A stretch of 64,000 nt of DNA, from IMG/VR virus record IMGVR_UViG_3300044729_003129, positions 96,001-160,000 of that record, one strand, 5' to 3'. Below are positions 1 to 64,000 of the stretch, in pieces. The notes under the pieces were generated by a model that did not search any database, had not been told where the DNA came from, and saw nothing but the letters and a program-made list of their open reading frames with translations. The DNA is from a virus. The translations under genes were made by a program, and so were the position numbers. Positions within the stretch are counted from its first letter, which is position 1. Each line of letters starts with the position of its first letter.

Positions 1-657
1 GTTTGCAAGTTCTGCTTCTGCATCGAGGCCATGAACAGCCTTAAGGTCTTGAGCAAGTTCCATTGAATATTCAGCCTTAAGAGCGCGTGTCTTAGCAGTA
101 ACGGTTGTCTTGTCAACAGTGAATCCCATTTGACCAAAGCCAGTGCCAGTTGCACCAGTAGTACGACCAATTTGAACTGTGCCTACGGATGGATCTGGAT
201 CAACATAGTTACCATCTACACCATTGCCAGTGAGAGCTTCACCTTGTGCAGTAGTAACTGGTTGACCACTGAATGCGGTGTCTGGCTTGTTGAAGAGAGC
301 TTCAGCAGTATTTGCACCGGCTGCATTTTGATATTGACTGCGCATAGCGAAGATCAAGCCAGTTGGCATGGTCATTGGCTGAACACCAGCAATATCATAA
401 GCAACGATGTTTGGCATCGCACGACGAACAAGGCTGATAAGAACTGGATCCCAGGTCTTAACTGCGCCGGTGCCGTCACCGATTGAGTTGCCTTCAGCAA
501 GATATGCAGATTGTGCATTTTCTTCTCTGAGTGCTTTTTCTTGGTTTTCGAGAAGAACTGCAGTAATTGACTTACGATAGTTGTCCTTGAACTTAGGGGC
601 GTCTTGAGCCTCAAGAATTGGGGCCCACTTTTTTTCTAGTGTTTCTGAATTAAACAT
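1..657 (-). CDS. gp23: Major capsid protein, 5' part (runs off window start)
   Basis: Manually translated from ATG at 657: MFNSETLEKKWAPILE...AVLLENQE...DPVLISLVRRAMPNIVAYDIAGVQPMTMPTGLIFAMR...KTTVTAKTRALKAEYSMELAQDLKAVHGLDAEAELAN, diagnostic T4-like gp23 motifs. Absent from the ORF track because it is truncated. Confidence 0.98.
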   Translation of the reverse strand, partial: MFNSETLEKKWAPILEAQDAPKFKDNYRKSITAVLLENQEKALREENAQSAYLAEGNSIGDGTGAVKTWDPVLISLVRRAMPNIVAYDIAGVQPMTMPTGLIFAMRSQYQNAAGANTAEALFNKPDTAFSGQPVTTAQGEALTGNGVDGNYVDPDPSVGTVQIGRTTGATGTGFGQMGFTVDKTTVTAKTRALKAEYSMELAQDLKAVHGLDAEAELAN

Positions 658-713
658 AATAGTATTTTTTCTTTATTGTTTGTTGTTGTTGTTGTTTGGG
701 GTTGGAACCTTTA

Positions 714-2249
714 TCAACGTACTGGAATAGTGGCTTCATTTGCCTTGTTCAGACGTGATAATGCGGTCAAGTATTTTTGCATTGCAGGCGAAACTGTTTC
801 TTCTGCAATTGTTTCATTTTCTATAACTGTTTCGGTTGTTATATAGGAAGATTCATTGGCATTTTCTTCAACCAATGTTTCTGTTTCTTCGACTGCAGCG
901 CCATTAAGGTAAAATTCCTTGATGGTAGCTACCTTCTTGCGAAATGATGTTTCTGATGTGCATTCGATATCTTCAAGTAATGACTTGAGTTTTTCAACTT
1001 GGGTGTCAGCAAGATCTGTTGTAGACTCAGAGATTACCTTTTCACGAGTAAGGCTATTAACCTTTTCGTTGAGGGCAAGCACTGTGTTTTCCAATTCTGA
1101 AGACTCAGTTTGAAGTTGAGCGATTGAAGTTTCCATCTCAGCGACCAAATCCTGCTTGGACTCAGGCACTTCAATATAGTTTTCAACAAATACTGTCTTG
1201 AGTGATTGAATGAAGTTTTCAGCAATTTGTGTACGGAGTCCGCCTTCGATTGCAACCTTGTTATCTTCTACCCAGCTTTCAACTGCATAGGTAAGATAGT
1301 TGTCAATCTTTTCAACGAGTTCTTCTTTGATTGTTTCTACTTCTTCAATAAGAGCGACTGCATAGCTTTCTTTAAGAGTTTCTTCAGTTTCTTTGAGTTT
1401 GCTCTTAACAGCAGCTTCAAAAATTGTAGTAGCTTTTTCTTTAAACTCTTCAGTCAATCCTGTTTCACTTTCAACGAGACGAGTAATGTCAGATGTATCA
1501 ATTGAGATTGTGTTTTCTTCGATAACTTCTTCAGTTTCTTCTTTCATGTCCTTTTTCTTGATTTCTGGATGATATTTTTCAGCTTCAGCTGCATTGTCGT
1601 AATGTGCAATAACTGCACTACGAACTTTGTTAAACGGACCAGATAAAGTAATTGCGCCTGCAGGATTTGCAGCTTTAACACCTTCTTTTGCTCTGGCTTT
1701 AACATAGTCTGCAAAATCATCAGGATCGACATCATCTAATGGATCAACTTTAATTCGAACGGTTAAGTTCTTTTGAGTTTCTTCTGCTTCTTTCATCTCA
1801 ACTTCTTTTTCGTCTTCCATTTCTTCTTCGCCAAGCCCACTGGTGATCATACCAATTGCTGAACCATAATCGCCGTCAGCCTTTTTAAGGATGCCTTCGA
1901 TTGCGGCCATTGCCTTGGCTTCATCATAGTTGTCTCCGTGAGCAGCCTTAAGAATACCCTTAGCGTATGCAGTAAACTCTTCATCAGAGCTTACTTCAGC
2001 TTCTTCAGATACCTTTTTAGCTTCAGTCATTTCTTCTTCGTCATCTTCACACTCTTCTTCATCCTCTTTTTCGTCTTCATCAGACTCTTCTTCATCTTCC
2101 ATGTCTTCTCCCTCTTTCTTACACTTGCCTTCTGCAATCTCAGTTTGTTCCTGATCAAGCTCTAAGGTTTCGTCAAGAGAAAGTAATGTTTCTTCGTTGA
2201 TGTCTTCAATGACGACATCTTCTGTGTTTTCAATTTGTGTATTTTCCAT
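714..2249 (-). CDS. gp22: Prohead core scaffold protein, extended with internal inserts
   Basis: Acidic coiled coil with LTEEFKEKATTIFEAAV, KIDNYLTYAVESW and FVENYIEVPESK motifs; lies between gp21 and gp23. Confidence 0.93.
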   Translation of the reverse strand: MENTQIENTEDVVIEDINEETLLSLDETLELDQEQTEIAEGKCKKEGEDMEDEEESDEDEKEDEEECEDDEEEMTEAKKVSEEAEVSSDEEFTAYAKGILKAAHGDNYDEAKAMAAIEGILKKADGDYGSAIGMITSGLGEEEMEDEKEVEMKEAEETQKNLTVRIKVDPLDDVDPDDFADYVKARAKEGVKAANPAGAITLSGPFNKVRSAVIAHYDNAAEAEKYHPEIKKKDMKEETEEVIEENTISIDTSDITRLVESETGLTEEFKEKATTIFEAAVKSKLKETEETLKESYAVALIEEVETIKEELVEKIDNYLTYAVESWVEDNKVAIEGGLRTQIAENFIQSLKTVFVENYIEVPESKQDLVAEMETSIAQLQTESSELENTVLALNEKVNSLTREKVISESTTDLADTQVEKLKSLLEDIECTSETSFRKKVATIKEFYLNGAAVEETETLVEENANESSYITTETVIENETIAEETVSPAMQKYLTALSRLNKANEATIPVR

Positions 2250-2269
2250 ATATTACTTTTTTCTATTGT

Positions 2270-2914
2270 TTAGAGTTTGGAGAGGAAATCAGTCCAGATT
2301 TTTGTTTGTGCTTCGGCAAGATTTGCAGAAGAGGCCTTTTTGATTTCTGTCTCATACTTTTCAAGCTGTTGCGCCTTTAACAAGCCATTGTCCCAGATCC
2401 ATTCTACAGATTCCATTATTCCATTTACAAAAGCAGATGGAGCACTTGGGTCTTGAACAATATCAACTGTTGACAACACAAAGTCGTCATTGACAAATGT
2501 TTGGCCGTTTTTACTCGCAACGGTTCCCATACCACGACTAGAGACGCCTAGTTGACAACCACCTTCTAAAAGTCCTTTCACAATTTTACCCATCGGTGTG
2601 TCAAGTATAAGCGCCTTTCCAACAACATCATTGCCGTTCCATTGCAGTTCGGTAATGCGATGTGAAACTTTATCAAGGTTAATAGTAGGACCTTCTGGGT
2701 GATTAAGTTCACCTACAGCTCGTCCTTTATTAACATATTCCGAGACGTATTTACGTACGGCTTTTTCTAAAACTGTTTTCGGATATATGCGGCGATTACG
2801 ATTCACCTGCTCAGCTTGCATAAAAATACCGTCAATGATGAATTTCTTTTCACCATTGTCAGCAGCTTCTGAGATATATCTTAAATCTTCTGAATGTTCA
2901 ATGATTAACTTCAT
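2270..2914 (-). CDS. gp21: Prohead protease
   Basis: GIFMQAEQVNRNRRIYP, GELNHP, LGVSSRGMG and DIVQDPSAPSAFV motifs. Confidence 0.97.
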   Translation of the reverse strand: MKLIIEHSEDLRYISEAADNGEKKFIIDGIFMQAEQVNRNRRIYPKTVLEKAVRKYVSEYVNKGRAVGELNHPEGPTINLDKVSHRITELQWNGNDVVGKALILDTPMGKIVKGLLEGGCQLGVSSRGMGTVASKNGQTFVNDDFVLSTVDIVQDPSAPSAFVNGIMESVEWIWDNGLLKAQQLEKYETEIKKASSANLAEAQTKIWTDFLSKL

Positions 2915-2930
2915 TAGACTGTTGTGTATT

Positions 2931-2938
2931 TATTTATA
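2931..2938 (-). promoter_or_regulatory. Late promoter TATAAATA (gp21-gp22-gp23)
   Basis: Exact consensus 16 nt upstream of ATG 2914. Confidence 0.75.
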
Positions 2939-2949
2939 AAAATTAACGT

Positions 2950-3120
2950 TTATACTTCACTTTGTGGCTGTGAAGCGTTATAGATATTTGCTGATAGTTC
3001 AACCTTTTTGATATCTAATACTGTACGAACTTTATCATGTATCATGCCAGAGAATAATGAATCTGAGGTCTCTTTTTGACCATTCATTAAGCTGTCAATA
3101 AATTCTTTTGTTTTTTCCAT
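2950..3120 (-). CDS. gp67: Small prohead core protein (gp67-like), 56 aa, not in ORF track
   Basis: MEKTKEFIDSLMNGQKETSDSLFSGMIHDKVRTVLDIKKVELSANIYNASQPQSEV; sits right after the portal gene and has its own TATAAATA box at 3129-3136. Confidence 0.75.
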   Translation of the reverse strand: MEKTKEFIDSLMNGQKETSDSLFSGMIHDKVRTVLDIKKVELSANIYNASQPQSEV

Positions 3121-3141
3121 ACTTTAACTATTTATATATTT

Positions 3142-4686
3142 TCACATTTCAACTTCGCCAAACTGATCGTCTGACGCTTCACCTTCAGGCGGCGTTTCAG
3201 CATCTGTTGGCTCTTCTTCAGGTTTTTCTTCAGAGATCTCGGTGTTCATGCGCTCAATATCAGCTTCAGACTGGTTAAGTACATTGCTGCGCACCCACTT
3301 GTCACTATAGTATTTGCCAATATGAGAGCTTATGGTATCAAGCATGTTTATACGTTCCCGCATAATCTCAAAGTCTTTTAATTCCGAAAAATAGTTGTCT
3401 TCAATATAGTCAACCGAAATGCCTTCGCGTATGGTTTCCCAGTCGTCTGCTGTACACACTCCTTTTAATAACAACTGCACTCGCAGTGCTTCAATAAAGA
3501 GCATTGAAAACTTTTTACGTAACCGGTTGATGAACTTTTGAAACTTGACCTCTTCACGTGATATCTCGCTTGCGCGACCAATATTAAATCCAGTTTCACT
3601 TTCAAGTCGATTAACTGGCACATTTAATGAACGATATAGTTTCTTTTGAAAGAAAATTACGTCTTCAATCTGGCTGAGATTGTCTCCGCCCGGGAGTGTA
3701 GTAATTTCTGTACCACGACCACCTTCACGACGAGGCAACCAAAAATCTTCAAGCATACTCATACTCTTGCGATCATCACGAATCTCGCCAGTATTTGCAT
3801 CATAAACAAGTTTGTTACGATACTTTGCCATAATGCCTTGAACATACTCTTCAGCCTTACCCTTTGGCAAGTTACCAATATCGATATAGAAGATACGACG
3901 TTCTGGTGCACGAGATATACGATAGATTACGAGGGCATCTTCCATCATACGCAACTGGTTTACCAATTTTACACTCTTGTGTAAATAAGAAACTGCAAAC
4001 TTATTGCTTTCGTCAAGCAATCCAGACGGCGCATAAACTATGCTGTTTGGATCAATCTTAAAACCACTGTTGCTATTAAAGTCATCTGAATACAAGAAGT
4101 ATTCTGCCGTGACATCTGAAGTTTTTACTCCAGTATTCTTATCTATCTTATTTGTTATTTCTTTAACCTTTTTGATCTTTAGCGGATCAATTGCTCTCAA
4201 CTCCTTTATGCCTTCTTTTGGCTTTTTTGGGTCAATCATCATGTGGTAATATAACTTACCGTCAATATACCACTTTCTAAAAATATCCTGACCGTTATAA
4301 TTAAACGACAACAACTTTGTTATTGTGTCAAACTCTTCAAGTATTTTTTTCTTTATACTTTCTGGTTGCTCTAGTTTATCAAGTACTAGATTGATTGGAG
4401 CGCCGTCAGAGTCAGAAACAATAGATGCATTTATAATGTCAGATATTGCGGAGTCGCACTCTGGTTGAGTAGCTGCTGCACGACATTTTAAGATTAAATC
4501 TTTTTCGTTTGTCAGCGCAGTGCCATCAATGTCAAGTACCTGTCCATAATAACCGGCAGTAGCCGATGACGTTATAACAGAAGTACCATCGTTTTCAATT
4601 GGAGCTGAAAACGATGGTACTGTATTAAGTTCTGAGGTATCTTTTTTATTGATTACCTTTGATATTTCATAGCCAAATAGCTTCAT
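3142..4686 (-). CDS. gp20: Portal vertex protein
   Basis: NQLRMMEDALVIYRISRAPERRIFYIDIGNLPKGKAEEY and MLEDFWLPRREGGRGTEITTLPGG. Confidence 0.99.
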   Translation of the reverse strand: MKLFGYEISKVINKKDTSELNTVPSFSAPIENDGTSVITSSATAGYYGQVLDIDGTALTNEKDLILKCRAAATQPECDSAISDIINASIVSDSDGAPINLVLDKLEQPESIKKKILEEFDTITKLLSFNYNGQDIFRKWYIDGKLYYHMMIDPKKPKEGIKELRAIDPLKIKKVKEITNKIDKNTGVKTSDVTAEYFLYSDDFNSNSGFKIDPNSIVYAPSGLLDESNKFAVSYLHKSVKLVNQLRMMEDALVIYRISRAPERRIFYIDIGNLPKGKAEEYVQGIMAKYRNKLVYDANTGEIRDDRKSMSMLEDFWLPRREGGRGTEITTLPGGDNLSQIEDVIFFQKKLYRSLNVPVNRLESETGFNIGRASEISREEVKFQKFINRLRKKFSMLFIEALRVQLLLKGVCTADDWETIREGISVDYIEDNYFSELKDFEIMRERINMLDTISSHIGKYYSDKWVRSNVLNQSEADIERMNTEISEEKPEEEPTDAETPPEGEASDDQFGEVEM

Positions 4687-4692
4687 AATATA

Positions 4693-4700
4693 TATTTATA
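4693..4700 (-). promoter_or_regulatory. T4-type late promoter TATAAATA (gp20)
   Basis: Exact consensus 6 nt upstream of ATG 4686. Confidence 0.8.
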
Positions 4701-4713
4701 GTGCAAAAACTAA

Positions 4714-5253
4714 TTACCCAATAGTACTATCAGAAGTCCAATACTGATAGTTTAATTCAACTGTAAATTCTTCTACAGTATCATTAGTTTCGTAATTAAG
4801 CTCAATTGCACCTATATTTGTTGGAAATGCGCCCACGAATGTATATTTTTTCGTAGGGTTTGCATTTTCACGCGTTAATTGTTTGATGTGTAGGTCTTTA
4901 TAGTAAGCAAGTGGAGCAGCAGTGTATGCACTTGTGTTTGAAGCATGACGATTAATCAGATTCATCCAGTTTTCAAACGCATTGCGAATTTCCATTTTAT
5001 TGTCATTAATTACCGTGATTGTCCATGGTTCAAATGTACGATCTCCAGCAACTTTTAATTTGCGTCCACGATATGGTACTTCAATAGGAGCAATGACGCT
5101 ACTTGGAAGTTGTGCAGCCTTAACTAAGAAACGTGACTTTAATGATGCCGTAGCACCACTGGCAACATTGCTTGGAAAATAAATTTCTGCTTCAAATAGA
5201 TTTGGACGAGCTCCACCTAAAAATTGATTTTTAAATTGTGATAAATTACTCAT
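4714..5253 (-). CDS. gp19: Tail tube protein
   Basis: GGARPNLFE, YRGRKLKVAGDRTFEPWTITVIND and VEEFTVELNYQYW. Confidence 0.97.
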   Translation of the reverse strand: MSNLSQFKNQFLGGARPNLFEAEIYFPSNVASGATASLKSRFLVKAAQLPSSVIAPIEVPYRGRKLKVAGDRTFEPWTITVINDNKMEIRNAFENWMNLINRHASNTSAYTAAPLAYYKDLHIKQLTRENANPTKKYTFVGAFPTNIGAIELNYETNDTVEEFTVELNYQYWTSDSTIG

Positions 5254-5274
5254 TGTATTTTTCTATATATTTAG

Positions 5275-5282
5275 TATTTATA
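5275..5282 (-). promoter_or_regulatory. Late promoter TATAAATA (gp19)
   Basis: Exact consensus in the gp18-gp19 gap, 21 nt from ATG. Confidence 0.75.
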
Positions 5283-5289
5283 CGTTTTA

Positions 5290-7005
5290 TTATGCTCCAA
5301 TTTCAGTGAATGATATACCAGTGCGTGTTGCAATAAAATTAAGTGAAATATAATTAATTGAACGAGCAGGTTTGATATAGATGTCAGCCACGAAACGATT
5401 GGTATCAATTACTTGTGGTGTATTATTTGTTTCATTACATACAACCTTATAGTCAGTAATACCACGACGTCCTTGAACGTCTCGTAAGTATGGATCAATC
5501 GTATTAATAAATGCATTACGAGTAAATTCATCGTTTAATTCAAACAACTGGAATTTAGCAGCTTGTGCACACACACGTTGTATTGTGATGAAAAGACGAC
5601 GCACGTTTATACGATCAAATGCACTTGGACGCGTTTGGCCGGTTTTGTCTCCATAGAGAATAATCCCTTGGCCAGTAACGTTCACAATTGGATTGATGTT
5701 AGAGTTGTATAAATCATCACGATCAATACTTTTTGGATTGTATGCCAACTTAGTGACTCCACGCAATTGACCACGATTAAATCCTGCTGGTGAGAACCAT
5801 GGATCAGAGATTTCATCAGTGTATGCACAGAGACCTGCCATATGACCGCATGCTGGAACCCACTCATAACGATCAGCATACTTATTGTACACATATACAG
5901 GAGTACTGTCAAATACTGTGTAACTTAAAACTGTATTACTTGTAGATGAAAATGAGTCCTTTGCAGTTTTAAGTGCAGTTAATTTTGCATCATCTGTTGA
6001 TAGTGTGTATAAGTTAAGTGGAGCTGATAAAAATGCAATAGAATCTTTGCGATTCTCAACAACAGAAATTAATGCTGCATTAATTTCATTTGCATTATCA
6101 CCAATAAATGCTTCAGCAAATATCAAATTAACATCAATATTATCAGTGTCTTCTAGTATGCTTAAAGAATTAACTACATTATCAATGTCTCTTGTTCCAT
6201 TAGCACCACCAACAAAGGAATAAAATCCAATTCCAGACAAAGAATATGTATCAGTTGATAATGATGCGACGTCAAGTGGAGCTGTTACATAGATAAATTC
6301 TGAACCGAGGTTAATTACATCAGCCCAATAGTTATTAGAACCATTTGAATTGCGCGCATCTGGATGCAATGAAAGACCTTGCCAGGTTTCAAGTACTGTA
6401 CCCTTTGTTCCGCTAATTAATCCTTTTTCATCATAAACTGCAATATGAATTTCGTCTGAAGCTAGTTGCGTTTCGGCAACTTCCTCTGCCCAAAGAGTAG
6501 TATCAGCTAAATTAGTGAAGAACTTTTTAGATTCTACTGAAGTAGTCCCTTGGTTGTCTTTATGAAAAATTTGTACACTTAATGAATTACCAAGTTCACC
6601 AGGGTAACGTGAGTACAATGGAGCTTGTAATTCATTTGTTGATAAATTATCAAATTGTGTTTTGTTTTTAATTAATGTGGCAAATTCAGATGTGCCTTCA
6701 TAACCAACAACGGCAGCAGCATTTTTTGCTGTAGCGCTATCAACTGTACGAATTGCTCTCAATGAATTTCCATATTTAAGAAAACTTTCTGCAGTTAGGA
6801 ATGACGCTGCATTGACATCATCACTTTTACTTGGTGTGCCAAAGAGTTTTCCTAATGCCGTTTCAGAACCAACATTAGTAACTTCGTCTGCTGGGCCCCA
6901 ATTAAAGTGGCCGACATACGCTCCGACTGATGCTGATACTGGTTGTGTTACTGGTGTCAAGTCTGTTTCTGTGACTTGCACTCCTACGCTTTGTAAGGTT
7001 GCCAT
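5290..7005 (-). CDS. gp18: Tail sheath protein (compact, 571 aa)
   Basis: GHFNWGP, PWFSPAGFNRG, SAFDRINVRRLF and IYIKPARSINYISLNFIATRTG. Confidence 0.98.
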   Translation of the reverse strand: MATLQSVGVQVTETDLTPVTQPVSASVGAYVGHFNWGPADEVTNVGSETALGKLFGTPSKSDDVNAASFLTAESFLKYGNSLRAIRTVDSATAKNAAAVVGYEGTSEFATLIKNKTQFDNLSTNELQAPLYSRYPGELGNSLSVQIFHKDNQGTTSVESKKFFTNLADTTLWAEEVAETQLASDEIHIAVYDEKGLISGTKGTVLETWQGLSLHPDARNSNGSNNYWADVINLGSEFIYVTAPLDVASLSTDTYSLSGIGFYSFVGGANGTRDIDNVVNSLSILEDTDNIDVNLIFAEAFIGDNANEINAALISVVENRKDSIAFLSAPLNLYTLSTDDAKLTALKTAKDSFSSTSNTVLSYTVFDSTPVYVYNKYADRYEWVPACGHMAGLCAYTDEISDPWFSPAGFNRGQLRGVTKLAYNPKSIDRDDLYNSNINPIVNVTGQGIILYGDKTGQTRPSAFDRINVRRLFITIQRVCAQAAKFQLFELNDEFTRNAFINTIDPYLRDVQGRRGITDYKVVCNETNNTPQVIDTNRFVADIYIKPARSINYISLNFIATRTGISFTEIGA

Positions 7006-7077
7006 ATATTTTTATCTTTCTTTCAGTGTTGTAATTATAAGTTTAAGTTGCATAATAAGAAAATTTCAATCTATCGA

Positions 7078-7085
7078 TATTTATA
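7078..7085 (-). promoter_or_regulatory. Late promoter TATAAATA (gp18)
   Basis: Exact consensus in the gp17-gp18 gap, 72 nt from ATG. Confidence 0.75.
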
Positions 7086-7096
7086 AAAAGTCACTT

Positions 7097-8713
7097 TTAC
7101 AGCGCATTCCACTCCTGAAGTGACGATATTTGACGTTCATAGTCAACCATGCTTGGAGTTTGTGATGTTTGCGGAGTATCAAATATACCAAACGGTGGCA
7201 GGTCTTCTTCCATTTCTCGTATTTTTTCACTATAGAGTAAAGATTTTAATTCAATGTTACTCAGTCCACCAAACGCATCTGTACTTACAAACCATGCAAA
7301 TAGCACAAGATTCATAACCATATCGTCATGGGTGTTTCCACGAGCGGCATAGCTGTCTCCCTTTGGTTCAAAACTGCTGAGTTCAACTATTGTGTCGGCA
7401 TCACAAAGTTGAAGTTTGCCACTTTCAAGTAGGTCTTTTAAGTTGCTACAACCAATACGTTTTACGCGTTTTGTCATAGTCACCCCAATGCCACTGCTCT
7501 TTACTGAGCTTTGCACAAAAGTATTGTCATATTCATAGTCATAATAGATTGCATTACAAACAACTTGTCCCGCATCGTTGTTTTCAACTATTACAAGTGC
7601 ATCATTGTATGTTTTTGCAGCACGAACAATAAACTCTGGAAACATAAGCGGAGACACGAGATTGTCTCTATAGGTACAAACCTGTTTAAAAGCACCATCA
7701 ACACCTGATATATCAAACACAGTAAATGTGCTATAGTCTTGGCCTCGTCCTTTACTGACGTCTGCAGTTATTATATAGTCATGGCCTTCGACTGGTTCAA
7801 CGTAATAACGTATGCCATATTGCATTTGAAGTGGTTCATGCGACTGCAAACCAAGTAATGTGTCAGAGCCTATGAGAGTTTGACTACTGCCAATAAAGTT
7901 TACTTCAAACTCTTGAGCAAATTGAAGTTCACTGCTGTTTGCTATGGTCTGACGTTTCCATTCTTCATCGCGTCCAGGCACATCATTCCACTTAATTGTA
8001 AACGGCTTAAATTCATTTGCACTCTGTATTGCACCTTCCCATAGTTTATAGAACATATTGCCTATTCCATTAGGCGTGCTTGTAATTATAACCTTTGTGT
8101 CCTTACCAGAAGAAATAACAGGATATACGCCAGTGTAGAATTCACTAGCATTATCAACAAACGCAAATTCATCAAGAAACAAAAGTGATATACTCATACC
8201 ACGAATACTTGAGCTTGAAGTTGCTGCACAAATAATTCGTGAGTTGTTTGAAAAGTCGATATTTCCTTTATTTAATGCTTTACACCCCGGTTGCAACCAA
8301 AATGGAAGATTTTCAAGCATTAGACATATGCGAGACAACATTTCACGCGCAGTTGCTCCCTTGTTAGCCAAGATCGCAATTGTTTTTTCGCTATGAAAAA
8401 GTGCATACCAAAGCAAATAACCACATGTTGAAATTGATTTGCCACTTTGGCGGCAAGCTAATATTATATTAAACCTATGTGAATTGTAATGTTGAAATAT
8501 TTCCCTTTGATATCCATATAACTTAAATGGTACCAAGCCACGATCTAAATGAATAACTTTCAAATAGGTTTCACAAAAGTGTATAGGATCTTTACTGCAC
8601 TTGATATATTCATCAATTTGCTCTTTTGTAAAGTTAATGTTAACACCATCACGCTTTACATTGGGATTTCCAAGATATCCGTTTTCTTTGGTCTTTTGAT
8701 GATCAACAATCAT
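7097..8713 (-). CDS. gp17: Terminase large subunit
   Basis: YLGNPNVK, Walker A CRQSGKS, Walker B LFLDEFAF, ITSTPNG, nuclease DVSKGRGQDYS and HDDMVM; no intein visible. Confidence 0.98.
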   Translation of the reverse strand: MIVDHQKTKENGYLGNPNVKRDGVNINFTKEQIDEYIKCSKDPIHFCETYLKVIHLDRGLVPFKLYGYQREIFQHYNSHRFNIILACRQSGKSISTCGYLLWYALFHSEKTIAILANKGATAREMLSRICLMLENLPFWLQPGCKALNKGNIDFSNNSRIICAATSSSSIRGMSISLLFLDEFAFVDNASEFYTGVYPVISSGKDTKVIITSTPNGIGNMFYKLWEGAIQSANEFKPFTIKWNDVPGRDEEWKRQTIANSSELQFAQEFEVNFIGSSQTLIGSDTLLGLQSHEPLQMQYGIRYYVEPVEGHDYIITADVSKGRGQDYSTFTVFDISGVDGAFKQVCTYRDNLVSPLMFPEFIVRAAKTYNDALVIVENNDAGQVVCNAIYYDYEYDNTFVQSSVKSSGIGVTMTKRVKRIGCSNLKDLLESGKLQLCDADTIVELSSFEPKGDSYAARGNTHDDMVMNLVLFAWFVSTDAFGGLSNIELKSLLYSEKIREMEEDLPPFGIFDTPQTSQTPSMVDYERQISSLQEWNAL

Positions 8714-8766
8714 ATTGTTGTTTTAATTCAATTAATTTATTATATAAAAATATGGAATTGTAGTCA

Positions 8767-9222
8767 TTAAACATCAATTGAATCATCTCTATCAGCATCA
8801 CCACGCAATAACTTTTGTAGTTCTGTAGTGGTACCAACAAATATAGCATTATTTGTAGTACTTTGAGCAGCAGGTTGTCCACGATTATCTTCAACCTGTA
8901 TAATTTTTTTACGCTCTTTTTGTAATCCTAGCAATTGTCCATTTATATCAGCTGCAGTTTTTATCATGCCAGCAAGCACTTCAAATGCGCGAGGATGCTC
9001 AGCATCACTCGCAAGAGCATGCATTGTGCTTATAGCCTCATCACTTGTATCAATAAGTTTTTTAATACGCTCTCGTGCAAATTTATAATCTTCTTCGGCG
9101 TGCAATACAATTTCATCATGTGATGGCCCAACTGGAGATCCAGTTGAGACTGCAATTTCATGTTTTACCGGTAAGACGTTTTTTTCAAGAGATGCCAGTA
9201 TGGTATCTTTGTCTTTTTTCAT
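8767..9222 (-). CDS. gp16: Terminase small subunit
   Basis: EDYKFARERI, HPRAFEV and NNAIFVGTTTELQKLL; directly upstream of gp17. Confidence 0.93.
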   Translation of the reverse strand: MKKDKDTILASLEKNVLPVKHEIAVSTGSPVGPSHDEIVLHAEEDYKFARERIKKLIDTSDEAISTMHALASDAEHPRAFEVLAGMIKTAADINGQLLGLQKERKKIIQVEDNRGQPAAQSTTNNAIFVGTTTELQKLLRGDADRDDSIDV

Positions 9223-9224
9223 AA

Positions 9225-10001
9225 TTATGGGTCCTCATCAAATCCGTAGGTTGTAACTACTGTATAGTTTTCTGGAGTGTCAGTCTCTGGATTGCCTAGT
9301 TCAACACGCACACCATCAACTGGTAATGCGTCTGGTGTTATAGGCGTGTCATAGAGGTCAACGTCAACAACTTTAATAATTTTCGCTGGGCCAGACTGTA
9401 TGCCCATAAACTTAAACTTGATATCAAAATCAAGGGTATAAATGATTGTACGACGACTGTTTCCAAAGTCACCTTCATAGTCGTCCTGTAAATTTGTAGC
9501 TGTTAGCAGTATAGGCACATCTGTAACTGAACCAGGTCCTTCAAGATCTTTTACTGCTACAGTATAGTCAGGCGTAAAGTAAGGAACGATCTGTTCAAAC
9601 ACTTGGAGTGCATCATCTTGATGATGAGCAAGTATACTTAATTGAATGCTAACTTTATATGGAATACTTTGATATATTTTTGTTTTGCTATCAGAGTCTC
9701 CCTCAACAAGATACAATTTATTATTAAGTTTATTTAATTTACTTGTCGAGTCGTATGTTATTGAAGTAATTTCAAAACTCATACGGGGCAACTTAATCGC
9801 GACATCACCATACTTTTCATTTTGTTGGCTTGATAGACGCGCTAAAAACTTTTGGTGTGGGCCATATGATATAGGCACACGTTGTATACCAGTCATTTTA
9901 CCATTTACTTTTTTAGCAATAGAAATATCGTTGAAAATTGTACCAAAAACTGCTACAATTTTCTTTAGGTTTCCATTATAATAGTATGATGAATTTAACA
10001 T
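9225..10001 (-). CDS. gp15: Tail sheath stabiliser / tail terminator
   Basis: VAVFGTIFNDI, VPISYGPHQKFLAR, LPRMSFEI and EQIVPYFTP. Confidence 0.95.
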   Translation of the reverse strand: MLNSSYYYNGNLKKIVAVFGTIFNDISIAKKVNGKMTGIQRVPISYGPHQKFLARLSSQQNEKYGDVAIKLPRMSFEITSITYDSTSKLNKLNNKLYLVEGDSDSKTKIYQSIPYKVSIQLSILAHHQDDALQVFEQIVPYFTPDYTVAVKDLEGPGSVTDVPILLTATNLQDDYEGDFGNSRRTIIYTLDFDIKFKFMGIQSGPAKIIKVVDVDLYDTPITPDALPVDGVRVELGNPETDTPENYTVVTTYGFDEDP

Positions 10002-10004
10002 GTC

Positions 10005-10931
10005 TTATGACGGGTCTCCAAATGGGTTACTTTCACTAAAGTCAATATAGTCATTTCCTATTACTTCAAATGAACTATTTTGAGTCAAGGCATCATTGTT
10101 ATAGAGTGCGGCGTCTCCATCCTCTAATCCTATAAGAGATGTTATCGTTGAAGTTGTGCCGGTAGTTTGTCCTTCTATAGTAGTGTCAACTGTTAATGAG
10201 TGGAACTCACCATCATTAAATGTCAGCGTACCAAAGTTTGCGATTGTTCCATCTTCTGTATGTTCATATTGAAGCAATTCTGCCTCACCTGTAATTCCAG
10301 AAGGTAATGTAAAGACTAATGTTTCACCAAGATCATGCACATCTCCATCAAAGTCTAGTAGGGCGCGTGCACTTTGGGTCTGTCCAACTTGTATAAGATC
10401 GACTTCAGGCACTCCAGTATCAATTTCCTGACCGCTGTATTCGAAGAGTTCACATGTAAGTTTAAACGTAGGTATAGCCCCCTTTGTATCGCCACTGCCT
10501 CCAAGTTGGAAAAATGGACTCTTGTCTTCAACAAATTTAATTTCGAAGAGTCCACAGCTGAATGGTACATAGATCAGATCACCTTCACGCGGCCGAACGC
10601 TATCATTTGTATAACCATGACGACCTATAAGCGAGTTCCATCGACGACGACTGCACACAAGTGTCAATTGATCTCGTGTTTCAAGACCAAATTTTGTCAT
10701 GAGGTCGCCGTCACCTTCAAAGCCGTCGACACTTTCAACAAACATTTCAATAAGAAATGAAGCATCAAAACTTGAAATTACATCTTCGTTTAAGATAAAG
10801 TCCTGCTTTACAATCTTACGAGGAATATAAAAGACATCATGCCCCATAATTTTCATAGACTCGATAAGCAAATCTTCAAGAAGATTTTGCTCAGGTCTGT
10901 AACGTTCACTAAAATATACACTGCGTGGCAT
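10005..10931 (-). CDS. gp14: Neck protein
   Basis: EQNLLEDLLIESMKIMGHDVFYIPR, RPREGDLIY and C-terminal DFSESNPFG. Confidence 0.95.
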   Translation of the reverse strand: MPRSVYFSERYRPEQNLLEDLLIESMKIMGHDVFYIPRKIVKQDFILNEDVISSFDASFLIEMFVESVDGFEGDGDLMTKFGLETRDQLTLVCSRRRWNSLIGRHGYTNDSVRPREGDLIYVPFSCGLFEIKFVEDKSPFFQLGGSGDTKGAIPTFKLTCELFEYSGQEIDTGVPEVDLIQVGQTQSARALLDFDGDVHDLGETLVFTLPSGITGEAELLQYEHTEDGTIANFGTLTFNDGEFHSLTVDTTIEGQTTGTTSTITSLIGLEDGDAALYNNDALTQNSSFEVIGNDYIDFSESNPFGDPS

Positions 10932-10936
10932 AATTA

Positions 10937-10944
10937 TATTTATA
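10937..10944 (-). promoter_or_regulatory. Late promoter TATAAATA (gp14 operon)
   Basis: 5 nt from ATG 10931; contains the HNH stop codon. Confidence 0.8.
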
Positions 10945-11551
10945 GAATTAGTTTATACCCATTATATTCAATACCAACTCTAATCTTATAATATGGTAAA
11001 TTATTATCACGACAATATTGTTTTAAATTAACAATTTCAAATTGGACATCGTCTTTAGACATAGTATATTTTACTAATTTAGTTGCTTTACCCATTCTAG
11101 CTTCGCTTAATGCTTTTTTATGTTCTTCAGATTTTGGTTTTCCTTTAAGTGCAGCAGATACTTTTTTAGCAAATTCCGGTCGTTTTTTACCATAAAATGG
11201 ATGATTTTCTCCGCTATTAATTTTTGATATAAACTCACGTGTTTCTTTAGAATGCTTTTTACCAAAAAATGGATTTTTATCGCCTACTCTTTTTTTATTT
11301 AATTCACTAATAACGCGACTAAGTTCTTTGGGATCATTAGTCATTCTTTTTGCGATTAAATGACATGCACCATAATCACCCTGTTCATAATGTATACGAT
11401 AATGTTCATCAATATTAATACACATTAAATTTTCTATGTCATTATTTGTATGATTGCCATCAATATGATGAATTTCATAACTACGACCATTTTCATCTTT
11501 GGGTATGGGGCCATAATGACTTTCCCATATTTTTCTATAATCATTTTTCAT
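10940..11551 (-). mobile_element. Free-standing HNH homing endonuclease with NUMOD3-like DNA-binding repeats
   Basis: YEIHHIDGNHTNNDIENL...EHYRIH HNH core; NPFFGKKHSKETRE, HPFYGKKR and GKPKSEEHKKALSEA NUMOD3-type motifs; inserted between gp13 and gp14. Confidence 0.9.
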
Positions 11552-11581
11552 GATTATATTTATAATTTTAGGAGATTTATA

Positions 11582-12328
11582 TTAACCAAGAAAAAAGTCT
11601 GGGGGCATTTGATACTTAAGATCAAAATCTGTTTCAATCTTTTCAATATCATTAAGAGCATCTTCATACATAGCTCTACCATTGATTGTAACGCCACCTG
11701 GAAGTTGCATGCCATCAAATTTTAATAAATTTATTGACCATTGACGTTTCAACAATGCTGTAAGATATTTTTTAAGAAGCATATCATTGTATACGTCAGT
11801 AAAATCATTTGGGTTGATGGTTTGATAGCCCTCAATTATAATATACTGACCAATATTTACATAAGTTTTCCAGTCGTCTTGAATGCTCAGGCGATTCATG
11901 TGACGAGTAAATATAATCTGCTGAGTTGAGCCCGTAAGTATAAGCTCAATCGAGTTCATATACTGTTTTGTCATCTCATAGTTGATGAGTGAGTCGGGTT
12001 TGCGTAGTCCATAAAGATCATTTAAAAACATCTGATATTTAACACTAAACATATCAGCAGCATCACCGCTGCTCAAGTTTAGGACGCGAAGCACACTAAT
12101 AAGTTGATCAGGCAGAGTAATATAGTTGTTGTCATAGTCTGCTTGTGTGACCTGATGTTTTACGAAAGTGCGTACGACCGCGTCACTATGATATTCTTGA
12201 TAAAACTGAATCGCTTCATCAATACGATCTTCAATCTGATCTTCGTCAATATTAATTTCAAGCACTGGCGCACCAAGTGCTCTTAAACAATAGTCTGCTA
12301 ATTCTTGACGTGATGCTGGTTTTGCCAT
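11582..12328 (-). CDS. gp13: Neck protein
   Basis: YCLRALGAPVLEINIDEDQIEDRIDEA, LPGGVTINGR and C-terminal PPDFFLG. Confidence 0.96.
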   Translation of the reverse strand: MAKPASRQELADYCLRALGAPVLEINIDEDQIEDRIDEAIQFYQEYHSDAVVRTFVKHQVTQADYDNNYITLPDQLISVLRVLNLSSGDAADMFSVKYQMFLNDLYGLRKPDSLINYEMTKQYMNSIELILTGSTQQIIFTRHMNRLSIQDDWKTYVNIGQYIIIEGYQTINPNDFTDVYNDMLLKKYLTALLKRQWSINLLKFDGMQLPGGVTINGRAMYEDALNDIEKIETDFDLKYQMPPDFFLG

Positions 12329-12335
12329 AATATAT

Positions 12336-12343
12336 TATTTATA
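12336..12343 (-). promoter_or_regulatory. Late promoter TATAAATA (gp13)
   Basis: 7 nt from ATG 12328. Confidence 0.8.
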
Positions 12344-12349
12344 AGACTA

Positions 12350-14062
12350 TTATGGAACTGCTGGATAATTAGTTGTCTTCACATATGAGGAAGTAATCTT
12401 TGCGGCAGAGAAACCATTATTCCATGTTGTTACCAACCAAGGACGGCCTTCATAGCTATAAGCTCTGGCTATTTCTCCAAGAGTAGAATTTAAATAGAGC
12501 CAAACGCCAGTTTCATATCTTACAACTTCATCTCCATAAACATACGTTTCGTTACCATATGGTGCATATCCAATTGGAGCCATTTTGCGCCAACTTTGAC
12601 CGCCAATAAACCCAGAACTTGGATCTCCTGGAGTGTTGTACCATGGTCCGTCCATCAGCACCCATGCTGTAGCATCTGGTTCAGCAGCATTTGCTGGATT
12701 GTCACTGCCAAGAGTAACATTGCTAATTAATGGTATATTAATTCCTCCAAGCAAACCAATAAATCTTTCAAGGTGATTGCGATCAACCTCTGACATAACA
12801 TCAGTTTCTCCTGTATTTGATGCTAAGATGATTGCGGTTATATCTCCGTTAAAATTAATAGATGAACTTGTGGTTGCGCCAATATAAGAAGCAACTGAAC
12901 CACTATCGCTTAATGTAGAGCCAAAATCATCCCGAAATGCATCTTCACTACCATTGATTCTTAACGCCATTCTACCATCGGACCACAAACACTCGTTAAC
13001 TAAAACATTATAGTTGCTATTATTATTTGATCCATTAACCACTAAGTCACTAACAAAAAGTGTATTAGGTCTGGTTAGAGCTGTAAAAAGATTTGAAGTG
13101 TTTGATCTTGTTCTTAATCCTATTTTAGTAGTTGTTGAAGTTCTATTGATTGAAACTATTGAGTGAGATGCGTCTCCTCCAGTTGGATTGGAGTCTTTAG
13201 CACCAGCAAAAATATAACCCCATCTTTTGGCATTATATATGTTTCTTGCGGAGATTGGTACTGTATAAAAATCTGTAAAATCTGTACTATCAAATTTGAG
13301 AGATGGTGTTCCCAAGTCAGTATCTTCTTTGAGTGCAATATTTGCTGAAGAGGCAGTGGCTCTTTGATTTGAAATTATATCGTCCCAAGCTGGCACTGTT
13401 TGACCATCTGTTGCTAATGTATTAAGTGTTGTTGCTGTACCTGTTACAGTACCATCTGCCCAAGTCGCTTGCCACGGGTAAGTTGTATCTCCAATAGCAT
13501 ATTTTTCCACACTATCCCAATTATATCCTGAATCATCACTTTCCGCTTGATAATAAAGAGTCCATCTTGAATTTGTGCTATCCCAAAAAACTTCAATGGA
13601 ATATCTACCCTCATTTATAAAGCCAAATATATAAAAATTCTTTCCATTTCGTAAATCTTGGCGAACGAGTGTTTGATTTGGATTTATACCACTATAACCA
13701 GCCTCAAAAGCGGGAAACCCAGAAAGCTCGATAGTTCTATTCGCATCAGTAAAATCATTACCAATCAAGTTATAAGCATTTCTAGCAGCCCACCAAAAAG
13801 CTTTTACACTTGGTATGTCTCGTGGATGCCAAACTGTGGTTGTGTATGTTGTAGTACCACCAACTAAACAGGTGACAACTTCCCCAATATCATTGACAGT
13901 CGGGACAAAGGTTTGGGTTGTGCCTCTCGATGTGCCATTTACTGTCCATAAATAAGATGAACCAGATGGCGCGGTTAATGTTTCATTTGGATAAGCAAAA
14001 CCGACAATATCTAATTCAACACTTCCTCTAAAATAAGACAGGCTTAAACCTAGACCTAACAT
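12350..14062 (-). CDS. Putative head fibre / adhesin with lectin-like (ConA/LamG) central domain
   Basis: N-terminal MLGLGLSLS peptide resembles RcGTA-type head fibres; LamG-like segment (MALRING...FNGDITAII...DRNHLERF); Trp-rich modules. Confidence 0.6.
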   Translation of the reverse strand: MLGLGLSLSYFRGSVELDIVGFAYPNETLTAPSGSSYLWTVNGTSRGTTQTFVPTVNDIGEVVTCLVGGTTTYTTTVWHPRDIPSVKAFWWAARNAYNLIGNDFTDANRTIELSGFPAFEAGYSGINPNQTLVRQDLRNGKNFYIFGFINEGRYSIEVFWDSTNSRWTLYYQAESDDSGYNWDSVEKYAIGDTTYPWQATWADGTVTGTATTLNTLATDGQTVPAWDDIISNQRATASSANIALKEDTDLGTPSLKFDSTDFTDFYTVPISARNIYNAKRWGYIFAGAKDSNPTGGDASHSIVSINRTSTTTKIGLRTRSNTSNLFTALTRPNTLFVSDLVVNGSNNNSNYNVLVNECLWSDGRMALRINGSEDAFRDDFGSTLSDSGSVASYIGATTSSSINFNGDITAIILASNTGETDVMSEVDRNHLERFIGLLGGINIPLISNVTLGSDNPANAAEPDATAWVLMDGPWYNTPGDPSSGFIGGQSWRKMAPIGYAPYGNETYVYGDEVVRYETGVWLYLNSTLGEIARAYSYEGRPWLVTTWNNGFSAAKITSSYVKTTNYPAVP

Positions 14063-14066
14063 AAAA

Positions 14067-14351
14067 TTAGAATAATACTGTTACTGCAGCTGCAGATATA
14101 GCGGTTCCGCTTTGGACTATACGCTGACCACCAAGAGGCCATACTCCTGGACTCAATGTAAGTACACGTGTCTGGCCATTTACTCCTTCAATTTCAATGG
14201 TTCCATTAGCAGTACCAGGCGCAATATATAAACCAGCAAATACTTTGCCAACAGTTGGTGTGTAAAAGCCATCTGTAAAAGTCAGTGCTTCATATGCAAC
14301 AGCAGATGTGTTTTGGTGTATTAAACCCTTTTCGTAGACGTTAGTACTCAT
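14067..14351 (-). CDS. Putative head-spike base protein (Rcc01079-like)
   Basis: 94-aa beta-rich protein (GLYIAPG..GTIEIEG..GQTRVLTLSPGVWPLGGQRIVQSGT) directly upstream of the LGLGL protein; own late box at 14357-14364. Confidence 0.6.
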   Translation of the reverse strand: MSTNVYEKGLIHQNTSAVAYEALTFTDGFYTPTVGKVFAGLYIAPGTANGTIEIEGVNGQTRVLTLSPGVWPLGGQRIVQSGTAISAAAVTVLF

Positions 14352-14356
14352 AGTCT

Positions 14357-14364
14357 TATTTATA
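14357..14364 (-). promoter_or_regulatory. Late promoter TATAAATA (head-spike cassette)
   Basis: 5 nt from ATG 14351. Confidence 0.8.
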
Positions 14365-14520
14365 TTATTCTCTTATAGAGATTCCGGTGTATAATGAAAG
14401 ACCAAGCGCAATCAATACAACATAGTGAGAAATTACTTCATTTGGATTAATGACAGCATTAAATGATATTATTTGTATAATAGCAATAAGTGCTAGTGCT
14501 AACCATATTACAGTTTTCAT
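14365..14520 (-). CDS. Small two-TM membrane protein (51 aa), not in ORF track; possible antiholin or lysis accessory
   Basis: MKTVIWLALALIAIIQIISFNAVINPNEVISHYVVLIALGLSLYTGISIRE; ATGA overlap with the stop of the holin-like gene. Confidence 0.6.
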   Translation of the reverse strand: MKTVIWLALALIAIIQIISFNAVINPNEVISHYVVLIALGLSLYTGISIRE

Positions 14521-14837
14521 GGTTTTTTAATATATTTTTCTGGTGAGCGCTCAAAGTGTTTTGCCAGTTTAATAATTCCATTAATAATTTCTGGAGAGAC
14601 AACACCTATGATGCCATAGGTAATCGCCTTGTACAGACTAGGAATATCAGTCTGTTCCAATATAAACCATGCTATTGCTGCAGCAAGGGCGGCAGATACA
14701 ATATTTTTAAGTTGCTCGAGAATTGTATATTGTTTTTGTGCTGTCATGAGTCGGGCAAGCATCCCCGCCGCTCCAACGAGAGGGATTATCCAACCACCCT
14801 CTAGAAACTCTTTTAGCATCGATCTTTCTGGTTCCAT
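14517..14837 (-). CDS. Putative holin (three TM segments, basic C-terminus)
   Basis: Hydrophobic segments WIIPLVGAAGMLARL, IVSAALAAAIAWFIL and AITYGIIGVVS; Lys-rich tail. Confidence 0.6.
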   Translation of the reverse strand: MEPERSMLKEFLEGGWIIPLVGAAGMLARLMTAQKQYTILEQLKNIVSAALAAAIAWFILEQTDIPSLYKAITYGIIGVVSPEIINGIIKLAKHFERSPEKYIKKP

Positions 14838-14912
14838 TTATAACTATACTTTTAAAGTGTGAAACATCACAATATGACTATCAATCTAAATGTATTTATA
14901 AAAAACATTGTT

Positions 14913-15590
14913 TTAACGGGTCAAGGCATGATCAACTGCATATTTATAAAAGAGTTCTTCCTGGAGGGCTCTTACCTTATATTTTTTAACAATATCATCT
15001 AAAGAATAATGAAACGCTGAAGTTATGTCATACATACTTTTTATGTCTCCTGCATAGTAGTTATCTATGCCCTTAAATTGTCTATAATATTGAGGATATT
15101 TTAAACTCAATCCATTTCCGGCTGTTGTCATTTTCAAGAGATTTTTAGTTGGTGTATAGCACACTTGCGTAGTAAATTTATCGTAACGTGTATTAACTAC
15201 AAGATCATAATCATAGGTATGATTATGATACAGGTGAGACACCAGTTTAAACTTTCCGGCCCACATACGTTTCCATGCCAATATTGGACAAGGACTGCCA
15301 GGAATGACACCTTCTAAGTTGCCGTGTAATTTTAAATGTGAGTCATCTTCAATACACACACGTTTTATAGTTTGATTATAGAAATAATCGGATAGATGAG
15401 TTTTTTCTACTGTAAAAATACTGCTATAGTCTAGTTTTCGGTATGAGCTTTTTGCCTCTGACTCACTCCATGTATGAAGAAAAAGATCAACCGTGTGACC
15501 GTTTTGTTTTAACAGATTTATATAGTCATTTAAGCGCGTGTCTTGTAACCCGCCTCTTAGGTGTCCACGAATACAAAATGCTAGTTTCAT
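14913..15590 (-). CDS. Glycosyltransferase-like protein, paralog 2
   Basis: MKLAFCIRGHLR...LFLHTW...YDLVVNTRYD...DNYYAG pattern, co-transcribed with glf. Confidence 0.55.
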   Translation of the reverse strand: MKLAFCIRGHLRGGLQDTRLNDYINLLKQNGHTVDLFLHTWSESEAKSSYRKLDYSSIFTVEKTHLSDYFYNQTIKRVCIEDDSHLKLHGNLEGVIPGSPCPILAWKRMWAGKFKLVSHLYHNHTYDYDLVVNTRYDKFTTQVCYTPTKNLLKMTTAGNGLSLKYPQYYRQFKGIDNYYAGDIKSMYDITSAFHYSLDDIVKKYKVRALQEELFYKYAVDHALTR

Positions 15591-16258
15591 AATAGGTTGT
15601 TGTCCACTGCATAACGATATACTATTTCTTCTTGGTGTTTAATCATTGGATATGCCTTTAAAATATCATCTAAAGAAACATAAAAGTCAGAGACTAATTT
15701 ATACATCGTTTCAATTTTTCCAATATAAAAATTATCAACACCAACTACATTTTTAGTGTATGTTGGATATTTAAATGCTATATTGTCTTTTTGTAAAATT
15801 AAACTATTCAGGGTTGAAGGAGGTGTATAGCATACTGGTGTAGTAAACATATCAAAGCGAGTATTAATGACTACATCATACTTTTCCTGACATTCATAGA
15901 CATGTGATAGTATTTTATGCTGACCAACCCACATACGTTTCCATGCTAATAATGGACATGTGCTCGCACTTACATGCCCTGTTTTTTTCCCGTATATTTT
16001 TATTTTTGAGTCATCATCAATGATTATTTTTTGAACAGTATAGTCCTTAAAATAATTCTGCAACAACTCTTCACTTACCTTAAACACATATTTTCGATCG
16101 AGTACTCGATAACTAGATTTTGCCTCTGACTCCTTCCATGTATGCAAATATAGCTGAACGTCATGACCCTTAGCAGTTAACTGGTCTATATATTGAGTTA
16201 AACCTCGGGTAAACAGTCCATCCCGAACGTGCCCACGTATGCATAATGCTAGTTTCAT
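15587..16258 (-). CDS. Glycosyltransferase-like protein, paralog 1
   Basis: MKLALCIRGHVR...LYLHTW...YDVVINTRFD...DNFYIG; clearly paralogous to its neighbour (shared ESEAKSSYR and CPxLAWKRMW); 4-nt overlaps on both sides. Confidence 0.55.
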   Translation of the reverse strand: MKLALCIRGHVRDGLFTRGLTQYIDQLTAKGHDVQLYLHTWKESEAKSSYRVLDRKYVFKVSEELLQNYFKDYTVQKIIIDDDSKIKIYGKKTGHVSASTCPLLAWKRMWVGQHKILSHVYECQEKYDVVINTRFDMFTTPVCYTPPSTLNSLILQKDNIAFKYPTYTKNVVGVDNFYIGKIETMYKLVSDFYVSLDDILKAYPMIKHQEEIVYRYAVDNNLL

Positions 16259-17253
16259 AGATCCTTTAACTTTAACATGACGTGTTTAATTGCCATCCAC
16301 ATGTCTAGGTATTTATAGGTTGCAAGTCGACCAACAAAAATCACTCCCTTTTCTGCCTTTGCTAGTGATTCATAGAGTCGATATGTTTCCTGTCCTTCAC
16401 CCCAAGGAATAGGATAAAACGGAATGTCCCCCGGCCCACATTCTTTCGGGTGTTCAGTGGTGACTACTGTTGGACCGACATGATCTGGCATAAAATAACT
16501 GTGATCATAGATTCGCGTATAGTCGGTTGTGCTATTGTTTTGGTTTACAATAAATGTGTCTTGCTTTTCACACAACACATGATGTTTAAACTCAAGTGAA
16601 CGATATGGCAGACGTCCATATATCGTGCCAAAATAACTGTCAATCTTGCCGGTATAGACAATCAAATCACCTGCCTCCCGCTTGTACGCCCAATCATCTT
16701 CTCCGCAATTTAAATGCACAATAATGCCTTCTAACATCTTTGTAAACATTGCAGAGTAACCATCTTTTGGAATGCATTGATACTTTTGACCTTCAAACCA
16801 GGTTGGATCTTCGCATTCTGCAGTCTTTGGAATACGATTTGTAATAGTCTTAGGAATCTCGTCGAATGGCACTCCCCATTGCTTTTCGCTATACTCCTTA
16901 AAGATATATTCTACAATCTCTTCTTGAGACAGCTCACGACCAAGTTCAGATACTGTTTTCTTGCTGTACGGCAAACTTATGCGGCCAAGTCGGGTGTCTC
17001 CCTTTGGGCGCAGCGCAAACGGAGTCCATTCGGTATAACGACTAAGAAACTCATAGACCTCTTCATCGTCGGTATGAAAAATATGAGGGCCATACTGATG
17101 TACAAGCGTATTGCAAATATAGGCATCAGCGCAATTGCCACCGATATGAGGTCGAGTCTCAAAAATCTCTACGGCGTATCCTTTTTCTTTTAGGAGCACC
17201 GCAGCAGTAATTCCAGATAACCCGCATCCAATTATTTTAGCACTTTTTTTCAT
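16255..17253 (-). CDS. glf: UDP-galactopyranose mutase
   Basis: GCGLSG FAD motif, HIGGNC, HQYGPHIFHT, YSEKQWG, LPYRSL, YTRI, FYP and GRLATYKYLDM. Confidence 0.95.
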   Translation of the reverse strand: MKKSAKIIGCGLSGITAAVLLKEKGYAVEIFETRPHIGGNCADAYICNTLVHQYGPHIFHTDDEEVYEFLSRYTEWTPFALRPKGDTRLGRISLPYSKKTVSELGRELSQEEIVEYIFKEYSEKQWGVPFDEIPKTITNRIPKTAECEDPTWFEGQKYQCIPKDGYSAMFTKMLEGIIVHLNCGEDDWAYKREAGDLIVYTGKIDSYFGTIYGRLPYRSLEFKHHVLCEKQDTFIVNQNNSTTDYTRIYDHSYFMPDHVGPTVVTTEHPKECGPGDIPFYPIPWGEGQETYRLYESLAKAEKGVIFVGRLATYKYLDMWMAIKHVMLKLKDL

Positions 17254-17261
17254 ATTTTAAC

Positions 17262-17291
17262 ATTTTATCATAGTTTACGTCACCTGTAAAC
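17262..17291 (-). promoter_or_regulatory. Sigma70-type (T4 early-like) promoter for the glf operon
   Basis: Minus strand reads GTTTACA (17291-17285), a 17-nt spacer ending TGA, then TAAAAT (17267-17262); ATG follows 8 nt later. Overlaps the inverted repeat GTTTAC-N7-GTAAAC (17273-17291). Confidence 0.65.
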
Positions 17292-17307
17292 ATAAATATA
17301 TATCTAT

Positions 17308-17490
17308 ATGAAATTAAATGAAAAAGTCTATATTAAAAGTGAATTTAAGGATCTACTCCGCAGCATGAATGTCGGAATTGTCGACTATATTGTGGTCTAT
17401 CGAACCGAAGGTGACAAGGTGTTTTTTAAAGCAAACTCTGCAAAACTACATCTCTCAAAAGAAGAGTTTGAAGAGGTCAAGTTACAATAG
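17308..17490 (+). CDS. Hypothetical 60-aa protein, divergent from glf
   Basis: Fills the gap exactly; late-like CATAAATA at 17291-17298; the only plausible plus-strand gene inside the minus-strand block. Confidence 0.55.
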   Translation: MKLNEKVYIKSEFKDLLRSMNVGIVDYIVVYRTEGDKVFFKANSAKLHLSKEEFEEVKLQ

Positions 17491-17659
17491 AATAATATTC
17501 AGTTGCCTCCTCTTCACTATCAAACCAATACCATCCATCTACTGGATAGTCATATTGATCTTTATTTTGTGCTACTAATGAAATATCTAAGCCTTCAACC
17601 CAATTTGGGGCATACAATATTTGTTCGTCTTCTTGTTTTTTATAGAATCCTGCTGTCAT
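17477..17659 (-). CDS. Small acidic, aromatic-rich protein; probable cap or chaperone for the LRR adhesin
   Basis: 60 aa with YPVDGWYWFDSEEEA; starts 4 nt after the LRR gene. Confidence 0.55.
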   Translation of the reverse strand: MTAGFYKKQEDEQILYAPNWVEGLDISLVAQNKDQYDYPVDGWYWFDSEEEATEYYSIVT

Positions 17660-17663
17660 AAAA

Positions 17664-20171
17664 TTATCCTGTTACAAGCCACCCTTTGAGGAAGGCTGTG
17701 CCTGTTCTTAATTGTCTAAATGTTAAACTATTTGCACCCCCCGCAGCCATTTGTCGTGATACTGTGATGCTTACGTTGGGGTTAATTGATACAACCTGTG
17801 TACGATAGCGTAAGGTTCCAGAACCGTTTGTCGTTAATGCTAGTGCTGGACCACCTAGAGTTGCCGCTACTTGAAATGTTCCAGCTGTAGCATTGACTAC
17901 ATAGTAGATTCTGTTAATAATAATACCAGTCGTTGTTACTCTAGTTGCAAAAGAAACTTCATCTCCATTACTTAATCCATGACTTGCAAGGTTGACTAAA
18001 TCACCTGCATCGGTAAATGTCACAGCTCTTGCTGTTGTAAGTGGTGATCCTGTTCCTGTAATTTGCATACCCACAGCAATACCAGTGGTGTCTGCCATTG
18101 TTATTGTTGTGCTTCCAGCTGTTGTAGTTCCTGTAAGAGTTACAGGTGTCGGCGCTCCCCAATTGTTTGTTACAGTTATTGTTTGAGAAGCAGCACCTAT
18201 TGTGTCTAGATAATTGAATATAGATTCTAATTCTTCTTTTGATAATTTACAACCACTATAACTTATTGAAAATTCTGAGCCATTTAATGCTGCTCTTGTA
18301 AGGTTTAGACAGGCACTAAATATACCATTAAATTTAAAAACGTCTGTACCTGCTCCTGAAATTAATAACGGTACAGTTACAAGAGAAGTACAATTATTAA
18401 ACATACTATTCATAGTAGTAACAGCCCCTGTATTGAATAGTGGTACACTTGTAAGAGAAGTACAACCATTAAACATACCACTCATGATTTGTACAGCCCC
18501 TGTATTGAATAGTGGTACAGTTGTAAGAGTAGTACAGCCACTAAACATATTACCCATAGTAGTAACAGCCCCCGTATTGAATAGTGGTACACTTGTAAGA
18601 GAAGAGCAACCAGCAAACATACTATTCATGAATTGTACAGCGCCTGTATTGAATAGTGGTACACTTGTAAGAGATCTGCAACCATTAAACATACCACTCA
18701 TATCAGTAACAGCCCCCGTATTGAATAGTGGTACAGTTGTAAGAGCAGTACAACCAAAAAACATACCACTCATATCAATAACAGCCCCTGTATTGAATAG
18801 TGGTACACTTGTAAGAGAAGTACAACCATTAAACATACTAGTCATATCAATAACAGCCCCTGTATTGAATAGTGGTACACTTGTAAGAGAAGAGCAACTA
18901 GCAAACATATTATCCATAGTAGTAACAGCCCCTGTATTGAATAGTGGTACACTTGTAAGAGTAGTACAGCCACTAAACATACTACCCATAGTAGTAACAG
19001 CCCCCGTATTGAATAGTGGTACAGTTGTAAGAGCAGTACAACCAAAAAACATACCACTCATATCAATAACAGCCCCCGTATTGAATAGTGGTACAGTTGT
19101 AAGAGAAGAGCAATTAACAAACATATTATTCATGAATTGTACAGCCCCTGTATTGAATAGTGGTACACTTGTAAGAGATCTGCAACCATTAAACATACCA
19201 CTCATAGTAATAACAGCCCCCGTATTGAATAGTGGTACAGTTGTAAGAGAAGAGCAACTAGCAAACATACCACTCATAGTAGTAACAGCCCCCGTATTGA
19301 ATAGTGGTACACTTGTAAGAGAAGTACAATTATTAAACATACTATTCATAGTAGTAACAGCTGATGTATTAAACAGCGGTACAGTTACAAGAGAAGTACA
19401 ACCATTAAACATACCACTCATACTAGTAACATTTTCAGTATTAAATAACGGTACAGTTGTAAGAGAAGAGCAACTCTGAAACATATTACTCATATTAGTA
19501 ATATTAGTAAGATCATTAAAAGATACATTTTTTAATGAAACTAAATTTGCAAATGAACTAGATAAGTTAGTTAATAATCCTATATTGACTCCAGTGAAAC
19601 TAACTAAATTTTTACAAAAAGCCAAAGAAGCGGTTGCATTATTAAGAGTTAAACCTGTTAAACTTGGGCAAGATAAAGCTATTTCTAATATAGGAGAAGA
19701 ATCAGGAAATGTAGATCCTGCTTGTGCATACTTTTGGTTAAAGTTTACACTTGTTATATTTTGACCAGCTTGAGGAGTAATGACTACAACTGCCATTTTA
19801 TAACCATCACTTGTAACGGTGGCATTTAAATCTGGGTCGGTATATGAATATTCATGTTGAGCTTTAACTCCAGATGCAACATTTTCTGTTACACCATCAC
19901 CCCAATCAACTGTATATGCTCCAGATATTGTAAAAGCAAGAAAGTTAGATCCTTGAGGATATACAGGCATCAACAAAGCTATTTTTTGCTCTGAAGATAT
20001 TATAGTCGGCATTGTTAGCCAATCAGCTGGACGAACCCATGGAGACGGTGTGGCTGGAGTTGCTGCTGCTGTTGGTCGTTTAATTCTAAGGCGATCAAAT
20101 CTATCCTTTTTAAAAAAAGAGGGTTTGCGTGAGACTAACGGTCCAACTTTATTTCCGTAACGAATACTCAT
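17664..20171 (-). CDS. BspA/DUF285-type leucine-rich-repeat adhesin
   Basis: Basic N-terminal arm, VDWGDG PKD-like domain, 16 x 24-aa MxxMFxxCxxLTxVPLFNTGAVxx repeats, C-terminal HGL-type beta domain. Confidence 0.85.
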   Translation of the reverse strand: MSIRYGNKVGPLVSRKPSFFKKDRFDRLRIKRPTAAATPATPSPWVRPADWLTMPTIISSEQKIALLMPVYPQGSNFLAFTISGAYTVDWGDGVTENVASGVKAQHEYSYTDPDLNATVTSDGYKMAVVVITPQAGQNITSVNFNQKYAQAGSTFPDSSPILEIALSCPSLTGLTLNNATASLAFCKNLVSFTGVNIGLLTNLSSSFANLVSLKNVSFNDLTNITNMSNMFQSCSSLTTVPLFNTENVTSMSGMFNGCTSLVTVPLFNTSAVTTMNSMFNNCTSLTSVPLFNTGAVTTMSGMFASCSSLTTVPLFNTGAVITMSGMFNGCRSLTSVPLFNTGAVQFMNNMFVNCSSLTTVPLFNTGAVIDMSGMFFGCTALTTVPLFNTGAVTTMGSMFSGCTTLTSVPLFNTGAVTTMDNMFASCSSLTSVPLFNTGAVIDMTSMFNGCTSLTSVPLFNTGAVIDMSGMFFGCTALTTVPLFNTGAVTDMSGMFNGCRSLTSVPLFNTGAVQFMNSMFAGCSSLTSVPLFNTGAVTTMGNMFSGCTTLTTVPLFNTGAVQIMSGMFNGCTSLTSVPLFNTGAVTTMNSMFNNCTSLVTVPLLISGAGTDVFKFNGIFSACLNLTRAALNGSEFSISYSGCKLSKEELESIFNYLDTIGAASQTITVTNNWGAPTPVTLTGTTTAGSTTITMADTTGIAVGMQITGTGSPLTTARAVTFTDAGDLVNLASHGLSNGDEVSFATRVTTTGIIINRIYYVVNATAGTFQVAATLGGPALALTTNGSGTLRYRTQVVSINPNVSITVSRQMAAGGANSLTFRQLRTGTAFLKGWLVTG
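18366..19493 (-). repeat. Coding tandem array of 16 units of 72 bp
   Basis: ACAGCCCCYGTATTGAATAGTGGTACA recurs at 18421, 18493, 18565 and onward with exact 72-bp periodicity; unit ATGs run from 19493 to 18413. Confidence 0.95.
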
Positions 20172-20172
20172 A

Positions 20173-20538
20173 TTAACTTATTCTATTCACATATCCAAAA
20201 ATATTAATCCCACTTGCAACACTAGCATTGCCATAAATTGAAGATCCTGCAGTTCCGTTTCCCTTTAATATCAAACCGGGACAGATTAATGTATTTCCAG
20301 CATAAGCCTCAATAACACCTTCAAATAAAATATCAGTTGAAAAATCAGTTCCTCCATACAATACATTTAATGTAACATCTGCTGCTGTAGAATTTGTAGC
20401 ATACAACCATACCTCGTCCATTATATCTGATGATGCTTGTGTTGTGTGTATTGTTGTAGTGTTAGCACCAGTGGCAGTTATAACAATAGACTTGCCATTT
20501 GTGCTTTGCGATAATAATTGCTTTGTATATGTTGCCAT
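20173..20538 (-). CDS. 121-aa beta-rich virion adaptor-like protein
   Basis: MATYTKQLLSQSTNGKSI...DEVWLYATNS...IFGYVNRIS; 1 nt upstream of the LRR gene. Confidence 0.5.
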   Translation of the reverse strand: MATYTKQLLSQSTNGKSIVITATGANTTTIHTTQASSDIMDEVWLYATNSTAADVTLNVLYGGTDFSTDILFEGVIEAYAGNTLICPGLILKGNGTAGSSIYGNASVASGINIFGYVNRIS

Positions 20539-20553
20539 AATTTTATTTATTTT

Positions 20554-20826
20554 TTATAAAAAGATTGAAAGACCTATAATTGTGCTTGAGTCATCGAGAG
20601 ATACTGCATTTGGATTTAGTGTAAGTACTCCAGCCGAATTTATAGATGCATCTCCAGATAATGTGCGTGCAACAAATTCGTTTGTGTCATATATCAATAG
20701 CGAACCATTGGTTACGCCTTGCAAGTCAATGTCTGTAAGTTCTGAAAGTGTACGTCCGCCTTCAGATAAAGTAGAAACACCAATTCTAGATGATGCTGAT
20801 ATTGTAGCAATTATGTTTTCGCTCAT
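20554..20826 (-). CDS. Short fibre-like linker protein
   Basis: LSELTDID..VTNGSLLIYD fibre repeat, LSGDASINSAG and hydrophobic C-terminal peptide IIGLSIFL. Confidence 0.5.
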   Translation of the reverse strand: MSENIIATISASSRIGVSTLSEGGRTLSELTDIDLQGVTNGSLLIYDTNEFVARTLSGDASINSAGVLTLNPNAVSLDDSSTIIGLSIFL

Positions 20827-20827
20827 A

Positions 20828-21166
20828 TTAACTTGGTCGTGTTGAGGCTGGTGATATTTCTACCTGTCCTTCAGCTATACGTATGACATGTCCGCCCGAA
20901 TTGTATATTTCAACATCATATACATATCGACCAGGTTTCATGCCGCGTGTTTGAGTTGCCGTTAATGATACACCAACTTTACCTTCTAATGGAAGGTTTA
21001 TAGATGTTGCAAAAGATATTGCGGTGTTTGAAGAATAGCTCTTACGTATCTGTCCACGAGAAAGATAGCCTGTAAGGTTAAACGGTAAGCCATTAGAGTC
21101 TTTTACGTCTATAACAGACGCGTAGGTGCTGCCCTGATCGATATAAATGTTACTATACGTCGCCAT
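20828..21166 (-). CDS. BppU-like virion attachment domain protein
   Basis: NIYIDQGSTY, NLTGY..RGQIRKSY, LTATQT..MKPGRYVYDVEI and RIAEG.VEISP. Confidence 0.65.
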   Translation of the reverse strand: MATYSNIYIDQGSTYASVIDVKDSNGLPFNLTGYLSRGQIRKSYSSNTAISFATSINLPLEGKVGVSLTATQTRGMKPGRYVYDVEIYNSGGHVIRIAEGQVEISPASTRPS

Positions 21167-21172
21167 ATAGTC

Positions 21173-21180
21173 TATTTATA
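21173..21180 (-). promoter_or_regulatory. Late promoter TATAAATA (BppU-LRR cassette)
   Basis: 6 nt from ATG 21166. Confidence 0.8.
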
Positions 21181-21187
21181 AAACAAA

Positions 21188-22402
21188 TTAATTACTAAAT
21201 GCGCCTTTAGATTTAGATCGTACAAATGTTCTAGTACCAAGTTGATCTGTTATATAAAAGGTATAATTTGTCATTTTACTATAATCAAAAGAATCCATAA
21301 ATAAGAAGAGTGAATAGTTTGGTTGCATATCACCTCTACGTTTATTTGGAATATTTAGTGGCACTTGTTTTCTTACTGTTCGGATTCTAAAATTACGATT
21401 CTCAAAATATGATTCAATAATGTCAAGTTCTAATTTTATAACATTTGTAGTTGTGTATATAATATCAATAAGCGTAGTGCGACCGGATTGATATGAATAA
21501 ATTTCTCCTTGAATAGTTCCACGTACAAGAGGTGTTGTTGAAGTATCGGCTATAGAAACTGCTGTGCTCGTCACAAGTATTCCACCACCTATACTTCCAG
21601 TACGTAAACTTGCGGTAAAGCTTGTAGGCCCTTCAGTTGTACTATCTAAGTTTGCAGTTACTGCAAAAGAATTACTGCCGCTAGAAACAACAAAACTCCC
21701 GTTATTAGGTGTCAAATCTGTTCTAGACGTAGTCCAATATAGTGTAGTTCCAGGGTTAACATTTGTAGTAGAGACATTAAATGTTACCGAACCTCCTTCA
21801 TTAATAGCAGATAATGAAGGCGCAATAGAATATGTAGGAATTGGAATCGAAGAATCAATTAACCCAATTGCATTGCTACGACCAACTTCTATTCCAGTCT
21901 GCGAGTCTTTACGTAAAATTGCTTGAAATGTAACATATCCTTCGGCAGTTGCATCAGTAGATGCAGTCGCACTAAAACTTGCTGTGCTAGAGTTTACTGT
22001 AATTGTACTTGCGCTTAATGTTAAGTCAGTTCTAGACAGTGACACATACAGGACTGTTCCATTAGGCACATCAGTCGTGGTTAATGTAAAGGTGACAGTT
22101 CGGTCAGTCGTTTCATTGATTGAAGTTTTATTCGCAACAATTGTGTATGTAGGAATAATTTCAAAGCCACCATTCATAAACAAATCGCGCAAGTCAACGC
22201 CAGCAGAATTTTTAAGTCCTGTAAGTTCAAATATTCGATCCCCTGCTCCTCGACTAGGCTCGTATCGGCTCGCTAAATCTTGAGTCGTATATGGGTTTGT
22301 AGAGGTCACTACATTATAACCACACGCTGCCCCAGCAGTTCCTACACGTAGTTTAAATAGATTATCAAAGTCAATGCCATTTACTGTATAACCTGATGAC
22401 AT
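21188..22402 (-). CDS. Putative fibre-tip adhesin with two Ig/Calx-beta-like domains
   Basis: Duplicated PTY.I......INE...VTF...TT.V..GT.LY domain; starts 3 nt after the S74 fibre gene. Confidence 0.55.
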   Translation of the reverse strand: MSSGYTVNGIDFDNLFKLRVGTAGAACGYNVVTSTNPYTTQDLASRYEPSRGAGDRIFELTGLKNSAGVDLRDLFMNGGFEIIPTYTIVANKTSINETTDRTVTFTLTTTDVPNGTVLYVSLSRTDLTLSASTITVNSSTASFSATASTDATAEGYVTFQAILRKDSQTGIEVGRSNAIGLIDSSIPIPTYSIAPSLSAINEGGSVTFNVSTTNVNPGTTLYWTTSRTDLTPNNGSFVVSSGSNSFAVTANLDSTTEGPTSFTASLRTGSIGGGILVTSTAVSIADTSTTPLVRGTIQGEIYSYQSGRTTLIDIIYTTTNVIKLELDIIESYFENRNFRIRTVRKQVPLNIPNKRRGDMQPNYSLFLFMDSFDYSKMTNYTFYITDQLGTRTFVRSKSKGAFSN

Positions 22403-22405
22403 AGT

Positions 22406-23980
22406 TTATCGTTGTTCTAATTGTTTTTCGAGTGTCTGCACACGACCAGTCAACTCTTTTACTGCTTCAATGAGTACTGCAGTCAATTTTCCATAATCTA
22501 TGCCCTCAACTTCGTCAGTCTCTGTCTTATGCACAAGTTCTGGATAAACCTCATACACTTCTTCTGCTATTAATCCAAGATCAGCCTTTTTAGTTTCTTT
22601 CCAAACATATGAAACTCCGTTTAACGAGTTTACTTTAGCCAGCGAATCTTGTAGTGGGCGTATGTCTTTCTTATAACGAATCGAAGAACGAGATGTAAAT
22701 GAAGCAGCATTTACATCTGCACCAAAGGTCGCATTATTGGTCTCTAAGTTAATGTCTAATGGCCAACGACCATTAAGATCCTGCATCGTTGTAGAATTAT
22801 TGCCAGACGAGCGACGTATAGAAAATATATTGTTGTCTACATATATCATCGAACCACGATGATTTGTGTCTTGAAGATATATTGTTGGAGTTTCGTAGTT
22901 TAAATAGAGCGCATTATTACCTGTAAATGTTGAAGCCTTCAGCGGAGCAAAGGCGGTGTCTCCCGCGTCACGTATTTCTAATCCTGATCCACCACGAACA
23001 TGTTTTAATAGAGTTGCAGTTGAACCAACTGCATGTAATGCTAGCAATGTATTTCCAGATGTGCTGCGTGTTTCAAGTCCAGCGGTAGCCCACCCAACTT
23101 GTCCGTTTGTTACTGAACGACACGGCCCATATGTTTCAAGTGTTTTTGTGTCACCAAAAAACTTTGCAGAAACTTCATGCTTGCCATTGAATATTGTAGT
23201 GTTTAAAAAGTTTGTAACTGTGCTATCACTATTTTCATAGTTAAGCGCAATTTCTGCATTATTTGCAAAAGTCGTATTAATTTGATTTCCAATAATTTCT
23301 ATGGCTCCAATTATTTGACGCGATGATGTCACAGTATTGTCTGGCGCTACTGACAGCCCTCGAATATTTATTGCTCCATTTCCAGCATTAAGTATGCTTA
23401 ATGCTCCATCTACCCCAGGGCTGCGTATAATGCGGGCGTCATAATCGATGATTGGTGACGATGAATGAAAATCAATAATAGATTCGCTGTTGGACGTAAT
23501 TCCTGTGCCTAATTCAATTGCTTGATGAAAAATACCTATTGAACCAGTACCACTCCAGTTAGGTGCTCTAGCTGTTAATTTTGCTGGGGTAATTTCACCA
23601 TCTTTTATTTTTATAGCAACTACAGCGTCTGTTGCAAGTTTAGATTCAGTAATTGCACCAGCATTAATGCTTATTGGTATATTAATATTTTCGGTGCCAT
23701 CAAAAAGAGGAATTGGAGAAGATGTAGTAACTTCTCCAGTGACATTTATGGCACGAGCAAAACGTAAGCGATCCGCCACTGCAGATCCAAAAAGAGTCTT
23801 ATCAAGAATAATACTACGCGTAGAGTTGGTGGGGTCAGTAAATTTTAATCTATTGATGTCCAAAAATTCCCCCTGTAGGAGTGATGCAGATCCAAGATCT
23901 AAACTATCACGTATATGCCCCTTTTCAACTTCTGTGGGAGCATTTAGTAAATATGGACCTAAATTAATTGGTGTTGACAT
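22406..23980 (-). CDS. Tail fibre with C-terminal peptidase S74 intramolecular chaperone
   Basis: IDFHSSSPIIDYDARII fibre motif; SSIRYKKDI..L..V..LNGVSYVW..GLIAEEV..YPELV..IDYGKLTAVLIEAVKEL followed by a coiled coil. Confidence 0.88.
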   Translation of the reverse strand: MSTPINLGPYLLNAPTEVEKGHIRDSLDLGSASLLQGEFLDINRLKFTDPTNSTRSIILDKTLFGSAVADRLRFARAINVTGEVTTSSPIPLFDGTENINIPISINAGAITESKLATDAVVAIKIKDGEITPAKLTARAPNWSGTGSIGIFHQAIELGTGITSNSESIIDFHSSSPIIDYDARIIRSPGVDGALSILNAGNGAINIRGLSVAPDNTVTSSRQIIGAIEIIGNQINTTFANNAEIALNYENSDSTVTNFLNTTIFNGKHEVSAKFFGDTKTLETYGPCRSVTNGQVGWATAGLETRSTSGNTLLALHAVGSTATLLKHVRGGSGLEIRDAGDTAFAPLKASTFTGNNALYLNYETPTIYLQDTNHRGSMIYVDNNIFSIRRSSGNNSTTMQDLNGRWPLDINLETNNATFGADVNAASFTSRSSIRYKKDIRPLQDSLAKVNSLNGVSYVWKETKKADLGLIAEEVYEVYPELVHKTETDEVEGIDYGKLTAVLIEAVKELTGRVQTLEKQLEQR

Positions 23981-23987
23981 ATAAGCT

Positions 23988-23995
23988 TATTTATA
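23988..23995 (-). promoter_or_regulatory. Late promoter TATAAATA (S74 fibre cassette)
   Basis: 7 nt from ATG 23980. Confidence 0.8.
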
Positions 23996-23999
23996 AAAT

Positions 24000-24239
24000 T
24001 TAATTAGACTCTGGTGTCTGTAATACAACCTCATCACTTATATGATATACAAGATTGTTGTCTACTATATATTCTTCGCACTCTTCTTTTGTGCCGACAA
24101 ATAGATTTACTGATGTAGATGTCGTCGTCGTCGACTCAAAAAATTCAATTACAACTTTGTCGTCGTCGAAGAGCAGATGCCATAATCCGATATGAACTTC
24201 GTCGCTGTATGACCAACCATTATTTTTAGGACGTAACAT
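24000..24239 (-). CDS. Small acidic protein, probable partner of the PATR adhesin
   Basis: 79 aa with FVGTKEECEEYI; starts 1 nt after the PATR gene. Confidence 0.55.
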   Translation of the reverse strand: MLRPKNNGWSYSDEVHIGLWHLLFDDDKVVIEFFESTTTTSTSVNLFVGTKEECEEYIVDNNLVYHISDEVVLQTPESN

Positions 24240-24240
24240 A

Positions 24241-27200
24241 TTATGAGTTTATTGTTAGTGTTGAATTTGTAGAGTTGTATGTCGCGGTACGCGTGCCAGC
24301 ACCAGTTAGAATAATACTCGTATAGCTTTGTGCTGTCGATCCTGGGAAAAATCTGTATGTACTTCCAACGGTTGGTACAGACGAGAAGGAAACGCTCAAT
24401 GAAGTGTCTCTAAATGTCGCGGTAGCGATTGATTGAGCTACTACTAGCGCACCGTCCTGTATGTCTGTGACGCCGCTGTATGTATTAGTGCCAGACAGTG
24501 TAGCGGTGCCGGTTCCAGTTTTCGTTAGTGCTAGATTACCAGTTAAACTGTTACTTGCCGTAAAATTGTTGCTATTGTTAATCGTCAGCGTAGCAAGTGT
24601 GGCACTGCGGTTTGTAATGATGTTTTGAGTTGGATCAGATCCGGTCGCAATCAGACTTGTCGCAGTTTGATTATAACCGTTTAGATCTACTCGACCATAA
24701 GCGGTGCCGGTTCCAGATCCTAATGAGAGTCCAACCGAGGACCAAACGTTTGCGCGATTTGTAATTAAGTAGGCAGTTCCGCCTCCAAGTATATTAAATG
24801 TTGTGGTGCCTACACTTGTGATGTTGCAGTCAAGACGTATATCTCCTCCACTATGATTGAATAGGTTAGAATAAGCAGTTGCTGTAACCAGATTGATGCC
24901 ACCAGTAATGGAAAGAGTAGCACCAGTCGATACGCTGATACGAGTCACTGAATCAGCAATTGTAATAGCACCAGCATAGATGTTGTTACCCATATTGCTT
25001 TGCAATGCACCTCCATAACCATTGTATCCTTGACCTGCAAGTGTTATATTATTTGATACAGTTATGTTGTTTTGCAGAAGCAGAGCACCTCCCCAACCGC
25101 CTTCGGTACTTGCAGCGAGTGTAGATGAAGGTGCTCCGCCTCGCATCATCGTAACAGGACCAGAACCAAGGGCTCCTGAGGCGGTTATGATAACTCGTCC
25201 ATTTATTATAACTGTGCCGCCAGAATAGCTATTCGCGCCATTTGACAGTGTTAAACCTAGGACAGCCGAGTTTGTTTGCTGACCAACAACTAGTTTACAG
25301 GTGTTGCTTGGACTGTTGTTTGACAGCACACCAGATATTGTAAAGTTATTGTTTGCTGGAATGACTACAAGTTCGCTGTTTGACCCATTAGTTATATTAC
25401 CGGACAATGTTACTGTTCCGGTTCCCACATTTAGCAAGCCATTTGCCTTTAGCGCTCCTGCTATTGTGCCACTTCCGCCATTAAATCGCAGTGTGTTAAC
25501 TGATGCATTTGCAGCAAAGGTTGAACTGTTTGTTGTGATGCTATAATTAGACGTGCCTGTTGTATCAACTACTCCTGAACCGTTTGTTATGGTTGTGCCA
25601 TCAAGTCCGTAAACATTATGGACAGTATTGACAGCAGCATATCGGGTTGAAGTTCCAACGCCATAGAGTGCCCATGGACCTAATATTCCATTATTACTAA
25701 GCGTTGTAGGATAGTCTAACCCAGACAATGTAGATGAAATGGTTCCTCTTAAATTTAAAATAGCAGAATCATTTCGTGTAAACGTTCCGCTGGTGCCGAG
25801 GGGATCGATTAGCGCGATGCCAAGTATCAATCGATTCGCCTGATCACCATTAATTATTTGCAGGTGATTGATAGTAATATTTGAATTTATTGTTCCGTCA
25901 CCACTTAATATCGACACTACATTCATAGTGATTGGAGCGGTTAGCGGAGTAGTTGAAGTATAGACTAGTTTTGATAAGTATGTCCCGCCTACTAGTCCTC
26001 CCATTATAATCCCACTTGTAGAATTTATAGAGGCGCTAGGACGCAATTGCAGTGTGCCATTAGTTATTGTCGTAGATCCAGTATAACTATTTGTGTTTGA
26101 CAACCACCAAGTTCCAGCATTAGTTTTAGACAACGATGTACGTTTACCGCTTGCAGCATCCTCATCTCCAATAATACCAGAAAATTCACCGATTCCAGTT
26201 CCTCTAAGTGATAAATCACGAGTGGTGCTGTTTAGACTGTTTGCAAAACCCAAATTTGATGTGAAATTTAATATGGTTCCGGCTGTTCCATTTGCATTGA
26301 TTGCCGCCCCACCACCAGACCGCCCATATAAACATATTTGACGATCGGTGCTGGCTTCTCCTCCAGTATATGTCAGTGTTCCAATTGAGCTTCCTGTAGG
26401 ATTGCCAAGTCCTATAATTCCATTTGCTGTGATGCTTGCTGTGCCTAGTGAACTCGCGCCGTTGCCAGAACCAACATTATTGATAGAAGAGATTGTTAGA
26501 GATCCTTCTTGAATTTCAGTACGAGCATCATATGTATTAGAGGAGCCAAGCGTGAGGTTGCCAAATCCTCTTTTAACTATTGGTCCTCCGTTGTATACAC
26601 CTGAAAAATTAATATTGCTAGAAGAGAGACTACTAGTAACAATACAACCATTGCTGAGTGTTGCTATATTTCCAGACAGCGTAAAGGTAGACAGCTCCGC
26701 GGCATTTCTAATTGTGACTGGAAAAAGATTTGTTCCTGTTGCAGTAACGGTTCCGGACCACGTGTTGTCTCTTGCAATGCTTTCGAATATTGCGGAGGAT
26801 GGACCACTAGTGTCAATAGTTAACGGTTTATTTGCAACACTAAAACCACCAGAAAGAGACAAAGTTGAAGCGCCAGAAAGTGAAAAACTTGATGATGACG
26901 TGATTGCTGTACTTGATGCAGCAATCAGGCGCCCATTGTTTATGACTGTAGAACCAGAATATGAATTGTTTCCTGAAAGAGTGAATGTTCCAGTTCCAGT
27001 CTTAGTCAAAGAACCTGTTCCAGACAAGTTTCCAGAAAACGTACTCGTCACGCCGTTAGAACCGACAATTATGCTATTGCCTCCAATATTTAGCGGGGCA
27101 CTTCCAGACAAACCTCCAATAGCATACGCGTTGGTTCCACTTACTCCAAACGATAGCGTTCCGGAGTTTAGCGTCAGTGTAGAATTTTGAAGTGAATTTA

Positions 27201-28083
27201 TGTTGTTTAGTGCCAACCCACCAGAATTTAGTGCAAGTGTACCTGTGTATGCAGTAGCGGTTGAAAGTGTAAGCGTTCCAGAGCCAGTTTTATTTAAAAT
27301 CATGCTGCTAGCATCATTTGTTATATTAGACAGCATTATATTTCCTGGACTACAGTTTATAACTTTTTCATAACCGATTGGAAAATCAATTGTAGCTGAA
27401 ATTGTTTGAGTATTGCTTGAATAGTTATGTATGCCATTATATGTTAAAGAAAGCGAGTTTCCAGACAACGTGTATGATCCAGATGTGTTGTTGAAAGTTA
27501 ACCCATTGATATAGGCGATTGATGTATCGTTTGTCATCGCTAATCCCGTCGTTCCGCTAAAGTATAGCGCGTCATATGGCAGCGGCGCAAGAGTATTGCT
27601 CCAGTTGCTAGCATTACTAAACAGACCGTTTAATCCAAGACCTGACCATATTTGTTCAGTCTCGCCATTTACACTATAAGAGACATTAAAATTAAACCCG
27701 TCCAAAGCTGCAACATGGGCATTAACTTTAGACACACGCGTTGTGCGATTTGGTGTACCCATAGACGTGCCGGACAGCGATATATCTATTGTCTTATCTA
27801 AACTAGAAGTTATAAAACCACGATTTCTATCAATGTCTGTTATTATGGTTTCTATATCTGCCGCTGATGATATATTATTGTCCTCAAGACGTATCTTTTG
27901 TAGCAGCGGGTTTCTTCGCAGTGAAGAAACTGAAGTAACTCCGTTATTTGCTCCTGTTACTCCTACAAGGTTTGGAAAATTTGAAATGTCTAGCGTCCCG
28001 CCTAAAGAAGGAGACGAAGATCCAAAATTTATAGACGTAACATAACCAAGTCTGTTATCTGGAGACAGTGAAATTGATGGCAT
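24241..28083 (-). CDS. Autotransporter-passenger-like beta-helix adhesin (PATR repeats), no beta-barrel
   Basis: Repeated LTKTGTGTxTLSGxNxYSGxTxIxxGxL motifs; short N-terminal LRR; no signal peptide or C-terminal barrel. Confidence 0.85.
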   Translation of the reverse strand: MPSISLSPDNRLGYVTSINFGSSSPSLGGTLDISNFPNLVGVTGANNGVTSVSSLRRNPLLQKIRLEDNNISSAADIETIITDIDRNRGFITSSLDKTIDISLSGTSMGTPNRTTRVSKVNAHVAALDGFNFNVSYSVNGETEQIWSGLGLNGLFSNASNWSNTLAPLPYDALYFSGTTGLAMTNDTSIAYINGLTFNNTSGSYTLSGNSLSLTYNGIHNYSSNTQTISATIDFPIGYEKVINCSPGNIMLSNITNDASSMILNKTGSGTLTLSTATAYTGTLALNSGGLALNNINSLQNSTLTLNSGTLSFGVSGTNAYAIGGLSGSAPLNIGGNSIIVGSNGVTSTFSGNLSGTGSLTKTGTGTFTLSGNNSYSGSTVINNGRLIAASSTAITSSSSFSLSGASTLSLSGGFSVANKPLTIDTSGPSSAIFESIARDNTWSGTVTATGTNLFPVTIRNAAELSTFTLSGNIATLSNGCIVTSSLSSSNINFSGVYNGGPIVKRGFGNLTLGSSNTYDARTEIQEGSLTISSINNVGSGNGASSLGTASITANGIIGLGNPTGSSIGTLTYTGGEASTDRQICLYGRSGGGAAINANGTAGTILNFTSNLGFANSLNSTTRDLSLRGTGIGEFSGIIGDEDAASGKRTSLSKTNAGTWWLSNTNSYTGSTTITNGTLQLRPSASINSTSGIIMGGLVGGTYLSKLVYTSTTPLTAPITMNVVSILSGDGTINSNITINHLQIINGDQANRLILGIALIDPLGTSGTFTRNDSAILNLRGTISSTLSGLDYPTTLSNNGILGPWALYGVGTSTRYAAVNTVHNVYGLDGTTITNGSGVVDTTGTSNYSITTNSSTFAANASVNTLRFNGGSGTIAGALKANGLLNVGTGTVTLSGNITNGSNSELVVIPANNNFTISGVLSNNSPSNTCKLVVGQQTNSAVLGLTLSNGANSYSGGTVIINGRVIITASGALGSGPVTMMRGGAPSSTLAASTEGGWGGALLLQNNITVSNNITLAGQGYNGYGGALQSNMGNNIYAGAITIADSVTRISVSTGATLSITGGINLVTATAYSNLFNHSGGDIRLDCNITSVGTTTFNILGGGTAYLITNRANVWSSVGLSLGSGTGTAYGRVDLNGYNQTATSLIATGSDPTQNIITNRSATLATLTINNSNNFTASNSLTGNLALTKTGTGTATLSGTNTYSGVTDIQDGALVVAQSIATATFRDTSLSVSFSSVPTVGSTYRFFPGSTAQSYTSIILTGAGTRTATYNSTNSTLTINS

Positions 28084-28095
28084 AATGTATATTTA

Positions 28096-29001
28096 TTAAG
28101 CAATGTATGTATGAGATTTAACTTGACCTGAACTTATAGTTTCACTGCTGCCGTCACCCCAATCTACAGTGATGTTGTCTATTGTGGTGTCTGCCGAAAA
28201 ACTGCTATAGGTGAGTCCGTTACCTTCATTATACAGGTCAACAATTTCAATTTCAGTTAGTGGGCGCAGCCACAATCCCGTAGAGTCGACTGATCCAGTA
28301 TATCCAAATTCACCACCATTATCAATTGATCCAAGTTTGAAAGTTGCAGAACCGTCTAGGGGGATGTTTGCCGGCACTCCAGTAGAGGTACTGCGTAAAA
28401 CTCCATTGATATACAGTCGTGCAGACGCTGTTACTGGATCATAGACGCCAACAACATGATTCCAACCTCCAGTATTTGGAAATTGAGTGAGCCAATAGTT
28501 TGGGTCGTTGCCTAAAACAAATATAATATCATTTCCCGTACCGCTGCCGCCGGCAGCATTAACAAATGGTGCTGTACTGATGCCTATCAAAAATCCTTTA
28601 CCGGTTTGCCATTGCGAAACTGCAGGTCCTATGTTTGCTGGTGATCCATTTAACCACGTTGACACTGTAAAGCCATTAGGCGCTAAACTATAGGTAAAAT
28701 TATTCGTTAACCATCCGCCGGCGCCGGTGAAGAGTACTGCGGTGCCGAGTTGGATCGGCAATGCACCCGAGCCGAAAAACGCAATATTGCGATTGGCGTG
28801 AGAGTCACTACCTGCGGCCGCGGAATCTAGTTCCCAGAAACCAGTTAGACCCGTCAACAGACTATTTTTATTGCCAAACTTCAAAGAGAAGTTGTTTAAA
28901 ACTGTAGTTGTACTATAGCTAAATGACCAGATTCTATTAATTTTTTGAATGACTTGCAAAACTTGAGCAAGTGTCGCACGCTTAAAGTCTTGAATATTCA
29001 T
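28096..29001 (-). CDS. LamG/ConA-like lectin protein ending in a PKD-like half-domain
   Basis: FTVSTW, WNHVVGVYD, RLYING and GSVD..GLW.RPLT..EI..LYN; C-terminal VDWGDGSSETISSGQVKSHTY. Confidence 0.8.
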   Translation of the reverse strand: MNIQDFKRATLAQVLQVIQKINRIWSFSYSTTTVLNNFSLKFGNKNSLLTGLTGFWELDSAAAGSDSHANRNIAFFGSGALPIQLGTAVLFTGAGGWLTNNFTYSLAPNGFTVSTWLNGSPANIGPAVSQWQTGKGFLIGISTAPFVNAAGGSGTGNDIIFVLGNDPNYWLTQFPNTGGWNHVVGVYDPVTASARLYINGVLRSTSTGVPANIPLDGSATFKLGSIDNGGEFGYTGSVDSTGLWLRPLTEIEIVDLYNEGNGLTYSSFSADTTIDNITVDWGDGSSETISSGQVKSHTYIA

Positions 29002-29003
29002 AA

Positions 29004-30872
29004 TTAATTTAACACGCCAATTGCAATAAATTTATTAGCTATATCTGATTTATAGATATAAACTGATGACCATTTAACTGTATTATTAAATGTAATGTTG
29101 TCGTTAACTGTGTTTCCAGATCCGCTCGCGATGTTAACTGTAAGTATAGCTCCTCCAACATTTACGATACCCACGCTCCATCCAGAGTTTGCCGAAGCAT
29201 ATGTTGGGAGTGTTAAGGTATTTGCTCCTGTGACATGAAATATTTTACCATCATCAGCGTTTGTAAAAGTTTTACCACTTCCAGTTATGCTTGAATCAAA
29301 TGTAGTATTTGTGCCAGAAGTAACACGACCGTATGCATCGACAGTTACATTTTCATATGTGCCGGCTGACACTCCAGTCGTAGCAAGATCAATTGAATCT
29401 GCATTCGCAACTATGCGGCCACTTGTACCTCCAACGTTCAAGATTAATCCATCAGCAGACAAACCAGCACCGGCTACAGGCGTGCCTGCTCCAGAAAATT
29501 GAATAAAGTTTACAGGTGAAACCCCAACTGATGCTACAGCTTCACCGAGCACCCAACCAGTATTTGCGTATGTTGAACCATGAGTAACAAATACGAAATC
29601 TCCGCCAGCCATTTCAACCGGAGTATCAAAATCAGTAGCACGATCTAAACGTGTCGTCGATGCGATAACATAGATACCGTTGCGTAGCGCCTGACTTTGA
29701 CCATTTACTATAATACGCGCGCCAGCCCCAAGATCAAGATCACCTTCGAGTCCAGTAGTAAAATTAATTGGGTTGCTGAGTGTTAAGTATGCTCCAACAC
29801 CATCAGTTCCATTATTATACTCAACACTGCCGCCTGTAATAGTTTCAAGCGATGTGTTTAGTATAACATGCACTGAGGCATGAACATGCAGTCCTTCAGC
29901 AAGTGTGTCGACGTAACCTTTAGTCGCGAGTATCTGATTGTTCGCATAGACATTTCCACCAGCATAGATGTCTCCACTTACGCCAACTCCACCAGTCACT
30001 ACAAGTGAACCAGTCGTCGATGAAGATGAAGCGATGCTATCAGTTAGCAACACTCCTGCAGTCCCCTTTGTTGCGCTTGATGTCGAACGCAGTGTCAGTG
30101 TACCACTCGCTGCGGTTGATCCGTTGATCGTGCCTATAGTTGGTGTTGTTAATGACGGACTAGACGCAAACACCAAAGAACCGCTGCCAGTTTCGTCACT
30201 TATAACTCCAGCAAGTTGCGCAGAAGTTGTAGATGCAAATTGACTAAGATCATCAGTAGTTGCAAGTGTGCCTGAACGATCTGGTAGTGTCCAATTGCGA
30301 TCAGCAGCTATATTTGCGGTTTGCAATCGACCTTTAAATGTGTTATAGAACCACACAAATGCACCACGAATTCTTTCAATTGCAGATGAATTGTTTGTAG
30401 CACTATTTCCAAATTCTGCATGATATGTGGAACTATTGCTGCTTATAACTGCAGCTGTAGAACTACCGCTGCTTATAATTGCGCCAATACCAGAAGTACT
30501 GTTTATATTTGCACCTATGCCACTCACTGCAGATGCATTTATTGCGGTTTGAGTGTTTAGAGCAGACACCCGAGCAGTAGTAGACGCGCTAGAAGAAATA
30601 TCTAATGCATACAGGTCTGGATCAGATACATTACTAATGACTCCATTAAAAACACCAGAGCCATCACCATTTCTCTTTACTACAGAATTTTGACTGCCTT
30701 CGTCGTCAAGATACGGAGTCTCATGTACAACAATTCCTCCGTCAAGTTCTTTGTAATACAATTTTTTATCAGCATAATTAAGTGCTAATTCGCCAAAATC
30801 CAAGAAATCTTCTAGTGGAACTGCACCAGGAACTGGACTATTTTTTAAAATTATTTTTTTATAATCTGACAT
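29004..30872 (-). CDS. Tail fibre protein
   Basis: N-terminal IILKNSPVPGAVP...GELALNYADKKLYYK (gp34-N-like), SDETGSGSLVFA and GQSQALRNGIYV modules, C-terminal adaptor-like domain. Confidence 0.75.
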   Translation of the reverse strand: MSDYKKIILKNSPVPGAVPLEDFLDFGELALNYADKKLYYKELDGGIVVHETPYLDDEGSQNSVVKRNGDGSGVFNGVISNVSDPDLYALDISSSASTTARVSALNTQTAINASAVSGIGANINSTSGIGAIISSGSSTAAVISSNSSTYHAEFGNSATNNSSAIERIRGAFVWFYNTFKGRLQTANIAADRNWTLPDRSGTLATTDDLSQFASTTSAQLAGVISDETGSGSLVFASSPSLTTPTIGTINGSTAASGTLTLRSTSSATKGTAGVLLTDSIASSSSTTGSLVVTGGVGVSGDIYAGGNVYANNQILATKGYVDTLAEGLHVHASVHVILNTSLETITGGSVEYNNGTDGVGAYLTLSNPINFTTGLEGDLDLGAGARIIVNGQSQALRNGIYVIASTTRLDRATDFDTPVEMAGGDFVFVTHGSTYANTGWVLGEAVASVGVSPVNFIQFSGAGTPVAGAGLSADGLILNVGGTSGRIVANADSIDLATTGVSAGTYENVTVDAYGRVTSGTNTTFDSSITGSGKTFTNADDGKIFHVTGANTLTLPTYASANSGWSVGIVNVGGAILTVNIASGSGNTVNDNITFNNTVKWSSVYIYKSDIANKFIAIGVLN

Positions 30873-30873
30873 A

Positions 30874-33800
30874 TTATTTAATGCGTGTAAAGTCTGTTCT
30901 CAATGCGTTATTTGGTAAATTTGGATCAATCATATAGGCATTATATCCAGAAAAATATAGTGAACCATCATCTAATAACAAGACTGTATAGTCTTCAGAG
31001 TCATAAGGTGATACACATTGTATATCAACTATTTTTTCTACAATTTCTGAACTTAAATTAAGACGGGTCCAACTATTTAATTGAAGTGCACTTCCATTTC
31101 CAGCTTGATAATGGCCATTTTTTCCGACAGCAAACAAGTAATATTTATTGTCAGACGCTCTGTATGCTTTTGCAAAATTTACGTTGTCTGAATAATAACC
31201 ATTTCCACACCAAAAGTCTTCGAGGCTATATCCAGACGGAAGTGGTCCAGACAGTCTCCATTGAGTACTTTCACCAGTTATACCAAATTTATTTCCAGTA
31301 TTTGTGCCTGAACACCAAATTTCATTAACTAATGTTGGGGCAGAAGCAAATCCAAGCGCTCGAACTAAACCTCTATTAGTATTGTATGTTGGTGCTCCTC
31401 CAATTACAATATTTCCATTTGCACTTAGTGCTGCGGTTGATCCAAATTTTTCAGTTGCATTGGTTCCAGCAATATTACCTGTTAATAGCTGCCAATTGCT
31501 TCCAACTAGTCGATATATTCTAATATATCCATTATCTGTTTTGCCAAGAGTATCGGTGTTTGGTGCACCTATAGCAAGAGTTTGGCCGTCGCGCGATAGC
31601 ACGACAGCACTTCCACTTGCGCCTTCTGCTGTAAGTCCAGTAATATCACTCCCCAATTGTTCCCAAACTGTAGTAGTTGAATTATACTGAAAGACTCGAG
31701 TTTGACCGCTATTTGATCCGTTGGCATCATTTCCAGGTGCACCTACTGCAAGTCGTGTTCCAGACCCACTAAGTGATATAATTGTACTATTATCTGAAGC
31801 AAGTTTTCCAGCAATGTCTCCTCCAAGTTGTGTCCACTCATTAAATCTTAATTGATAAATTTTAACTATTCCAGCTCCACCGGTCCCATTTGAAGAAACT
31901 GCAATTATAGTGCCATCGGTATTAATTGCAACCGATGAACCAAAATTTTGATTAACTGATATTCCATCTATAACTGATCCAATTTGAGAGATAGTTGTGC
32001 CTACTATAGAATATGCTCGAACTTGTCCAACATTTAGAGCATTAGCACCATTAATTGTCTTACTCATATTTGGCGCACCAACTACAAAAACTCCTCCATT
32101 ACCAGACATCGCAACGGAACTTCCAAATTTACTTCCCGCTTGACTTCCATTTAAATTAGTTCCTAGTTGAGACCAGGCATTTCCAGAATAATTATACACG
32201 CGTATCTGTCCAAAAATATTTGAAGCTTGACGATAACCGTCTGGAATTCCAACTACTAATCGATTACCAAATGAATTTAAACTTACAGATTTTCCAAAGT
32301 TGCTTGATCCTTCTGTTCCATTTATAGTTGACCCATACTGAGACCATGTATTTCCAGAATATTGATAGCATAATACTTTCCCAACAGTTGGATTTGGTGA
32401 TCCAACTGCAATAATATTTCCAGCATCATTACACGATAGAGAACTTCCAAATAAATCACCAGAAATATTTGTTGTTAAATCAGAACCTAGATTTATTGTA
32501 GTATTATTTTTATTGCCAAATATATATGCTGCACCTTTTCCATCTACATGTGCAGTTGTATAAATTTTATTAATATTTAAATCAGGATTTTCCCAAATTA
32601 GTGTTGGTCGGTTTTTATTAGATGTTGTGCCATCGCCAAGTATTCCATTGCCGTTATAGCCCCAACCATAAATTACGTTTCCAGAGTCAGTTGTTAAAAA
32701 TGCTGTAGTTGCAGAGTCTTCGCCTCCAGCATACAGCCTACATGATGAATAATCAGTTATGCCTGATATTGTAACGGTATTAAATGTATTATTAACTGCA
32801 GATGGTGTTAGCCCATCGCCGCGCAGTCCAGTAGAACCATAACCAGACACCCGTATGCCACTTGAAGTTAGTGCTATGCATGTTGCAGTTTCAGCAGTTC
32901 CATTCCATGTACCAATAATACAAGCATCAAAGACATTTTCAAGCACTGGTGTTGTCTCTCCAGCTGGTTTTGTTGCGGTGTTTGTTGTAGTTGTCCCATT
33001 GTTACCACGACCTAATATGCCATATTGGTTATATCCGGCAATCCACAGACGATTTGATGTATCAATTACAGCAACGTTGTTAATGTCATAGCCACCACTA
33101 ATTATAACCTTTTTAATTTTATTGCCAGCCGAATAGTTATAGAGCGGGTTGTATGCTTTTGTCCATTCTTTTACACGTACATCTACATTTGCTGTTCCAG
33201 GAAATGGCACCATGTTATAGGGGTTATGCCAAATGAGTCCAATTGCCCATAACTCGCCTTCATTGTCAAGGGCACATGCACTGTATCGTGTGACATGCAA
33301 TTCTACTGCTTTTCTATTATCAGGCAATGGCATTTCGCAATGCGAATATTTGTCGGCGTGTCCAAATCTACTATATGGACTGCCTCCAGTTATTATTGGA
33401 ACTCCGTCATGATTTATATAACAAAATTCACCAAAACCTGGTGCAGAACTGTGTGGCGCATGACTTGGTTTGCTTACTAATCGCGCAGCAGGACCCTTTT
33501 TGAATACGAGTGTGTCGACATACTCACGCGTTGCAACTCTTCGACGAGTATTAGGATCATTGCCTTCAAACAAGGCAGCAGAAGTGGAATCCCATGATGG
33601 CCCACCAAGACTCAGTTTAGAAGGGTCAACAGAATTATTTGCAAGTTTATCAGGTGTAATTGCAAGTGGTGCTATTCCTAATTGACGATCGACATTAACT
33701 GTTAGTGTAGGGTCATGCCTTAAATTTAAAACCCCGGTGCCGCCATTTGCAAGCGACAAACTTTGAATAGACTCTGTGCCTCGTATTATATCAAAAACAT

Positions 33801-34581
33801 TTCCACGGTCGATAAAGGTATCGATTACATTGTCCGGTTTTGCTTTTATAAGTGCTCCGCTTATGTTTGGTAGAGTATACCACCAAGAAGCATTATATGA
33901 CACTGAAGGAGCAATAGTATTTCCAGTTTGAGTTGTATAGATTGCAGCATATTTATTTAATAATGCAGTCGCAAGTTCTGGATATGCACTCCCCTGAAAA
34001 CGTGATCCTGTACAACGCAACCAGTCTGAAGAAAATGTGGTACCATTTGGAGCATAATCGACGAGAGAACCAACTGGAAGAATTTCATTTGTGCTTACGA
34101 CATTTGCAGCACCTTCGCTTTGAACCTGAGAAATTATGCTACTTAGCGTAGTCCATGATAAAGCATCTCCAGACTTACCTAAAATAGAAGCTTCACTTGG
34201 GTTATTGTTTGGTATGCTATATGAATGAGTTCCAAATTGTAATTGTGATTCTAAAATTAGTTTATCAGTTTTAATTGGTGTTGTACTTGATAATACATTA
34301 CCTGAGTCATATAAACCAGAATTTCCAATTTTTATGGTTGGAGAAGATAATGTCCCTCCACTAAATGTTTTGGCACCAGTTATAGTCTGTGGCGTGTCTA
34401 GCGTAACTGTTCGCAAAAGAGCAGATGTATTTTGGCCAGACGTATAAAATAGTGGTGATATAGAAGTTTGTATATCAGTTATTTCTGATACTATACCATT
34501 TGTTTTTTGACGCCAAATATCAAAGGTGTCAGATATATTAACACCAGTTGTAGAAAACTCTGAAAATTGAATTGAATCCAT
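30874..34581 (-). CDS. Large fibre/RBP with tail-collar, RCC1-like and FG-GAP-like propeller domains
   Basis: DTFDIWRQKTN N-terminus; LPVGSLV..WLRCTG..YPELA collar; GYNQYGILG and WGYNGNGILGDG RCC1 repeats; seven FG.SV.L...G..(L/I)AVGAP..W.QLG-type repeats. Confidence 0.75.
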   Translation of the reverse strand: MDSIQFSEFSTTGVNISDTFDIWRQKTNGIVSEITDIQTSISPLFYTSGQNTSALLRTVTLDTPQTITGAKTFSGGTLSSPTIKIGNSGLYDSGNVLSSTTPIKTDKLILESQLQFGTHSYSIPNNNPSEASILGKSGDALSWTTLSSIISQVQSEGAANVVSTNEILPVGSLVDYAPNGTTFSSDWLRCTGSRFQGSAYPELATALLNKYAAIYTTQTGNTIAPSVSYNASWWYTLPNISGALIKAKPDNVIDTFIDRGNVFDIIRGTESIQSLSLANGGTGVLNLRHDPTLTVNVDRQLGIAPLAITPDKLANNSVDPSKLSLGGPSWDSTSAALFEGNDPNTRRRVATREYVDTLVFKKGPAARLVSKPSHAPHSSAPGFGEFCYINHDGVPIITGGSPYSRFGHADKYSHCEMPLPDNRKAVELHVTRYSACALDNEGELWAIGLIWHNPYNMVPFPGTANVDVRVKEWTKAYNPLYNYSAGNKIKKVIISGGYDINNVAVIDTSNRLWIAGYNQYGILGRGNNGTTTTNTATKPAGETTPVLENVFDACIIGTWNGTAETATCIALTSSGIRVSGYGSTGLRGDGLTPSAVNNTFNTVTISGITDYSSCRLYAGGEDSATTAFLTTDSGNVIYGWGYNGNGILGDGTTSNKNRPTLIWENPDLNINKIYTTAHVDGKGAAYIFGNKNNTTINLGSDLTTNISGDLFGSSLSCNDAGNIIAVGSPNPTVGKVLCYQYSGNTWSQYGSTINGTEGSSNFGKSVSLNSFGNRLVVGIPDGYRQASNIFGQIRVYNYSGNAWSQLGTNLNGSQAGSKFGSSVAMSGNGGVFVVGAPNMSKTINGANALNVGQVRAYSIVGTTISQIGSVIDGISVNQNFGSSVAINTDGTIIAVSSNGTGGAGIVKIYQLRFNEWTQLGGDIAGKLASDNSTIISLSGSGTRLAVGAPGNDANGSNSGQTRVFQYNSTTTVWEQLGSDITGLTAEGASGSAVVLSRDGQTLAIGAPNTDTLGKTDNGYIRIYRLVGSNWQLLTGNIAGTNATEKFGSTAALSANGNIVIGGAPTYNTNRGLVRALGFASAPTLVNEIWCSGTNTGNKFGITGESTQWRLSGPLPSGYSLEDFWCGNGYYSDNVNFAKAYRASDNKYYLFAVGKNGHYQAGNGSALQLNSWTRLNLSSEIVEKIVDIQCVSPYDSEDYTVLLLDDGSLYFSGYNAYMIDPNLPNNALRTDFTRIK

Positions 34582-34586
34582 TATCT

Positions 34587-34817
34587 TTATTTATTCTCTT
34601 TTTTTGTTAACATTTCAACTATTTCAAGTTTCCAAGCTAACAACTCTTCAACCTTTGCTTGTAAGTCTGCAATTATTCGCTCTTGACGGCGTATATGCTT
34701 TTTTCGATTGCGAGCTGCAACATATGCTGTTGTGTCTGTGTTTAGAATAGCATTTGAAAAAGAGTCTCTTTCAAGCGTTGGATTTTCTTCTACTTTAATT
34801 TTTTTTCGAGTGGCCAT
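34587..34817 (-). CDS. Conserved small protein after the DUF4815 gene
   Basis: KVEENPTLERD..SNAILNTD plus coiled coil, a usual neighbour of this gene in aquatic T4-like phages. Confidence 0.7.
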   Translation of the reverse strand: MATRKKIKVEENPTLERDSFSNAILNTDTTAYVAARNRKKHIRRQERIIADLQAKVEELLAWKLEIVEMLTKKENK

Positions 34818-34822
34818 AAATT

Positions 34823-37800
34823 TTATACTGTTGCAATTGCTCTAAAATCTCGAATTGTCGGTATATCAAAAATATTATTTGACATGAGTATAACTTTTAC
34901 CTGGAAAGAAACAAAGTCATCACCTGGGTCAATTACATATTCAGTTTCAGAATATATATCAATGTTTGTATTAATTGGTATTGGATTTGTTGGAGTTAAT
35001 TCTGTCCATACTAATTGATCATCTGTAGTAGTTGTATCAAATCCCAATTTAACATAAACTTTAATGTCTGTTTCAAATGTAGGACGATTTGTTGATAGAT
35101 AAATATTTAATCGATCAGAAGGAGAGTTTAAGTTAACTTTACGCGTAATATATCGAGCAGTTGCAGATCCATTTTCTAATGGACTTACAATTGAATATGT
35201 CACACCACTACCAACTTCAGAGGCAGCTGTTGGAGAGAATGTAAGAGTAGTCGCGTTATTAGCAGTTATTGTAAATTCTTTTCCACTTAGTGTGCCGCTC
35301 GTTATTTTTAATGTTTTTCCAACAAACGCATTTGTTGTCCAAGTTGCTGTACCTTTTATAAGTGTAGTAGTTGAACCTCCGGTAGAAGTACTAGATTCAT
35401 ATACAGTATAACCTTCATCCGTAGAGTCATCATTGATAATATTTGCAATTGTTAGCAATGATGAGCCATCAACATCAATCACAGGTGATATTGCAGAATC
35501 AACAGACATAAGATTTGATGTAAGCACTGCGCGTGGTCCAAACGGGACATTTTGATTACGTGATGTAAGTATATGAGAACTTAAATTACCATAACTACTA
35601 GGAATATAATTATCGCTATTTGCTTCAATACGTTCTGGAGATTCATTTCCAAATTGAATCCTATGAGATATTGCAGAATTATTAAATGCTAAGTTTGGTT
35701 GACGTAAGTTAAAAATAGACACCGGAATTTCCGCCAGTTTTGCAACCAAGTTGGGTACTACTGGAGTGTTGCTGTCTGCAGTATTTTTTGTTACTATTAC
35801 TGTAGGAGCATTATTATATCCTGCTCCACGATCATGTATAATTACGCGTGAAATACTACCGGTAAATGGATCAATTACAGCTTCTGCGCGAGTACCTCTG
35901 CTTGGATCGAATGTTATTGTTGGAGGCAACCCATATCCACTACCACCGTCTACAATTTCAATTGTTTCGACACCAGTGTGTAATTGTGTTCTAAAATTAA
36001 TGTCTCCAGACTTGATTGTCGTCGTTGCTGGGTTAAAGAATTGTGCACGGTTAATTCTAAATTTTAGGTCCTGTTCTTGTTGAGGAGTCCAAGTAAAGGC
36101 ATTTGCACTCGTAAAAAATGTACCAAGATATTCTTGTTTTTCTATACGTTTACCAGTAATCACATCAGCTTCACCAAGTATTGCATACCAGCAACGATAA
36201 TCACCATCATTTGATGATACTACCACTGCATACTCTTCATCACTCTTTAAGAAAACAGGATCACTAAACCTAAAGTTTGTGGGCAATGAACCATTAGCAC
36301 TTATTTGTACCTCAGATGGGCGACAGAATGTGCGTGAGTATGGGACTATTGTGCGTGTTGGTGCACCGTTTTCCATTGTTACAATATAAATTTCAACCGG
36401 TTGGAAAAGTGCCTTTTGAGCAAAGTATAGGTCAACTGAAGTTATAAATGCACCAGTTGGATAGTCTTCTGAACTAATTATAAATGACTGAGCAAGCGGG
36501 TCACGATATGTTGTAGTGCTTGTGACTACAGTTCCAGAAACAGTTTCTGAAATTGGGGTTACAGTAAATTGTGGCGTTTTCGTAGACAATATCGTCTCTT
36601 GCACAGTCTCAAGTATACCACTTGCAGTATATTTTGATAGTGCATACGTAGTTTCTGAAGATGCATTTCGCGGATCATCAGTCAACTTAAATGTACGATC
36701 ACCAGTACGGAATCGAATCGAACTATTATTTGGTATGATAAATGAACCATAGAGTTCTCCAGATGTGTCAGTAGTTAATGTTGCGCCATATGCGCTATAA
36801 CCAGACTCTGGAGATGGTAATTGGTTTGATAAGATTCCATCAAAACGGCGAGTAGTGTTATCATTTACTGTTGTAGGAATGATAAATTTGGTTGAATCGT
36901 TATTTAATATTTGATTTGTGTATGCTGATATATCACGATCTTCAAAGAATGGATAGACTCGAGTAGACGCCTTTAATCCAGTTGCATGGAAATATACAAT
37001 TCGTGAACGTATAAATGGTATAATTGAAGTATCAACAACACTTTCGCCAAGACTTTTTGGCACAAATGAAAAACCAAGAGTAGTATTTGTGCCTGTACGA
37101 GTGTCAGTATATGCGCGTTGTGTAGTGGTTGTCGTAGGTATGCCACGACCTCTTATAAATGCTCCGCGTGTAGTAGTTGTACTACTCGCACCCCATTGTC
37201 TAGTCCAGTTATTCCAATCTGTGCCAAGTATGTCAAGTGCTGGATCTTCTGCAATAAACTTGATTGCATCAAATGCGCTGTCATCAGTTACAATAAGATC
37301 TGGGCGAGTGATTGTGTCTTTCCAATTATCGGCAGCAGGAGACAGACGTATATTCCCATTAATCTTTGCATATATGTGCGGGTGAACACTAATGTGTGCA
37401 GTCGCTTTTAGGTGCGAAACAAGTTCAACCTCGTCGTAAGACAGCGTAATTATACTGTCATGTACTCGTATTTTCCCATTGTCTGCAAGCGTAGTGCGTG
37501 TAATTGAACCACTCGTAGTATTTGTAACTGTAGTAGTTGTTGTTAGCGGACTGTCAATTGCAAGGTCAATGTTATGAGTATTGTATCGAGGACGTAACAG
37601 TCCAGCGTCACGGTCAACTGCGCATTGATATTGAGGATCAAAGACGTCGCCAACTCCATGACCAATAAAATTATCAACTAGTATTCCATTTTTAAATCGT
37701 TCGCCCGCATCATCAAAAATTGGTTTATCATTAGCAGAACGTTCTAGTAATGATAACGAAGTATAATATTCAATATTGCCTATACGTTTTTCAAGGGCAC

Positions 37801-40654
37801 CAATGTCTCGCATTGTATATCGACGATTGTCGATATAATTTTTTACAATTTCAGACACATTTGGCGTGTATGCTGGAACGTTCAATGAATAGAGTGTCAT
37901 TGAATTTTTTGGCGCTCCAGGCTCAACTGGAGTTAGAGATGGAATGCCTTGAATAATCGCAAACTCATTTCTAGAATTTACTGTAACCTTATCAATACGT
38001 GGTAAATAAAATGTAGCTGCGCAAGTTATAGGGGTATTTGGATCAATAATGGCTTTTCCAATATTTGATACAACGCTTCCAACAACACCTGAATTTACAG
38101 TATAGAGTATGTCTTGTCTAAAGTCTAGCACATCAGAAAGTTTAATCCCAGAGTATGTTGGTATATTATCATATGGGGTGCCAACGCTGTTGTTATTTGA
38201 ACTATAAGAGTCAACATTATACATCACGAGATCACGACCAGAGACTCCGCCAAGACGGTCATAATATTCATATGTAATATCAATATTAGCATTTAATTGG
38301 CCAGAACCAATATATTGGATGCGTCCATTTGTATAGATGTTATCGCGTTGGCCGTCATCAATTAGTTTAAATGATGAGGTAATATTTTTACGAGGTGTGT
38401 CAGCAGAAAACACACTTACTAGTCGGATAATATCGGTATTTTTAAGAGTGTATATGCGAGACGCACCTCCAGACGCTGGTGTAACGCCACTGTCTGTAGT
38501 AGATGCCACACTCTTTGTAACTCGCGCTGCGGTACTGGCATTTACGACCTTAACTTTTGCAAGCGCACTATAAACTGCGCCTGATGACCAGTTGCTATTG
38601 CGCGGTACTATTGTAATAGTTTTTGCATTCGATGATATCGTTGCAGTATATTCACTTTGTGTTTTAGCGGTTCCATTAACTATTAATGTAATATCACTTG
38701 TGTCAGTAAATATTTTATTATCACCAACATTAAGAGTTATATATGTATTTGGTGCAGTATCTCCGCTAAAAGTTTGTTGAACATAATATGATATATTTTG
38801 AAGAGTCTTTGTTTGTGCATATGGAAGTTCAAACAAGTTTGTACTTGATGTTGTTTCTTGTAAATTTCCACCAGTTACATTAAACAAAAATTCATTTCCA
38901 TAAATTTGATCAATGTTATCAAATCGACGTGCATTCCAATTAGCAGTTTGTGCTGTAGAATTAAACTTTACATCATATACATAACATTTAAATTCTGTAG
39001 ATGACGCGCCAGTTGGTTCAAACGCCTTTATGCGACAAGTGCCAATAAGGACTACATTATCACCTTCTGCTGGAGGTGCTGTAGTTGATAATGTCGTGTT
39101 GTACGCATACAGGTTATATGTATTTGTAATTGTTGAAATCGATGGAAAGGTAGAATTATTCCCATTGTCAGTGCCGGCACGTTGTATATCACCAATAAAA
39201 TAGTTGCCTATATTTGCACTCACACTGACATTAAACTCTCCAGTCTCAAGAGCCTTTGGAGAGGTTAAGTTTAAACTTTTATCAAGTGCTACTCGGTACC
39301 CATCAACATAAGCAATAGATGGATCGAGAGTAACAGTAAATTTACCTCGTGCATCTTCAATTGCTGCCTTTTGCTGAGCGACAGTTTCAAATGTATATCC
39401 TATTTGATCTAGATCATCTGCCTTGTATGCACCATGTATATATGCAACCTCACTAACGCGGCCGCCATTGGTTTCATTTACTAATGCAGTGCCTGATGTT
39501 CCGTCTCCTGGTGGTAAAACTGCTACAAATTCAGAACCTACAATTGCAGGCGAAGCTGCGCCGAGAGCAACCCAATCAGTAAGAGGAGCAGTAGTGCTAC
39601 CAAGATCTTGAATGCGATAGCGCCGCCCAACTACAATACAATTTGCTGGTAAATTATCGCCATCAAATGTCTCACGTATTTGTATAGAAAATGGATTTAC
39701 TGTATAGTTACCAGACTCTTCGCTTGTACGCTTTGCAAGTATATCAACAATTTCCGAGTATTCTGCAGTTTCAACAACTTCTAATGGACGCGAAGAATTT
39801 ATTACAAGCAGTTTTATATATGAATTTGATACATCTGCTGCATACACAGTTGATGTGATCCATTGCAATGTTAAGTCTATTGAATAGCGATCGGCGCCTG
39901 GAGCACTATAGTTTGGAGTGCCATTTGCATTATCAAGTAATGTATTATCGCTTGAATAGGTGACAATATTTTCATCAATCTTTAATACTGCATAACCAGA
40001 AAGAAGTGTTTCTTCAGACGCCTTATCAATGAAAACCGTTTGACGTGGAACTGCTACAAATGATCCCTTTGTAAAAAATACACCTTCTTCACAAACAATT
40101 CCAGACGCAAACCCAATAGAAATATAAGTTAGATTTGATACTGATGGCAACTCATTTTCAGTTAAATTTAAATCTGAAGAACGCAATATTAGACTATAAC
40201 CAGCGAGTGTGTCATCATCAAATTCAGTTTCGCCGGCATTTCCCGTATTGATGTATGTAAAATAAAACCTATAGATGTTTGCCTCTATTTGTCTATAACC
40301 AAGTATTTCACCACGAAGACCTGAAGCATATTCAATAGTTTTTGCAGTCTCAGCAATTTGAGCGACAGTAAATGCAGTTTCGGCAACAGATGAAACTGCA
40401 GTTGATAGGTTTAATGTAAGTGAGCGTACACTGGGCAAAAAAGAAGTCTTGCCGCCAATTACTGCAGTATCATTTTTCCAAACACTGCTGCCAAGGCGAT
40501 TAACTTGATCTTGCAGTGCAGACTGCAACTGATTAAGTTCTCTTACCTGTACACTATAACCAGGTTTAAATAATACGCGAAGATAATTTTTATCGCCATT
40601 TCCAGACGCATTATAATCATCATGATATGTAGTGTTGTACGTTGTAACAGACAT
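34823..40654 (-). CDS. Large baseplate/virion structural protein (DUF4815, VrlC-like)
   Basis: YHDDY..KNYLRVLFKPGYSVQVRELNQLQS, APGADRY, AKRTSEESGNY, NRRYTMRDIG.LEKRI..EYYTSLSLLE, RFKNGILVDNF and DPLAQSF. Confidence 0.9.
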   Translation of the reverse strand: MSVTTYNTTYHDDYNASGNGDKNYLRVLFKPGYSVQVRELNQLQSALQDQVNRLGSSVWKNDTAVIGGKTSFLPSVRSLTLNLSTAVSSVAETAFTVAQIAETAKTIEYASGLRGEILGYRQIEANIYRFYFTYINTGNAGETEFDDDTLAGYSLILRSSDLNLTENELPSVSNLTYISIGFASGIVCEEGVFFTKGSFVAVPRQTVFIDKASEETLLSGYAVLKIDENIVTYSSDNTLLDNANGTPNYSAPGADRYSIDLTLQWITSTVYAADVSNSYIKLLVINSSRPLEVVETAEYSEIVDILAKRTSEESGNYTVNPFSIQIRETFDGDNLPANCIVVGRRYRIQDLGSTTAPLTDWVALGAASPAIVGSEFVAVLPPGDGTSGTALVNETNGGRVSEVAYIHGAYKADDLDQIGYTFETVAQQKAAIEDARGKFTVTLDPSIAYVDGYRVALDKSLNLTSPKALETGEFNVSVSANIGNYFIGDIQRAGTDNGNNSTFPSISTITNTYNLYAYNTTLSTTAPPAEGDNVVLIGTCRIKAFEPTGASSTEFKCYVYDVKFNSTAQTANWNARRFDNIDQIYGNEFLFNVTGGNLQETTSSTNLFELPYAQTKTLQNISYYVQQTFSGDTAPNTYITLNVGDNKIFTDTSDITLIVNGTAKTQSEYTATISSNAKTITIVPRNSNWSSGAVYSALAKVKVVNASTAARVTKSVASTTDSGVTPASGGASRIYTLKNTDIIRLVSVFSADTPRKNITSSFKLIDDGQRDNIYTNGRIQYIGSGQLNANIDITYEYYDRLGGVSGRDLVMYNVDSYSSNNNSVGTPYDNIPTYSGIKLSDVLDFRQDILYTVNSGVVGSVVSNIGKAIIDPNTPITCAATFYLPRIDKVTVNSRNEFAIIQGIPSLTPVEPGAPKNSMTLYSLNVPAYTPNVSEIVKNYIDNRRYTMRDIGALEKRIGNIEYYTSLSLLERSANDKPIFDDAGERFKNGILVDNFIGHGVGDVFDPQYQCAVDRDAGLLRPRYNTHNIDLAIDSPLTTTTTVTNTTSGSITRTTLADNGKIRVHDSIITLSYDEVELVSHLKATAHISVHPHIYAKINGNIRLSPAADNWKDTITRPDLIVTDDSAFDAIKFIAEDPALDILGTDWNNWTRQWGASSTTTTRGAFIRGRGIPTTTTTQRAYTDTRTGTNTTLGFSFVPKSLGESVVDTSIIPFIRSRIVYFHATGLKASTRVYPFFEDRDISAYTNQILNNDSTKFIIPTTVNDNTTRRFDGILSNQLPSPESGYSAYGATLTTDTSGELYGSFIIPNNSSIRFRTGDRTFKLTDDPRNASSETTYALSKYTASGILETVQETILSTKTPQFTVTPISETVSGTVVTSTTTYRDPLAQSFIISSEDYPTGAFITSVDLYFAQKALFQPVEIYIVTMENGAPTRTIVPYSRTFCRPSEVQISANGSLPTNFRFSDPVFLKSDEEYAVVVSSNDGDYRCWYAILGEADVITGKRIEKQEYLGTFFTSANAFTWTPQQEQDLKFRINRAQFFNPATTTIKSGDINFRTQLHTGVETIEIVDGGSGYGLPPTITFDPSRGTRAEAVIDPFTGSISRVIIHDRGAGYNNAPTVIVTKNTADSNTPVVPNLVAKLAEIPVSIFNLRQPNLAFNNSAISHRIQFGNESPERIEANSDNYIPSSYGNLSSHILTSRNQNVPFGPRAVLTSNLMSVDSAISPVIDVDGSSLLTIANIINDDSTDEGYTVYESSTSTGGSTTTLIKGTATWTTNAFVGKTLKITSGTLSGKEFTITANNATTLTFSPTAASEVGSGVTYSIVSPLENGSATARYITRKVNLNSPSDRLNIYLSTNRPTFETDIKVYVKLGFDTTTTDDQLVWTELTPTNPIPINTNIDIYSETEYVIDPGDDFVSFQVKVILMSNNIFDIPTIRDFRAIATV

Positions 40655-42033
40655 TAGAATTGAATAATAATCTTGATTTCTTCAGTTTGAGCACTTTGAC
40701 GATTTATTTTTTTGCGATTTTCAGCAAATATAACTTCGCCACTACGTGGTGTATACTCATTGTTATTTACTGTTAAATAATTTATAGTGTTATTATTAGG
40801 TGCTGTAAATGAACCAGTTGATGGTACCACACCATATCCAGTAGTTGAGTTTTGGTGAAAATAAACACGATGTTGGGTGCTTCCACCAACAGAAACAGTA
40901 GAATAGTTATCAAAATACGCCTTTATTCCAGTCGTACCAAAGGTTATTAAACTACCAACTGCAGGAGTACTTGTTGGAGCAGACGCTAATGTTAGGTAAC
41001 GAAGCGCGGCTAGTGTATCAATTGATGAACCTTCAGAATATTCTATATCTTTTAATACCGATATTTGACGATATGGTATATACAACCCATCATCCGAAAT
41101 TGTATCAACTGCGTCTACCGCGATTCCAACATACCACGATGGTAAAGTTGCTGATGGTTTGTATGCAAATCCACCGGCAGGAGCAATATGTGGAACTATA
41201 ACTGCTCCAGATCCAGTTTCAGCTGGATCAAAAATAAAATATCCATCAACTATACCTTTTGAAGACTCCGCGATATAAGAATAGTCAGCAGGCAATAGCA
41301 CACTTTCAATCGCCCCAGTAGTAGAATTTATATTTACTGGGCATGTTATTGTAATTTCGGTGTCATTGATTTTTCGCGCAACAAACTGAACAGAATTTGT
41401 AGATGTATATCCACTGCCTCCAGAAGTTATTGTAAACCCGTATAATAACCCTCCACCATCATTTTCAATTGCTGCTGAAATTGAATCAGCAGCAACTCCA
41501 GAAGAAATGCTAATAAATTGATCAGTATTGATATTTGCAGTTGCAGTAACTACATTATCAACAAGTATCCATATATAACCATCACTGCCATAACTAAGGG
41601 CACGATAGTCAGTGGACACTGGAATGTTGGCAACTGCTCCGTCACCAGCCTTTAAGCATAGGTAAATTCGTCCACTTATAACTGCATAGCATGGATTAAC
41701 TTCTCCTCCACCAACAAGTGTACTAGGATAAAAACAATCGGGATCAGCTGGACTGTATGCCTTATAGCGAGCGCCAGCTTTCCATTTTATTTGTGGAATT
41801 ACCAGTCCGCTATTAACCGCATTAATCTTAATTAATGTAGTTAAATTTGATTTTATATCAGAGTCATCTGAAGGAATTCCAAGAGGAATAGGTATAACTA
41901 AACTTGTTGACTCCTCGTCGGTCGCCCATTGTTCAGATTTACCAAGCCCAAGATAATATGTACTGTCTGCAATATTGTCTAGAAAAAATTGAGCGTTGTT
42001 TCTACGAAAAGAGTCTGTTACGATTGCTGCCAT
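40654..42033 (-). CDS. gp8: Baseplate wedge subunit
   Basis: MAAIVTDSFRRNNA, YLGLGK..W, DGYIW, YRQIS and SGEVIFAENR..I.R...QTEEIKIIIQF. Confidence 0.9.
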   Translation of the reverse strand: MAAIVTDSFRRNNAQFFLDNIADSTYYLGLGKSEQWATDEESTSLVIPIPLGIPSDDSDIKSNLTTLIKINAVNSGLVIPQIKWKAGARYKAYSPADPDCFYPSTLVGGGEVNPCYAVISGRIYLCLKAGDGAVANIPVSTDYRALSYGSDGYIWILVDNVVTATANINTDQFISISSGVAADSISAAIENDGGGLLYGFTITSGGSGYTSTNSVQFVARKINDTEITITCPVNINSTTGAIESVLLPADYSYIAESSKGIVDGYFIFDPAETGSGAVIVPHIAPAGGFAYKPSATLPSWYVGIAVDAVDTISDDGLYIPYRQISVLKDIEYSEGSSIDTLAALRYLTLASAPTSTPAVGSLITFGTTGIKAYFDNYSTVSVGGSTQHRVYFHQNSTTGYGVVPSTGSFTAPNNNTINYLTVNNNEYTPRSGEVIFAENRKKINRQSAQTEEIKIIIQF

Positions 42034-42068
42034 ATATATTTTTATTTAATGTATTTATATAGAAATTT

Positions 42069-43802
42069 TTAATTACCAAAAACCGTAGCGCATATTAATG
42101 GCCAATCAATCTTTGCATCAGTATCTTGTCCAGTGTACAAAGTAAAAGAGTCTTGTAAAAATGTATGTGGTGATGGTCCTTGCCATATATCGTCTATTGT
42201 TGTACCAACTCCAGAAGCAACTACACAATAATTACTATCAATCATAGGAGTAGAAAAATAAAGTTTGTATTGTCCAATTGCGCTCTTATTTATATATGAA
42301 ATATTATATGATGATCTAATCATACTTGATGATACATATGCCTTGTATGCTATTGCTGTTTCAGCAATAGCTGTATTGGCAGCAGTAATTATAGTAAATC
42401 GATTATTATCTAATCGTGTTATCTCATAATATCCAACAACAACACCGGTTGATGCATATATAGATTCCCCATTGCGAAGACCATGATTTACACTTTGAAT
42501 TGTTGCAATATTCGAACCGGTTGGTCGAGATACTGTATGTTGAGTGTATGTTATTGGCATATTAGTTATGACAGTAGTATTTGCTGCTACAGTAATATCA
42601 AATGTATGTTGTTGAGGATTACGAACAGTGTATATTCCAGCAGCTAAACCACTAATAGCAGTAATACTAATTTTATGATCGGCAGGCAAACCATGATTTA
42701 CGCTTCGTATTGTAGCTGTAGTATTTTGGCCGACTGTTCCAGATTTTGTAACCGTGTGAACCGCGTATGATATTGCAACATTACTTAACGCGGTGGCAGC
42801 AATCGTAGAAATATTAAATGTATCTGGTCCGGTAACTTGGATTGGATATGGTCCAATGGCAACTCCAGTCGACGCGTATATAGTATAACCATCTGGCAAA
42901 CCATGATTTGTACTTGTAATTATTGCAGTTGTTGAACCAACCCCGCGAAATACCGTGCCAGACCTAGTTGTTATTGCAGATTTATCAATCGATGCTGCTT
43001 CACTGCCATTAAAATTTATCCAGGCTTTTGCAGCAGGTGCAAAAGTTTTTAATGTATTTGGTGAAACATAATCTGTAGTATCACTCGCCTGTGATACTAT
43101 GCCAGAACCATTTGCTTTAAGTAAACCACTTGTAGTTCCAGCCCCTCCTTTATTCGCCGGTACAACGTCTAAAGAAATATTTCTAGAAGCACCCGTACCA
43201 GTAATACCAATTGGTGATTCAGCAGTAATATTACCTATTTTGACATTCAACTGCGATTGTATATTATCGGTAACGCCACTCAATCGACTAATTTCAGTTC
43301 CAGAAACAGATCCAATTGTTGTAGTTAAATTTGGTAAAAATACATTTCCAGTAAATGTAGGATTATGAAACATTGTAGCCTTGCTTTGATTGTCTACATT
43401 TTCTAATCCCACGTGAACCTTTGTGATTCCAGTTACTGTTCCAGTAAAGGTTGGATTTGCACGGTTTGCCTTAAGATCCAACTGTCCTTGAATACCACTA
43501 GTAACTCCACTTAGACGTCCTATTTCAGCACTATTAACTGGTCCTATAGAGGTTGTGGTTGGTAGCACCACATTTCCATCAAATGTAGGAGAATTAAGAT
43601 TTGCCTTTGTTGATAAGACAGTTACCATTATAGGTGGCACACTCGAAATCAAATTTGCTAGTTGATTTGCTGCATTAGACGCAGTAATCTTTCTATTTGT
43701 CCCTACAGGACTCATTGTTCGATCATCAACATCAATGATTTGAATGAGATCATTACTCGTAATAGTAGTTGCCGTATCTAGGTCTGTAATTTTAACTGGC
43801 AT
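42069..43802 (-). CDS. Tail fibre protein with three nested HGL domains
   Basis: KITDL N-terminal motif; KANxxxPTFTG shaft repeats; AKAWINFNG...IRSSYNI tip domain interrupted by three NHGL modules. Confidence 0.75.
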   Translation of the reverse strand: MPVKITDLDTATTITSNDLIQIIDVDDRTMSPVGTNRKITASNAANQLANLISSVPPIMVTVLSTKANLNSPTFDGNVVLPTTTSIGPVNSAEIGRLSGVTSGIQGQLDLKANRANPTFTGTVTGITKVHVGLENVDNQSKATMFHNPTFTGNVFLPNLTTTIGSVSGTEISRLSGVTDNIQSQLNVKIGNITAESPIGITGTGASRNISLDVVPANKGGAGTTSGLLKANGSGIVSQASDTTDYVSPNTLKTFAPAAKAWINFNGSEAASIDKSAITTRSGTVFRGVGSTTAIITSTNHGLPDGYTIYASTGVAIGPYPIQVTGPDTFNISTIAATALSNVAISYAVHTVTKSGTVGQNTTATIRSVNHGLPADHKISITAISGLAAGIYTVRNPQQHTFDITVAANTTVITNMPITYTQHTVSRPTGSNIATIQSVNHGLRNGESIYASTGVVVGYYEITRLDNNRFTIITAANTAIAETAIAYKAYVSSSMIRSSYNISYINKSAIGQYKLYFSTPMIDSNYCVVASGVGTTIDDIWQGPSPHTFLQDSFTLYTGQDTDAKIDWPLICATVFGN

Positions 43803-43814
43803 ATTTTATATTTA

Positions 43815-45230
43815 TTAGAATTTTATGCAATACAGCATTGCGATGTTTGCTGGGCGGGTTTCACCACCCGCTGTCCACCATCCGGCATTAACTCCATGTG
43901 TATATACATTGTGAGAGTGCGCCCCCGAAGCACTAGTTGTTCCAGTTTGAACCTGCGCTACTTTAGTTCCATCACTCCCTGCATCAACCTTATCATATCT
44001 TGGTTCAGTATATGTGTGAGTATGATTCCCTTGAACATCTGTATAACCATTGTGAGTGTGGTCTTGGAACATTTGACTTTGTTTTGCGCCAAATGCACCA
44101 GTTGTTGTACCATCACCATTAGTTCCCCAAGCACGAACGAAATACCCCCTCAAATCAGGTAGATTGAAAGTTGTACTATTATTTCCTGCGCCATATGTCG
44201 TGCCAATAGCTGCAAAAAGTGCTGGATAACCAGAAGCCCCTGCTCGGTCGACTGCCTGACCATTAGCCCATAGCCAACCTGCCGGTGCACTACCCATAGC
44301 AAAAGCCATAACTGCTCCCGCTGGAACAAAGCTAATTGTAGTGCCACCAACAGTAGTTGTACTTGGTAGTGCTACATTTCCAGAGAATATTGGGCTTGCA
44401 AGATTTGCTTTAAGGTTTAATGCAGTCGCAGTGTCTGTAGATATTGGTTTATTAAGATCACTTGTATTATCAACATTACCAAGTCCAACCATGCTCTTTG
44501 TAATGCCGCCTACTGTTCCAGAGAATGTTGGATTTAAAATATTTGCTTTAAGGTTTAATGCAGTCGCAGTGTCTGTAGATATTGGTTTATTAAGATCACT
44601 TGTATTATCAACATTACCTAGTCCAACTGCTGACTTTGATAGTCCACTTATAGCAGAAGAAAATTGGGTAAAGACTATTGGATCAGTGCCAACTACAGCG
44701 ACATCACTCGTTACAACCCATGAACTGCCTTTAAGAGTATTGCCACCATCTACAAGTACATAACCATCATTAATCTCTATTACCTCATTAAAGTCTGTGG
44801 CACGAAGTGGGGACCCTGTTGTCTGAACAACATAGATTCCATTTTGAGCAGGTGCGCTTTGATCTTTTAGGAGTACACGATTGCCAGATGCAAGGGTCAC
44901 TCCATCCATACTAGACGACGGAGTTATGTTTGATAGTGTAAAATTGATTCCAGGAGATGCAGCAACAACTGGAATTGCAATTTTTAAACCGGCACTATTA
45001 AAGTTTTCAAGTGATACTTTGCTGTCTAGTTCATCTTGTATAACTTGTGGTATGGTTGTCGACAGTCGAGAGAGTCCATTTGCAAGTGTGCTTGCTTTAA
45101 TTTTACGATTTGTACCAGTTGGATATGTTGACGAAGTCTGCTCAATATTAATTATTTGTAAGAGGTCATTTGACGTTACATCTGTGTCAGCTGTTAGTTC
45201 GCTTAACTGTGAAATTTTTATGGTAGCCAT
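43815..45230 (-). CDS. Short-tail-fibre-like protein with tail collar and HxH metal-binding tip
   Basis: KISQL N-terminus; VPAGAVMAFA..GWL.ANGQ..YPALFAAIG..FNLPDLRG collar; DHTH, NHTH and AHSH motifs; ETRPANIAMLYCIK end. Confidence 0.85.
   Translation of the reverse strand: MATIKISQLSELTADTDVTSNDLLQIINIEQTSSTYPTGTNRKIKASTLANGLSRLSTTIPQVIQDELDSKVSLENFNSAGLKIAIPVVAASPGINFTLSNITPSSSMDGVTLASGNRVLLKDQSAPAQNGIYVVQTTGSPLRATDFNEVIEINDGYVLVDGGNTLKGSSWVVTSDVAVVGTDPIVFTQFSSAISGLSKSAVGLGNVDNTSDLNKPISTDTATALNLKANILNPTFSGTVGGITKSMVGLGNVDNTSDLNKPISTDTATALNLKANLASPIFSGNVALPSTTTVGGTTISFVPAGAVMAFAMGSAPAGWLWANGQAVDRAGASGYPALFAAIGTTYGAGNNSTTFNLPDLRGYFVRAWGTNGDGTTTGAFGAKQSQMFQDHTHNGYTDVQGNHTHTYTEPRYDKVDAGSDGTKVAQVQTGTTSASGAHSHNVYTHGVNAGWWTAGGETRPANIAMLYCIKF
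44403..44627. repeat. Near-perfect direct repeat of about 87 bp at 138-bp spacing within a fibre gene
   Basis: ATTTGCTTTAAGG...CAACATTACC is identical at 44403-44480 and 44541-44618; encodes GNVDNTSDLNKPISTDTATALNLKAN twice. Confidence 0.92.
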
Positions 45231-45236
45231 ATACGA

Positions 45237-45244
45237 TATTTATA
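45237..45244 (-). promoter_or_regulatory. Late promoter TATAAATA (collar fibre)
   Basis: 6 nt from ATG 45230. Confidence 0.8.
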
Positions 45245-45249
45245 TAGAA

Positions 45250-46128
45250 TTATATTATGTTGCGAACAACTCGGAAACCGGTCGCGTTTGAAGATCCTGG
45301 TTGACCGCCACCATTTCTAAGTGCTACTCCTACATCTGTCGTGTTTGTCGAAGCCCAACTACCGCCTCGAACTACTCTGCTGTTAAAGTTTATACCTGAA
45401 GTTGGTCCACGTGGATTAGTCAGATCGGTTGGGTTATAACTTTCTGCATAATAATCCCAACACAACTCACTAATATTACCTGCCATATCATATAATCCAT
45501 AGCTGTTTGGTGGAAAGGTTCCTACTGCAGTAGTATTCGGCCGATCTGCCCCGCCTTGCCCGGTAAAATTCATATAATTTGCTTCAACTTGTGTAATAGT
45601 ATCACCTAACGGATATCTTTTTCCGTTTAGTCCTCCTCTCGCTGCTTTTTCCCATTCAGCCTCAGTCGGAAGCCTGTAACCATTAGCATCCCATTTTACA
45701 TGCGTGCTAGGTAGATTTGTACTTCCAGTCTTGTAGACTGTTGTCTGAGCGATATCAGTGTAGTAAATTGGAATAAGTCCTTCCTTTTGACTACGTGCAT
45801 TACACCATTTTACAGCATCAAACCAAGTGACATAACCAATAGGGTGATTGCTAGCTGCGCCGAACCCCATAGATGGAGCCATCGGAATTTCTGAAGCTAA
45901 ATCTGTATATCCATTGGTTAATCCCCAAGTACGTACTTCATTCCATTCGCCCCTTGTCACTTCATATTTGCCCATATAGAAAGCATCCAAGGTCACTGTG
46001 CGAATTGGAGCATTCTGTGTGCCATCCAACGAGTCCCCCATCGTGAAGGCCCCCTGTGGAATGAAAGCCCATGCGTTTGATCCTCCATTACGTCGCCGAC
46101 GCTTTCTTTTAACTGCAGAAAATAACAT
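45250..46128 (-). CDS. FGE-sulfatase (C-type-lectin-fold) domain protein with a poly-basic N-terminal arm
   Basis: FTMGD, GKYEVT, YRLPTEAEWEKAARGG, NSYGLYDMAGNISE, RVVRGGSW and GFRVVR; N-terminus MLFSAVKRKRRRR. Confidence 0.9.
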   Translation of the reverse strand: MLFSAVKRKRRRRNGGSNAWAFIPQGAFTMGDSLDGTQNAPIRTVTLDAFYMGKYEVTRGEWNEVRTWGLTNGYTDLASEIPMAPSMGFGAASNHPIGYVTWFDAVKWCNARSQKEGLIPIYYTDIAQTTVYKTGSTNLPSTHVKWDANGYRLPTEAEWEKAARGGLNGKRYPLGDTITQVEANYMNFTGQGGADRPNTTAVGTFPPNSYGLYDMAGNISELCWDYYAESYNPTDLTNPRGPTSGINFNSRVVRGGSWASTNTTDVGVALRNGGGQPGSSNATGFRVVRNII

Positions 46129-46129
46129 A

Positions 46130-47164
46130 TCAAATAAAGTCCCAAGTATTGCTACTTATATTTTTTATTGCACACACTTCACCAGCAAGCACAGTTGCAG
46201 CATCATTATTATTAACTGTAACACCATTTGCTGCAGTTAGCGTCAATGAACCTGCTCCAGTGTTGCGTCTAAATGTAATTGTAGTTCCTACTGGAGCTGA
46301 CGTTAAAACGGGTAGTATAATAGTTATAGCACCCGCATTTGAAAGACGCACATATTTATTATAATGAGTGCTGCTAAGAGTCAGCGTAGATGTGGATATT
46401 TCTAATATGTTGTTATAACTATTAATTATTTCAGATTGCACAAAGGCTGTCGTAGCAATTTGTGTAGTATTTGTGCCAACGCTCGCTGTCGTTGATAGCG
46501 GAGTCCCTGTAAAGGTAGGACTGCTAAACATCGTGCCCTTGCTTTCATTTGTGACAGCGCCCAGTCCTACCATAGTTGCAGTTATACCAGCTACAGTTCC
46601 AGTAAATGTTGGACTTGCTAGGTTCGCCTTTAAGTTTAATGCTGTTTGTGTTGCAGTTGAAACAGGTTTGCTTGCATCACTCGTATTGTCAACATCGCTG
46701 AGCCCAACCATAGTGGCGGTAATACCAGACACCGTTCCAGTGAATGTAGGAGATTCACGAGGTGCTTTAGAGTTTAACTGTGTTTGAACGCTAGACGTTA
46801 TTCCACTGAGGTAACCTATTTCTGTACTAGTTAGACCGCCAAAAGTAAAACCATCAAGTTGAGATTGTATATTATCTCTCAATCCTGACAAAAAGCTTAT
46901 TTCAGTACCAGTCACACCGCCAATAGTCGTAGTGGCTGGCAGTGTGACATCGCCAGTAAATGTGGGGTTTGTTTGAATCTTGGCACTGCTCAATGCACCA
47001 TCAGAAAGTCCGTCAAACAATGAATCTGCAAGATCACCTATAGATATAATTGCATTACTGCCATTTTCTGACATAAGTGGGTTAGAGGCGTCAATAATTG
47101 GTACAGAATCATTTGCTGCCGCCGCAGTTACAACTTCTAATTGTGAAAATTTAATATCTGGCAT
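46130..47164 (-). CDS. Tail fibre protein with C-terminal adaptor-like domain
   Basis: KFSQL N-terminus, LKANLASPTFTG repeats, TNTTQIATTAFV and C-terminal ITIILP..GTTITF..GAGSLTL..NTW domain. Confidence 0.75.
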   Translation of the reverse strand: MPDIKFSQLEVVTAAAANDSVPIIDASNPLMSENGSNAIISIGDLADSLFDGLSDGALSSAKIQTNPTFTGDVTLPATTTIGGVTGTEISFLSGLRDNIQSQLDGFTFGGLTSTEIGYLSGITSSVQTQLNSKAPRESPTFTGTVSGITATMVGLSDVDNTSDASKPVSTATQTALNLKANLASPTFTGTVAGITATMVGLGAVTNESKGTMFSSPTFTGTPLSTTASVGTNTTQIATTAFVQSEIINSYNNILEISTSTLTLSSTHYNKYVRLSNAGAITIILPVLTSAPVGTTITFRRNTGAGSLTLTAANGVTVNNNDAATVLAGEVCAIKNISSNTWDFI

Positions 47165-47170
47165 ATCTAT

Positions 47171-47178
47171 TATTTATA
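47171..47178 (-). promoter_or_regulatory. Late promoter TATAAATA (fibre-FGE cassette)
   Basis: 6 nt from ATG 47164; overlaps the gp7 stop. Confidence 0.8.
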
Positions 47179-49657
47179 CTGTTATAGTTATTACCGCGCT
47201 TGTAACAAGTATTGGACCATTAACTGCGCCTTTTCGTATTGAAACCGTAAATGTTGGTGTTTGTGCATTTACAGTTAAGCTTGGTACAATTCTAAAAAAA
47301 CCAGAATTATTTTTAATTATAAAACTACCGCTTGAAGACACTACATCATTTCCAGTTATGGTATAATAGAGCATCGTTTCATCTGGCACAAATGCAGTGT
47401 TTACATAGAATCGTACAGACTGACCTTCAGCCGCAGTAAATTTATTTGGTGTGATTGTAGCAGACTGCGTATTCATCTGTCCTTCAGATATAAATGTGGA
47501 GTTCTCATTTTCTGTTAAAACTGTGTCAGAATCTTGAGAAACAAATGGATATCTATATATCAATGCCTCTTTGTCTTCAAGAGTACTATTCATATAGGCT
47601 TCCATAGTTATATCAAAAGATTCGACGACTGCTTCATCATATTCTGGGTCCGTGTCTTCATATGTTGGATCAAGTGGAATTAATTCACTATAAAACCATG
47701 GATAGTATGAAAGATCGGGTGCTTTAACTGTTATAAAACTTGATATATTACTAAACAGTCGATCAGCATTTGGTGTGTATGGCGCACTTGCCTGAGCAAT
47801 AGTCTTGTGTGAAAAGCCAGAGACTAGTTCGTTTGGATCAAAGAATTTTATCCAACGTTGATAGTCTTCATAGACTACCTTGTCTCTATAATTGGCATTA
47901 ATTGCAAATACGCGAAGGGCAAGTTGAACCATACGTACTAGAGACTCTGGCGCGTTGCGATCTAGCAGTCTTGTAAGTATAATTGTTAGCAGTCTTTCGT
48001 TTGCTGTTAACCAACCTGGTTGACTACGAGGGCTATGATAGCCGAGTACTGGAGGATGATATGCATTTAGCCATAAATAACTTTCCTGCGGTTTGCGAAC
48101 GACATAGTCAATGACATTGTACCATTCACTACGAGCAATAAATTCAAAGATTATAGCACTAAATAGTTTTAACCCAGAAGGGTGTACAAACCGCAAATAA
48201 TCATCACCCCACTCATCATATGGTAACTCACTTTTAATTTCATATGAATAATTTTGCCAATAATAACCGTCATGCAACTTATATAGATTAGAAGCAAATG
48301 ATTTGTTATCAGAATATGTCCATACATCTTCATCACTTGGAATTACACTCCATAGAATTGGATCCAGGTCTTCACAGCGATAAATTGTTGGGGTTGGTGC
48401 ATCTTCTAATGAATGTATAAGGTCACCAATTTTAGATGTATATTCTGGGCTTGCCGTTACGCTAAATGCATGAGCATACTCGACATTTGAAGTGTCAACT
48501 GCATATGTTGAGCCGCCCGCAGCTTCTGTGACAATACCATTGTCTTCAGGAGGCAGTCCTTTTTGAGTTAATATATAGTCTGCCGTGCCCTTTTCAGTCT
48601 CTAAACCAAAAACTGAAATGTCTATACTATCATCACCAAGAGTAATTATTTTTTCAGTAATTATTTCGTTGTTTGTAATAGACTCATCAACTAAAACTTT
48701 ACCAGACTCATCAAGTATTTCTTCGGTGTCTGTAGATGGAACTATAGGAGTTATAGTTAACCTACTATACTCTATATTTTGTATGTCTATTATACCATCA
48801 TCTTCGGCAGATTCAAATAAAACAGGGAGTCCATCCTCATAAAGATTGTATGCTCCACTCTCTAACAAACTTGTTGATGATATAAAATTAACATATTCAA
48901 TGTTACGCGCAAAGACGTCCCAAGTTGCTTCATCTGGCCAAGGCGTGTCATTTGTGCTGTATAACTCAAATTCATCCTTATAGCGATAGACCCAACGATA
49001 AACAGGATCTGCTCCTTCAGTGGCAACATTAACTTTTTGTATATATGGCAGATTAAATGACTTTTCTACTCCGCCATAAGTCCAAAGATCTTCTGAAAAA
49101 GCACTTAACGTAACAGTATACGGTCCGGGATTTGAACTTGGAAATGGTCCAATCCTATAGTCAGAAACTACTAATAGTGTATTTTTATTTGGGTTTGTGC
49201 GTGATGTACGTAATGATGGTATGTCAATTGGGGCCCAACGACCGCTGCCGCCTGACAAGTCAAATAGGTAATTTTTAGGGTAAAATATGCTTACAATTTC
49301 GTCAAAGAAAAGTTTGAAAAATGTGTGTATGCTGTCTTCCGAACCGCGTGTATGATAATATTGTATAATAACGCGATAGAGAGTGACTTTATCAAGCACA
49401 CGCGAATTTGGAATATTGCGTGCAATTAGGCTTTGTATTTGGGTTAGATATTTATCGGATACAATATCAATATCTTTTTCGCGAGTAATGGCAGCAATTT
49501 CATTTGACGGCAAACCAGTACGATTTAGGTGCTCATAATAGCGCTCAATAAAATTGATAAGATTGCTCGCAGACTCTTTTAAAGAATCTGGATACAAACT
49601 TTCGGTTTGTATCGATTCTATATTACGCGGGCGCGAATTTGCTATACTTAAAAGCAT
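47174..49657 (-). CDS. gp7: Baseplate wedge initiator (gp7-like) with inserts
   Basis: QYYHTRGSEDSI..FFKLFF, KLHDGYYWQNYSYEIKS and FVHPSGLKLF; directly downstream of gp6. Confidence 0.75.
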   Translation of the reverse strand: MLLSIANSRPRNIESIQTESLYPDSLKESASNLINFIERYYEHLNRTGLPSNEIAAITREKDIDIVSDKYLTQIQSLIARNIPNSRVLDKVTLYRVIIQYYHTRGSEDSIHTFFKLFFDEIVSIFYPKNYLFDLSGGSGRWAPIDIPSLRTSRTNPNKNTLLVVSDYRIGPFPSSNPGPYTVTLSAFSEDLWTYGGVEKSFNLPYIQKVNVATEGADPVYRWVYRYKDEFELYSTNDTPWPDEATWDVFARNIEYVNFISSTSLLESGAYNLYEDGLPVLFESAEDDGIIDIQNIEYSRLTITPIVPSTDTEEILDESGKVLVDESITNNEIITEKIITLGDDSIDISVFGLETEKGTADYILTQKGLPPEDNGIVTEAAGGSTYAVDTSNVEYAHAFSVTASPEYTSKIGDLIHSLEDAPTPTIYRCEDLDPILWSVIPSDEDVWTYSDNKSFASNLYKLHDGYYWQNYSYEIKSELPYDEWGDDYLRFVHPSGLKLFSAIIFEFIARSEWYNVIDYVVRKPQESYLWLNAYHPPVLGYHSPRSQPGWLTANERLLTIILTRLLDRNAPESLVRMVQLALRVFAINANYRDKVVYEDYQRWIKFFDPNELVSGFSHKTIAQASAPYTPNADRLFSNISSFITVKAPDLSYYPWFYSELIPLDPTYEDTDPEYDEAVVESFDITMEAYMNSTLEDKEALIYRYPFVSQDSDTVLTENENSTFISEGQMNTQSATITPNKFTAAEGQSVRFYVNTAFVPDETMLYYTITGNDVVSSSGSFIIKNNSGFFRIVPSLTVNAQTPTFTVSIRKGAVNGPILVTSAVITITV

Positions 49658-49659
49658 AC

Positions 49660-51528
49660 TTAACGGTCTCTACTAAATGTATTATATTGCACTGAACGAT
49701 TTGAACCACCAACGGCAATTAGGTCAACTTCGCCATAAACATTTAGGCGTGTTGTATCAATGCGCATAAGTTGATTGCGTTTAGGTGCAAGGTCATTTGA
49801 TAGTGGTATTACGTCTATTATCATTGTGGTGTTAGTGTCAGCGAGTAGCGGTTCTATTTCCATTACTCCAGTACTCAGTGTAAGCGTACCAACATTTTTA
49901 TTACGAATAATTGGTTTATCATTGGCATCATAATAATAGACATACAGCAAGCGTATGTCAGACAGTGTTGGATGTGCTTCCTCACCAATATAATATGTAA
50001 CTCCATCATAATCCCAACCAGTAGAATTTACAATGGCAATATTATCATCAACTGTTAATGATGTACCAAATTTTATTGTTATTTTTTCTGGTTGTCCACT
50101 AACTAGTGTAAAACTTTTAGAGATAAACACTCGTATAAGTGAATTTAATATTGCAGGACTTGTTCCATCAACAGTCTTTGATAAAAATGAATGACGAAAC
50201 ACACCATCAAAAGATTCCAAATATTGACTATTAAATGTGTCTATGCTTTCTTTAACCTTTGTTTCAAGTTGTGTTTTTGTGTGCGTAGTCAGGTTACGGT
50301 TATACTTAAAGAGTACATCAAGCACAATATCAACATATTCAGGATCAACTATTTCAGGAAATATTGAGAGTACTTTTTTATCACTTAAATATGTCAGCAA
50401 TCCTTGTTTTTCATTTGGCATTAAAACTGATGAAGAATCCGATTTTTTTGCAGATATAAAAACTTTACCATATTGTGGTGGATCATTATCTTCGCCTCCC
50501 CACACAGCTACGGATTTTACATTTGTTAAATAACTATGCACCAATGTTTTGTAGTCATCAGCAGTCACTGCACGATTTTGTGAAACATATTGAAGTGGCG
50601 CGTTATATTTTATACTACTAATAGACTCACGATCTGACCCGCCAACCGCACGTGCAACTGTATTTAAACTAACTCGAGTTAGTTGAGTTGAATCAAAAAA
50701 ATCAGAGTATGAAAAAATATTTGAAGAGTTTGCGCCAGTGCCATCAGTAACCAAATATGTTAACTCTAAAACGTTTAAGTTATCTGGTTTTTTGCCAAAT
50801 ATACCATCACCAAATGATATTACATAGTTGCCATTATAGTTTTCGTATAAGAAATAAATTGGGGTTGTATCATCAACACTATTAATATCTGTAAATAAAG
50901 AATATACTTCGTTAATTTCTGATCGTCCAGTCTGATATACCGCTACTTTTAACGTGCTTGTATCAATATTTTTATCGTCTATAATATATTCGTTATTACT
51001 TTGTGTAGAATTTATTTGAATTCTCTTTTTAATGAATGTACCTTGATATATGTCAATGTTATTTGCTACCAAGTCTCCACTAGAATTTTTTGTGCAGACA
51101 ATATCATTTAAATTTGTAAATTTATAGGTTTGACTTTTTGAAAGGTCTGTTATATTTGATGAAAAAGTTGAACCCACTGGAAAAACATATTCATTTAATA
51201 ATGTATTTCTTGGCGTTACAGTTACGTTTATTTGTGCCTTTGCAGAGGCATAACTGCGTGGGGTATATCCAATTAACTTTGCGGCAGACACCACGTTTTG
51301 TCGTAACTGCGCAGTATCAATAAAACTTTCATTGACTGCCATGTGCGCGAGTAATGCATTGTAATGTGTGTTATGCGAGAGCACATCAAGCAACATATTT
51401 AATCCAGACCCAGCATAATCCCAGTCTTTAAATGGACTGTCTCCAGCCTTGAAATATTCTATTAGATTAGCCTTGATTTGATCAAAATCTAATTCTGTAA
51501 CATTTACTGATTGTGTTGGAATTTCCAT
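49660..51528 (-). CDS. gp6: Baseplate wedge subunit
   Basis: ELDFDQIKANL, LLDVLSHNTHYNA, FGDGIFGK, QNRAVTADDY and VWGGEDNDPPQYGKVFIS. Confidence 0.97.
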   Translation of the reverse strand: MEIPTQSVNVTELDFDQIKANLIEYFKAGDSPFKDWDYAGSGLNMLLDVLSHNTHYNALLAHMAVNESFIDTAQLRQNVVSAAKLIGYTPRSYASAKAQINVTVTPRNTLLNEYVFPVGSTFSSNITDLSKSQTYKFTNLNDIVCTKNSSGDLVANNIDIYQGTFIKKRIQINSTQSNNEYIIDDKNIDTSTLKVAVYQTGRSEINEVYSLFTDINSVDDTTPIYFLYENYNGNYVISFGDGIFGKKPDNLNVLELTYLVTDGTGANSSNIFSYSDFFDSTQLTRVSLNTVARAVGGSDRESISSIKYNAPLQYVSQNRAVTADDYKTLVHSYLTNVKSVAVWGGEDNDPPQYGKVFISAKKSDSSSVLMPNEKQGLLTYLSDKKVLSIFPEIVDPEYVDIVLDVLFKYNRNLTTHTKTQLETKVKESIDTFNSQYLESFDGVFRHSFLSKTVDGTSPAILNSLIRVFISKSFTLVSGQPEKITIKFGTSLTVDDNIAIVNSTGWDYDGVTYYIGEEAHPTLSDIRLLYVYYYDANDKPIIRNKNVGTLTLSTGVMEIEPLLADTNTTMIIDVIPLSNDLAPKRNQLMRIDTTRLNVYGEVDLIAVGGSNRSVQYNTFSRDR

Positions 51529-51959
51529 TATCGTACTCGTGTTAAATATATTACAATTTCAGCAGTTGAATTGTATGATGCTTGAAAAGTTATGCCCACC
51601 CGATATGCATTTTGATCAGACTCGTCCACTACAGTCACTTCATAGTCGCTTATACGTGGTTCATAGAGGTCAATCATCTGTTCTATTTTTGCCTTTAGCT
51701 CATATTCTGTAAACATGTTTGCATTTTCAAACAGCAAAGCACGAATGTCCGAAGCGATTTCTGGTTGAAACAGCCGATCATATTGATTTGTTAACAACAA
51801 ATTTTTTAAACTTTGCCGTATTGAATCAATATCAAGAATTGGACGTATGTCATTATAAATCGGGTGTATAGCAAAACTGTTGTCTATATCGGAATATAAA
51901 TTTTTTCTAGCCACATTTGATGACTTAGAATCATTATAGTCCGATAGCGTTTTACTCAT
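51528..51959 (-). CDS. gp25: Baseplate wedge / sheath initiator
   Basis: YSDID..F..HP, SIRQSLKNLLLT...RLFQP and YEPRI; start moved to ATG 51959 because TATAAATA lies 5 nt upstream (51965-51972). Confidence 0.93.
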   Translation of the reverse strand: MSKTLSDYNDSKSSNVARKNLYSDIDNSFAIHPIYNDIRPILDIDSIRQSLKNLLLTNQYDRLFQPEIASDIRALLFENANMFTEYELKAKIEQMIDLYEPRISDYEVTVVDESDQNAYRVGITFQASYNSTAEIVIYLTRVR

Positions 51960-52004
51960 ATTTCTATTTATATAATTTATAATACGCGGTAAATTATACA
52001 AACC

Positions 52005-54416
52005 CTATGATCTAATCAACGAACTAAGAGACGAACTGGCAGATGATATAAGTGATGAAATTCCACTAGTAGAAGGACCTGAACTTAGAGTGGTCGCCTC
52101 AGCGGCAGATGCTTTCGCGTTTGCTGGATTGTTACGTATTGCATCTACGTTGTTTTCCATCTCAGACTTTATTTTGTTGACTCTGGCATTATACTCTGCA
52201 ATTGTTTCTTTTGACCAAAATGGATTTTTCTTAAGCATTTCTTTAGCAGAAAAATTAAATTCATTTTTAAGTGCAGTTATGGAGAATCCAGTTTCGCCCA
52301 TTGCAAAACTTGTAACTGAACTTAATCCAGCTGTAACTCCATCAATTGTATTTGCAATTGAACCAAGTCCAGCATTTAATGTATTTACTGAAAAACCTGA
52401 AGATTTTTTTGTGCCACTTGAAGTGGTTGTCGTAGAGGCAGTGTCTGGATAAACACTTGATAATATGCTTGTAGCATCGCCTAGTACACCATATACTGAT
52501 CCGAGCGTGCCACTAAATTCTCCAATGTCATTACCTGGATCTAATAGGCCTAATGCATTTCCAGTGGATGCTATACGATCATGATAATTATATGCAAGTT
52601 CGTGCACCGCAGTAAGCATTGAAACATATTCCTGTACTCCAACCACATTTCCAGCAGCATTCATGGTGTTTATCTTTTCAGAATCTTTGTTTAATGCATC
52701 TCTCAAACGAAATTGAAAAAGGTCATAGCGAGCTTTAGCTTCAACTGGTTGCCGTGAAGTTGCAGGGATAAATCCTACAACTGCTTCAGGCACCTTTGTA
52801 TTATCGGCCTTTATAAGTGACATATCAAGGTTACAAATATCAACAAGTCCATTTGCAACATCTTTTACAAATTGACCGACATCACCAGTCATGCCTGGAA
52901 AACTTTCTTGTATCGCAGCAATTTGCTCATTTGCTAATTTGCCTAATGCATCATATGCACCACTATTTTCAAGTACCATATTCAATGCAGCCCATGGGTT
53001 CTCTTTAACAAACTCAATAAGCGCCATTATCTTTTTCACCATCTCTATCAACTCCATTATTGAAGTTAATAGCTTTATAATGCCTAACCCTGGTATATAA
53101 CTTAAAACAAATGCTGCTATTTTAGCAGCTGCAAATATCATTAAACGTTGAGGTAAACTTTGCGCGCACTCTGCAAGCGTTTTTATTGTGCCCAAGCCCC
53201 TGATATCAGCTTTGTCAAGTATTGTTAATATTCCGGTCTCAACAAATTCTTTTTTCGTCATCGCATTTGATGATGACGCATAACTTGAATTACTTAAACT
53301 GCTACTACTGCTTATACCGCCTAAAGCTCCTTCATAAATATTTCCATTTCCAGTATCAGATGTTGCTTTATTAAATATATCAACTTTTCCTTGATATTCT
53401 GCTGCTGCGGCCTCTGCTTCTATATTTGTTAGGTTACGAATCGTATATGTAGTTGTAGCACCGCCAACATAATTAAAATCAGTACATTCATATTCAATTG
53501 TATAGACTCCTATTTCAATTGGCGCTGAAAGAGGTGCAACTAGTTTTTCTCCAAAATATTTTACTCTAACTGGTATGTTTATTGGGTTATTTGGATCAGG
53601 AGATTCTATTAATTTTGGAATTGTTTCAAATTCTGGTCCTTTAGGCTTTCCATCATACACTCGTTCATCTTCTAAAACCACTATTTCAAACGGGAGTGGT
53701 AATATAGTTAAATATTTACTGGGGTCTTTTAGCGATTCAACTTGTGATCTATAAGATTGGCCATACCAAGGTGGTATGTTTGTTGGAACTGGTTTATGAT
53801 ATTCCGTAGTAAACCACCCTTTGCACGTTGGATCGCCTTTTAGTGTAGTAACTATAGTATAGTCATAGCGACCTACATTTTTTGGTATACTTGATATGTA
53901 AGGTATTCCACTATCATGAGTTACCTGCATATCAACCTGAGAAAATGGTATTTGTATTAAATCTAAACCAAAGGCATTTTGATCAAATAGACCATTCGAT
54001 AAATTAAAAAATCCACTATTAGATCTTATTTTTACAGTACCAGTTCCATTTGTAGTAAAATCAACTAGTGTGTTATTTAATGATAATTTAAATTCGCCTA
54101 AATCATAAGTAATAAGTCCACCGTCATCCGAAGGGATTAACACTACATCATATAATACATTAACTGTAAGTCCAGTAGTATTGTTTATTGTTGCAAATGA
54201 AATTTTATCTCCACTTTCAAATCCATGCATAGGGAGAATCACATTATTATTTACTGCATTAAATACAACCTCTTGTGTTATTTGATATACTCCATTAACA
54301 AAAGTTTGTGCATTAAAATCTGTGCCATTATATGTCACAGTGACTCCACCTGGGTTGCTACCATTATCATCATCGACGCTAAGGTATAAAAAGCTTAAAT
54401 CTATTAGTGTTGACAT
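52005..54416 (-). CDS. Large hypothetical baseplate-associated protein (HGL domain, MBG-like domain, helical C-terminal half)
   Basis: Between gp5C and gp25; RVYDGKPK..VKY..APIEIGVYTI (MBG-like); hydrophobic helix IAAFVLSYIPGLGIIKLL. Confidence 0.55.
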   Translation of the reverse strand: MSTLIDLSFLYLSVDDDNGSNPGGVTVTYNGTDFNAQTFVNGVYQITQEVVFNAVNNNVILPMHGFESGDKISFATINNTTGLTVNVLYDVVLIPSDDGGLITYDLGEFKLSLNNTLVDFTTNGTGTVKIRSNSGFFNLSNGLFDQNAFGLDLIQIPFSQVDMQVTHDSGIPYISSIPKNVGRYDYTIVTTLKGDPTCKGWFTTEYHKPVPTNIPPWYGQSYRSQVESLKDPSKYLTILPLPFEIVVLEDERVYDGKPKGPEFETIPKLIESPDPNNPINIPVRVKYFGEKLVAPLSAPIEIGVYTIEYECTDFNYVGGATTTYTIRNLTNIEAEAAAAEYQGKVDIFNKATSDTGNGNIYEGALGGISSSSSLSNSSYASSSNAMTKKEFVETGILTILDKADIRGLGTIKTLAECAQSLPQRLMIFAAAKIAAFVLSYIPGLGIIKLLTSIMELIEMVKKIMALIEFVKENPWAALNMVLENSGAYDALGKLANEQIAAIQESFPGMTGDVGQFVKDVANGLVDICNLDMSLIKADNTKVPEAVVGFIPATSRQPVEAKARYDLFQFRLRDALNKDSEKINTMNAAGNVVGVQEYVSMLTAVHELAYNYHDRIASTGNALGLLDPGNDIGEFSGTLGSVYGVLGDATSILSSVYPDTASTTTTSSGTKKSSGFSVNTLNAGLGSIANTIDGVTAGLSSVTSFAMGETGFSITALKNEFNFSAKEMLKKNPFWSKETIAEYNARVNKIKSEMENNVDAIRNNPANAKASAAEATTLSSGPSTSGISSLISSASSSLSSLIRS

Positions 54417-54420
54417 ATTA

Positions 54421-55257
54421 TTATCCTATTCCTGGGGCAGTTGGGGCAGGTGCATTGCCAGTACCATCTCCTAAATGCATGTGAGTAGCTAAACCAGTAA
54501 TTCCTCCTAAAGCACGAACATCACCAGCAGCAATTAGTGCTCCGCCAAGTACATTTACAAGTGGTGTTGTCATATTTGTTACAGTTGAATACATCATAGT
54601 TGGTCCAAGTGATGTTAGAGTTAACATTGATACACCATCAATTGCTGCAGTCATGCCACCAATTGTAGCTGCACCAGCTGGAGCGGTCATGCTTGCTCCA
54701 AGCAATGCTGTTGTACTACTTGAACCGGTGTATATTCCAGTATATCCTCCAGCTACAGTCTCTTCAATACTGCCAACTACCATGTTTTTTATACCACCAC
54801 CTCGTACTGTATTGTTTACTCCGTTGCCAACTATGCTGTCCTTTTTACCAGCAATATTTTCTGCCTTGTCGCCAAGCACTTCATTTTTGTATGCTCCACC
54901 AACCTTTAAACGATACTGACCCTTAACAGTTTGATTCATACTACCATTGACTTCAAGGTTGTAGTCGCCATTTACAGTTAAGTTTGCAGAACCATTTACT
55001 GTGATGTTTGCATTGCCTATAATTGTTATAGAATCTTCGCCACATACAGTTGTATAGCGATTTGATACAACAGTTACTGAAAGCGCACCAGTCGCATCAA
55101 TTGTGCGGCATGTCCCAGACTTATGTTTTTCATGTATACGCTCATTGCCAAGTGTGTCATCAACCTCAAAGACATGTCCAGACCGTGTCTGCGTCACGTT
55201 GTTATACGGATAGACTGACTGATTTGTAGGAAATGGTTGATTATGTAAACTTGGCAT
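54421..55257 (-). CDS. gp5: Central spike, C-terminal beta-helix part of gp5 as a separate gene
   Basis: YPYNNVTQTRSGHVFEVDDT.GNERIHEKHKSGT, VxG octapeptide repeats and terminal THMH. Confidence 0.9.
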   Translation of the reverse strand: MPSLHNQPFPTNQSVYPYNNVTQTRSGHVFEVDDTLGNERIHEKHKSGTCRTIDATGALSVTVVSNRYTTVCGEDSITIIGNANITVNGSANLTVNGDYNLEVNGSMNQTVKGQYRLKVGGAYKNEVLGDKAENIAGKKDSIVGNGVNNTVRGGGIKNMVVGSIEETVAGGYTGIYTGSSSTTALLGASMTAPAGAATIGGMTAAIDGVSMLTLTSLGPTMMYSTVTNMTTPLVNVLGGALIAAGDVRALGGITGLATHMHLGDGTGNAPAPTAPGIG

Positions 55258-55331
55258 AACTTATATATTAAAAAAATGATGAAGCATACTGCATTTGAAT
55301 ATTTATGAATTATAATATAATGAAATATAAA

Positions 55332-56144
55332 TTATCCCCAGTTTGTGTTATAGCTTCGGGTGTCTATATGTGTAAAGCCTGGATAACTGCCAAGGCCGCC
55401 AGTCCACTTACCATTATCTCGCCATTGTTTTAATCGTGCGTACACAGTGCTTGCGCTAACCCCAGGAAACGAAATATCTAAAGCTTTAAACTCCAAATGC
55501 AAACTATATTTTGCAGCGCCTGGAGTACTTGCATTATATGCTGGCGAACGATAAGAGCTGGTAATAGTGCAAGTTGTGCCAAACGAATCACAAAGATCTT
55601 CGACAATTCGCAGTGTCGGCACAATATTATTCCATTTTTCTTTAGGCGGTTCAGAATTACGGACGCCTCCTTGACTAATCTTATTAAAGTAACTAGTAAA
55701 ATTTTGCGCAGTAAAACGACGAAAACCTTGTTTGGCAAACCAATCGGCAAATGATCCTTCTGGAGCTGTTGTTGGCGTAACATTGTCACTTTTTGCTCCA
55801 CGCGCTCGCAATACATATGTCACTGGTCCAGACGTCTCTTTTTTAACAAATTTCTTTAGCGATGAGTTGCCTTCAGCAATTTTGTATTTTCCTGATACTG
55901 CTCCTCCTTCATACACTACCGCAATATAGTCTTGAGCAGTGTCTCTAATTATTATATCACCTTTATATAGAAGCTTAGGGTTTAAGACTCTGTCAAAATA
56001 TTTTCCGCCCCTTCCACTTGGCCAATTTGACCAACTATATAAACTGCTGGTGTCGGCTGGAAAATCTTCACTTTCAATTTTAAAACTAGATTTCAAAAAC
56101 TCATTTAGTTTTTGTGCACACCACTGATTTGAAACATTTGCCAT
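55332..56144 (-). CDS. Peptidoglycan hydrolase: degenerate CHAP-like domain plus peptidase M15 (Zn)
   Basis: ITSSYRSPAYN..SLH...ALD...FTHIDTR (M15 His/Asp/His ligands); N-terminal WCA..KGDIII..EGN. Confidence 0.85.
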   Translation of the reverse strand: MANVSNQWCAQKLNEFLKSSFKIESEDFPADTSSLYSWSNWPSGRGGKYFDRVLNPKLLYKGDIIIRDTAQDYIAVVYEGGAVSGKYKIAEGNSSLKKFVKKETSGPVTYVLRARGAKSDNVTPTTAPEGSFADWFAKQGFRRFTAQNFTSYFNKISQGGVRNSEPPKEKWNNIVPTLRIVEDLCDSFGTTCTITSSYRSPAYNASTPGAAKYSLHLEFKALDISFPGVSASTVYARLKQWRDNGKWTGGLGSYPGFTHIDTRSYNTNWG

Positions 56145-56182
56145 AGTTTATTATTTAATTTTCATTTAAACTATTTATTAGT

Positions 56183-56818
56183 TTATTCTGGCAAATCTGG
56201 TAATAGCTCACCAGTGTTATTATCAACTTGTTCAGAGTCATCGAGGCCCGGTATGGGATCGTTGGTTCCGGAGACGCCGCTGCTTCGAGTCGAAGATGTA
56301 TTTTCGTCTGTTGATTCTGAAAGAACTTTATTTACAAAATTATTTACCTCTGCTGAAGAATTTGTACTACTCTGTGCTTGTGGCGAACTCTCTCCATCAA
56401 GTGCAGATGTATTTGCTTGATTTGCTACCGGAGAATTTTCAACAAGTTGTGAAGTGTTTGTTGCCCCAGAATAGGCAATGCCGACAGAAGAACTGCTTGC
56501 ATCTCGTGGTATATCGGCACCATTTACCGAAGCGACTCCTGGTATACTTGCAAGTATTACTGGATCTTGTTGATCTGCATCTCTAAAAAAACCAAAAACC
56601 CAACTACCAACCATAAGTCCAGTTGCTCCGGTACCAATTGAGGTATTTGACGCGCTCGTAATTGGTAGTAGCGGAGTAGCCCATGGCAAGTTTTCACTTG
56701 GTATACTATTGACATCATCAAGTTCATGATATTCATAGATACGTACCTGTACTCGACCTGCATTTAGCGGGTCTGCAATATTTTCTACAATTCCTGTAAA
56801 CCAATGTTCAATTTTCAT
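56183..56818 (-). CDS. gp5: gp5 N-terminal OB-fold part as a separate gene
   Basis: From ATG 56818: WFTGIVENIADPLNAGRVQVRI..H..LPWA..GSWVFGFFRD..QDPVILASIPG, then a low-complexity acidic tail and stop. Confidence 0.9.
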   Translation of the reverse strand: MKIEHWFTGIVENIADPLNAGRVQVRIYEYHELDDVNSIPSENLPWATPLLPITSASNTSIGTGATGLMVGSWVFGFFRDADQQDPVILASIPGVASVNGADIPRDASSSSVGIAYSGATNTSQLVENSPVANQANTSALDGESSPQAQSSTNSSAEVNNFVNKVLSESTDENTSSTRSSGVSGTNDPIPGLDDSEQVDNNTGELLPDLPE

Positions 56819-56822
56819 TTTA

Positions 56823-58313
56823 TTATGGTAATATATTTCCTGTTTGACCCGGCAATGGGACAGTATTATTTGGATTTGGATTAATATTTGGTGTAACTGC
56901 AACTTCAGATGTAGATGTATTTGAAGGTATGTATATGCCATCGGCGCCACTTAAAGCCTCAACTCCTCCAAGACGAACTAATTTTAATTTATTTGTATAG
57001 ATACCATTTGAAAAAACATGAGCGACAACAGTAATCATAAATGTGCCTGACACCACAGGATCTTCTACATATTCAGTTCTATCTCGTAAAGCCTTTGGTA
57101 CTTCCAAATCTATTTTTACACCTGGGTTTAGTGCGCTGTCCCCATACACTACAATTTCATGATTAATTTCGTTTAATCGCGCAATAAATGCATTTGCTAT
57201 TGATATGTTAGGATATAGCGCATTAGTAACTGAATTACCTTTGCCATCTGGATTTATTGCAGTATTAATATGAACACTTGCAGTATTTGCAGAAGGAATA
57301 TTATGCATCGTTGCATCTTCGACAATGGCGCCTTCTCTATTTTTTATTTTATATTTTTGAGGTGTCCAATCTTTAGTTGCTTTACTTTTAAAATCTAAAG
57401 TGTAGTATGACTTTGCAGTGTAGTCAGTTACGTTTAATCGACTAGCGTATGCTCCAGCATTGGCAGAAGCAAGTCTATCAAATTTTATATTTGATGACAT
57501 ACTAAGTATGCGAGACCGTTCTTCCTTTGTGTGTTCTGCAGTACCTGGTGTTTTTTCTGATTGTTGACGATATCTAAATGAATTTTTAGGTTTTTTATAC
57601 AAAACTGGTGCATTATTTAAACTTTTCCAAGAAGACAGGTATACTTTGCCTTGCTGCGTTACGTCACTATAAAGAAAAAATGGAGAGCCGTCTTCTTCAA
57701 AACAGCGTGAACGTAACCATTCTGCTGCTTTTAATGGTCGTTGAATGTTTATAATACCTTCAAATTTGGTTGAGACGTCTCCGTCAACTGCAAACTCCTT
57801 TAGACTCAAATCATCTATAAAAATAGTTTCAATATTTTGAGCAACTGTTTTTTCCTTATCAACTGGTCGGCAAATATTCATTAGACTACTACGATACGCA
57901 AATTCTGAAATTGCGACGAGTGAGTATATTTGAGTATTTGGAAAATCAAGGGTTTTTGTATAATTTACATACTCTTTTACATAAAATGTTTGTTTTATTG
58001 CCTTTCCAATATTTACAGGATCTATTTCAACTTCAATAATTTCTTGACCACATATATCAAATGTATCAATGAAATTTTCATTATCTCGTATAGTTGCTGT
58101 AAATGTAACTACCGGTGAAAATAATTCAGTCGTTATAGTAAATGAATCAACTAGGTTAAGGGCTTTTAAATCTTTAGTTATGCCCTTTGAATTTATCATG
58201 TCCATTTTGACAACTTTAAAGGCGCCAGGTGTCTTTACGCCAGAATTATCTCCAGCATAGCCAGTCTTTGGTGTATTGATCGCCGGATTGTTTGCATTAG
58301 ACGTAGTTGCCAT
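56823..58313 (-). CDS. Baseplate hub protein (gp27-like)
   Basis: Between gp53 and gp5; ICGQEIIE, PFFLY and VYGDSALNPG..I...SGTFMITVVAH.F; ATG 58313 preferred. Confidence 0.65.
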   Translation of the reverse strand: MATTSNANNPAINTPKTGYAGDNSGVKTPGAFKVVKMDMINSKGITKDLKALNLVDSFTITTELFSPVVTFTATIRDNENFIDTFDICGQEIIEVEIDPVNIGKAIKQTFYVKEYVNYTKTLDFPNTQIYSLVAISEFAYRSSLMNICRPVDKEKTVAQNIETIFIDDLSLKEFAVDGDVSTKFEGIINIQRPLKAAEWLRSRCFEEDGSPFFLYSDVTQQGKVYLSSWKSLNNAPVLYKKPKNSFRYRQQSEKTPGTAEHTKEERSRILSMSSNIKFDRLASANAGAYASRLNVTDYTAKSYYTLDFKSKATKDWTPQKYKIKNREGAIVEDATMHNIPSANTASVHINTAINPDGKGNSVTNALYPNISIANAFIARLNEINHEIVVYGDSALNPGVKIDLEVPKALRDRTEYVEDPVVSGTFMITVVAHVFSNGIYTNKLKLVRLGGVEALSGADGIYIPSNTSTSEVAVTPNINPNPNNTVPLPGQTGNILP

Positions 58314-58315
58314 AA

Positions 58316-59305
58316 TCAAAGAGTATCATTTAAAACATTAAAATATTCGTCTGCAAAATCAGAGATAAAATCTGGGCGTATGACTTGTATAACTCGTTTA
58401 CTTTCGTTTATTTCATTTTCATACTCATAAAATGATTTGTATTTTGGAATAACTACATTCTCGTCAGTTAAAATATCATATGCAGAACGTATGACGCCAA
58501 TTGGATCAACATATTCATATGCAGCATTGACATAGTTGCTCCATCGGTATTCTATTGATGCAACTTTTAATGTTTTATTAGAAACATATTGTTCTGGGGG
58601 TGTATTTGCTTCAATATGTTCGGCATATCCAACTGGATCATATTTTAAAATTTGTGTATAAACTAAATTTATCCATTCTGTCTTTAATTCAGCTGGCATT
58701 GTGTCATCACACGCAATTGTATAACTAAGATTGCTATTTTCTATAAATGCTTCTCTAGATATTTCTATTCTTGTGCCAGTGATATTAACTTTATGACAAT
58801 CATATACGACTAATTGTTGGCGACCGCTGTCATACTGCGCTATGCTTGAACGATACTCACGATCTTGAGAAACAAATTTTAAGTATGGCAAATATTTTTC
58901 ATCAAGCGGTATGCATGACATGTCTAGTTTACCTCGGCCATTTAGATCAACTGCTGGATCAACAACAGGGACAATTGATAGTGCAGAATATTTACCATAT
59001 TCACTCTCAATCATCTTTGTAAAATTTCTATAAGATAGCGGCCAAGATGACGCGTAACCGTCACGTAAAAAATTATTTATTATAAAAAATGTCCAATAAT
59101 ATTGTACATCATCATATAATTTATGTGATACTATATCGGGTCTTTCTCCGTCTTCTATTTCATAGTATGTGTAGAGCGCATTATCGTCCTGTATCTTATT
59201 TGTGTTTAATACTACAGAACGAGAGATATCAGTTAATTCAAATATAGACCCATCAGAAACCAGGTCATAATTTACTTTTGGATATTTTGCAAAAAAGTTT
59301 GGCAT
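58316..59305 (-). CDS. gp53: Baseplate wedge subunit
   Basis: FFAKYPKVNYD, IEDGERPDIVSHKLYDDVQYYWTF..N, WPLS and YEYENEINESKR.I. Confidence 0.93.
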   Translation of the reverse strand: MPNFFAKYPKVNYDLVSDGSIFELTDISRSVVLNTNKIQDDNALYTYYEIEDGERPDIVSHKLYDDVQYYWTFFIINNFLRDGYASSWPLSYRNFTKMIESEYGKYSALSIVPVVDPAVDLNGRGKLDMSCIPLDEKYLPYLKFVSQDREYRSSIAQYDSGRQQLVVYDCHKVNITGTRIEISREAFIENSNLSYTIACDDTMPAELKTEWINLVYTQILKYDPVGYAEHIEANTPPEQYVSNKTLKVASIEYRWSNYVNAAYEYVDPIGVIRSAYDILTDENVVIPKYKSFYEYENEINESKRVIQVIRPDFISDFADEYFNVLNDTL

Positions 59306-59308
59306 ATA

Positions 59309-60034
59309 TTATTTAGGTATTGTGTCGTATGTATACGCCTTTGTTTCCATAAAGGACACTTGTATAGTTGTTTCAAGTGGCGAACCGTCATCTCTCCACA
59401 TATTTGTAGATCCATTGTATGTAGTATTTACTTCAGTTAAATATGTCTCTCCAATCTTTGGTAAATGGCTGTTTTGTGGAAATCTTATTTTCCATTTTGG
59501 GGGATATTTTAATTGAAAACCAATTGATTCTGGATATAATCCTTCTCTAAAGGTCTTTACTATATTTTTTATTTTAGTACTTTCACTAGATGTTCGTGGT
59601 ATGAGTTGAAACTGAAATGAAAATACGCGTGTATTTGTAGATGTAAATTCAGTTGTTATATTTTTATTTACCGTTGTTCCAGTGCCTATACTTATTGCGC
59701 TTTGAAGACCTTCATTTGCTCCAGTCATTGTAGTTATCCCTTGTACTAAAGTACCTATCGATGCTCCACTATATTCAGATTTTTTATTTAAAAATTCATT
59801 AGCCAGTGCAGTTTTTACTGATTCACCACTAAGGCCCTGAGTAGATACTGTTGATGCAATATTAGCTAAACTACCCCCTAAAAATCCGAGCTCAGTATTG
59901 TTGTATGTAGCACCATCACTAAACTGTAGCGATCCTGGAATCGGCAGTGCTATAACTTGGCTGTTTCGTGCGGTGCACTGAAAAAACACGTATGGACGAC
60001 TTGTGTTTGCGTCTTCTGGAAAATTAAGTGCCAT
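59309..60034 (-). CDS. gp48: Baseplate tail-tube cap
   Basis: IALPIP, RVFSFQFQLIPR...ES..I..IV..FR, YP..W and LTEVNTTY..DGSP..LETTIQVSFME; start ATG 60034 is 5 nt from TATAAATA. Confidence 0.8.
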   Translation of the reverse strand: MALNFPEDANTSRPYVFFQCTARNSQVIALPIPGSLQFSDGATYNNTELGFLGGSLANIASTVSTQGLSGESVKTALANEFLNKKSEYSGASIGTLVQGITTMTGANEGLQSAISIGTGTTVNKNITTEFTSTNTRVFSFQFQLIPRTSSESTKIKNIVKTFREGLYPESIGFQLKYPPKWKIRFPQNSHLPKIGETYLTEVNTTYNGSTNMWRDDGSPLETTIQVSFMETKAYTYDTIPK

Positions 60035-60047
60035 ATAAGTATTTATA
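60034..60047. promoter_or_regulatory. 14-bp bidirectional late promoter
   Basis: TATAAGTATTTATA contains plus-strand TATAAGTA (60034-60041) and minus-strand TATAAATA (60047-60040); each box is exactly 5 nt from an ATG (60047 plus, 60034 minus). Confidence 0.75.
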
Positions 60048-60502
60048 TGAAACGTGGGCAGTATTATAGTGGTAAGTATCGGCCAATACATCCAGGAAAA
60101 TATGACGGTGACTATACTGCAATATGTTACCGATCACTTTGGGAACGTCAAGTATTTAAATGGTGTGATGAGAATGCTAACGTTGTGAAATGGAGCAGTG
60201 AAGAAACAATTGTGCCCTATCGATGTAAAACTGATAATAAATTACACCGGTATTTTGTAGACTTAAAAATACAATTTAAGTCTGGTCAAACATATCTCAT
60301 TGAGATAAAGCCAAAGAAACAAACTCAAGAACCAAAGGTGCGTACCCGAAAAACGAAAGCATATATTACTGAAGTGCTTACATATGTAAAAAATCAATCC
60401 AAATGGTCAGCTGCAAACGAGTATTGTGCAGATCGTGGTTGGATTTTTGCCATCTGGACAGAAGATACCATAAAGGGACTTGGTATAAAATTATTGACAT
60501 AA
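60047..60502 (+). CDS. gp4: Head completion nuclease
   Basis: YSGKYRP.HP.KY.GD, YRSLWE, WSSEE, HRYFVD, EIKPKKQT and NQSKW.AA; true start ATG 60047. Confidence 0.95.
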   Translation: MKRGQYYSGKYRPIHPGKYDGDYTAICYRSLWERQVFKWCDENANVVKWSSEETIVPYRCKTDNKLHRYFVDLKIQFKSGQTYLIEIKPKKQTQEPKVRTRKTKAYITEVLTYVKNQSKWSAANEYCADRGWIFAIWTEDTIKGLGIKLLT

Positions 60503-60510
60503 ATCTACAT

Positions 60511-60518
60511 TATAAATA
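60511..60518 (+). promoter_or_regulatory. Late promoter TATAAATA (gp2)
   Basis: 5 nt from ATG 60524. Confidence 0.8.
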
Positions 60519-60523
60519 GATAT

Positions 60524-61108
60524 ATGCCGTCTCTTTTTTCTAAAATTCAGTCTGATGCAGAAAAAACTGGATTCTTGCCTCGTACAAAAGAATCCAGAGA
60601 ATGGTTTTATCGTAAAATACGTACACTTACAAATGTATCTCCATCGAAAGTATTAAACGACGACTCATTGACAGTAAGAAATAAACCTCTTATTGGTCGT
60701 ATGTTTATGTTTTTATATGATCCAAAATACAAAGAGACGCTGCCGTATTATGATAGATTTCCACTTATACTCATGGTAGGCCCAGCAAAAAAAGGATTCT
60801 ATGGATTGAATCTACACTATCTTCCACCTCGTCAACGCGCAATATTTTTTGATCGCTTGATGGATTATATGAACAACAATAAATTAGATGAAACTACACG
60901 GTTTAAACTATCATATGATTTACTAAATGGCACATCAAAATTGCGTGCATACGCTCCATGTTTTAAACACTATTTGTATGCACACATCACTTCTAAAACT
61001 GTTGAGGTGCTTCCAAAGGAATGGGAAACTGCACTTTTTCTACCAACTGATTCTTTCGTTGGTCAAAAGAATGCCTCAATCTGGCAAAAAACACGCACAC
61101 TAATCTAA
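60524..61108 (+). CDS. gp2: DNA end protector protein
   Basis: GRMFMFLYDPKYKETLPYYDRFPL, GLNLHYLP and CFKHYL. Confidence 0.95.
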   Translation: MPSLFSKIQSDAEKTGFLPRTKESREWFYRKIRTLTNVSPSKVLNDDSLTVRNKPLIGRMFMFLYDPKYKETLPYYDRFPLILMVGPAKKGFYGLNLHYLPPRQRAIFFDRLMDYMNNNKLDETTRFKLSYDLLNGTSKLRAYAPCFKHYLYAHITSKTVEVLPKEWETALFLPTDSFVGQKNASIWQKTRTLI

Positions 61109-61111
61109 ACT

Positions 61112-61639
61112 ATGTCATCTTCAATAAATGATTTTAAATCCGCAATAATGCGAAATGGGGGCTTAGCGCGTCCAAATAGATTTTCAGTAACATTTGCTAG
61201 TTTACCGGGTTCATCATCTGTATCAAGGGATATTTCATTTTTATGTGAGTCTGTTAATATACCTGGAAAACAAATTACAACATTAGACTATGATATAGGC
61301 ACTCGTCGTCCATTAAAAATACCAACTGGTTATATTGAAGATGATGTAACAATGACATTTATTTCAACTAATAATAACGCCATTAAAAAGGCGATAGATG
61401 AATGGATGAAAAAAATAATAAACATTGATTCCTATCTACTCGCTAAAGATCACCAAACTTACAAGACTGATATTACTATTACGCAGCTAAACGAAAATGA
61501 CAAAGAAATTCAAAATGTTAAATTGCAAAACGCATATCCAATAACTTTGAATTCTATTGAACTAGATAATAATGCTGAATCAACAATACAAAAAATATCT
61601 GTAGTATTTACGTATGATAAATTAGATATTAAGAAATAA
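61112..61639 (+). CDS. gp54: Tail-tube-like baseplate tube initiator (gp54-like)
   Basis: GGLARPNRF, LCESVNIPG and NAYP..L..IEL; a gp19 paralog. Confidence 0.7.
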   Translation: MSSSINDFKSAIMRNGGLARPNRFSVTFASLPGSSSVSRDISFLCESVNIPGKQITTLDYDIGTRRPLKIPTGYIEDDVTMTFISTNNNAIKKAIDEWMKKIINIDSYLLAKDHQTYKTDITITQLNENDKEIQNVKLQNAYPITLNSIELDNNAESTIQKISVVFTYDKLDIKK

Positions 61640-61663
61640 TTAAACAATAAATAACATTATATT

Positions 61664-62374
61664 ATGCCATTACCAATCCTAGAATCCCCAAAATATGTAT
61701 TGACTGTACCATCTACATCACAGTCAATTGAATATCGTCCTTTTCTTGTAAAGGAAGAAAAAATATTGCTGCTCGCACAGGAGTCAAACAGCTCATCAGA
61801 AATGATGTCCGCGATTAAAGACATTATACGAGCCTGTACATTCGGTGTCGTTGACCCAAACGATTTGACTTCGTTTGACTTAGAGTATATTTTCTTAAAG
61901 TTACGAGCAAAGAGCGTAGGTGAAGTTAGCAATATCAAATGTAAGTGCGATCATTGTGAAACTTACAACGAGGTGTCTGTTAATATTGATGATATTGAAG
62001 TAACGTGGCCAGTTAAAGAAATTAGCAACAAAATTATGTTAACTGATAAAATTGGTGTGGTTCTAAGACATATACGTGTAAATGATATGTCAACGATTAT
62101 AAGCACATCTGAAGTTGATATGGACACAATAACAAATATGCTTATTGCTTCAATTGATTCAATCTTTGATGACAGTGGAGTGTATCCCTCAGCACAGTCG
62201 TCTCGCGAAGAGTTGCTAACATTTGTTAACAGCTTAAGCCGAGCTCAACTTAATAAAATTGAAGAGTATATATCAAACTCTCCTAAACTACAACATAGTG
62301 TAAAATTTAATTGTACTGGTTGTAAGACTGACAATGATATTACACTTGTAGGCACACAAGCTTTTTTCGAATAG
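61664..62374 (+). CDS. gp26: Baseplate hub assembly chaperone
   Basis: MPLP....PKY.LTVPS..IEYRPFLVKEEKILL, FDLEYIFLKLRAKSVGE, two CxxC pairs; ends GTQAFFE. Confidence 0.93.
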   Translation: MPLPILESPKYVLTVPSTSQSIEYRPFLVKEEKILLLAQESNSSSEMMSAIKDIIRACTFGVVDPNDLTSFDLEYIFLKLRAKSVGEVSNIKCKCDHCETYNEVSVNIDDIEVTWPVKEISNKIMLTDKIGVVLRHIRVNDMSTIISTSEVDMDTITNMLIASIDSIFDDSGVYPSAQSSREELLTFVNSLSRAQLNKIEEYISNSPKLQHSVKFNCTGCKTDNDITLVGTQAFFE

Positions 62375-62544
62375 CCCTCTCGCATGAATCGTTGTCTAAC
62401 TATTATCAAACAAATTTTGCATTAATGCAGCATCACAAATATAGTTTAACTGAATTAGATACAATGATACCATGGGAGAGGGAAATTTATATTGCAATGC
62501 TAATAAAACACATAAGAGAAGAAGAAGAAAAACGTAAAAAATGA
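62362..62544 (+). CDS. gp51: gp51-like hub assembly protein in the -1 frame of gp26, probably reached by frameshift; not in ORF track
   Basis: FFRIALSHESLSNYYQTNFALMQHHKYSLTELDTMIPWEREIYIAMLIKHIREEEEKRKK; the first in-frame ATG (62425) lies inside the conserved motif. Confidence 0.8.
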   Translation, partial: FFRIALSHESLSNYYQTNFALMQHHKYSLTELDTMIPWEREIYIAMLIKHIREEEEKRKK

Positions 62545-64000
62545 CCGCAGAATCGTCACTAGCCCAGGTTGTAAAAGAATTACAAAGTTCTAATTTGTCT
62601 CAAGATCTTATTCTTGATACAATCGATAACTATGATTTTACACTTGCATCAAATGTTGCTAAAGAAAATACGACAGATGTTCCTACTTTTTTAGATAAAT
62701 TAGTAGGCATAGCAGGCGATTTAAAAGGCAAATTTGATGTATTAATACGATCTAATGTAGTGTTAGCAAAGCGATTAGAAGGCAACAAATTACAAGAGCG
62801 TGAAAATCGTGATGAATTGCTTGACGCACTTGGAAAGTTAAAACCAGAAAAGACTAAGAGTGGTGTTAAAACAACTAAATTTGAAATGCCAGGCGGAATA
62901 TTTGGGGGATTGCTGTCTGTGGCTGCATTAATGGGTGGATTTGTAACAGGATTTATATCTCAGCTCACGTCTCCAATATTTGCTGCACTAAAAAATGCAA
63001 AACTATTTCAAAAAATATCTAGTGTTTTTTCTACAGTTAGCAAATTTTTTACTGGCATTGTATTAAGTTTAAAAAATTCTCCTTTATTTAAAGGAACATT
63101 TACTGTAATAGAAAAGATTGGCGGTCTCTTAAATAAATTTAAATCAAGTAAAATTTTTATGCTACTTGGTAAAATCTTTTCAATATTTGGAAATTCACCA
63201 GTATTAAAGACTATAACAGCTACATCTGGAATAATAGGAAGCGCCTTTTCTGCTCTTACGGATATATTTGGCGGGATGTTTAGGTTTTTTAAGATTGGTT
63301 TGACGCTTGGAAGCAAATTTGCTGGTTTATTTAAATTTTTAGGCGGTCCATTTACTTTAGCACTCACTGGAATAATAAGTGGTATTATGGGTGCAATTGA
63401 CGGCTTTAAGAAAGATGGATTAATCGGTGGATTAAAGGGGTTTTTAGTTGGTGCATTTGATGGATTAATCGGAGGTCTGCTAGATCTTGTAAAAGATGGA
63501 ATATCTTGGGTATCTGAAAAACTTGGATTTTCAGAATTTTCTAAATTTTTAGATAGTTTTTCCTTTACTGGTTTATATTCAAAGTATATAATTGATCCAC
63601 TGTTTGGAATGTATGCTGAAATTGGTAAATTTATAGGTGAAATACCTATGATGGTTACTGATTTCTTTACATCACTACCTGATAAAATTAGTGTATTTTT
63701 TACTTCGGCAATGGATTCATTAACAACTATTTCAGATGATATGAGTGAAGTTGTAAATAATTTTAATAAGGCTGTATTACGAGCAGTATTACCAGATCCA
63801 AAGGCAAAAGGAGGAATGTCTTATTATTTAAAATTAGCAATACCAGATTCTTTATATGAGTATGCATACAGCAGTTCTCCAAAAGAAAAAGAATCAACTA
63901 ATTCTACATCAGAAAAATTAGCAACCGCTGCAACGTCTTCTGAAAAAATATTAAAGGCTACATCTACAAATAATTTTACCGAACTAAGCAAAACTGAAAA
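62541..64000 (+). CDS. Tape-measure-like protein (gp29-like), 5' part, runs off window end
   Basis: ATGA overlap with the gp51 stop; MTAESSLAQVVKELQ...RLEGNKLQERENRDELL coiled coil, then Gly/Phe/Lys-rich amphipathic helices; follows gp26/gp51. Confidence 0.7.
   Translation, partial: MTAESSLAQVVKELQSSNLSQDLILDTIDNYDFTLASNVAKENTTDVPTFLDKLVGIAGDLKGKFDVLIRSNVVLAKRLEGNKLQERENRDELLDALGKLKPEKTKSGVKTTKFEMPGGIFGGLLSVAALMGGFVTGFISQLTSPIFAALKNAKLFQKISSVFSTVSKFFTGIVLSLKNSPLFKGTFTVIEKIGGLLNKFKSSKIFMLLGKIFSIFGNSPVLKTITATSGIIGSAFSALTDIFGGMFRFFKIGLTLGSKFAGLFKFLGGPFTLALTGIISGIMGAIDGFKKDGLIGGLKGFLVGAFDGLIGGLLDLVKDGISWVSEKLGFSEFSKFLDSFSFTGLYSKYIIDPLFGMYAEIGKFIGEIPMMVTDFFTSLPDKISVFFTSAMDSLTTISDDMSEVVNNFNKAVLRAVLPDPKAKGGMSYYLKLAIPDSLYEYAYSSSPKEKESTNSTSEKLATAATSSEKILKATSTNNFTELSKTE

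What the first reader, a model, noticed from the sequence alone, without database searches (positions are those of the whole stretch)
12350..47178. Plug-in adhesin display system: at least five anchor-plus-adhesin cassettes carrying bacterial-type surface domains
Seen: a recurring layout of late box, then fibre or anchor gene, then (1-4 nt gap) a globular adhesin with a short N-terminal arm, sometimes followed by a small acidic gene. A: 46130-47164 plus FGE domain 45250-46128. B: 29004-30872 plus LamG 28096-29001, PATR 24241-28083 and a 79-aa gene. C: S74 fibre 22406-23980 plus Ig-like 21188-22402. D: BppU-like, 90-aa and 121-aa genes plus LRR 17664-20171 and a 60-aa gene. E: 94-aa base plus LGLGL fibre. 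A, C, D and E each begin with their own TATAAATA. The fibres of A and B end in a similar domain (LTLP/IILP...G.....N.GAG/GGA.LT...W/F). Established: T-even gp37-gp38 is a trimeric fibre capped by a separately encoded adhesin. Inference: the virion generalises this into several swappable sockets that recruit domains through N-terminal arms, replacing the gp9-gp12/wac genes that are not recognisable here.
Basis: partly seen in the sequence, partly recalled or inferred. Interest (0 to 1): 0.8.

Follow-up and report, generated by a model that had tools for sequence, protein, structure and literature searches.

The report
Modular fibre-and-adhesin island, T4-like phage
This 35-kb stretch is the host-recognition island of an uncultured freshwater T4-like phage, where tail fibres and spikes seem to be built from separately encoded pieces joined by short conserved end-motifs, and close relatives swap the sugar-binding-type heads; the general principle is known, but these particular joints are not described.

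Summary
All genes, gaps (1-4 nt, one of 12), four TATAAATA boxes and the FGE, LamG, PATR, S74 and DUF285/LRR domains are where stated. "BppU-like" is really T5 p132/LtfC-like, and "Ig-like" has no significant hit.

The region is the host recognition cluster already described for pelagi- and cyanomyophages, lying between a VrlC-like gene and the neck genes, plus three paralogous fibres between gp7 and gp8.

- Relatives with 94-99% identical backbones carry different cargo behind the same junction motifs.
- Tiny proteins (65, 69, 90 aa) consist of little more than two junction ends.

The sockets are of at least four kinds:
- an XD1 (gp9/gp10/TSP4)-fold tip on fibres A and B;
- an LtfC-like collar and a 121-aa connector in D;
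- a 94-aa base in E whose partner starts with an RcGTA-like L-G-L-G-L peptide.

LamG is an insertion in an adaptor, not a terminal head. Pair A shows divergence, not swapping, and pair C is doubtful.

Physical docking is inferred, not shown. The scan has noted the D-type joint before in other aquatic phages. Verdict: new variant of a known kind, moderately interesting.

The parts
47171..47178 (-). Late-promoter box TATAAATA ahead of the fibre A / FGE pair
46130..47164 (-). Fibre A (344 aa). It has an N-terminal anchor shared with the 471-aa and 577-aa fibres, SPTFTG-type fibre repeats and a C-terminal XD1-like tip domain.
   Evidence: PHROG tail-fibre hits; anchor alignment A5; tip homology to the B tip; 94-99% identical in 8 relatives
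45250..46128 (-). FGE-sulfatase / C-type-lectin-fold protein (292 aa) with the basic N-terminal arm MLFSAVKRKRRRR. There is no cysteine in the C-terminal RGGSW...GFR segment.
   Evidence: Pfam E 1.6e-47. The arm is invariant and divergence is concentrated in the C-terminal loops. Identity in relatives is 57-83%. No template repeat and no reverse transcriptase in the genome.
43815..45230 (-). Fibre with a gp12-type Collar domain (471 aa) and its own TATAAATA at 45237. Its N-terminal anchor is paralogous to that of fibre A.
   Evidence: Pfam Collar E 1.1e-20; phrog_523 E 8e-34; 58-77% identity in relatives
42069..43802 (-). Third fibre with the same N-terminal anchor (577 aa). Only the first 124-193 aa are conserved in relatives; the distal part is replaced.
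34823..42033 (-). gp8 homologue (40654-42033) and a VrlC-like 1943-aa protein (34823-40654). These mark the upstream border of the host recognition cluster.
   Evidence: Phage-Gp8 E 2.5e-10 and phrog_438; phrog_358 and DUF4815; PMC7029224
30874..34581 (-). 1235-aa protein with RCC1-like and FG-GAP repeats and an N-terminus aligning weakly (27% identity) with the A-type fibre anchor.
29004..30872 (-). Fibre B (622 aa). It is an in-frame fusion of what are two genes (547 + 595 aa) in relative G1, and it ends in the XD1-like tip ...KFIAIGVLN.
28096..29001 (-). Adaptor with an inserted LamG domain (301 aa). It combines the N-terminal arm MNIQDFKRATLAQV, a LamG insertion and a C-terminal W-G-D-G...SHTY half-module.
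   Evidence: Pfam E 5e-15. Bare 65-69-aa versions occur in G1, L115 and L116. Its C-terminus aligns to residues 45-108 of the LRR protein, E 2e-7.
24241..28083 (-). PATR-repeat protein (1280 aa). Its first ~40 aa are the conserved plug also found on the LRR_4 cargo proteins of relatives.
   Evidence: Pfam PATR; N-terminus comparisons
24000..24239 (-). 79-aa acidic protein that closes cassette B; probable assembly chaperone. It carries the motif EECEEYIVDNNL, shared with the 69-96-aa genes of relatives.
22406..23980 (-). Fibre with a C-terminal S74 intramolecular chaperone (524 aa); TATAAATA at 23988.
   Evidence: Pfam E 3e-15; 86-94% identity in relatives
21188..22402 (-). 404-aa protein with two internal repeats. 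The first 292 aa are conserved and the last ~110 aa are replaced in relatives.
20828..21166 (-). T5 p132/LtfC-like small beta protein (112 aa), a candidate fibre-anchoring collar; TATAAATA at 21173.
   Evidence: phrog_3304 E 9e-22; 8hqz_Q E 2.6e-4; PMC10713586
20554..20826 (-). 90-aa mini-fibre. It keeps the N-terminal ~90 residues of the 1585-aa G1 fibre (61% identity) and ends in the hydrophobic tail ...STIIGLSIFL.
20173..20538 (-). 121-aa connector protein (phrog_30535). It always lies directly upstream of the DUF285 protein.
17664..20171 (-). DUF285 / BspA-type LRR protein (835 aa) with a conserved basic N-terminal arm and a W-x-R-P...V-D-W-G-D-G N-terminal module.
   Evidence: Pfam. All of the 120 N-terminal homologues listed (of 163 hits) carry DUF285 or LRR_5.
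17477..17659 (-). 60-aa acidic protein (motif W-Y-W-F-D-S-E-E-E-A) conserved downstream of DUF285 genes; probable chaperone.
14067..14351 (-). 94-aa beta-rich base protein of cassette E; TATAAATA at 14357.
   Evidence: 34 related loci, 59-98% identical
12350..14062 (-). 570-aa protein starting M-L-G-L-G-L-S-L-S-Y. A LamG-like cargo of about 430 aa is inserted between the plug and a conserved 121-aa C-terminus.

Best explanation
The region is the host-recognition island of a freshwater T4-like myovirus. It encodes six or seven separate fibre or spike systems, and most of them are transcribed from their own late promoter.

Within a system, consecutive translationally coupled genes give polypeptides that most likely join head to tail. 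The upstream protein ends in a small beta domain or a hydrophobic tail. Sometimes a tiny connector protein is encoded between the two. The downstream protein starts with a conserved peptide of 10-40 residues that docks there, probably by beta-strand addition.

Between or behind these junction modules sit ligand-binding 'cargo' domains:
- a C-type-lectin/FGE fold
- LamG
- a PATR-repeat protein (probably a beta-helix)
- a BspA-type LRR
- in relatives, an FG-GAP propeller, plant-type LRR and a trypsin-like domain

Recombination at or near the junctions exchanges cargo between close relatives and so changes what the virion binds.

Shown: the gene order, domains, promoters, conserved junction motifs with swapped cargo, and the fold of the A/B tip.
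Inferred: the physical docking, the stoichiometry, presence in the virion and the position on it.
For: 1. Context. The genes lie between baseplate genes (gp25, gp6, gp7, gp8) and neck genes (gp13, gp14, gp15). This matches the 'host recognition cluster' between VrlC and gp14 in PMC7029224.

2. Mosaic conservation against relatives with 94-99% identical backbones:
- Fibre A is 94/98% identical but FGE only 83/59%.
- In fibre B only the first 203 aa are kept.
- LamG, the 79-aa, 121-aa, LRR and 60-aa genes have no match in either relative. PATR has only a 39% match to its first 72 aa in G1.

3. Junction B is kept in 13 contigs. The tip ...KFIA[IL]G.L[YN] is followed 1-3 nt (13 nt in L115) later by a gene starting MNI/MNL. 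That gene carries LamG, nothing (65-69 aa), a trypsin-like domain (330/514 aa) or FG-GAP (402 aa).

4. The next junction (...SH.Y, then M..[RST]SI..P.NG..S[IV].AI.CG) carries PATR, LRR_4 proteins of 336-685 aa, an unannotated 499-aa protein, or a 69-aa chimera.

5. The LamG C-terminus and the PATR N-terminus align collinearly to one contiguous N-terminal module of the DUF285 protein (E 2e-7 and 0.016).

6. The AF2 model of the tip (pLDDT 72) matches CBA120 TSP4 XD1 (Z 11.1), a KP1 baseplate protein (11.3) and the C-terminus of the Pa223 capsid spike (11.6). T4 gp9 and gp10 appear by Foldseek. There is a clear drop to Z 3.6 after the related hits.

7. D. In L109 and L113 the order LtfC-like collar, fibre (1199 or 515 aa), 121-aa connector, DUF285, small acidic gene is complete, at 46-55% identity in L109. 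L110, L112 and L114 keep the connector, DUF285, small-gene part.

8. E. In 33 of 33 loci the gene after the 94-aa base starts 1-4 nt later with [LF]-G-L-G-[LM]-x-L-x-Y, then continues for 136 to 1183 aa with at least five different C-termini. L115 has the same pair with PATR cargo.

9. Solved precedents for such docking:
- the KP32 RBP2 29-aa docking peptide
- T4 gp10 and CBA120 XD domains
- the RcGTA head fibre I-A-L-G-L-G-L-G-L star on a pentameric base
- DT57C LtfA strands added to LtfC sheets
Against:
- The tip fold is XD1. In TSP4 and gp10 that domain is regarded as a spacer, not as the XD2/XD3 docking module. It also ends a capsid spike and a depolymerase, so it could itself be the binding tip.
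- No natural tip-plus-cargo fusion exists among 10 longer homologues.
- The 121-aa connector is unrelated to the tip by hhalign. The 94-aa base shows no sequence match to any solved chain.
- The read-through LamG|PATR model is poor (pLDDT 53) and uninformative.
- At A the cargo diverges but is never replaced, and conservation extends about 80 aa into FGE. Conservation of the arm could therefore simply mark a recombination boundary.
- The 69-aa chimera could be a recombination scar.
- Conserved adjacency can also result from co-inheritance of cassettes.
Confidence: 0.6

Rival explanations
1. The lectin-type proteins are independent virion decorations. Each uses its conserved N-terminus to bind a conserved baseplate, tail or capsid site directly, not the product of the preceding gene. 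Adjacency reflects shared late transcription and cassette-wise recombination only.
For: - Three or four fibres share one N-terminal anchor, so a common virion site clearly exists for some of them.
- The XD1-type tip is not the known docking module and is always the very end of its protein.
- No fused forms were found.
- The FGE arm is strongly basic, unlike the other arms.
Against: - It does not explain 65-69-aa proteins made only of an N-terminal arm plus a half-module, always placed between a tip and a plug-bearing cargo gene.
- It does not explain the strict order fibre, 121-aa, DUF285 in five unrelated contigs.
- It does not explain the collinear split of one module over the LamG and PATR genes.
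Confidence: 0.22
2. Several of the downstream genes are not virion parts. They would be assembly chaperones or enzymes that act on the host surface or on virion proteins: an FGE-like modifying enzyme, the trypsin-like protein of relatives, or partners of the nearby glf genes.
For: - Genes just after fibre genes are often chaperones.
- The 60-aa and 79-aa acidic proteins fit that role.
- The island also holds glf and two paralogous genes, and such islands are known to carry glycosyltransferases.
- The relatives' 330-aa protein has a G-D-S-G-T-P motif.
Against: - The FGE-fold protein has no cysteine in the segment where, from my knowledge of FGE, the two catalytic cysteines lie.
- Its divergence is concentrated in the loops that form the ligand-binding face in C-type-lectin-fold variable proteins.
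- LamG, PATR and LRR are binding rather than catalytic domains, and they are far larger than known fibre chaperones.
Confidence: 0.1
3. The pattern is an accident of dense late operons. Tight gene spacing and late boxes are found everywhere in this phage, so the 'cassettes' carry no meaning beyond ordinary fibre-gene diversity.
For: - Gaps of 1-4 nt and TATAAATA boxes also occur outside the region.
- B has no box of its own.
Against: The junction motifs recur with different cargo in dozens of independent contigs, down to 46-59% identity. Operon density alone cannot produce that.
Confidence: 0.03

Closest known systems
Host recognition cluster (HRC) of pelagimyophages and cyanomyophages (Zaragoza-Solas et al. 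2020, PMC7029224)
   Same: [quoted passage not shown] It holds fibres, proteins with carbohydrate-binding domains and sugar-metabolism genes. Here the VrlC-like gene lies at 34823-40654, glf at 16255-17253 and gp13/gp14 at 10005-12328.
   Different: That paper describes the island as a whole. It does not describe conserved junction motifs, connector proteins or mini-adaptors. This phage is only about 37% identical in gp6 to the nearest cultured phage, and it has three extra fibres between gp7 and gp8.
Branched receptor-binding protein systems: KP32/K11/KP34 RBP1 branching domain plus RBP2 docking peptide (PMC6872550, PMC13352976); CBA120 TSP1-4 (PMC8825819)
   Same: A second, separately encoded binding protein is fastened to a first one through a short conserved N-terminal peptide or domain. 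The heads are exchangeable. The A/B tip has a fold found in TSP4, gp10 and gp9.
   Different: The matching domain here is XD1, not the XD2/XD3 docking jellyrolls. It lies at the far C-terminus of a fibre rather than near the anchor. The cargo is lectin-like rather than a depolymerase. The chains are serial, up to three or four proteins long, and include bare adaptors.
T-even long tail fibre: gp34-gp35-gp36-gp37 joints and the gp38 adhesin of T2/T6/S16-type phages (PMC3157838, PMC12032242)
   Same: A fibre is assembled from consecutive gene products. A small, separately encoded adhesin caps the tip and is the main variable host-range determinant.
   Different: No sequence relationship to gp34-38 was found. 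There are several parallel systems instead of one. The cargo domains are of types common in bacterial surface proteins.
RcGTA head spike: pentamer of the jellyroll base Rcc01079 holding one head fibre Rcc01080 by its N-terminal I-A-L-G-L-G-L-G-L peptide (PMC7296036)
   Same: In cassette E, a small beta-rich protein is followed by a protein whose N-terminus has hydrophobic residues at five alternating positions (L-G-L-G-L-S-L-S-Y). This peptide is kept in 33 of 33 relatives while the rest of the protein varies.
   Different: No sequence similarity of the 94-aa protein to any solved chain was detected. Its fold, pentameric state and location are untested. The host virus is a T4-like phage, not a GTA.
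T5 / DT57C lateral tail fibre attachment: dodecameric LtfC (p132) collar with LtfA N-terminal strands added to its sheets (PMC10713586)
   Same: The 112-aa protein matches p132/LtfC by sequence. As in T5, it is encoded directly before a fibre gene (90 aa here; 515-1585 aa in relatives).
   Different: T5 is a siphovirus, and where such a collar would sit on a contractile tail is unknown. Here the fibre continues into a 121-aa connector and a DUF285 head.

Membership tests
Host recognition cluster of aquatic T4-like myophages | [quoted passage not shown] | tested here: met
   A VrlC-like 1943-aa gene (phrog_358, DUF4815) lies upstream; gp13, gp14 and gp15 lie downstream. Content differs between relatives whose backbones are 94-99% identical.
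Host recognition cluster of aquatic T4-like myophages | Contains fibre genes, carbohydrate-binding domains and sugar-related genes | tested here: met
   S74, Collar, LamG and FGE-fold domains and GLF are present.
Branched RBP system (T4gp10-like branching domain plus docking peptide) | Primary RBP carries an XD2/XD3-type (gp10-like) jellyroll that binds the partner | tested here: inconclusive
   The tip model matches TSP4 residues 81-180, which is XD1, together with gp9, CpaA and StcE. This is the XD1 set of PMC8825819, not XD2/XD3.
Branched RBP system (T4gp10-like branching domain plus docking peptide) | Secondary RBP starts with a short conserved peptide while the rest varies | tested here: met
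   The MNI arms, the M..[RST]SI..P.NG plug, the MSIRYG.K arm and the MLFSA.KRKRRRR arm are conserved ahead of variable cargo.
Branched RBP system (T4gp10-like branching domain plus docking peptide) | Peptide and domain bind each other and are needed for incorporation into the virion | not testable with these tools
   Needs multimer prediction, pull-down or phage genetics.
T-even gp37/gp38 fibre-adhesin pair | Sequence homology to gp37 or gp38 | tested here: not met
   No Pfam hit to gp37 or gp38 families. PHROG long-tail-fibre hits cover only the S74 C-terminal region of the 524-aa fibre.
RcGTA-type head spike | Fibre N-terminus with about five alternating (iso)leucines | tested here: met
   M-L-G-L-G-L-S-L-S-Y in the window and [LF]-G-L-G-[LM]-x-L-x-Y in 33 of 33 relatives. 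The motif is described in PMC7296036.
RcGTA-type head spike | Base protein is a pentameric jellyroll homologous to Rcc01079, on capsid pentons | tested here: inconclusive
   A profile of eight base proteins found no solved chain related to Rcc01079 (best E 0.023, to an unrelated SCPU protein).
T5 LtfC (p132) collar plus lateral fibre | Sequence homology of the small protein to p132/LtfC | tested here: met
   phrog_3304 E 8.8e-22; 8hqz_Q E 2.6e-4 and 7qg9_R E 0.18.
T5 LtfC (p132) collar plus lateral fibre | Fibre gene adjacent to the collar gene, with its N-terminus docking in the collar | tested here: inconclusive
   Adjacency holds in the window, G1, G3, L109 and L113. Docking was not tested.
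Diversity-generating retroelement target (C-type-lectin / FGE fold) | Template repeat and reverse transcriptase in the same genome | tested here: not met
   No second copy of the FGE 3' end in the 173.8-kb genome. No RVT_1 match, although the control genomes did match.
Formylglycine-generating enzyme | Two catalytic cysteines in the C-terminal segment (from my knowledge of FGE) | tested here: not met
   The sequence from RGGSW to GFR contains no cysteine.

The most novel reading that the evidence does not exclude
Aquatic T4-like phages may use a small set of matched 'end-peptide / tiny connector / start-peptide' joints as a combinatorial docking code. The code would include bare adaptor proteins of 65-90 aa and a binding module whose two halves are supplied by two different polypeptides (the LamG adaptor and the PATR or LRR protein). 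Whole binding heads could then be chained, branched and swapped without touching the baseplate. These joints would replace the gp9-gp12 layer of T4.
Probability: 0.35. Interest if true: 0.65.

Novelty: new variant of a known kind. Interest (0 to 1): 0.5.

Why it matters
Most abundant aquatic T4-like phages lack recognisable gp9-gp12 and long-fibre genes, so it is not known how they hold and exchange their receptor-binding parts. This window and its near-identical relatives give a natural swap series: the same junctions carry LamG, FG-GAP, trypsin-like, PATR, LRR or no cargo. That series defines the probable joints to within 10-40 residues, which makes them directly testable by multimer prediction, pull-downs or cryo-EM. 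If the joints hold, they would help predict host range from metagenomes and would explain how such phages change specificity quickly.

Tried and rejected
- DGR idea for the FGE-fold protein: rejected. There is no template repeat and no reverse transcriptase.
- Megablast of 20 kb against cultured phages: no match. The nearest gp6 is 37% identical.
- Folding the LamG|PATR junction as a natural read-through (two in-frame TAA read as Q, P0122) with DUF285 homologues as the alignment: pLDDT 53, only LRR-like matches at Z 6.2 or less, uninformative.
- Search for tip-plus-cargo fusions: none found. The tip is C-terminal in all 10 longer homologues.
- hhalign of the 121-aa connector against the tip: unrelated.
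- PDB sequence searches: the tip profile and the 94-aa base profile found nothing significant.
- Pfam gp9/10_N and GP11 in the whole genome: no match, but the control genomes were also silent, so this says little.
- Context of FGE homologues in Microcystis phage Ma-LMM01, and of fibre B homologues in Xanthomonas phage X1 and Limnohabitans phage DC31: not informative.
- ESM Atlas for the 121-aa protein: only unnamed viral clusters.
- Pair C could not be tested decisively. The N-termini of the genes after S74 fibres in distant relatives share at most a weak motif.

Full report
**What the window is.**
The window is bases 96001-160000 of a 173,760-bp virus record estimated to be 97% complete. All genes of interest are on the minus strand. 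PHROG and Pfam searches give a T4-type order:
- tail-tube cap, gp5 in pieces, gp25, gp6 (phrog_219, E 5e-147) and gp7
- the region under study
- gp13, a homing endonuclease, gp14, gp15 and the large terminase

The nearest cultured phages are Methylophilales phage Melnitz, pelagimyophages and cyanomyophages. They are only 32-37% identical in gp6, and megablast finds nothing.

**Check of the observation.**
TATAAATA occurs 21 times against 9 expected, 20 of them on the coding strand. Boxes lie directly before A, C, D and E. Further boxes lie before the Collar fibre (45237), gp8 (42052) and gp13 (12336). Cassette B therefore belongs to one long unit, from gp8 through the VrlC-like gene to the 79-aa gene.

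Two labels need changing:
- The 112-aa gene is T5 p132/LtfC-like.
- The 404-aa protein has no significant Ig hit.

The likeness of the A and B fibre ends is real but modest.

**What the region is as a whole.**
The 1943-aa protein (phrog_358, DUF4815) is the VrlC-type gene. The stretch from it to the neck genes matches the 'host recognition cluster' described for pelagi- and cyanomyophages. That cluster is a hypervariable island with fibres, carbohydrate-binding proteins and sugar-related genes (PMC7029224). Here glf and two paralogues lie inside it.

Upstream, between gp7 and gp8, three fibres (344, 471 and 577 aa) share a ~55-aa N-terminal anchor (31-35% identity). The 1235-aa propeller protein aligns with it more weakly (27%). 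The 471-aa fibre carries a gp12-type Collar domain (E 1e-20), so gp12-like parts are not wholly absent.

**The comparative test.**
Eight viral contigs carry fibre A at 94-99% identity, and seven carry the FGE protein at only 57-83%. I fetched two longer relatives, G1 (backbone about 94%) and G3 (about 98-99%), and scored every window protein against them.
- Backbone genes are 91-99% identical.
- The 577-aa fibre keeps only its first 124-193 aa.
- Fibre B keeps only its first 203 aa at high identity.
- LamG, the 79-aa, 121-aa, DUF285 and 60-aa genes have no counterpart. PATR has only a weak match to its first 72 aa in G1.
- The 404-aa protein loses its last ~110 aa.
- The 570-aa protein keeps only its last 121 aa in G1.

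**Cassette B in detail.**
In G1 and G3 the fibre is split into more genes, with recurrent ends:
- ...FTVDAD[IV]NTY, then MSQQTLYNDLVITG
- ...DGQYNIMS[KN]LF, then MATGPLTINN (a free-standing 125-131-aa tip protein)
- ...KFIA[IL]G.L[YN], then a gene starting MNI or MNL

The window's 622-aa fibre is an in-frame fusion of G1's 547-aa and 595-aa genes.

The gene after the tip varies between contigs:
- a bare 65-69-aa protein in G1 and in the distant L115 and L116 (tip 54-56% identical)
- the same protein with LamG inserted, in the window
- a trypsin-like protein of 330 or 514 aa
- an FG-GAP protein of 402 aa

In L117 the adaptor frame is broken.

The following gene always starts with a ~40-aa plug (M..[RST]SI..P.NG..S[IV].AI.CG.S.P.LGG). 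It carries PATR in the window, LRR_4 repeats or an unannotated 499-aa protein in relatives, or is reduced to a 69-aa chimera in G3. A small acidic gene with the motif EE.E.YI.DN closes the set.

The adaptor's C-terminal half aligns to residues 45-108 of the window's DUF285 protein (E 2e-7). The PATR N-terminus aligns to residues 139-187 (E 0.016). One N-terminal module that is contiguous in DUF285 proteins is therefore divided between two genes here. I tried to fold the junction as a natural read-through, but the model was too poor to use.

**The tip domain.**
An AF2 model of the free-standing tip protein (pLDDT 72) matches the following:
- CBA120 TSP4 residues 81-180 (Z 11.1, rmsd 2.5, 91 residues aligned)
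- a Klebsiella phage KP1 baseplate protein (Z 11.3)
- the C-terminus of the Pa223 capsid spike (Z 11.6)
- CpaA (Z 8.5) and StcE (Z 7.4)
- T4 gp9 and gp10, by Foldseek

The next unrelated hit has Z 3.6. According to PMC8825819, TSP4 residues 81-180 form XD1. This is the gp9-like domain regarded as a spacer, not the XD2/XD3 modules that bind partners. The fold places the tip among phage adaptor domains, but it does not prove that it is a socket. In ten longer homologues the domain is always the very end of the protein, and no tip-cargo fusion exists.

**Cassette A.**
The arm MLFSA.KRKRRRR is invariant, and conservation continues through about the first 80 residues. Divergence sits in the C-terminal half, including the RGGSW...GFR segment, which has no cysteine. 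That is the ligand-binding region of C-type-lectin-fold variable proteins. There is no template repeat or reverse transcriptase. The pair shares one promoter and a 1-nt gap, but the cargo is never replaced, so support is weaker here.

**Cassette D.**
The 112-aa protein is LtfC/p132-like. In DT57C, LtfC forms a collar whose sheets are extended by N-terminal strands of the fibre (PMC10713586). The 90-aa gene matches the N-terminal ~90 residues of G1's 1585-aa fibre (61% identity). It ends in a hydrophobic tail similar to that of the 1199-aa fibre in L109.

The set of 121-aa protein, DUF285 and small acidic gene recurs in L109, L113 and L114, at 46-55% identity in L109. L110 has a truncated connector gene at the contig end. 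L112 has a divergent 143-aa gene in the connector's place. The upstream fibres range from 90 to 1199 aa. All of the 120 N-terminal homologues of the DUF285 protein that were listed (163 hits in all) carry DUF285 or LRR_5. Earlier reports of this scan describe the same 'greasy tail, small connector, swappable tip' arrangement in other aquatic phages. I treat those only as a lead, and the calls above are my own check.

**Cassette E.**
Thirty-four loci carry the 94-aa protein at 59-98% identity. In all 33 with sequence downstream, the next gene starts 1-4 nt later with [LF]-G-L-G-[LM]-x-L-x-Y. It then runs for 136 to 1183 aa with at least five unrelated C-termini. L115 has the pair with PATR cargo. 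The window's 570-aa protein is the 138-aa form with a ~430-aa LamG-like insertion.

The N-terminal peptide resembles that of the RcGTA head fibre. [quoted passage not shown] The base itself shows no sequence match to solved chains, so the resemblance is at motif level only.

**Cassette C.**
The S74 fibre is conserved, and the next protein keeps 292 aa and swaps its end. The S74 chaperone is normally cleaved off (established knowledge of the family), so a cap on that C-terminus is unlikely. This pair remains unresolved.

**Conclusion.**
The layout is real and the cargo does swap behind conserved junctions. The 'single generalised socket' idea gives way to several different joints, some with solved precedents: docking peptides of branched receptor-binding proteins (PMC6872550, PMC13352976), gp38 adhesins (PMC3157838), the RcGTA spike and T5 LtfC. 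Physical docking is still an inference, to which I give about 0.6 overall: higher for E, B and D, lower for A, low for C.

Noticed in passing
window 14913-17253 (-): UDP-galactopyranose mutase (GLF, E 4.5e-53) is followed by two paralogous 223/225-aa genes of unknown family. They sit inside the fibre island and are 93-97% conserved in G1.
   Followed up: partly
window 54421-56950 (-): The gp5 hub matches are split. The N-terminal part of phrog_430 maps to 56183-56950 and a later part to 54421-55257. A separate peptidase/endolysin-like gene (55332-56144) lies between them.
   Followed up: no
window 10940-11551 (-): An HNH/homing-endonuclease-like gene lies between gp13 and gp14. It is absent from relative G1, where gp13 and gp14 are adjacent.
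   Followed up: partly
window 7097-8713 (-): The large terminase is mosaic against G1: residues 272-538 are 96% identical but residues 8-270 only 70%.
   Followed up: no
L094:10456-10665 (relative G3): A 69-aa ORF joins the first ~37 aa of the LRR-cargo plug to the last ~32 aa of the 413-aa shaft protein. It is either a pure two-ended adaptor or an in-frame recombination scar. It is present in four contigs.
   Followed up: partly
L094:9456-10448; L098:5306-6850: The cargo after the tip in several relatives has trypsin-like motifs, including G-D-S-G-T-P. The 514-aa version carries a ~180-aa insertion. An enzyme rather than a lectin at an adhesin position.
   Followed up: no
L117:6289-6428: In this distant relative the 65-69-aa adaptor reading frame is interrupted, with pieces in two frames. 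The tip fibre and the LRR cargo are intact.
   Followed up: no
window 52005-54416 (-): An 803-aa gene between the gp5 pieces and gp25 has no Pfam or PHROG match. Its first ~150 aa are not conserved in G1.
   Followed up: no
window 14365-14837 (-): A holin-like 106-aa gene (weak LydA/holin hits) and a 51-aa membrane protein sit between the glf genes and cassette E.
   Followed up: no
window 18433-19479 (+): A long antisense ORF (348 aa) runs across the LRR repeats. It is most likely a by-product of the repeat periodicity, not a gene.
   Followed up: no

What the first reader, a model, noticed from the sequence alone, without database searches (positions are those of the whole stretch)
62338..62544. 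Probable programmed -1 frameshift fusing gp26 to gp51 just upstream of the tape measure: a lambda G/GT-type chaperone system in a T4-like phage
Seen: gp26 ends GCT TTT TTC GAA TAG, with a canonical X XXY YYZ slippery heptamer T TTT TTC at 62362-62368, one codon before the stop. The -1 frame is open from 62338 and reads FFRIALSHESLSNYYQTNFALMQHHKYSLTELDTMIPWEREIY... to TGA 62544, which overlaps the ATG of the tape-measure-like gene. The first in-frame ATG (62425) falls inside the gp51 motif and would drop NYYQTNFAL. Established: long-tailed phages make two tail-assembly chaperones (lambda gpG/gpGT) by a -1 frameshift directly upstream of the tape measure gene; in T4 itself genes 26 and 51 are separate. 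Inference: this phage makes a 236-aa gp26 and a roughly 293-aa gp26-gp51 fusion, so the small gp51 annotated in related phages may be the T-frame of a frameshift product.
Basis: partly seen in the sequence, partly recalled or inferred. Interest (0 to 1): 0.88.

Follow-up and report, generated by a model that had tools for sequence, protein, structure and literature searches.

The report
Frameshift in baseplate-hub chaperone gene
One tail-assembly gene of this uncultured 174-kb T4-like phage very probably makes a 236-residue protein and a 293-residue version because some ribosomes slip back one base on a strictly conserved TTTTTTC run; phage T4 makes the same pair from two separate genes (26 and 51), and I found no paper or database record that reports the slip.

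Summary
The gp26-like gene (61664-62374) ends GCT TTT TTC GAA TAG. T_TTT_TTC lies at 62362-62368. The -1 frame is open from 62338 to TGA 62544 and encodes the gp51 tail.

In 185 unique junctions from 232 related loci, all 185 have T_TTT_TTN in the same phase. The codon before it always ends in T although its amino acid varies. Tail similarity starts right at the run, mostly upstream of any start codon.

T4 gp51 is a gp26 paralogue plus this same tail. T4 gp26 ends ...EFFELL with non-slippery GAG TTC TTT.

The genome, about 97% complete, holds one gp26 and one tail.

The first 90-95 residues of gp26 fold like tail assembly chaperones such as that of HK97, in two models.

A stem starting 6 nt after the run pairs with the P-W-E-R-E codons about 95 nt downstream. 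Covariation at synonymous sites is suggestive only.

The next gene, 570 aa, is tape-measure-like on weak evidence.

My best reading is a lambda G/GT-type -1 frameshift in the T4-type hub chaperone, at confidence about 0.87. This scan has noted the same thing on other DNA many times (223 notes, at least 193 genomes). I found no publication.

The parts
61664..62374 (+). gp26-like baseplate hub chaperone gene in the 0 frame, 236 aa including the TAG stop. This is the short product and the G analogue.
   Evidence: ORF list. Pfam PF12322 E 1.5e-56 and phrog_150 E 2e-60. AF2 model pLDDT 87.7. Residues 1-95 match tail assembly chaperone structures at Z 6.8-7.7.
62362..62368 (+). Slippery heptamer T_TTT_TTC in X_XXY_YYZ phase. 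Both tRNA-Phe can re-pair on UUU UUU after a -1 slip.
   Evidence: Read directly. An in-phase T_TTT_TTN is present in 185 of 185 unique related junctions, and the codon giving X always ends in T (AGT, TCT, GAT, AAT, GCT and others).
62368..62544 (+). The -1 frame extension: 58 codons (RIALSHESLSNYYQTNFALMQHHKYSL...) plus TGA. This is the gp51-type tail. The fusion product is residues 1-235 of gp26 plus 58 residues, 293 aa in all.
   Evidence: Translation. phrog_634 E 1.8e-27. BLASTP to T4 gp51 residues 201-244, E 6e-6. Homologues carry Pfam PF28602 Gp51_C. It is the only copy in the genome.
62369..62374 (+). 6-nt spacer (GAAUAG, which includes the 0-frame stop) between the heptamer and the stem.
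   Evidence: Read directly. The spacing follows from the stem named.
62375..62386 (+). 5' arm of the proposed stimulatory stem (CCCUCUC-G-CAUG), lying on the codons for A-L-S-H of the tail.
   Evidence: MFE fold of 62369-62500 is -32.2 kcal/mol, z -3.3. The arm duplex is -21.8 kcal/mol.
62471..62482 (+). 3' arm of the stem (CAUG-G-GAGAGGG), lying on the codons for P-W-E-R-E of the tail.
   Evidence: Same as the 5' arm. It is the best partner of the 5' arm in 57 of 78 related sequences.
62541..64000 (+). Tape-measure-like gene. The ATG overlaps the tail's TGA. It runs off the window; the full length is 570 aa in the genome.
   Evidence: ORF. Full length from L097 242-1954. Weak tape-measure PHROG matches on the window part, best E 1.5e-9. 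No Pfam hit. BLASTP to T4 gp29 (590 aa) is not significant.
61112..61639 (+). Tail tube protein gene (gp19 type), directly upstream. This is context.
   Evidence: PF06841 E 9.6e-9 and phrog_45 E 2.3e-43.

Best explanation
A programmed -1 ribosomal frameshift. Most ribosomes translating the gp26-like gene terminate at TAG 62372 and give a 236-aa chaperone. A fraction slip back one base on U_UUU_UUC (62362-62368), with both tRNA-Phe re-pairing on UUU UUU. These ribosomes read on in the -1 frame to TGA 62544 and give a 293-aa gp26-gp51 fusion. The slip is probably helped by a stem whose 5' arm starts 6 nt after the heptamer (62375-62386) and pairs with 62471-82, and perhaps by the adjacent 0-frame stop. 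By analogy with lambda G/GT and P2 E/E+E', the shared body would hold the tape-measure-like protein encoded next, through an N-terminal chaperone-fold domain. The rarer long form would use its helical tail to dock this complex to the hub or tube during baseplate-hub assembly. Neither form would stay in the virion. Shown here: the sequence anatomy, its conservation, the homology to T4 gp26 and gp51, and the fold match. Inferred: the slip itself, its efficiency, the role of the stem, and the binding partners.
For: (1) The heptamer is invariant and in phase in 185 of 185 unique junctions from 232 loci. These include cyanophages and Pelagibacter, Methylophilales, Vibrio, Sinorhizobium and Pseudomonas phages. 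The X-giving codon is always NNT while its amino acid varies (S, D, N, A, G, R, F). The background is T3 57% and Phe TTT 70%.

(2) The gp51-type tail is always in the -1 frame. It is closed 0-33 codons upstream of the run, and in 11 of 82 junctions a stop lies immediately 5' of TTTTTT. Conserved residues begin at the run. The first ATG is at codon 18 or 19 in 54 of 82 junctions, inside the conserved motif.

(3) The 0-frame stop moves (0-8 codons after the run) while the run stays in place.

(4) T4 gp51 has a PF12322 body (E 3.9e-52) plus the same tail (E 6e-6). T4 gp26 and gp51 are paralogues (E 2e-6).

(5) Natural control: T4 gp26 keeps the ...GLKEFFELL end but encodes it as GAG TTC TTT, which is not slippery.

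(6) The genome, 97% complete, has one gp26 and one tail.

(7) Some GenBank records leave the tail unannotated for want of a start codon. Others call ORFs of only 30-62 aa.

(8) N-terminal domain fold: 2ob9 (HK97 tail assembly chaperone), 3klu (YqbN) and 3fgx are the top three of 48,161 chains in two independent models, at Z 6.8-7.7, with the next hit at 4.9-5.7.

(9) Stem: fold z -3.3 and duplex -21.8 kcal/mol in the window. It is the best partner in 57 of 78 relatives. 79% of cells pair, against 31-60% when the partner is slid. Doubly synonymous pair 24-123 shows CG 26, UA 31 and UG 1, with 20 cells unpaired.
Against: There is no direct evidence of the fusion protein: no peptide, no reporter assay, no ribosome profile. 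U_UUU_UUC is not among the most efficient bacterial heptamers, so the yield may be low. The window has no local hairpin after the site (62369-62430, z +0.72). The proposed stem closes a loop of about 84 nt, which is unusual for a stimulator. Both arms encode conserved residues, RNAalifold finds no consensus over all 80 sequences, and the tree-aware covariation tests are individually not significant (median p 0.06-1). In the wider set only 64% of cells pair, so the stem is specific to some clades. The fold-match Z values are below 8. The tape-measure identity of the next gene is weak. Shine-Dalgarno logic cannot exclude internal initiation, because this phage's confirmed gene starts lack such sites too.
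Confidence: 0.87

Rival explanations
1. Transcriptional slippage. RNA polymerase adds one extra U on the T6 run, so a fraction of mRNAs carry the tail in frame and give the same 293-aa fusion without any ribosomal slip.
For: The product would be identical. A preference for T at the base before the run, and the 62 of 185 sites with 7 or more T, also lengthen the homopolymer.
Against: From general knowledge, a run of 6 T is short for efficient polymerase slippage. The run is in one codon phase in 185 of 185 junctions. C at position 7, which ends the run, is the commonest state (121 of 185) and is enriched over the background TTC usage of 30%. A stem at the 6-nt spacing typical of ribosomal stimulators is present. 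None of this is decisive.
Confidence: 0.07
2. Two separate proteins, as GenBank annotates relatives. gp26 ends at TAG, and a small gp51 of about 40-50 aa starts on its own at TTG 62392 or ATG 62425, or by re-initiation after the gp26 stop.
For: Start codons exist in frame. Many records annotate such ORFs. In Vibrio phage CZ01 an ATG lies 2 codons after the run. This phage's genes lack clear ribosome-binding sites anyway.
Against: Residues between the run and the first start codon (RIALSHDSLxNxYxTNFxL) are conserved across the family. The first ATG is at codon 18 or 19 in 54 of 82 junctions and at codon 32 in 5. The annotated 'gp51' ranges from 30 to 62 aa, or is absent, in relatives with nearly the same tail. 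This reading does not explain the invariant in-phase T6, nor the T4 gp51 architecture.
Confidence: 0.05
3. The tail is a decaying remnant of a once-fused gene and is not expressed.
For: None beyond the lack of direct expression data.
Against: The tail is 45-85% identical across 542 phage records. It is always open for 56-69 codons, and it is the only stretch conserved at the DNA level in the 2.9 kb compared.
Confidence: 0.01

Closest known systems
Phage T4 gp26 (208 aa) and gp51 (249 aa), hub assembly chaperones (Leiman et al. 2010, PMC3004832, Table 2; Pfam PF12322 T4_baseplate, PF28602 Gp51_C)
   Same: The protein family is the same. The window's body matches PF12322 at E 1.5e-56, and both T4 proteins match it at E 8.8e-64 and 3.9e-52. 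The tail aligns with T4 gp51 residues 201-244. The end of T4 gp26...GLKEFFELL, matches the ...G(L)xxFFx end found here. The outcome is the same: one short form and one long form with the tail. The review states that gp51 is required for assembly but absent from the particle.
   Different: T4 encodes the two forms as two diverged paralogous genes on opposite strands, with no slippery run. Here one gene gives both forms, so their bodies are identical. In T4, genes 27 and 28 lie between 51 and the tape measure gene 29. Here the tape-measure-like gene follows at once.
Lambda gpG/gpGT and the conserved -1 frameshift of tail assembly chaperone genes in long-tailed phages (Xu, Hendrix and Duda 2004; cited from my own knowledge)
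   Same: An X_XXY_YYZ heptamer lies near the 3' end of the gene between the tail tube gene and the tape measure gene. The -1 ORF has no start codon of its own. Short and long products share an N-terminal body. The N-terminal domain here has the fold of a solved member, the HK97 chaperone 2ob9, at Z 7.0-7.6.
   Different: There is no sequence-level membership in any Pfam tail-assembly-chaperone family. The body is about twice as long and carries extra domains, including two Cys pairs (CxxC at 93-96 and 217-220). The extension is short (58 aa) and helical. The heptamer is U_UUU_UUC, not G_GGA_AAG. Binding partners are untested.
Phage P2 E / E+E' tail chaperone frameshift (Christie et al. 2002; cited from my own knowledge)
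   Same: It occurs in a contractile-tailed phage. The -1 slip takes place on a T6 run (TTTTTTG as I recall), in the gene just before the tape measure gene.
   Different: The protein family is unrelated at the sequence level, and the proteins are much smaller. I did not test this comparison here.

Membership tests
T4 gp26/gp51 hub chaperone family (Pfam PF12322 T4_baseplate) | Match to PF12322 above the curated cut-off of 24.5 bits | tested here: met
   191.9 bits, E 1.5e-56, profile positions 2-219 of 219. The genome-wide search finds this one copy only.
T4 gp26/gp51 hub chaperone family (Pfam PF12322 T4_baseplate) | gp51-type C-terminal tail (Gp51_C, PF28602; phrog_634) | tested here: met
   phrog_634 E 1.8e-27. 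T4 gp51 residues 201-244 align at E 6e-6. PF28602 is not in the local Pfam copy, but it is recorded for homologues 60-78% identical to the tail. Here the tail lies in the -1 frame.
T4 gp26/gp51 hub chaperone family (Pfam PF12322 T4_baseplate) | Required for hub assembly and absent from the finished virion | not testable with these tools
   Known for T4 gp51 only (PMC3004832).
Tail assembly chaperones with programmed -1 frameshift (lambda G/GT type) | Canonical X_XXY_YYZ heptamer near the 3' end, conserved in phase among relatives | tested here: met
   T_TTT_TTC at 62362-62368. 185 of 185 unique junctions carry it in phase.
Tail assembly chaperones with programmed -1 frameshift (lambda G/GT type) | Conserved -1 ORF without a start of its own, overlapping the end of the upstream gene | tested here: met
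   The -1 frame is open from 62338 only. Conservation starts at the run. The first ATG lies inside the conserved motif in most relatives.
Tail assembly chaperones with programmed -1 frameshift (lambda G/GT type) | Gene order: tail tube gene, then chaperone, then tape measure gene | tested here: inconclusive
   The tail tube gene upstream is clear (phrog_45, E 2.3e-43). The downstream 570-aa protein has only weak tape-measure PHROG matches (E 1.5e-9 on the window part, none at E 0.001 or better for the full length). It has no Pfam hit and no significant similarity to T4 gp29.
Tail assembly chaperones with programmed -1 frameshift (lambda G/GT type) | Chaperone fold of the shared N-terminal body | tested here: met
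   2ob9_B (HK97 chaperone) at Z 7.0 and 7.6, rmsd about 4 A, 84 residues aligned. 3klu_A (YqbN) at Z 6.8 and 7.2. 3fgx_B at Z 7.7 and 7.4. These are the top three in two models, with the next hits at 4.9 and 5.7. Z is below 8, so the support is moderate. Foldseek alone gave E above 0.2.
Tail assembly chaperones with programmed -1 frameshift (lambda G/GT type) | Sequence membership in a curated chaperone family | tested here: not met
   No Pfam tail-assembly-chaperone family matches at E 0.1 or better. The profile search against PDB sequences finds none. I therefore say that it works like G/GT and shares a fold, and I do not file it as a sequence member.
Tail assembly chaperones with programmed -1 frameshift (lambda G/GT type) | Frameshift product made in vivo; body binds the tape measure, extension binds the tube or hub | not testable with these tools
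   Needs mass spectrometry, a reporter assay and pull-downs.

The most novel reading that the evidence does not exclude
The -1 frameshift is the ancestral way in which the whole T4 superfamily makes its two hub chaperones, and these chaperones are the homologues of lambda G/GT. T4 and its close relatives later resolved the recoding into two paralogous genes, 26 and 51, and lost the slippery run. On this reading, T4's 'essential protein of unknown function' gp51 is the GT-type adaptor of the tape measure. The stimulatory RNA is an unusual long-range stem that is written into conserved codons of the very extension it helps to express.
Probability: 0.55. Interest if true: 0.8.

Novelty: new member of a known kind. 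Interest (0 to 1): 0.74.

Why it matters
The conserved tail-chaperone frameshift is a textbook feature of long-tailed phages. [quoted passage not shown]

If this reading holds, four things follow:

1. T4 gp26 and gp51 become the counterparts of lambda G and GT.
2. The tiny or missing 'gp51' genes in hundreds of marine, soil and Vibrio T4-like phage records (542 records) are mis-annotated.
3. There is a clean natural example of one recoding event replaced by gene duplication.
4. There is a directly testable hypothesis for what gp51 does in hub and tape-measure assembly.

The practical consequence is that annotation pipelines should join these two ORFs.

Tried and rejected
- **Local hairpin after the site in the window:** none (62369-62430, -4.1 kcal/mol, z +0.72).
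- **RNAalifold on all 80 aligned junctions:** no consensus structure.
- **Rfam on 62200-62650:** no match at E 1 or better.
- **Terminator and promoter scan of 61000-63000:** no terminator, and promoter-like sites are not above chance.
- **In-frame gp26-gp51 proteins of 279-300 aa in the metagenome protein set:** I first took these as natural fusions. The three whose DNA I read are singletons. One has a 4-T run with the old TAG still in place, one has a 7-T run, and one has an extra G four codons upstream of an intact TTTTTTCGCATAG. They are most likely homopolymer or assembly errors, so I do not use them as evidence. I used one only as a fold proxy.
- **Foldseek against PDB:** nothing at E below 0.2.
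- **Profile against PDB sequences:** nothing relevant.
- **BLASTP of the next gene against T4 gp29:** not significant.
- **Shine-Dalgarno reasoning against internal starts:** dropped, because this phage's own clear gene starts lack such sites.
- **A purine-rich GG motif about 10 nt upstream of the run (GUAGGC), as a dnaX-like stimulator:** it cannot be separated from an invariant Gly codon, so I did not pursue it.
- **Covariation on a tree:** the results point the right way but are individually not significant.
- **Literature:** eight full-text searches found no report of this frameshift.

Full report
**What is in the window**

The + strand carries four genes in a row:
- a gp2-type DNA end protector (60524-61108);
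- a gp19-type tail tube gene (61112-61639);
- a 236-codon ORF (61664-62374);
- an ORF that starts at 62541 and runs off the window.

The 236-aa protein matches Pfam T4_baseplate (PF12322) at E 1.5e-56 over the whole profile. It ends GCT TTT TTC GAA TAG, so T_TTT_TTC at 62362-62368 is a canonical X_XXY_YYZ heptamer, one codon before the stop.

The -1 frame has TGA at 62335-62337. From 62338 it is open to TGA 62542-62544, which overlaps ATG 62541. Read from 62368, this frame gives 58 residues. They match the gp51 family phrog_634 at E 1.8e-27 from residue 2 onwards, and they also match the last 45 positions of the gp26 profile phrog_150.

**Comparative test**

A blastn search of 2.9 kb against 50,697 phage records found only the junction (about 62329-62555) conserved at the DNA level. 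The hits were cyanophages, Pelagibacter phage Mosig and Methylophilales phages. A tblastn search with the tail found 542 records, which also included Vibrio, Sinorhizobium, Pseudomonas and Caulobacter phages.

I read ten annotated records and 240 IMG/VR loci. Of these, 232 loci had enough sequence, giving 185 unique junctions. The results:
- Every junction has T_TTT_TTN in the same codon phase near the end of the gp26 frame: 121 TTTTTTC, 62 TTTTTTT and 2 TTTTTTA.
- The codon that supplies the first T is always NNT (AGT, TCT, GAT, AAT, GCT, GGT, CGT, TTT), although its amino acid varies.
- Elsewhere in these same genes, S/D/N/A codons end in T only 57% of the time, and Phe is TTT 70% of the time.

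The remaining counts come from the first 82 unique junctions:
- The 0-frame stop lies 0, 1, 2, 3 or 8 codons after the run, so the run is conserved independently of the stop.
- The -1 frame is closed 0-33 codons upstream. In 11 of 82 a stop lies immediately 5' of TTTTTT.
- The -1 frame then stays open for 56-69 codons.
- The first ATG in that frame is at codon 18 or 19 in 54 of 82. That is the M of the conserved F-A-L-M-Q-H-H motif, so about 18 conserved residues lie upstream of it.

No record annotates a join. Two RefSeq records leave the tail unannotated, and others call ORFs of 30 to 62 aa.

**T4 as key and as control**

In T4, gene 26 and gene 51 are divergently transcribed. Four results tie them to this locus:
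- T4 gp51 (249 aa) matches PF12322 over residues 1-201 at E 3.9e-52, and gp26 matches it at E 8.8e-64.
- The two T4 proteins align with each other at E 2e-6.
- The gp26 profile built here aligns with gp51 at 92% probability.
- gp51 residues 201-244 align with the window's -1 tail at E 6e-6.

T4 gp51 therefore has exactly the architecture of the predicted fusion, and T4 gp26 has that of the short form. T4 gp26 even ends ...GLKEFFELL, the same motif as here. Its codons, however, are GAG TTC TTT, which is not slippery. At the equivalent place in gp51 (...DVF|KLLVNPDEIFTFYQINH...) there is no T run. Where no slip is needed, the synonymous positions are free.

The window's genome is an IMG/VR record of 173,760 bp, 97% complete. 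It has one PF12322 gene and one tail, both at this locus.

**Is it a lambda G/GT-type chaperone?**

An AlphaFold2 model of the window's gp26, built on 63 sequences, has pLDDT 87.7 and pTM 0.81. I aligned it to 48,161 PDB representatives without Foldseek. The top three chains all lie on residues 1-95:

| Chain | Description | Z, window gp26 model | Z, second model (P0011) |
|---|---|---|---|
| 3fgx_B | uncharacterised Bacillus protein | 7.7 | 7.4 |
| 2ob9_B | HK97 tail assembly chaperone | 7.0 | 7.6 |
| 3klu_A | B. subtilis YqbN | 6.8 | 7.2 |
| next hit | unrelated | 4.9 | 5.7 |

The second model is of a homologue only 34% identical to the window's gp26 (P0011, pLDDT 85.3), and it gave the same three chains on top.

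These Z values are below 8, and Foldseek alone found nothing. I therefore call the fold match moderate but reproducible. There is no sequence-level membership in a chaperone family.

In the fusion proxy the tail is helical. Confidence is low for residues 240-270 and good for the last helix, 271-298. This suggests that the tail needs a partner.

The downstream gene is 570 aa, close to the 590 aa of T4 gp29. It is the last gene of the block, since gp32 and gp59 genes follow on the other strand. Otherwise its tape-measure label rests on weak PHROG matches. It has no Pfam hit and no significant BLASTP similarity to gp29.

**A possible stimulatory RNA**

The 62 nt after the site do not fold (z +0.72). 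The 132 nt after it fold to -32.2 kcal/mol (z -3.3). In that fold a stem starts 6 nt after the heptamer. CCCUCUC-G-CAUG (62375-62386, codons A-L-S-H) pairs with CAUG-G-GAGAGGG (62471-62482, codons P-W-E-R-E), with a duplex energy of -21.8 kcal/mol.

On a gap-free alignment of 80 junctions:
- 79.4% of cells pair, against 74.7 +/- 0.6% in shuffles (0 of 500 reach the observed value) and 31-60% when the partner is slid.
- The pair formed by the third base of the Leu codon and the third base of the Glu codon is C-G in 26 sequences and U-A in 31 (Fisher p 7e-11).
- The Ala/Gly third base and the Arg third base pair as C-G in 47 and U-A in 8 (p 1.6e-6).
- The downstream segment at the P-W-E-R-E codons is the best partner of the 5' arm in 57 of 78 sequences. 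Most of the others have a nearer partner, and 72 of 78 have a partner of -8 kcal/mol or better.

The caveats are real. Both arms encode conserved residues. RNAalifold gives no consensus. On a gp26 tree the switches are repeated (at least 5-15 per pair), and independent pairs go the same way far more often than the other way. Each test alone is nonetheless not significant (median p 0.06-1). In the wider set of 181 junctions only 64% of cells pair. I treat the stem as a good hypothesis for this clade, not as established.

**Alternatives**

- **Transcriptional slippage** would give the same protein. It is disfavoured by the short run, the fixed codon phase and the excess of C at position 7, but it is not excluded.
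- **Independent initiation of a small gp51** does not explain the conserved residues upstream of the start codons, the invariant run, or T4 gp51.
- **A dead remnant** is excluded by the conservation of the tail.
- **In-frame fusions found in metagenome protein sets** look like homopolymer or assembly errors, and I do not count them as evidence.

**Novelty and what the scan already holds**

Eight full-text searches found no report of this frameshift. The T4 tail review lists gp26 and gp51 as hub assembly chaperones and calls gp51 essential and of unknown function.

This scan's own notes already hold the same reading on other DNA: 223 notes in at least 193 genomes. I had reached the T4 paralogy before reading them. 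For this window I add four things: the 185-junction survey, the non-slippery T4 gp26 control, the chaperone fold match in two models, and the explicit stem with pair counts.

The mechanism is a standard one in a family where, as far as I can find, it was not known. I therefore class it as a new member of a known kind.

Noticed in passing
L092 2190-2250, L093 about 2200-2215, L094 about 2190-2215 (metagenome contigs encoding P0019, P0037, P0011): Metagenome protein sets hold singleton 'in-frame' gp26-gp51 proteins of 279-300 aa. In the three whose DNA I read, the frame is restored by a 4-T or 7-T run, or by an extra G four codons upstream, while the old stop or the intact heptamer remains. These are probably homopolymer or assembly errors, and they could mislead family models.
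   Followed up: partly
window 62541-64000; full gene L097 242-1954: The 570-aa protein after the tail has Gly-rich hydrophobic repeats and an Asn-rich C-terminus. It has no Pfam hit and no significant similarity to T4 gp29, although it sits where the tape measure should be and has nearly the same length. Relatives annotate the gene at this position variously as hypothetical protein, endolysin, chitinase, peptidase M15 or 2OG-Fe(II) oxygenase.
   Followed up: partly
window 62347-62352 (GUAGGC), about 10 nt 5' of the heptamer: An invariant Gly codon (G230), usually preceded by a purine, gives an AGG/GGG/GAGG-like motif 9-12 nt upstream of the run in most relatives. This is the spacing of the Shine-Dalgarno-like stimulator of the dnaX frameshift. 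It cannot be separated from the protein constraint with these data.
   Followed up: no
L003 1517-1702 (Synechococcus phage ACG-2014j), L004 1513-1692 (S-CAM4): RefSeq records of these cyanophages leave a gap of about 180 bp after gp26 where the conserved tail lies. P-HM2 annotates only a 30-aa 'gp51'. This is an annotation error common across the family.
   Followed up: yes
A2 columns 20 and 127 (window 62375 and 62482): Ala (GCC) goes with Glu (GAA), and Gly (GGC) goes with Gln (CAA), at the outermost pair of the proposed stem (C-G 34, G-C 15). This is a non-synonymous change on both sides that keeps the base pair. It rests on few independent events (at least 3) and fades in the wider set.
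   Followed up: partly
window 61940-61951 and 62312-62323 (Cys 93, 96, 217, 220 of gp26): Two CxxC pairs in the gp26 body, on neighbouring beta hairpins of the model, look like a zinc ribbon. Small zinc-ribbon proteins (LysW, NrdR, ZitP) appear among the weak fold matches at Z about 3-3.6. Many relatives have lost one or both pairs, as in the PDDxxT variants.
   Followed up: no
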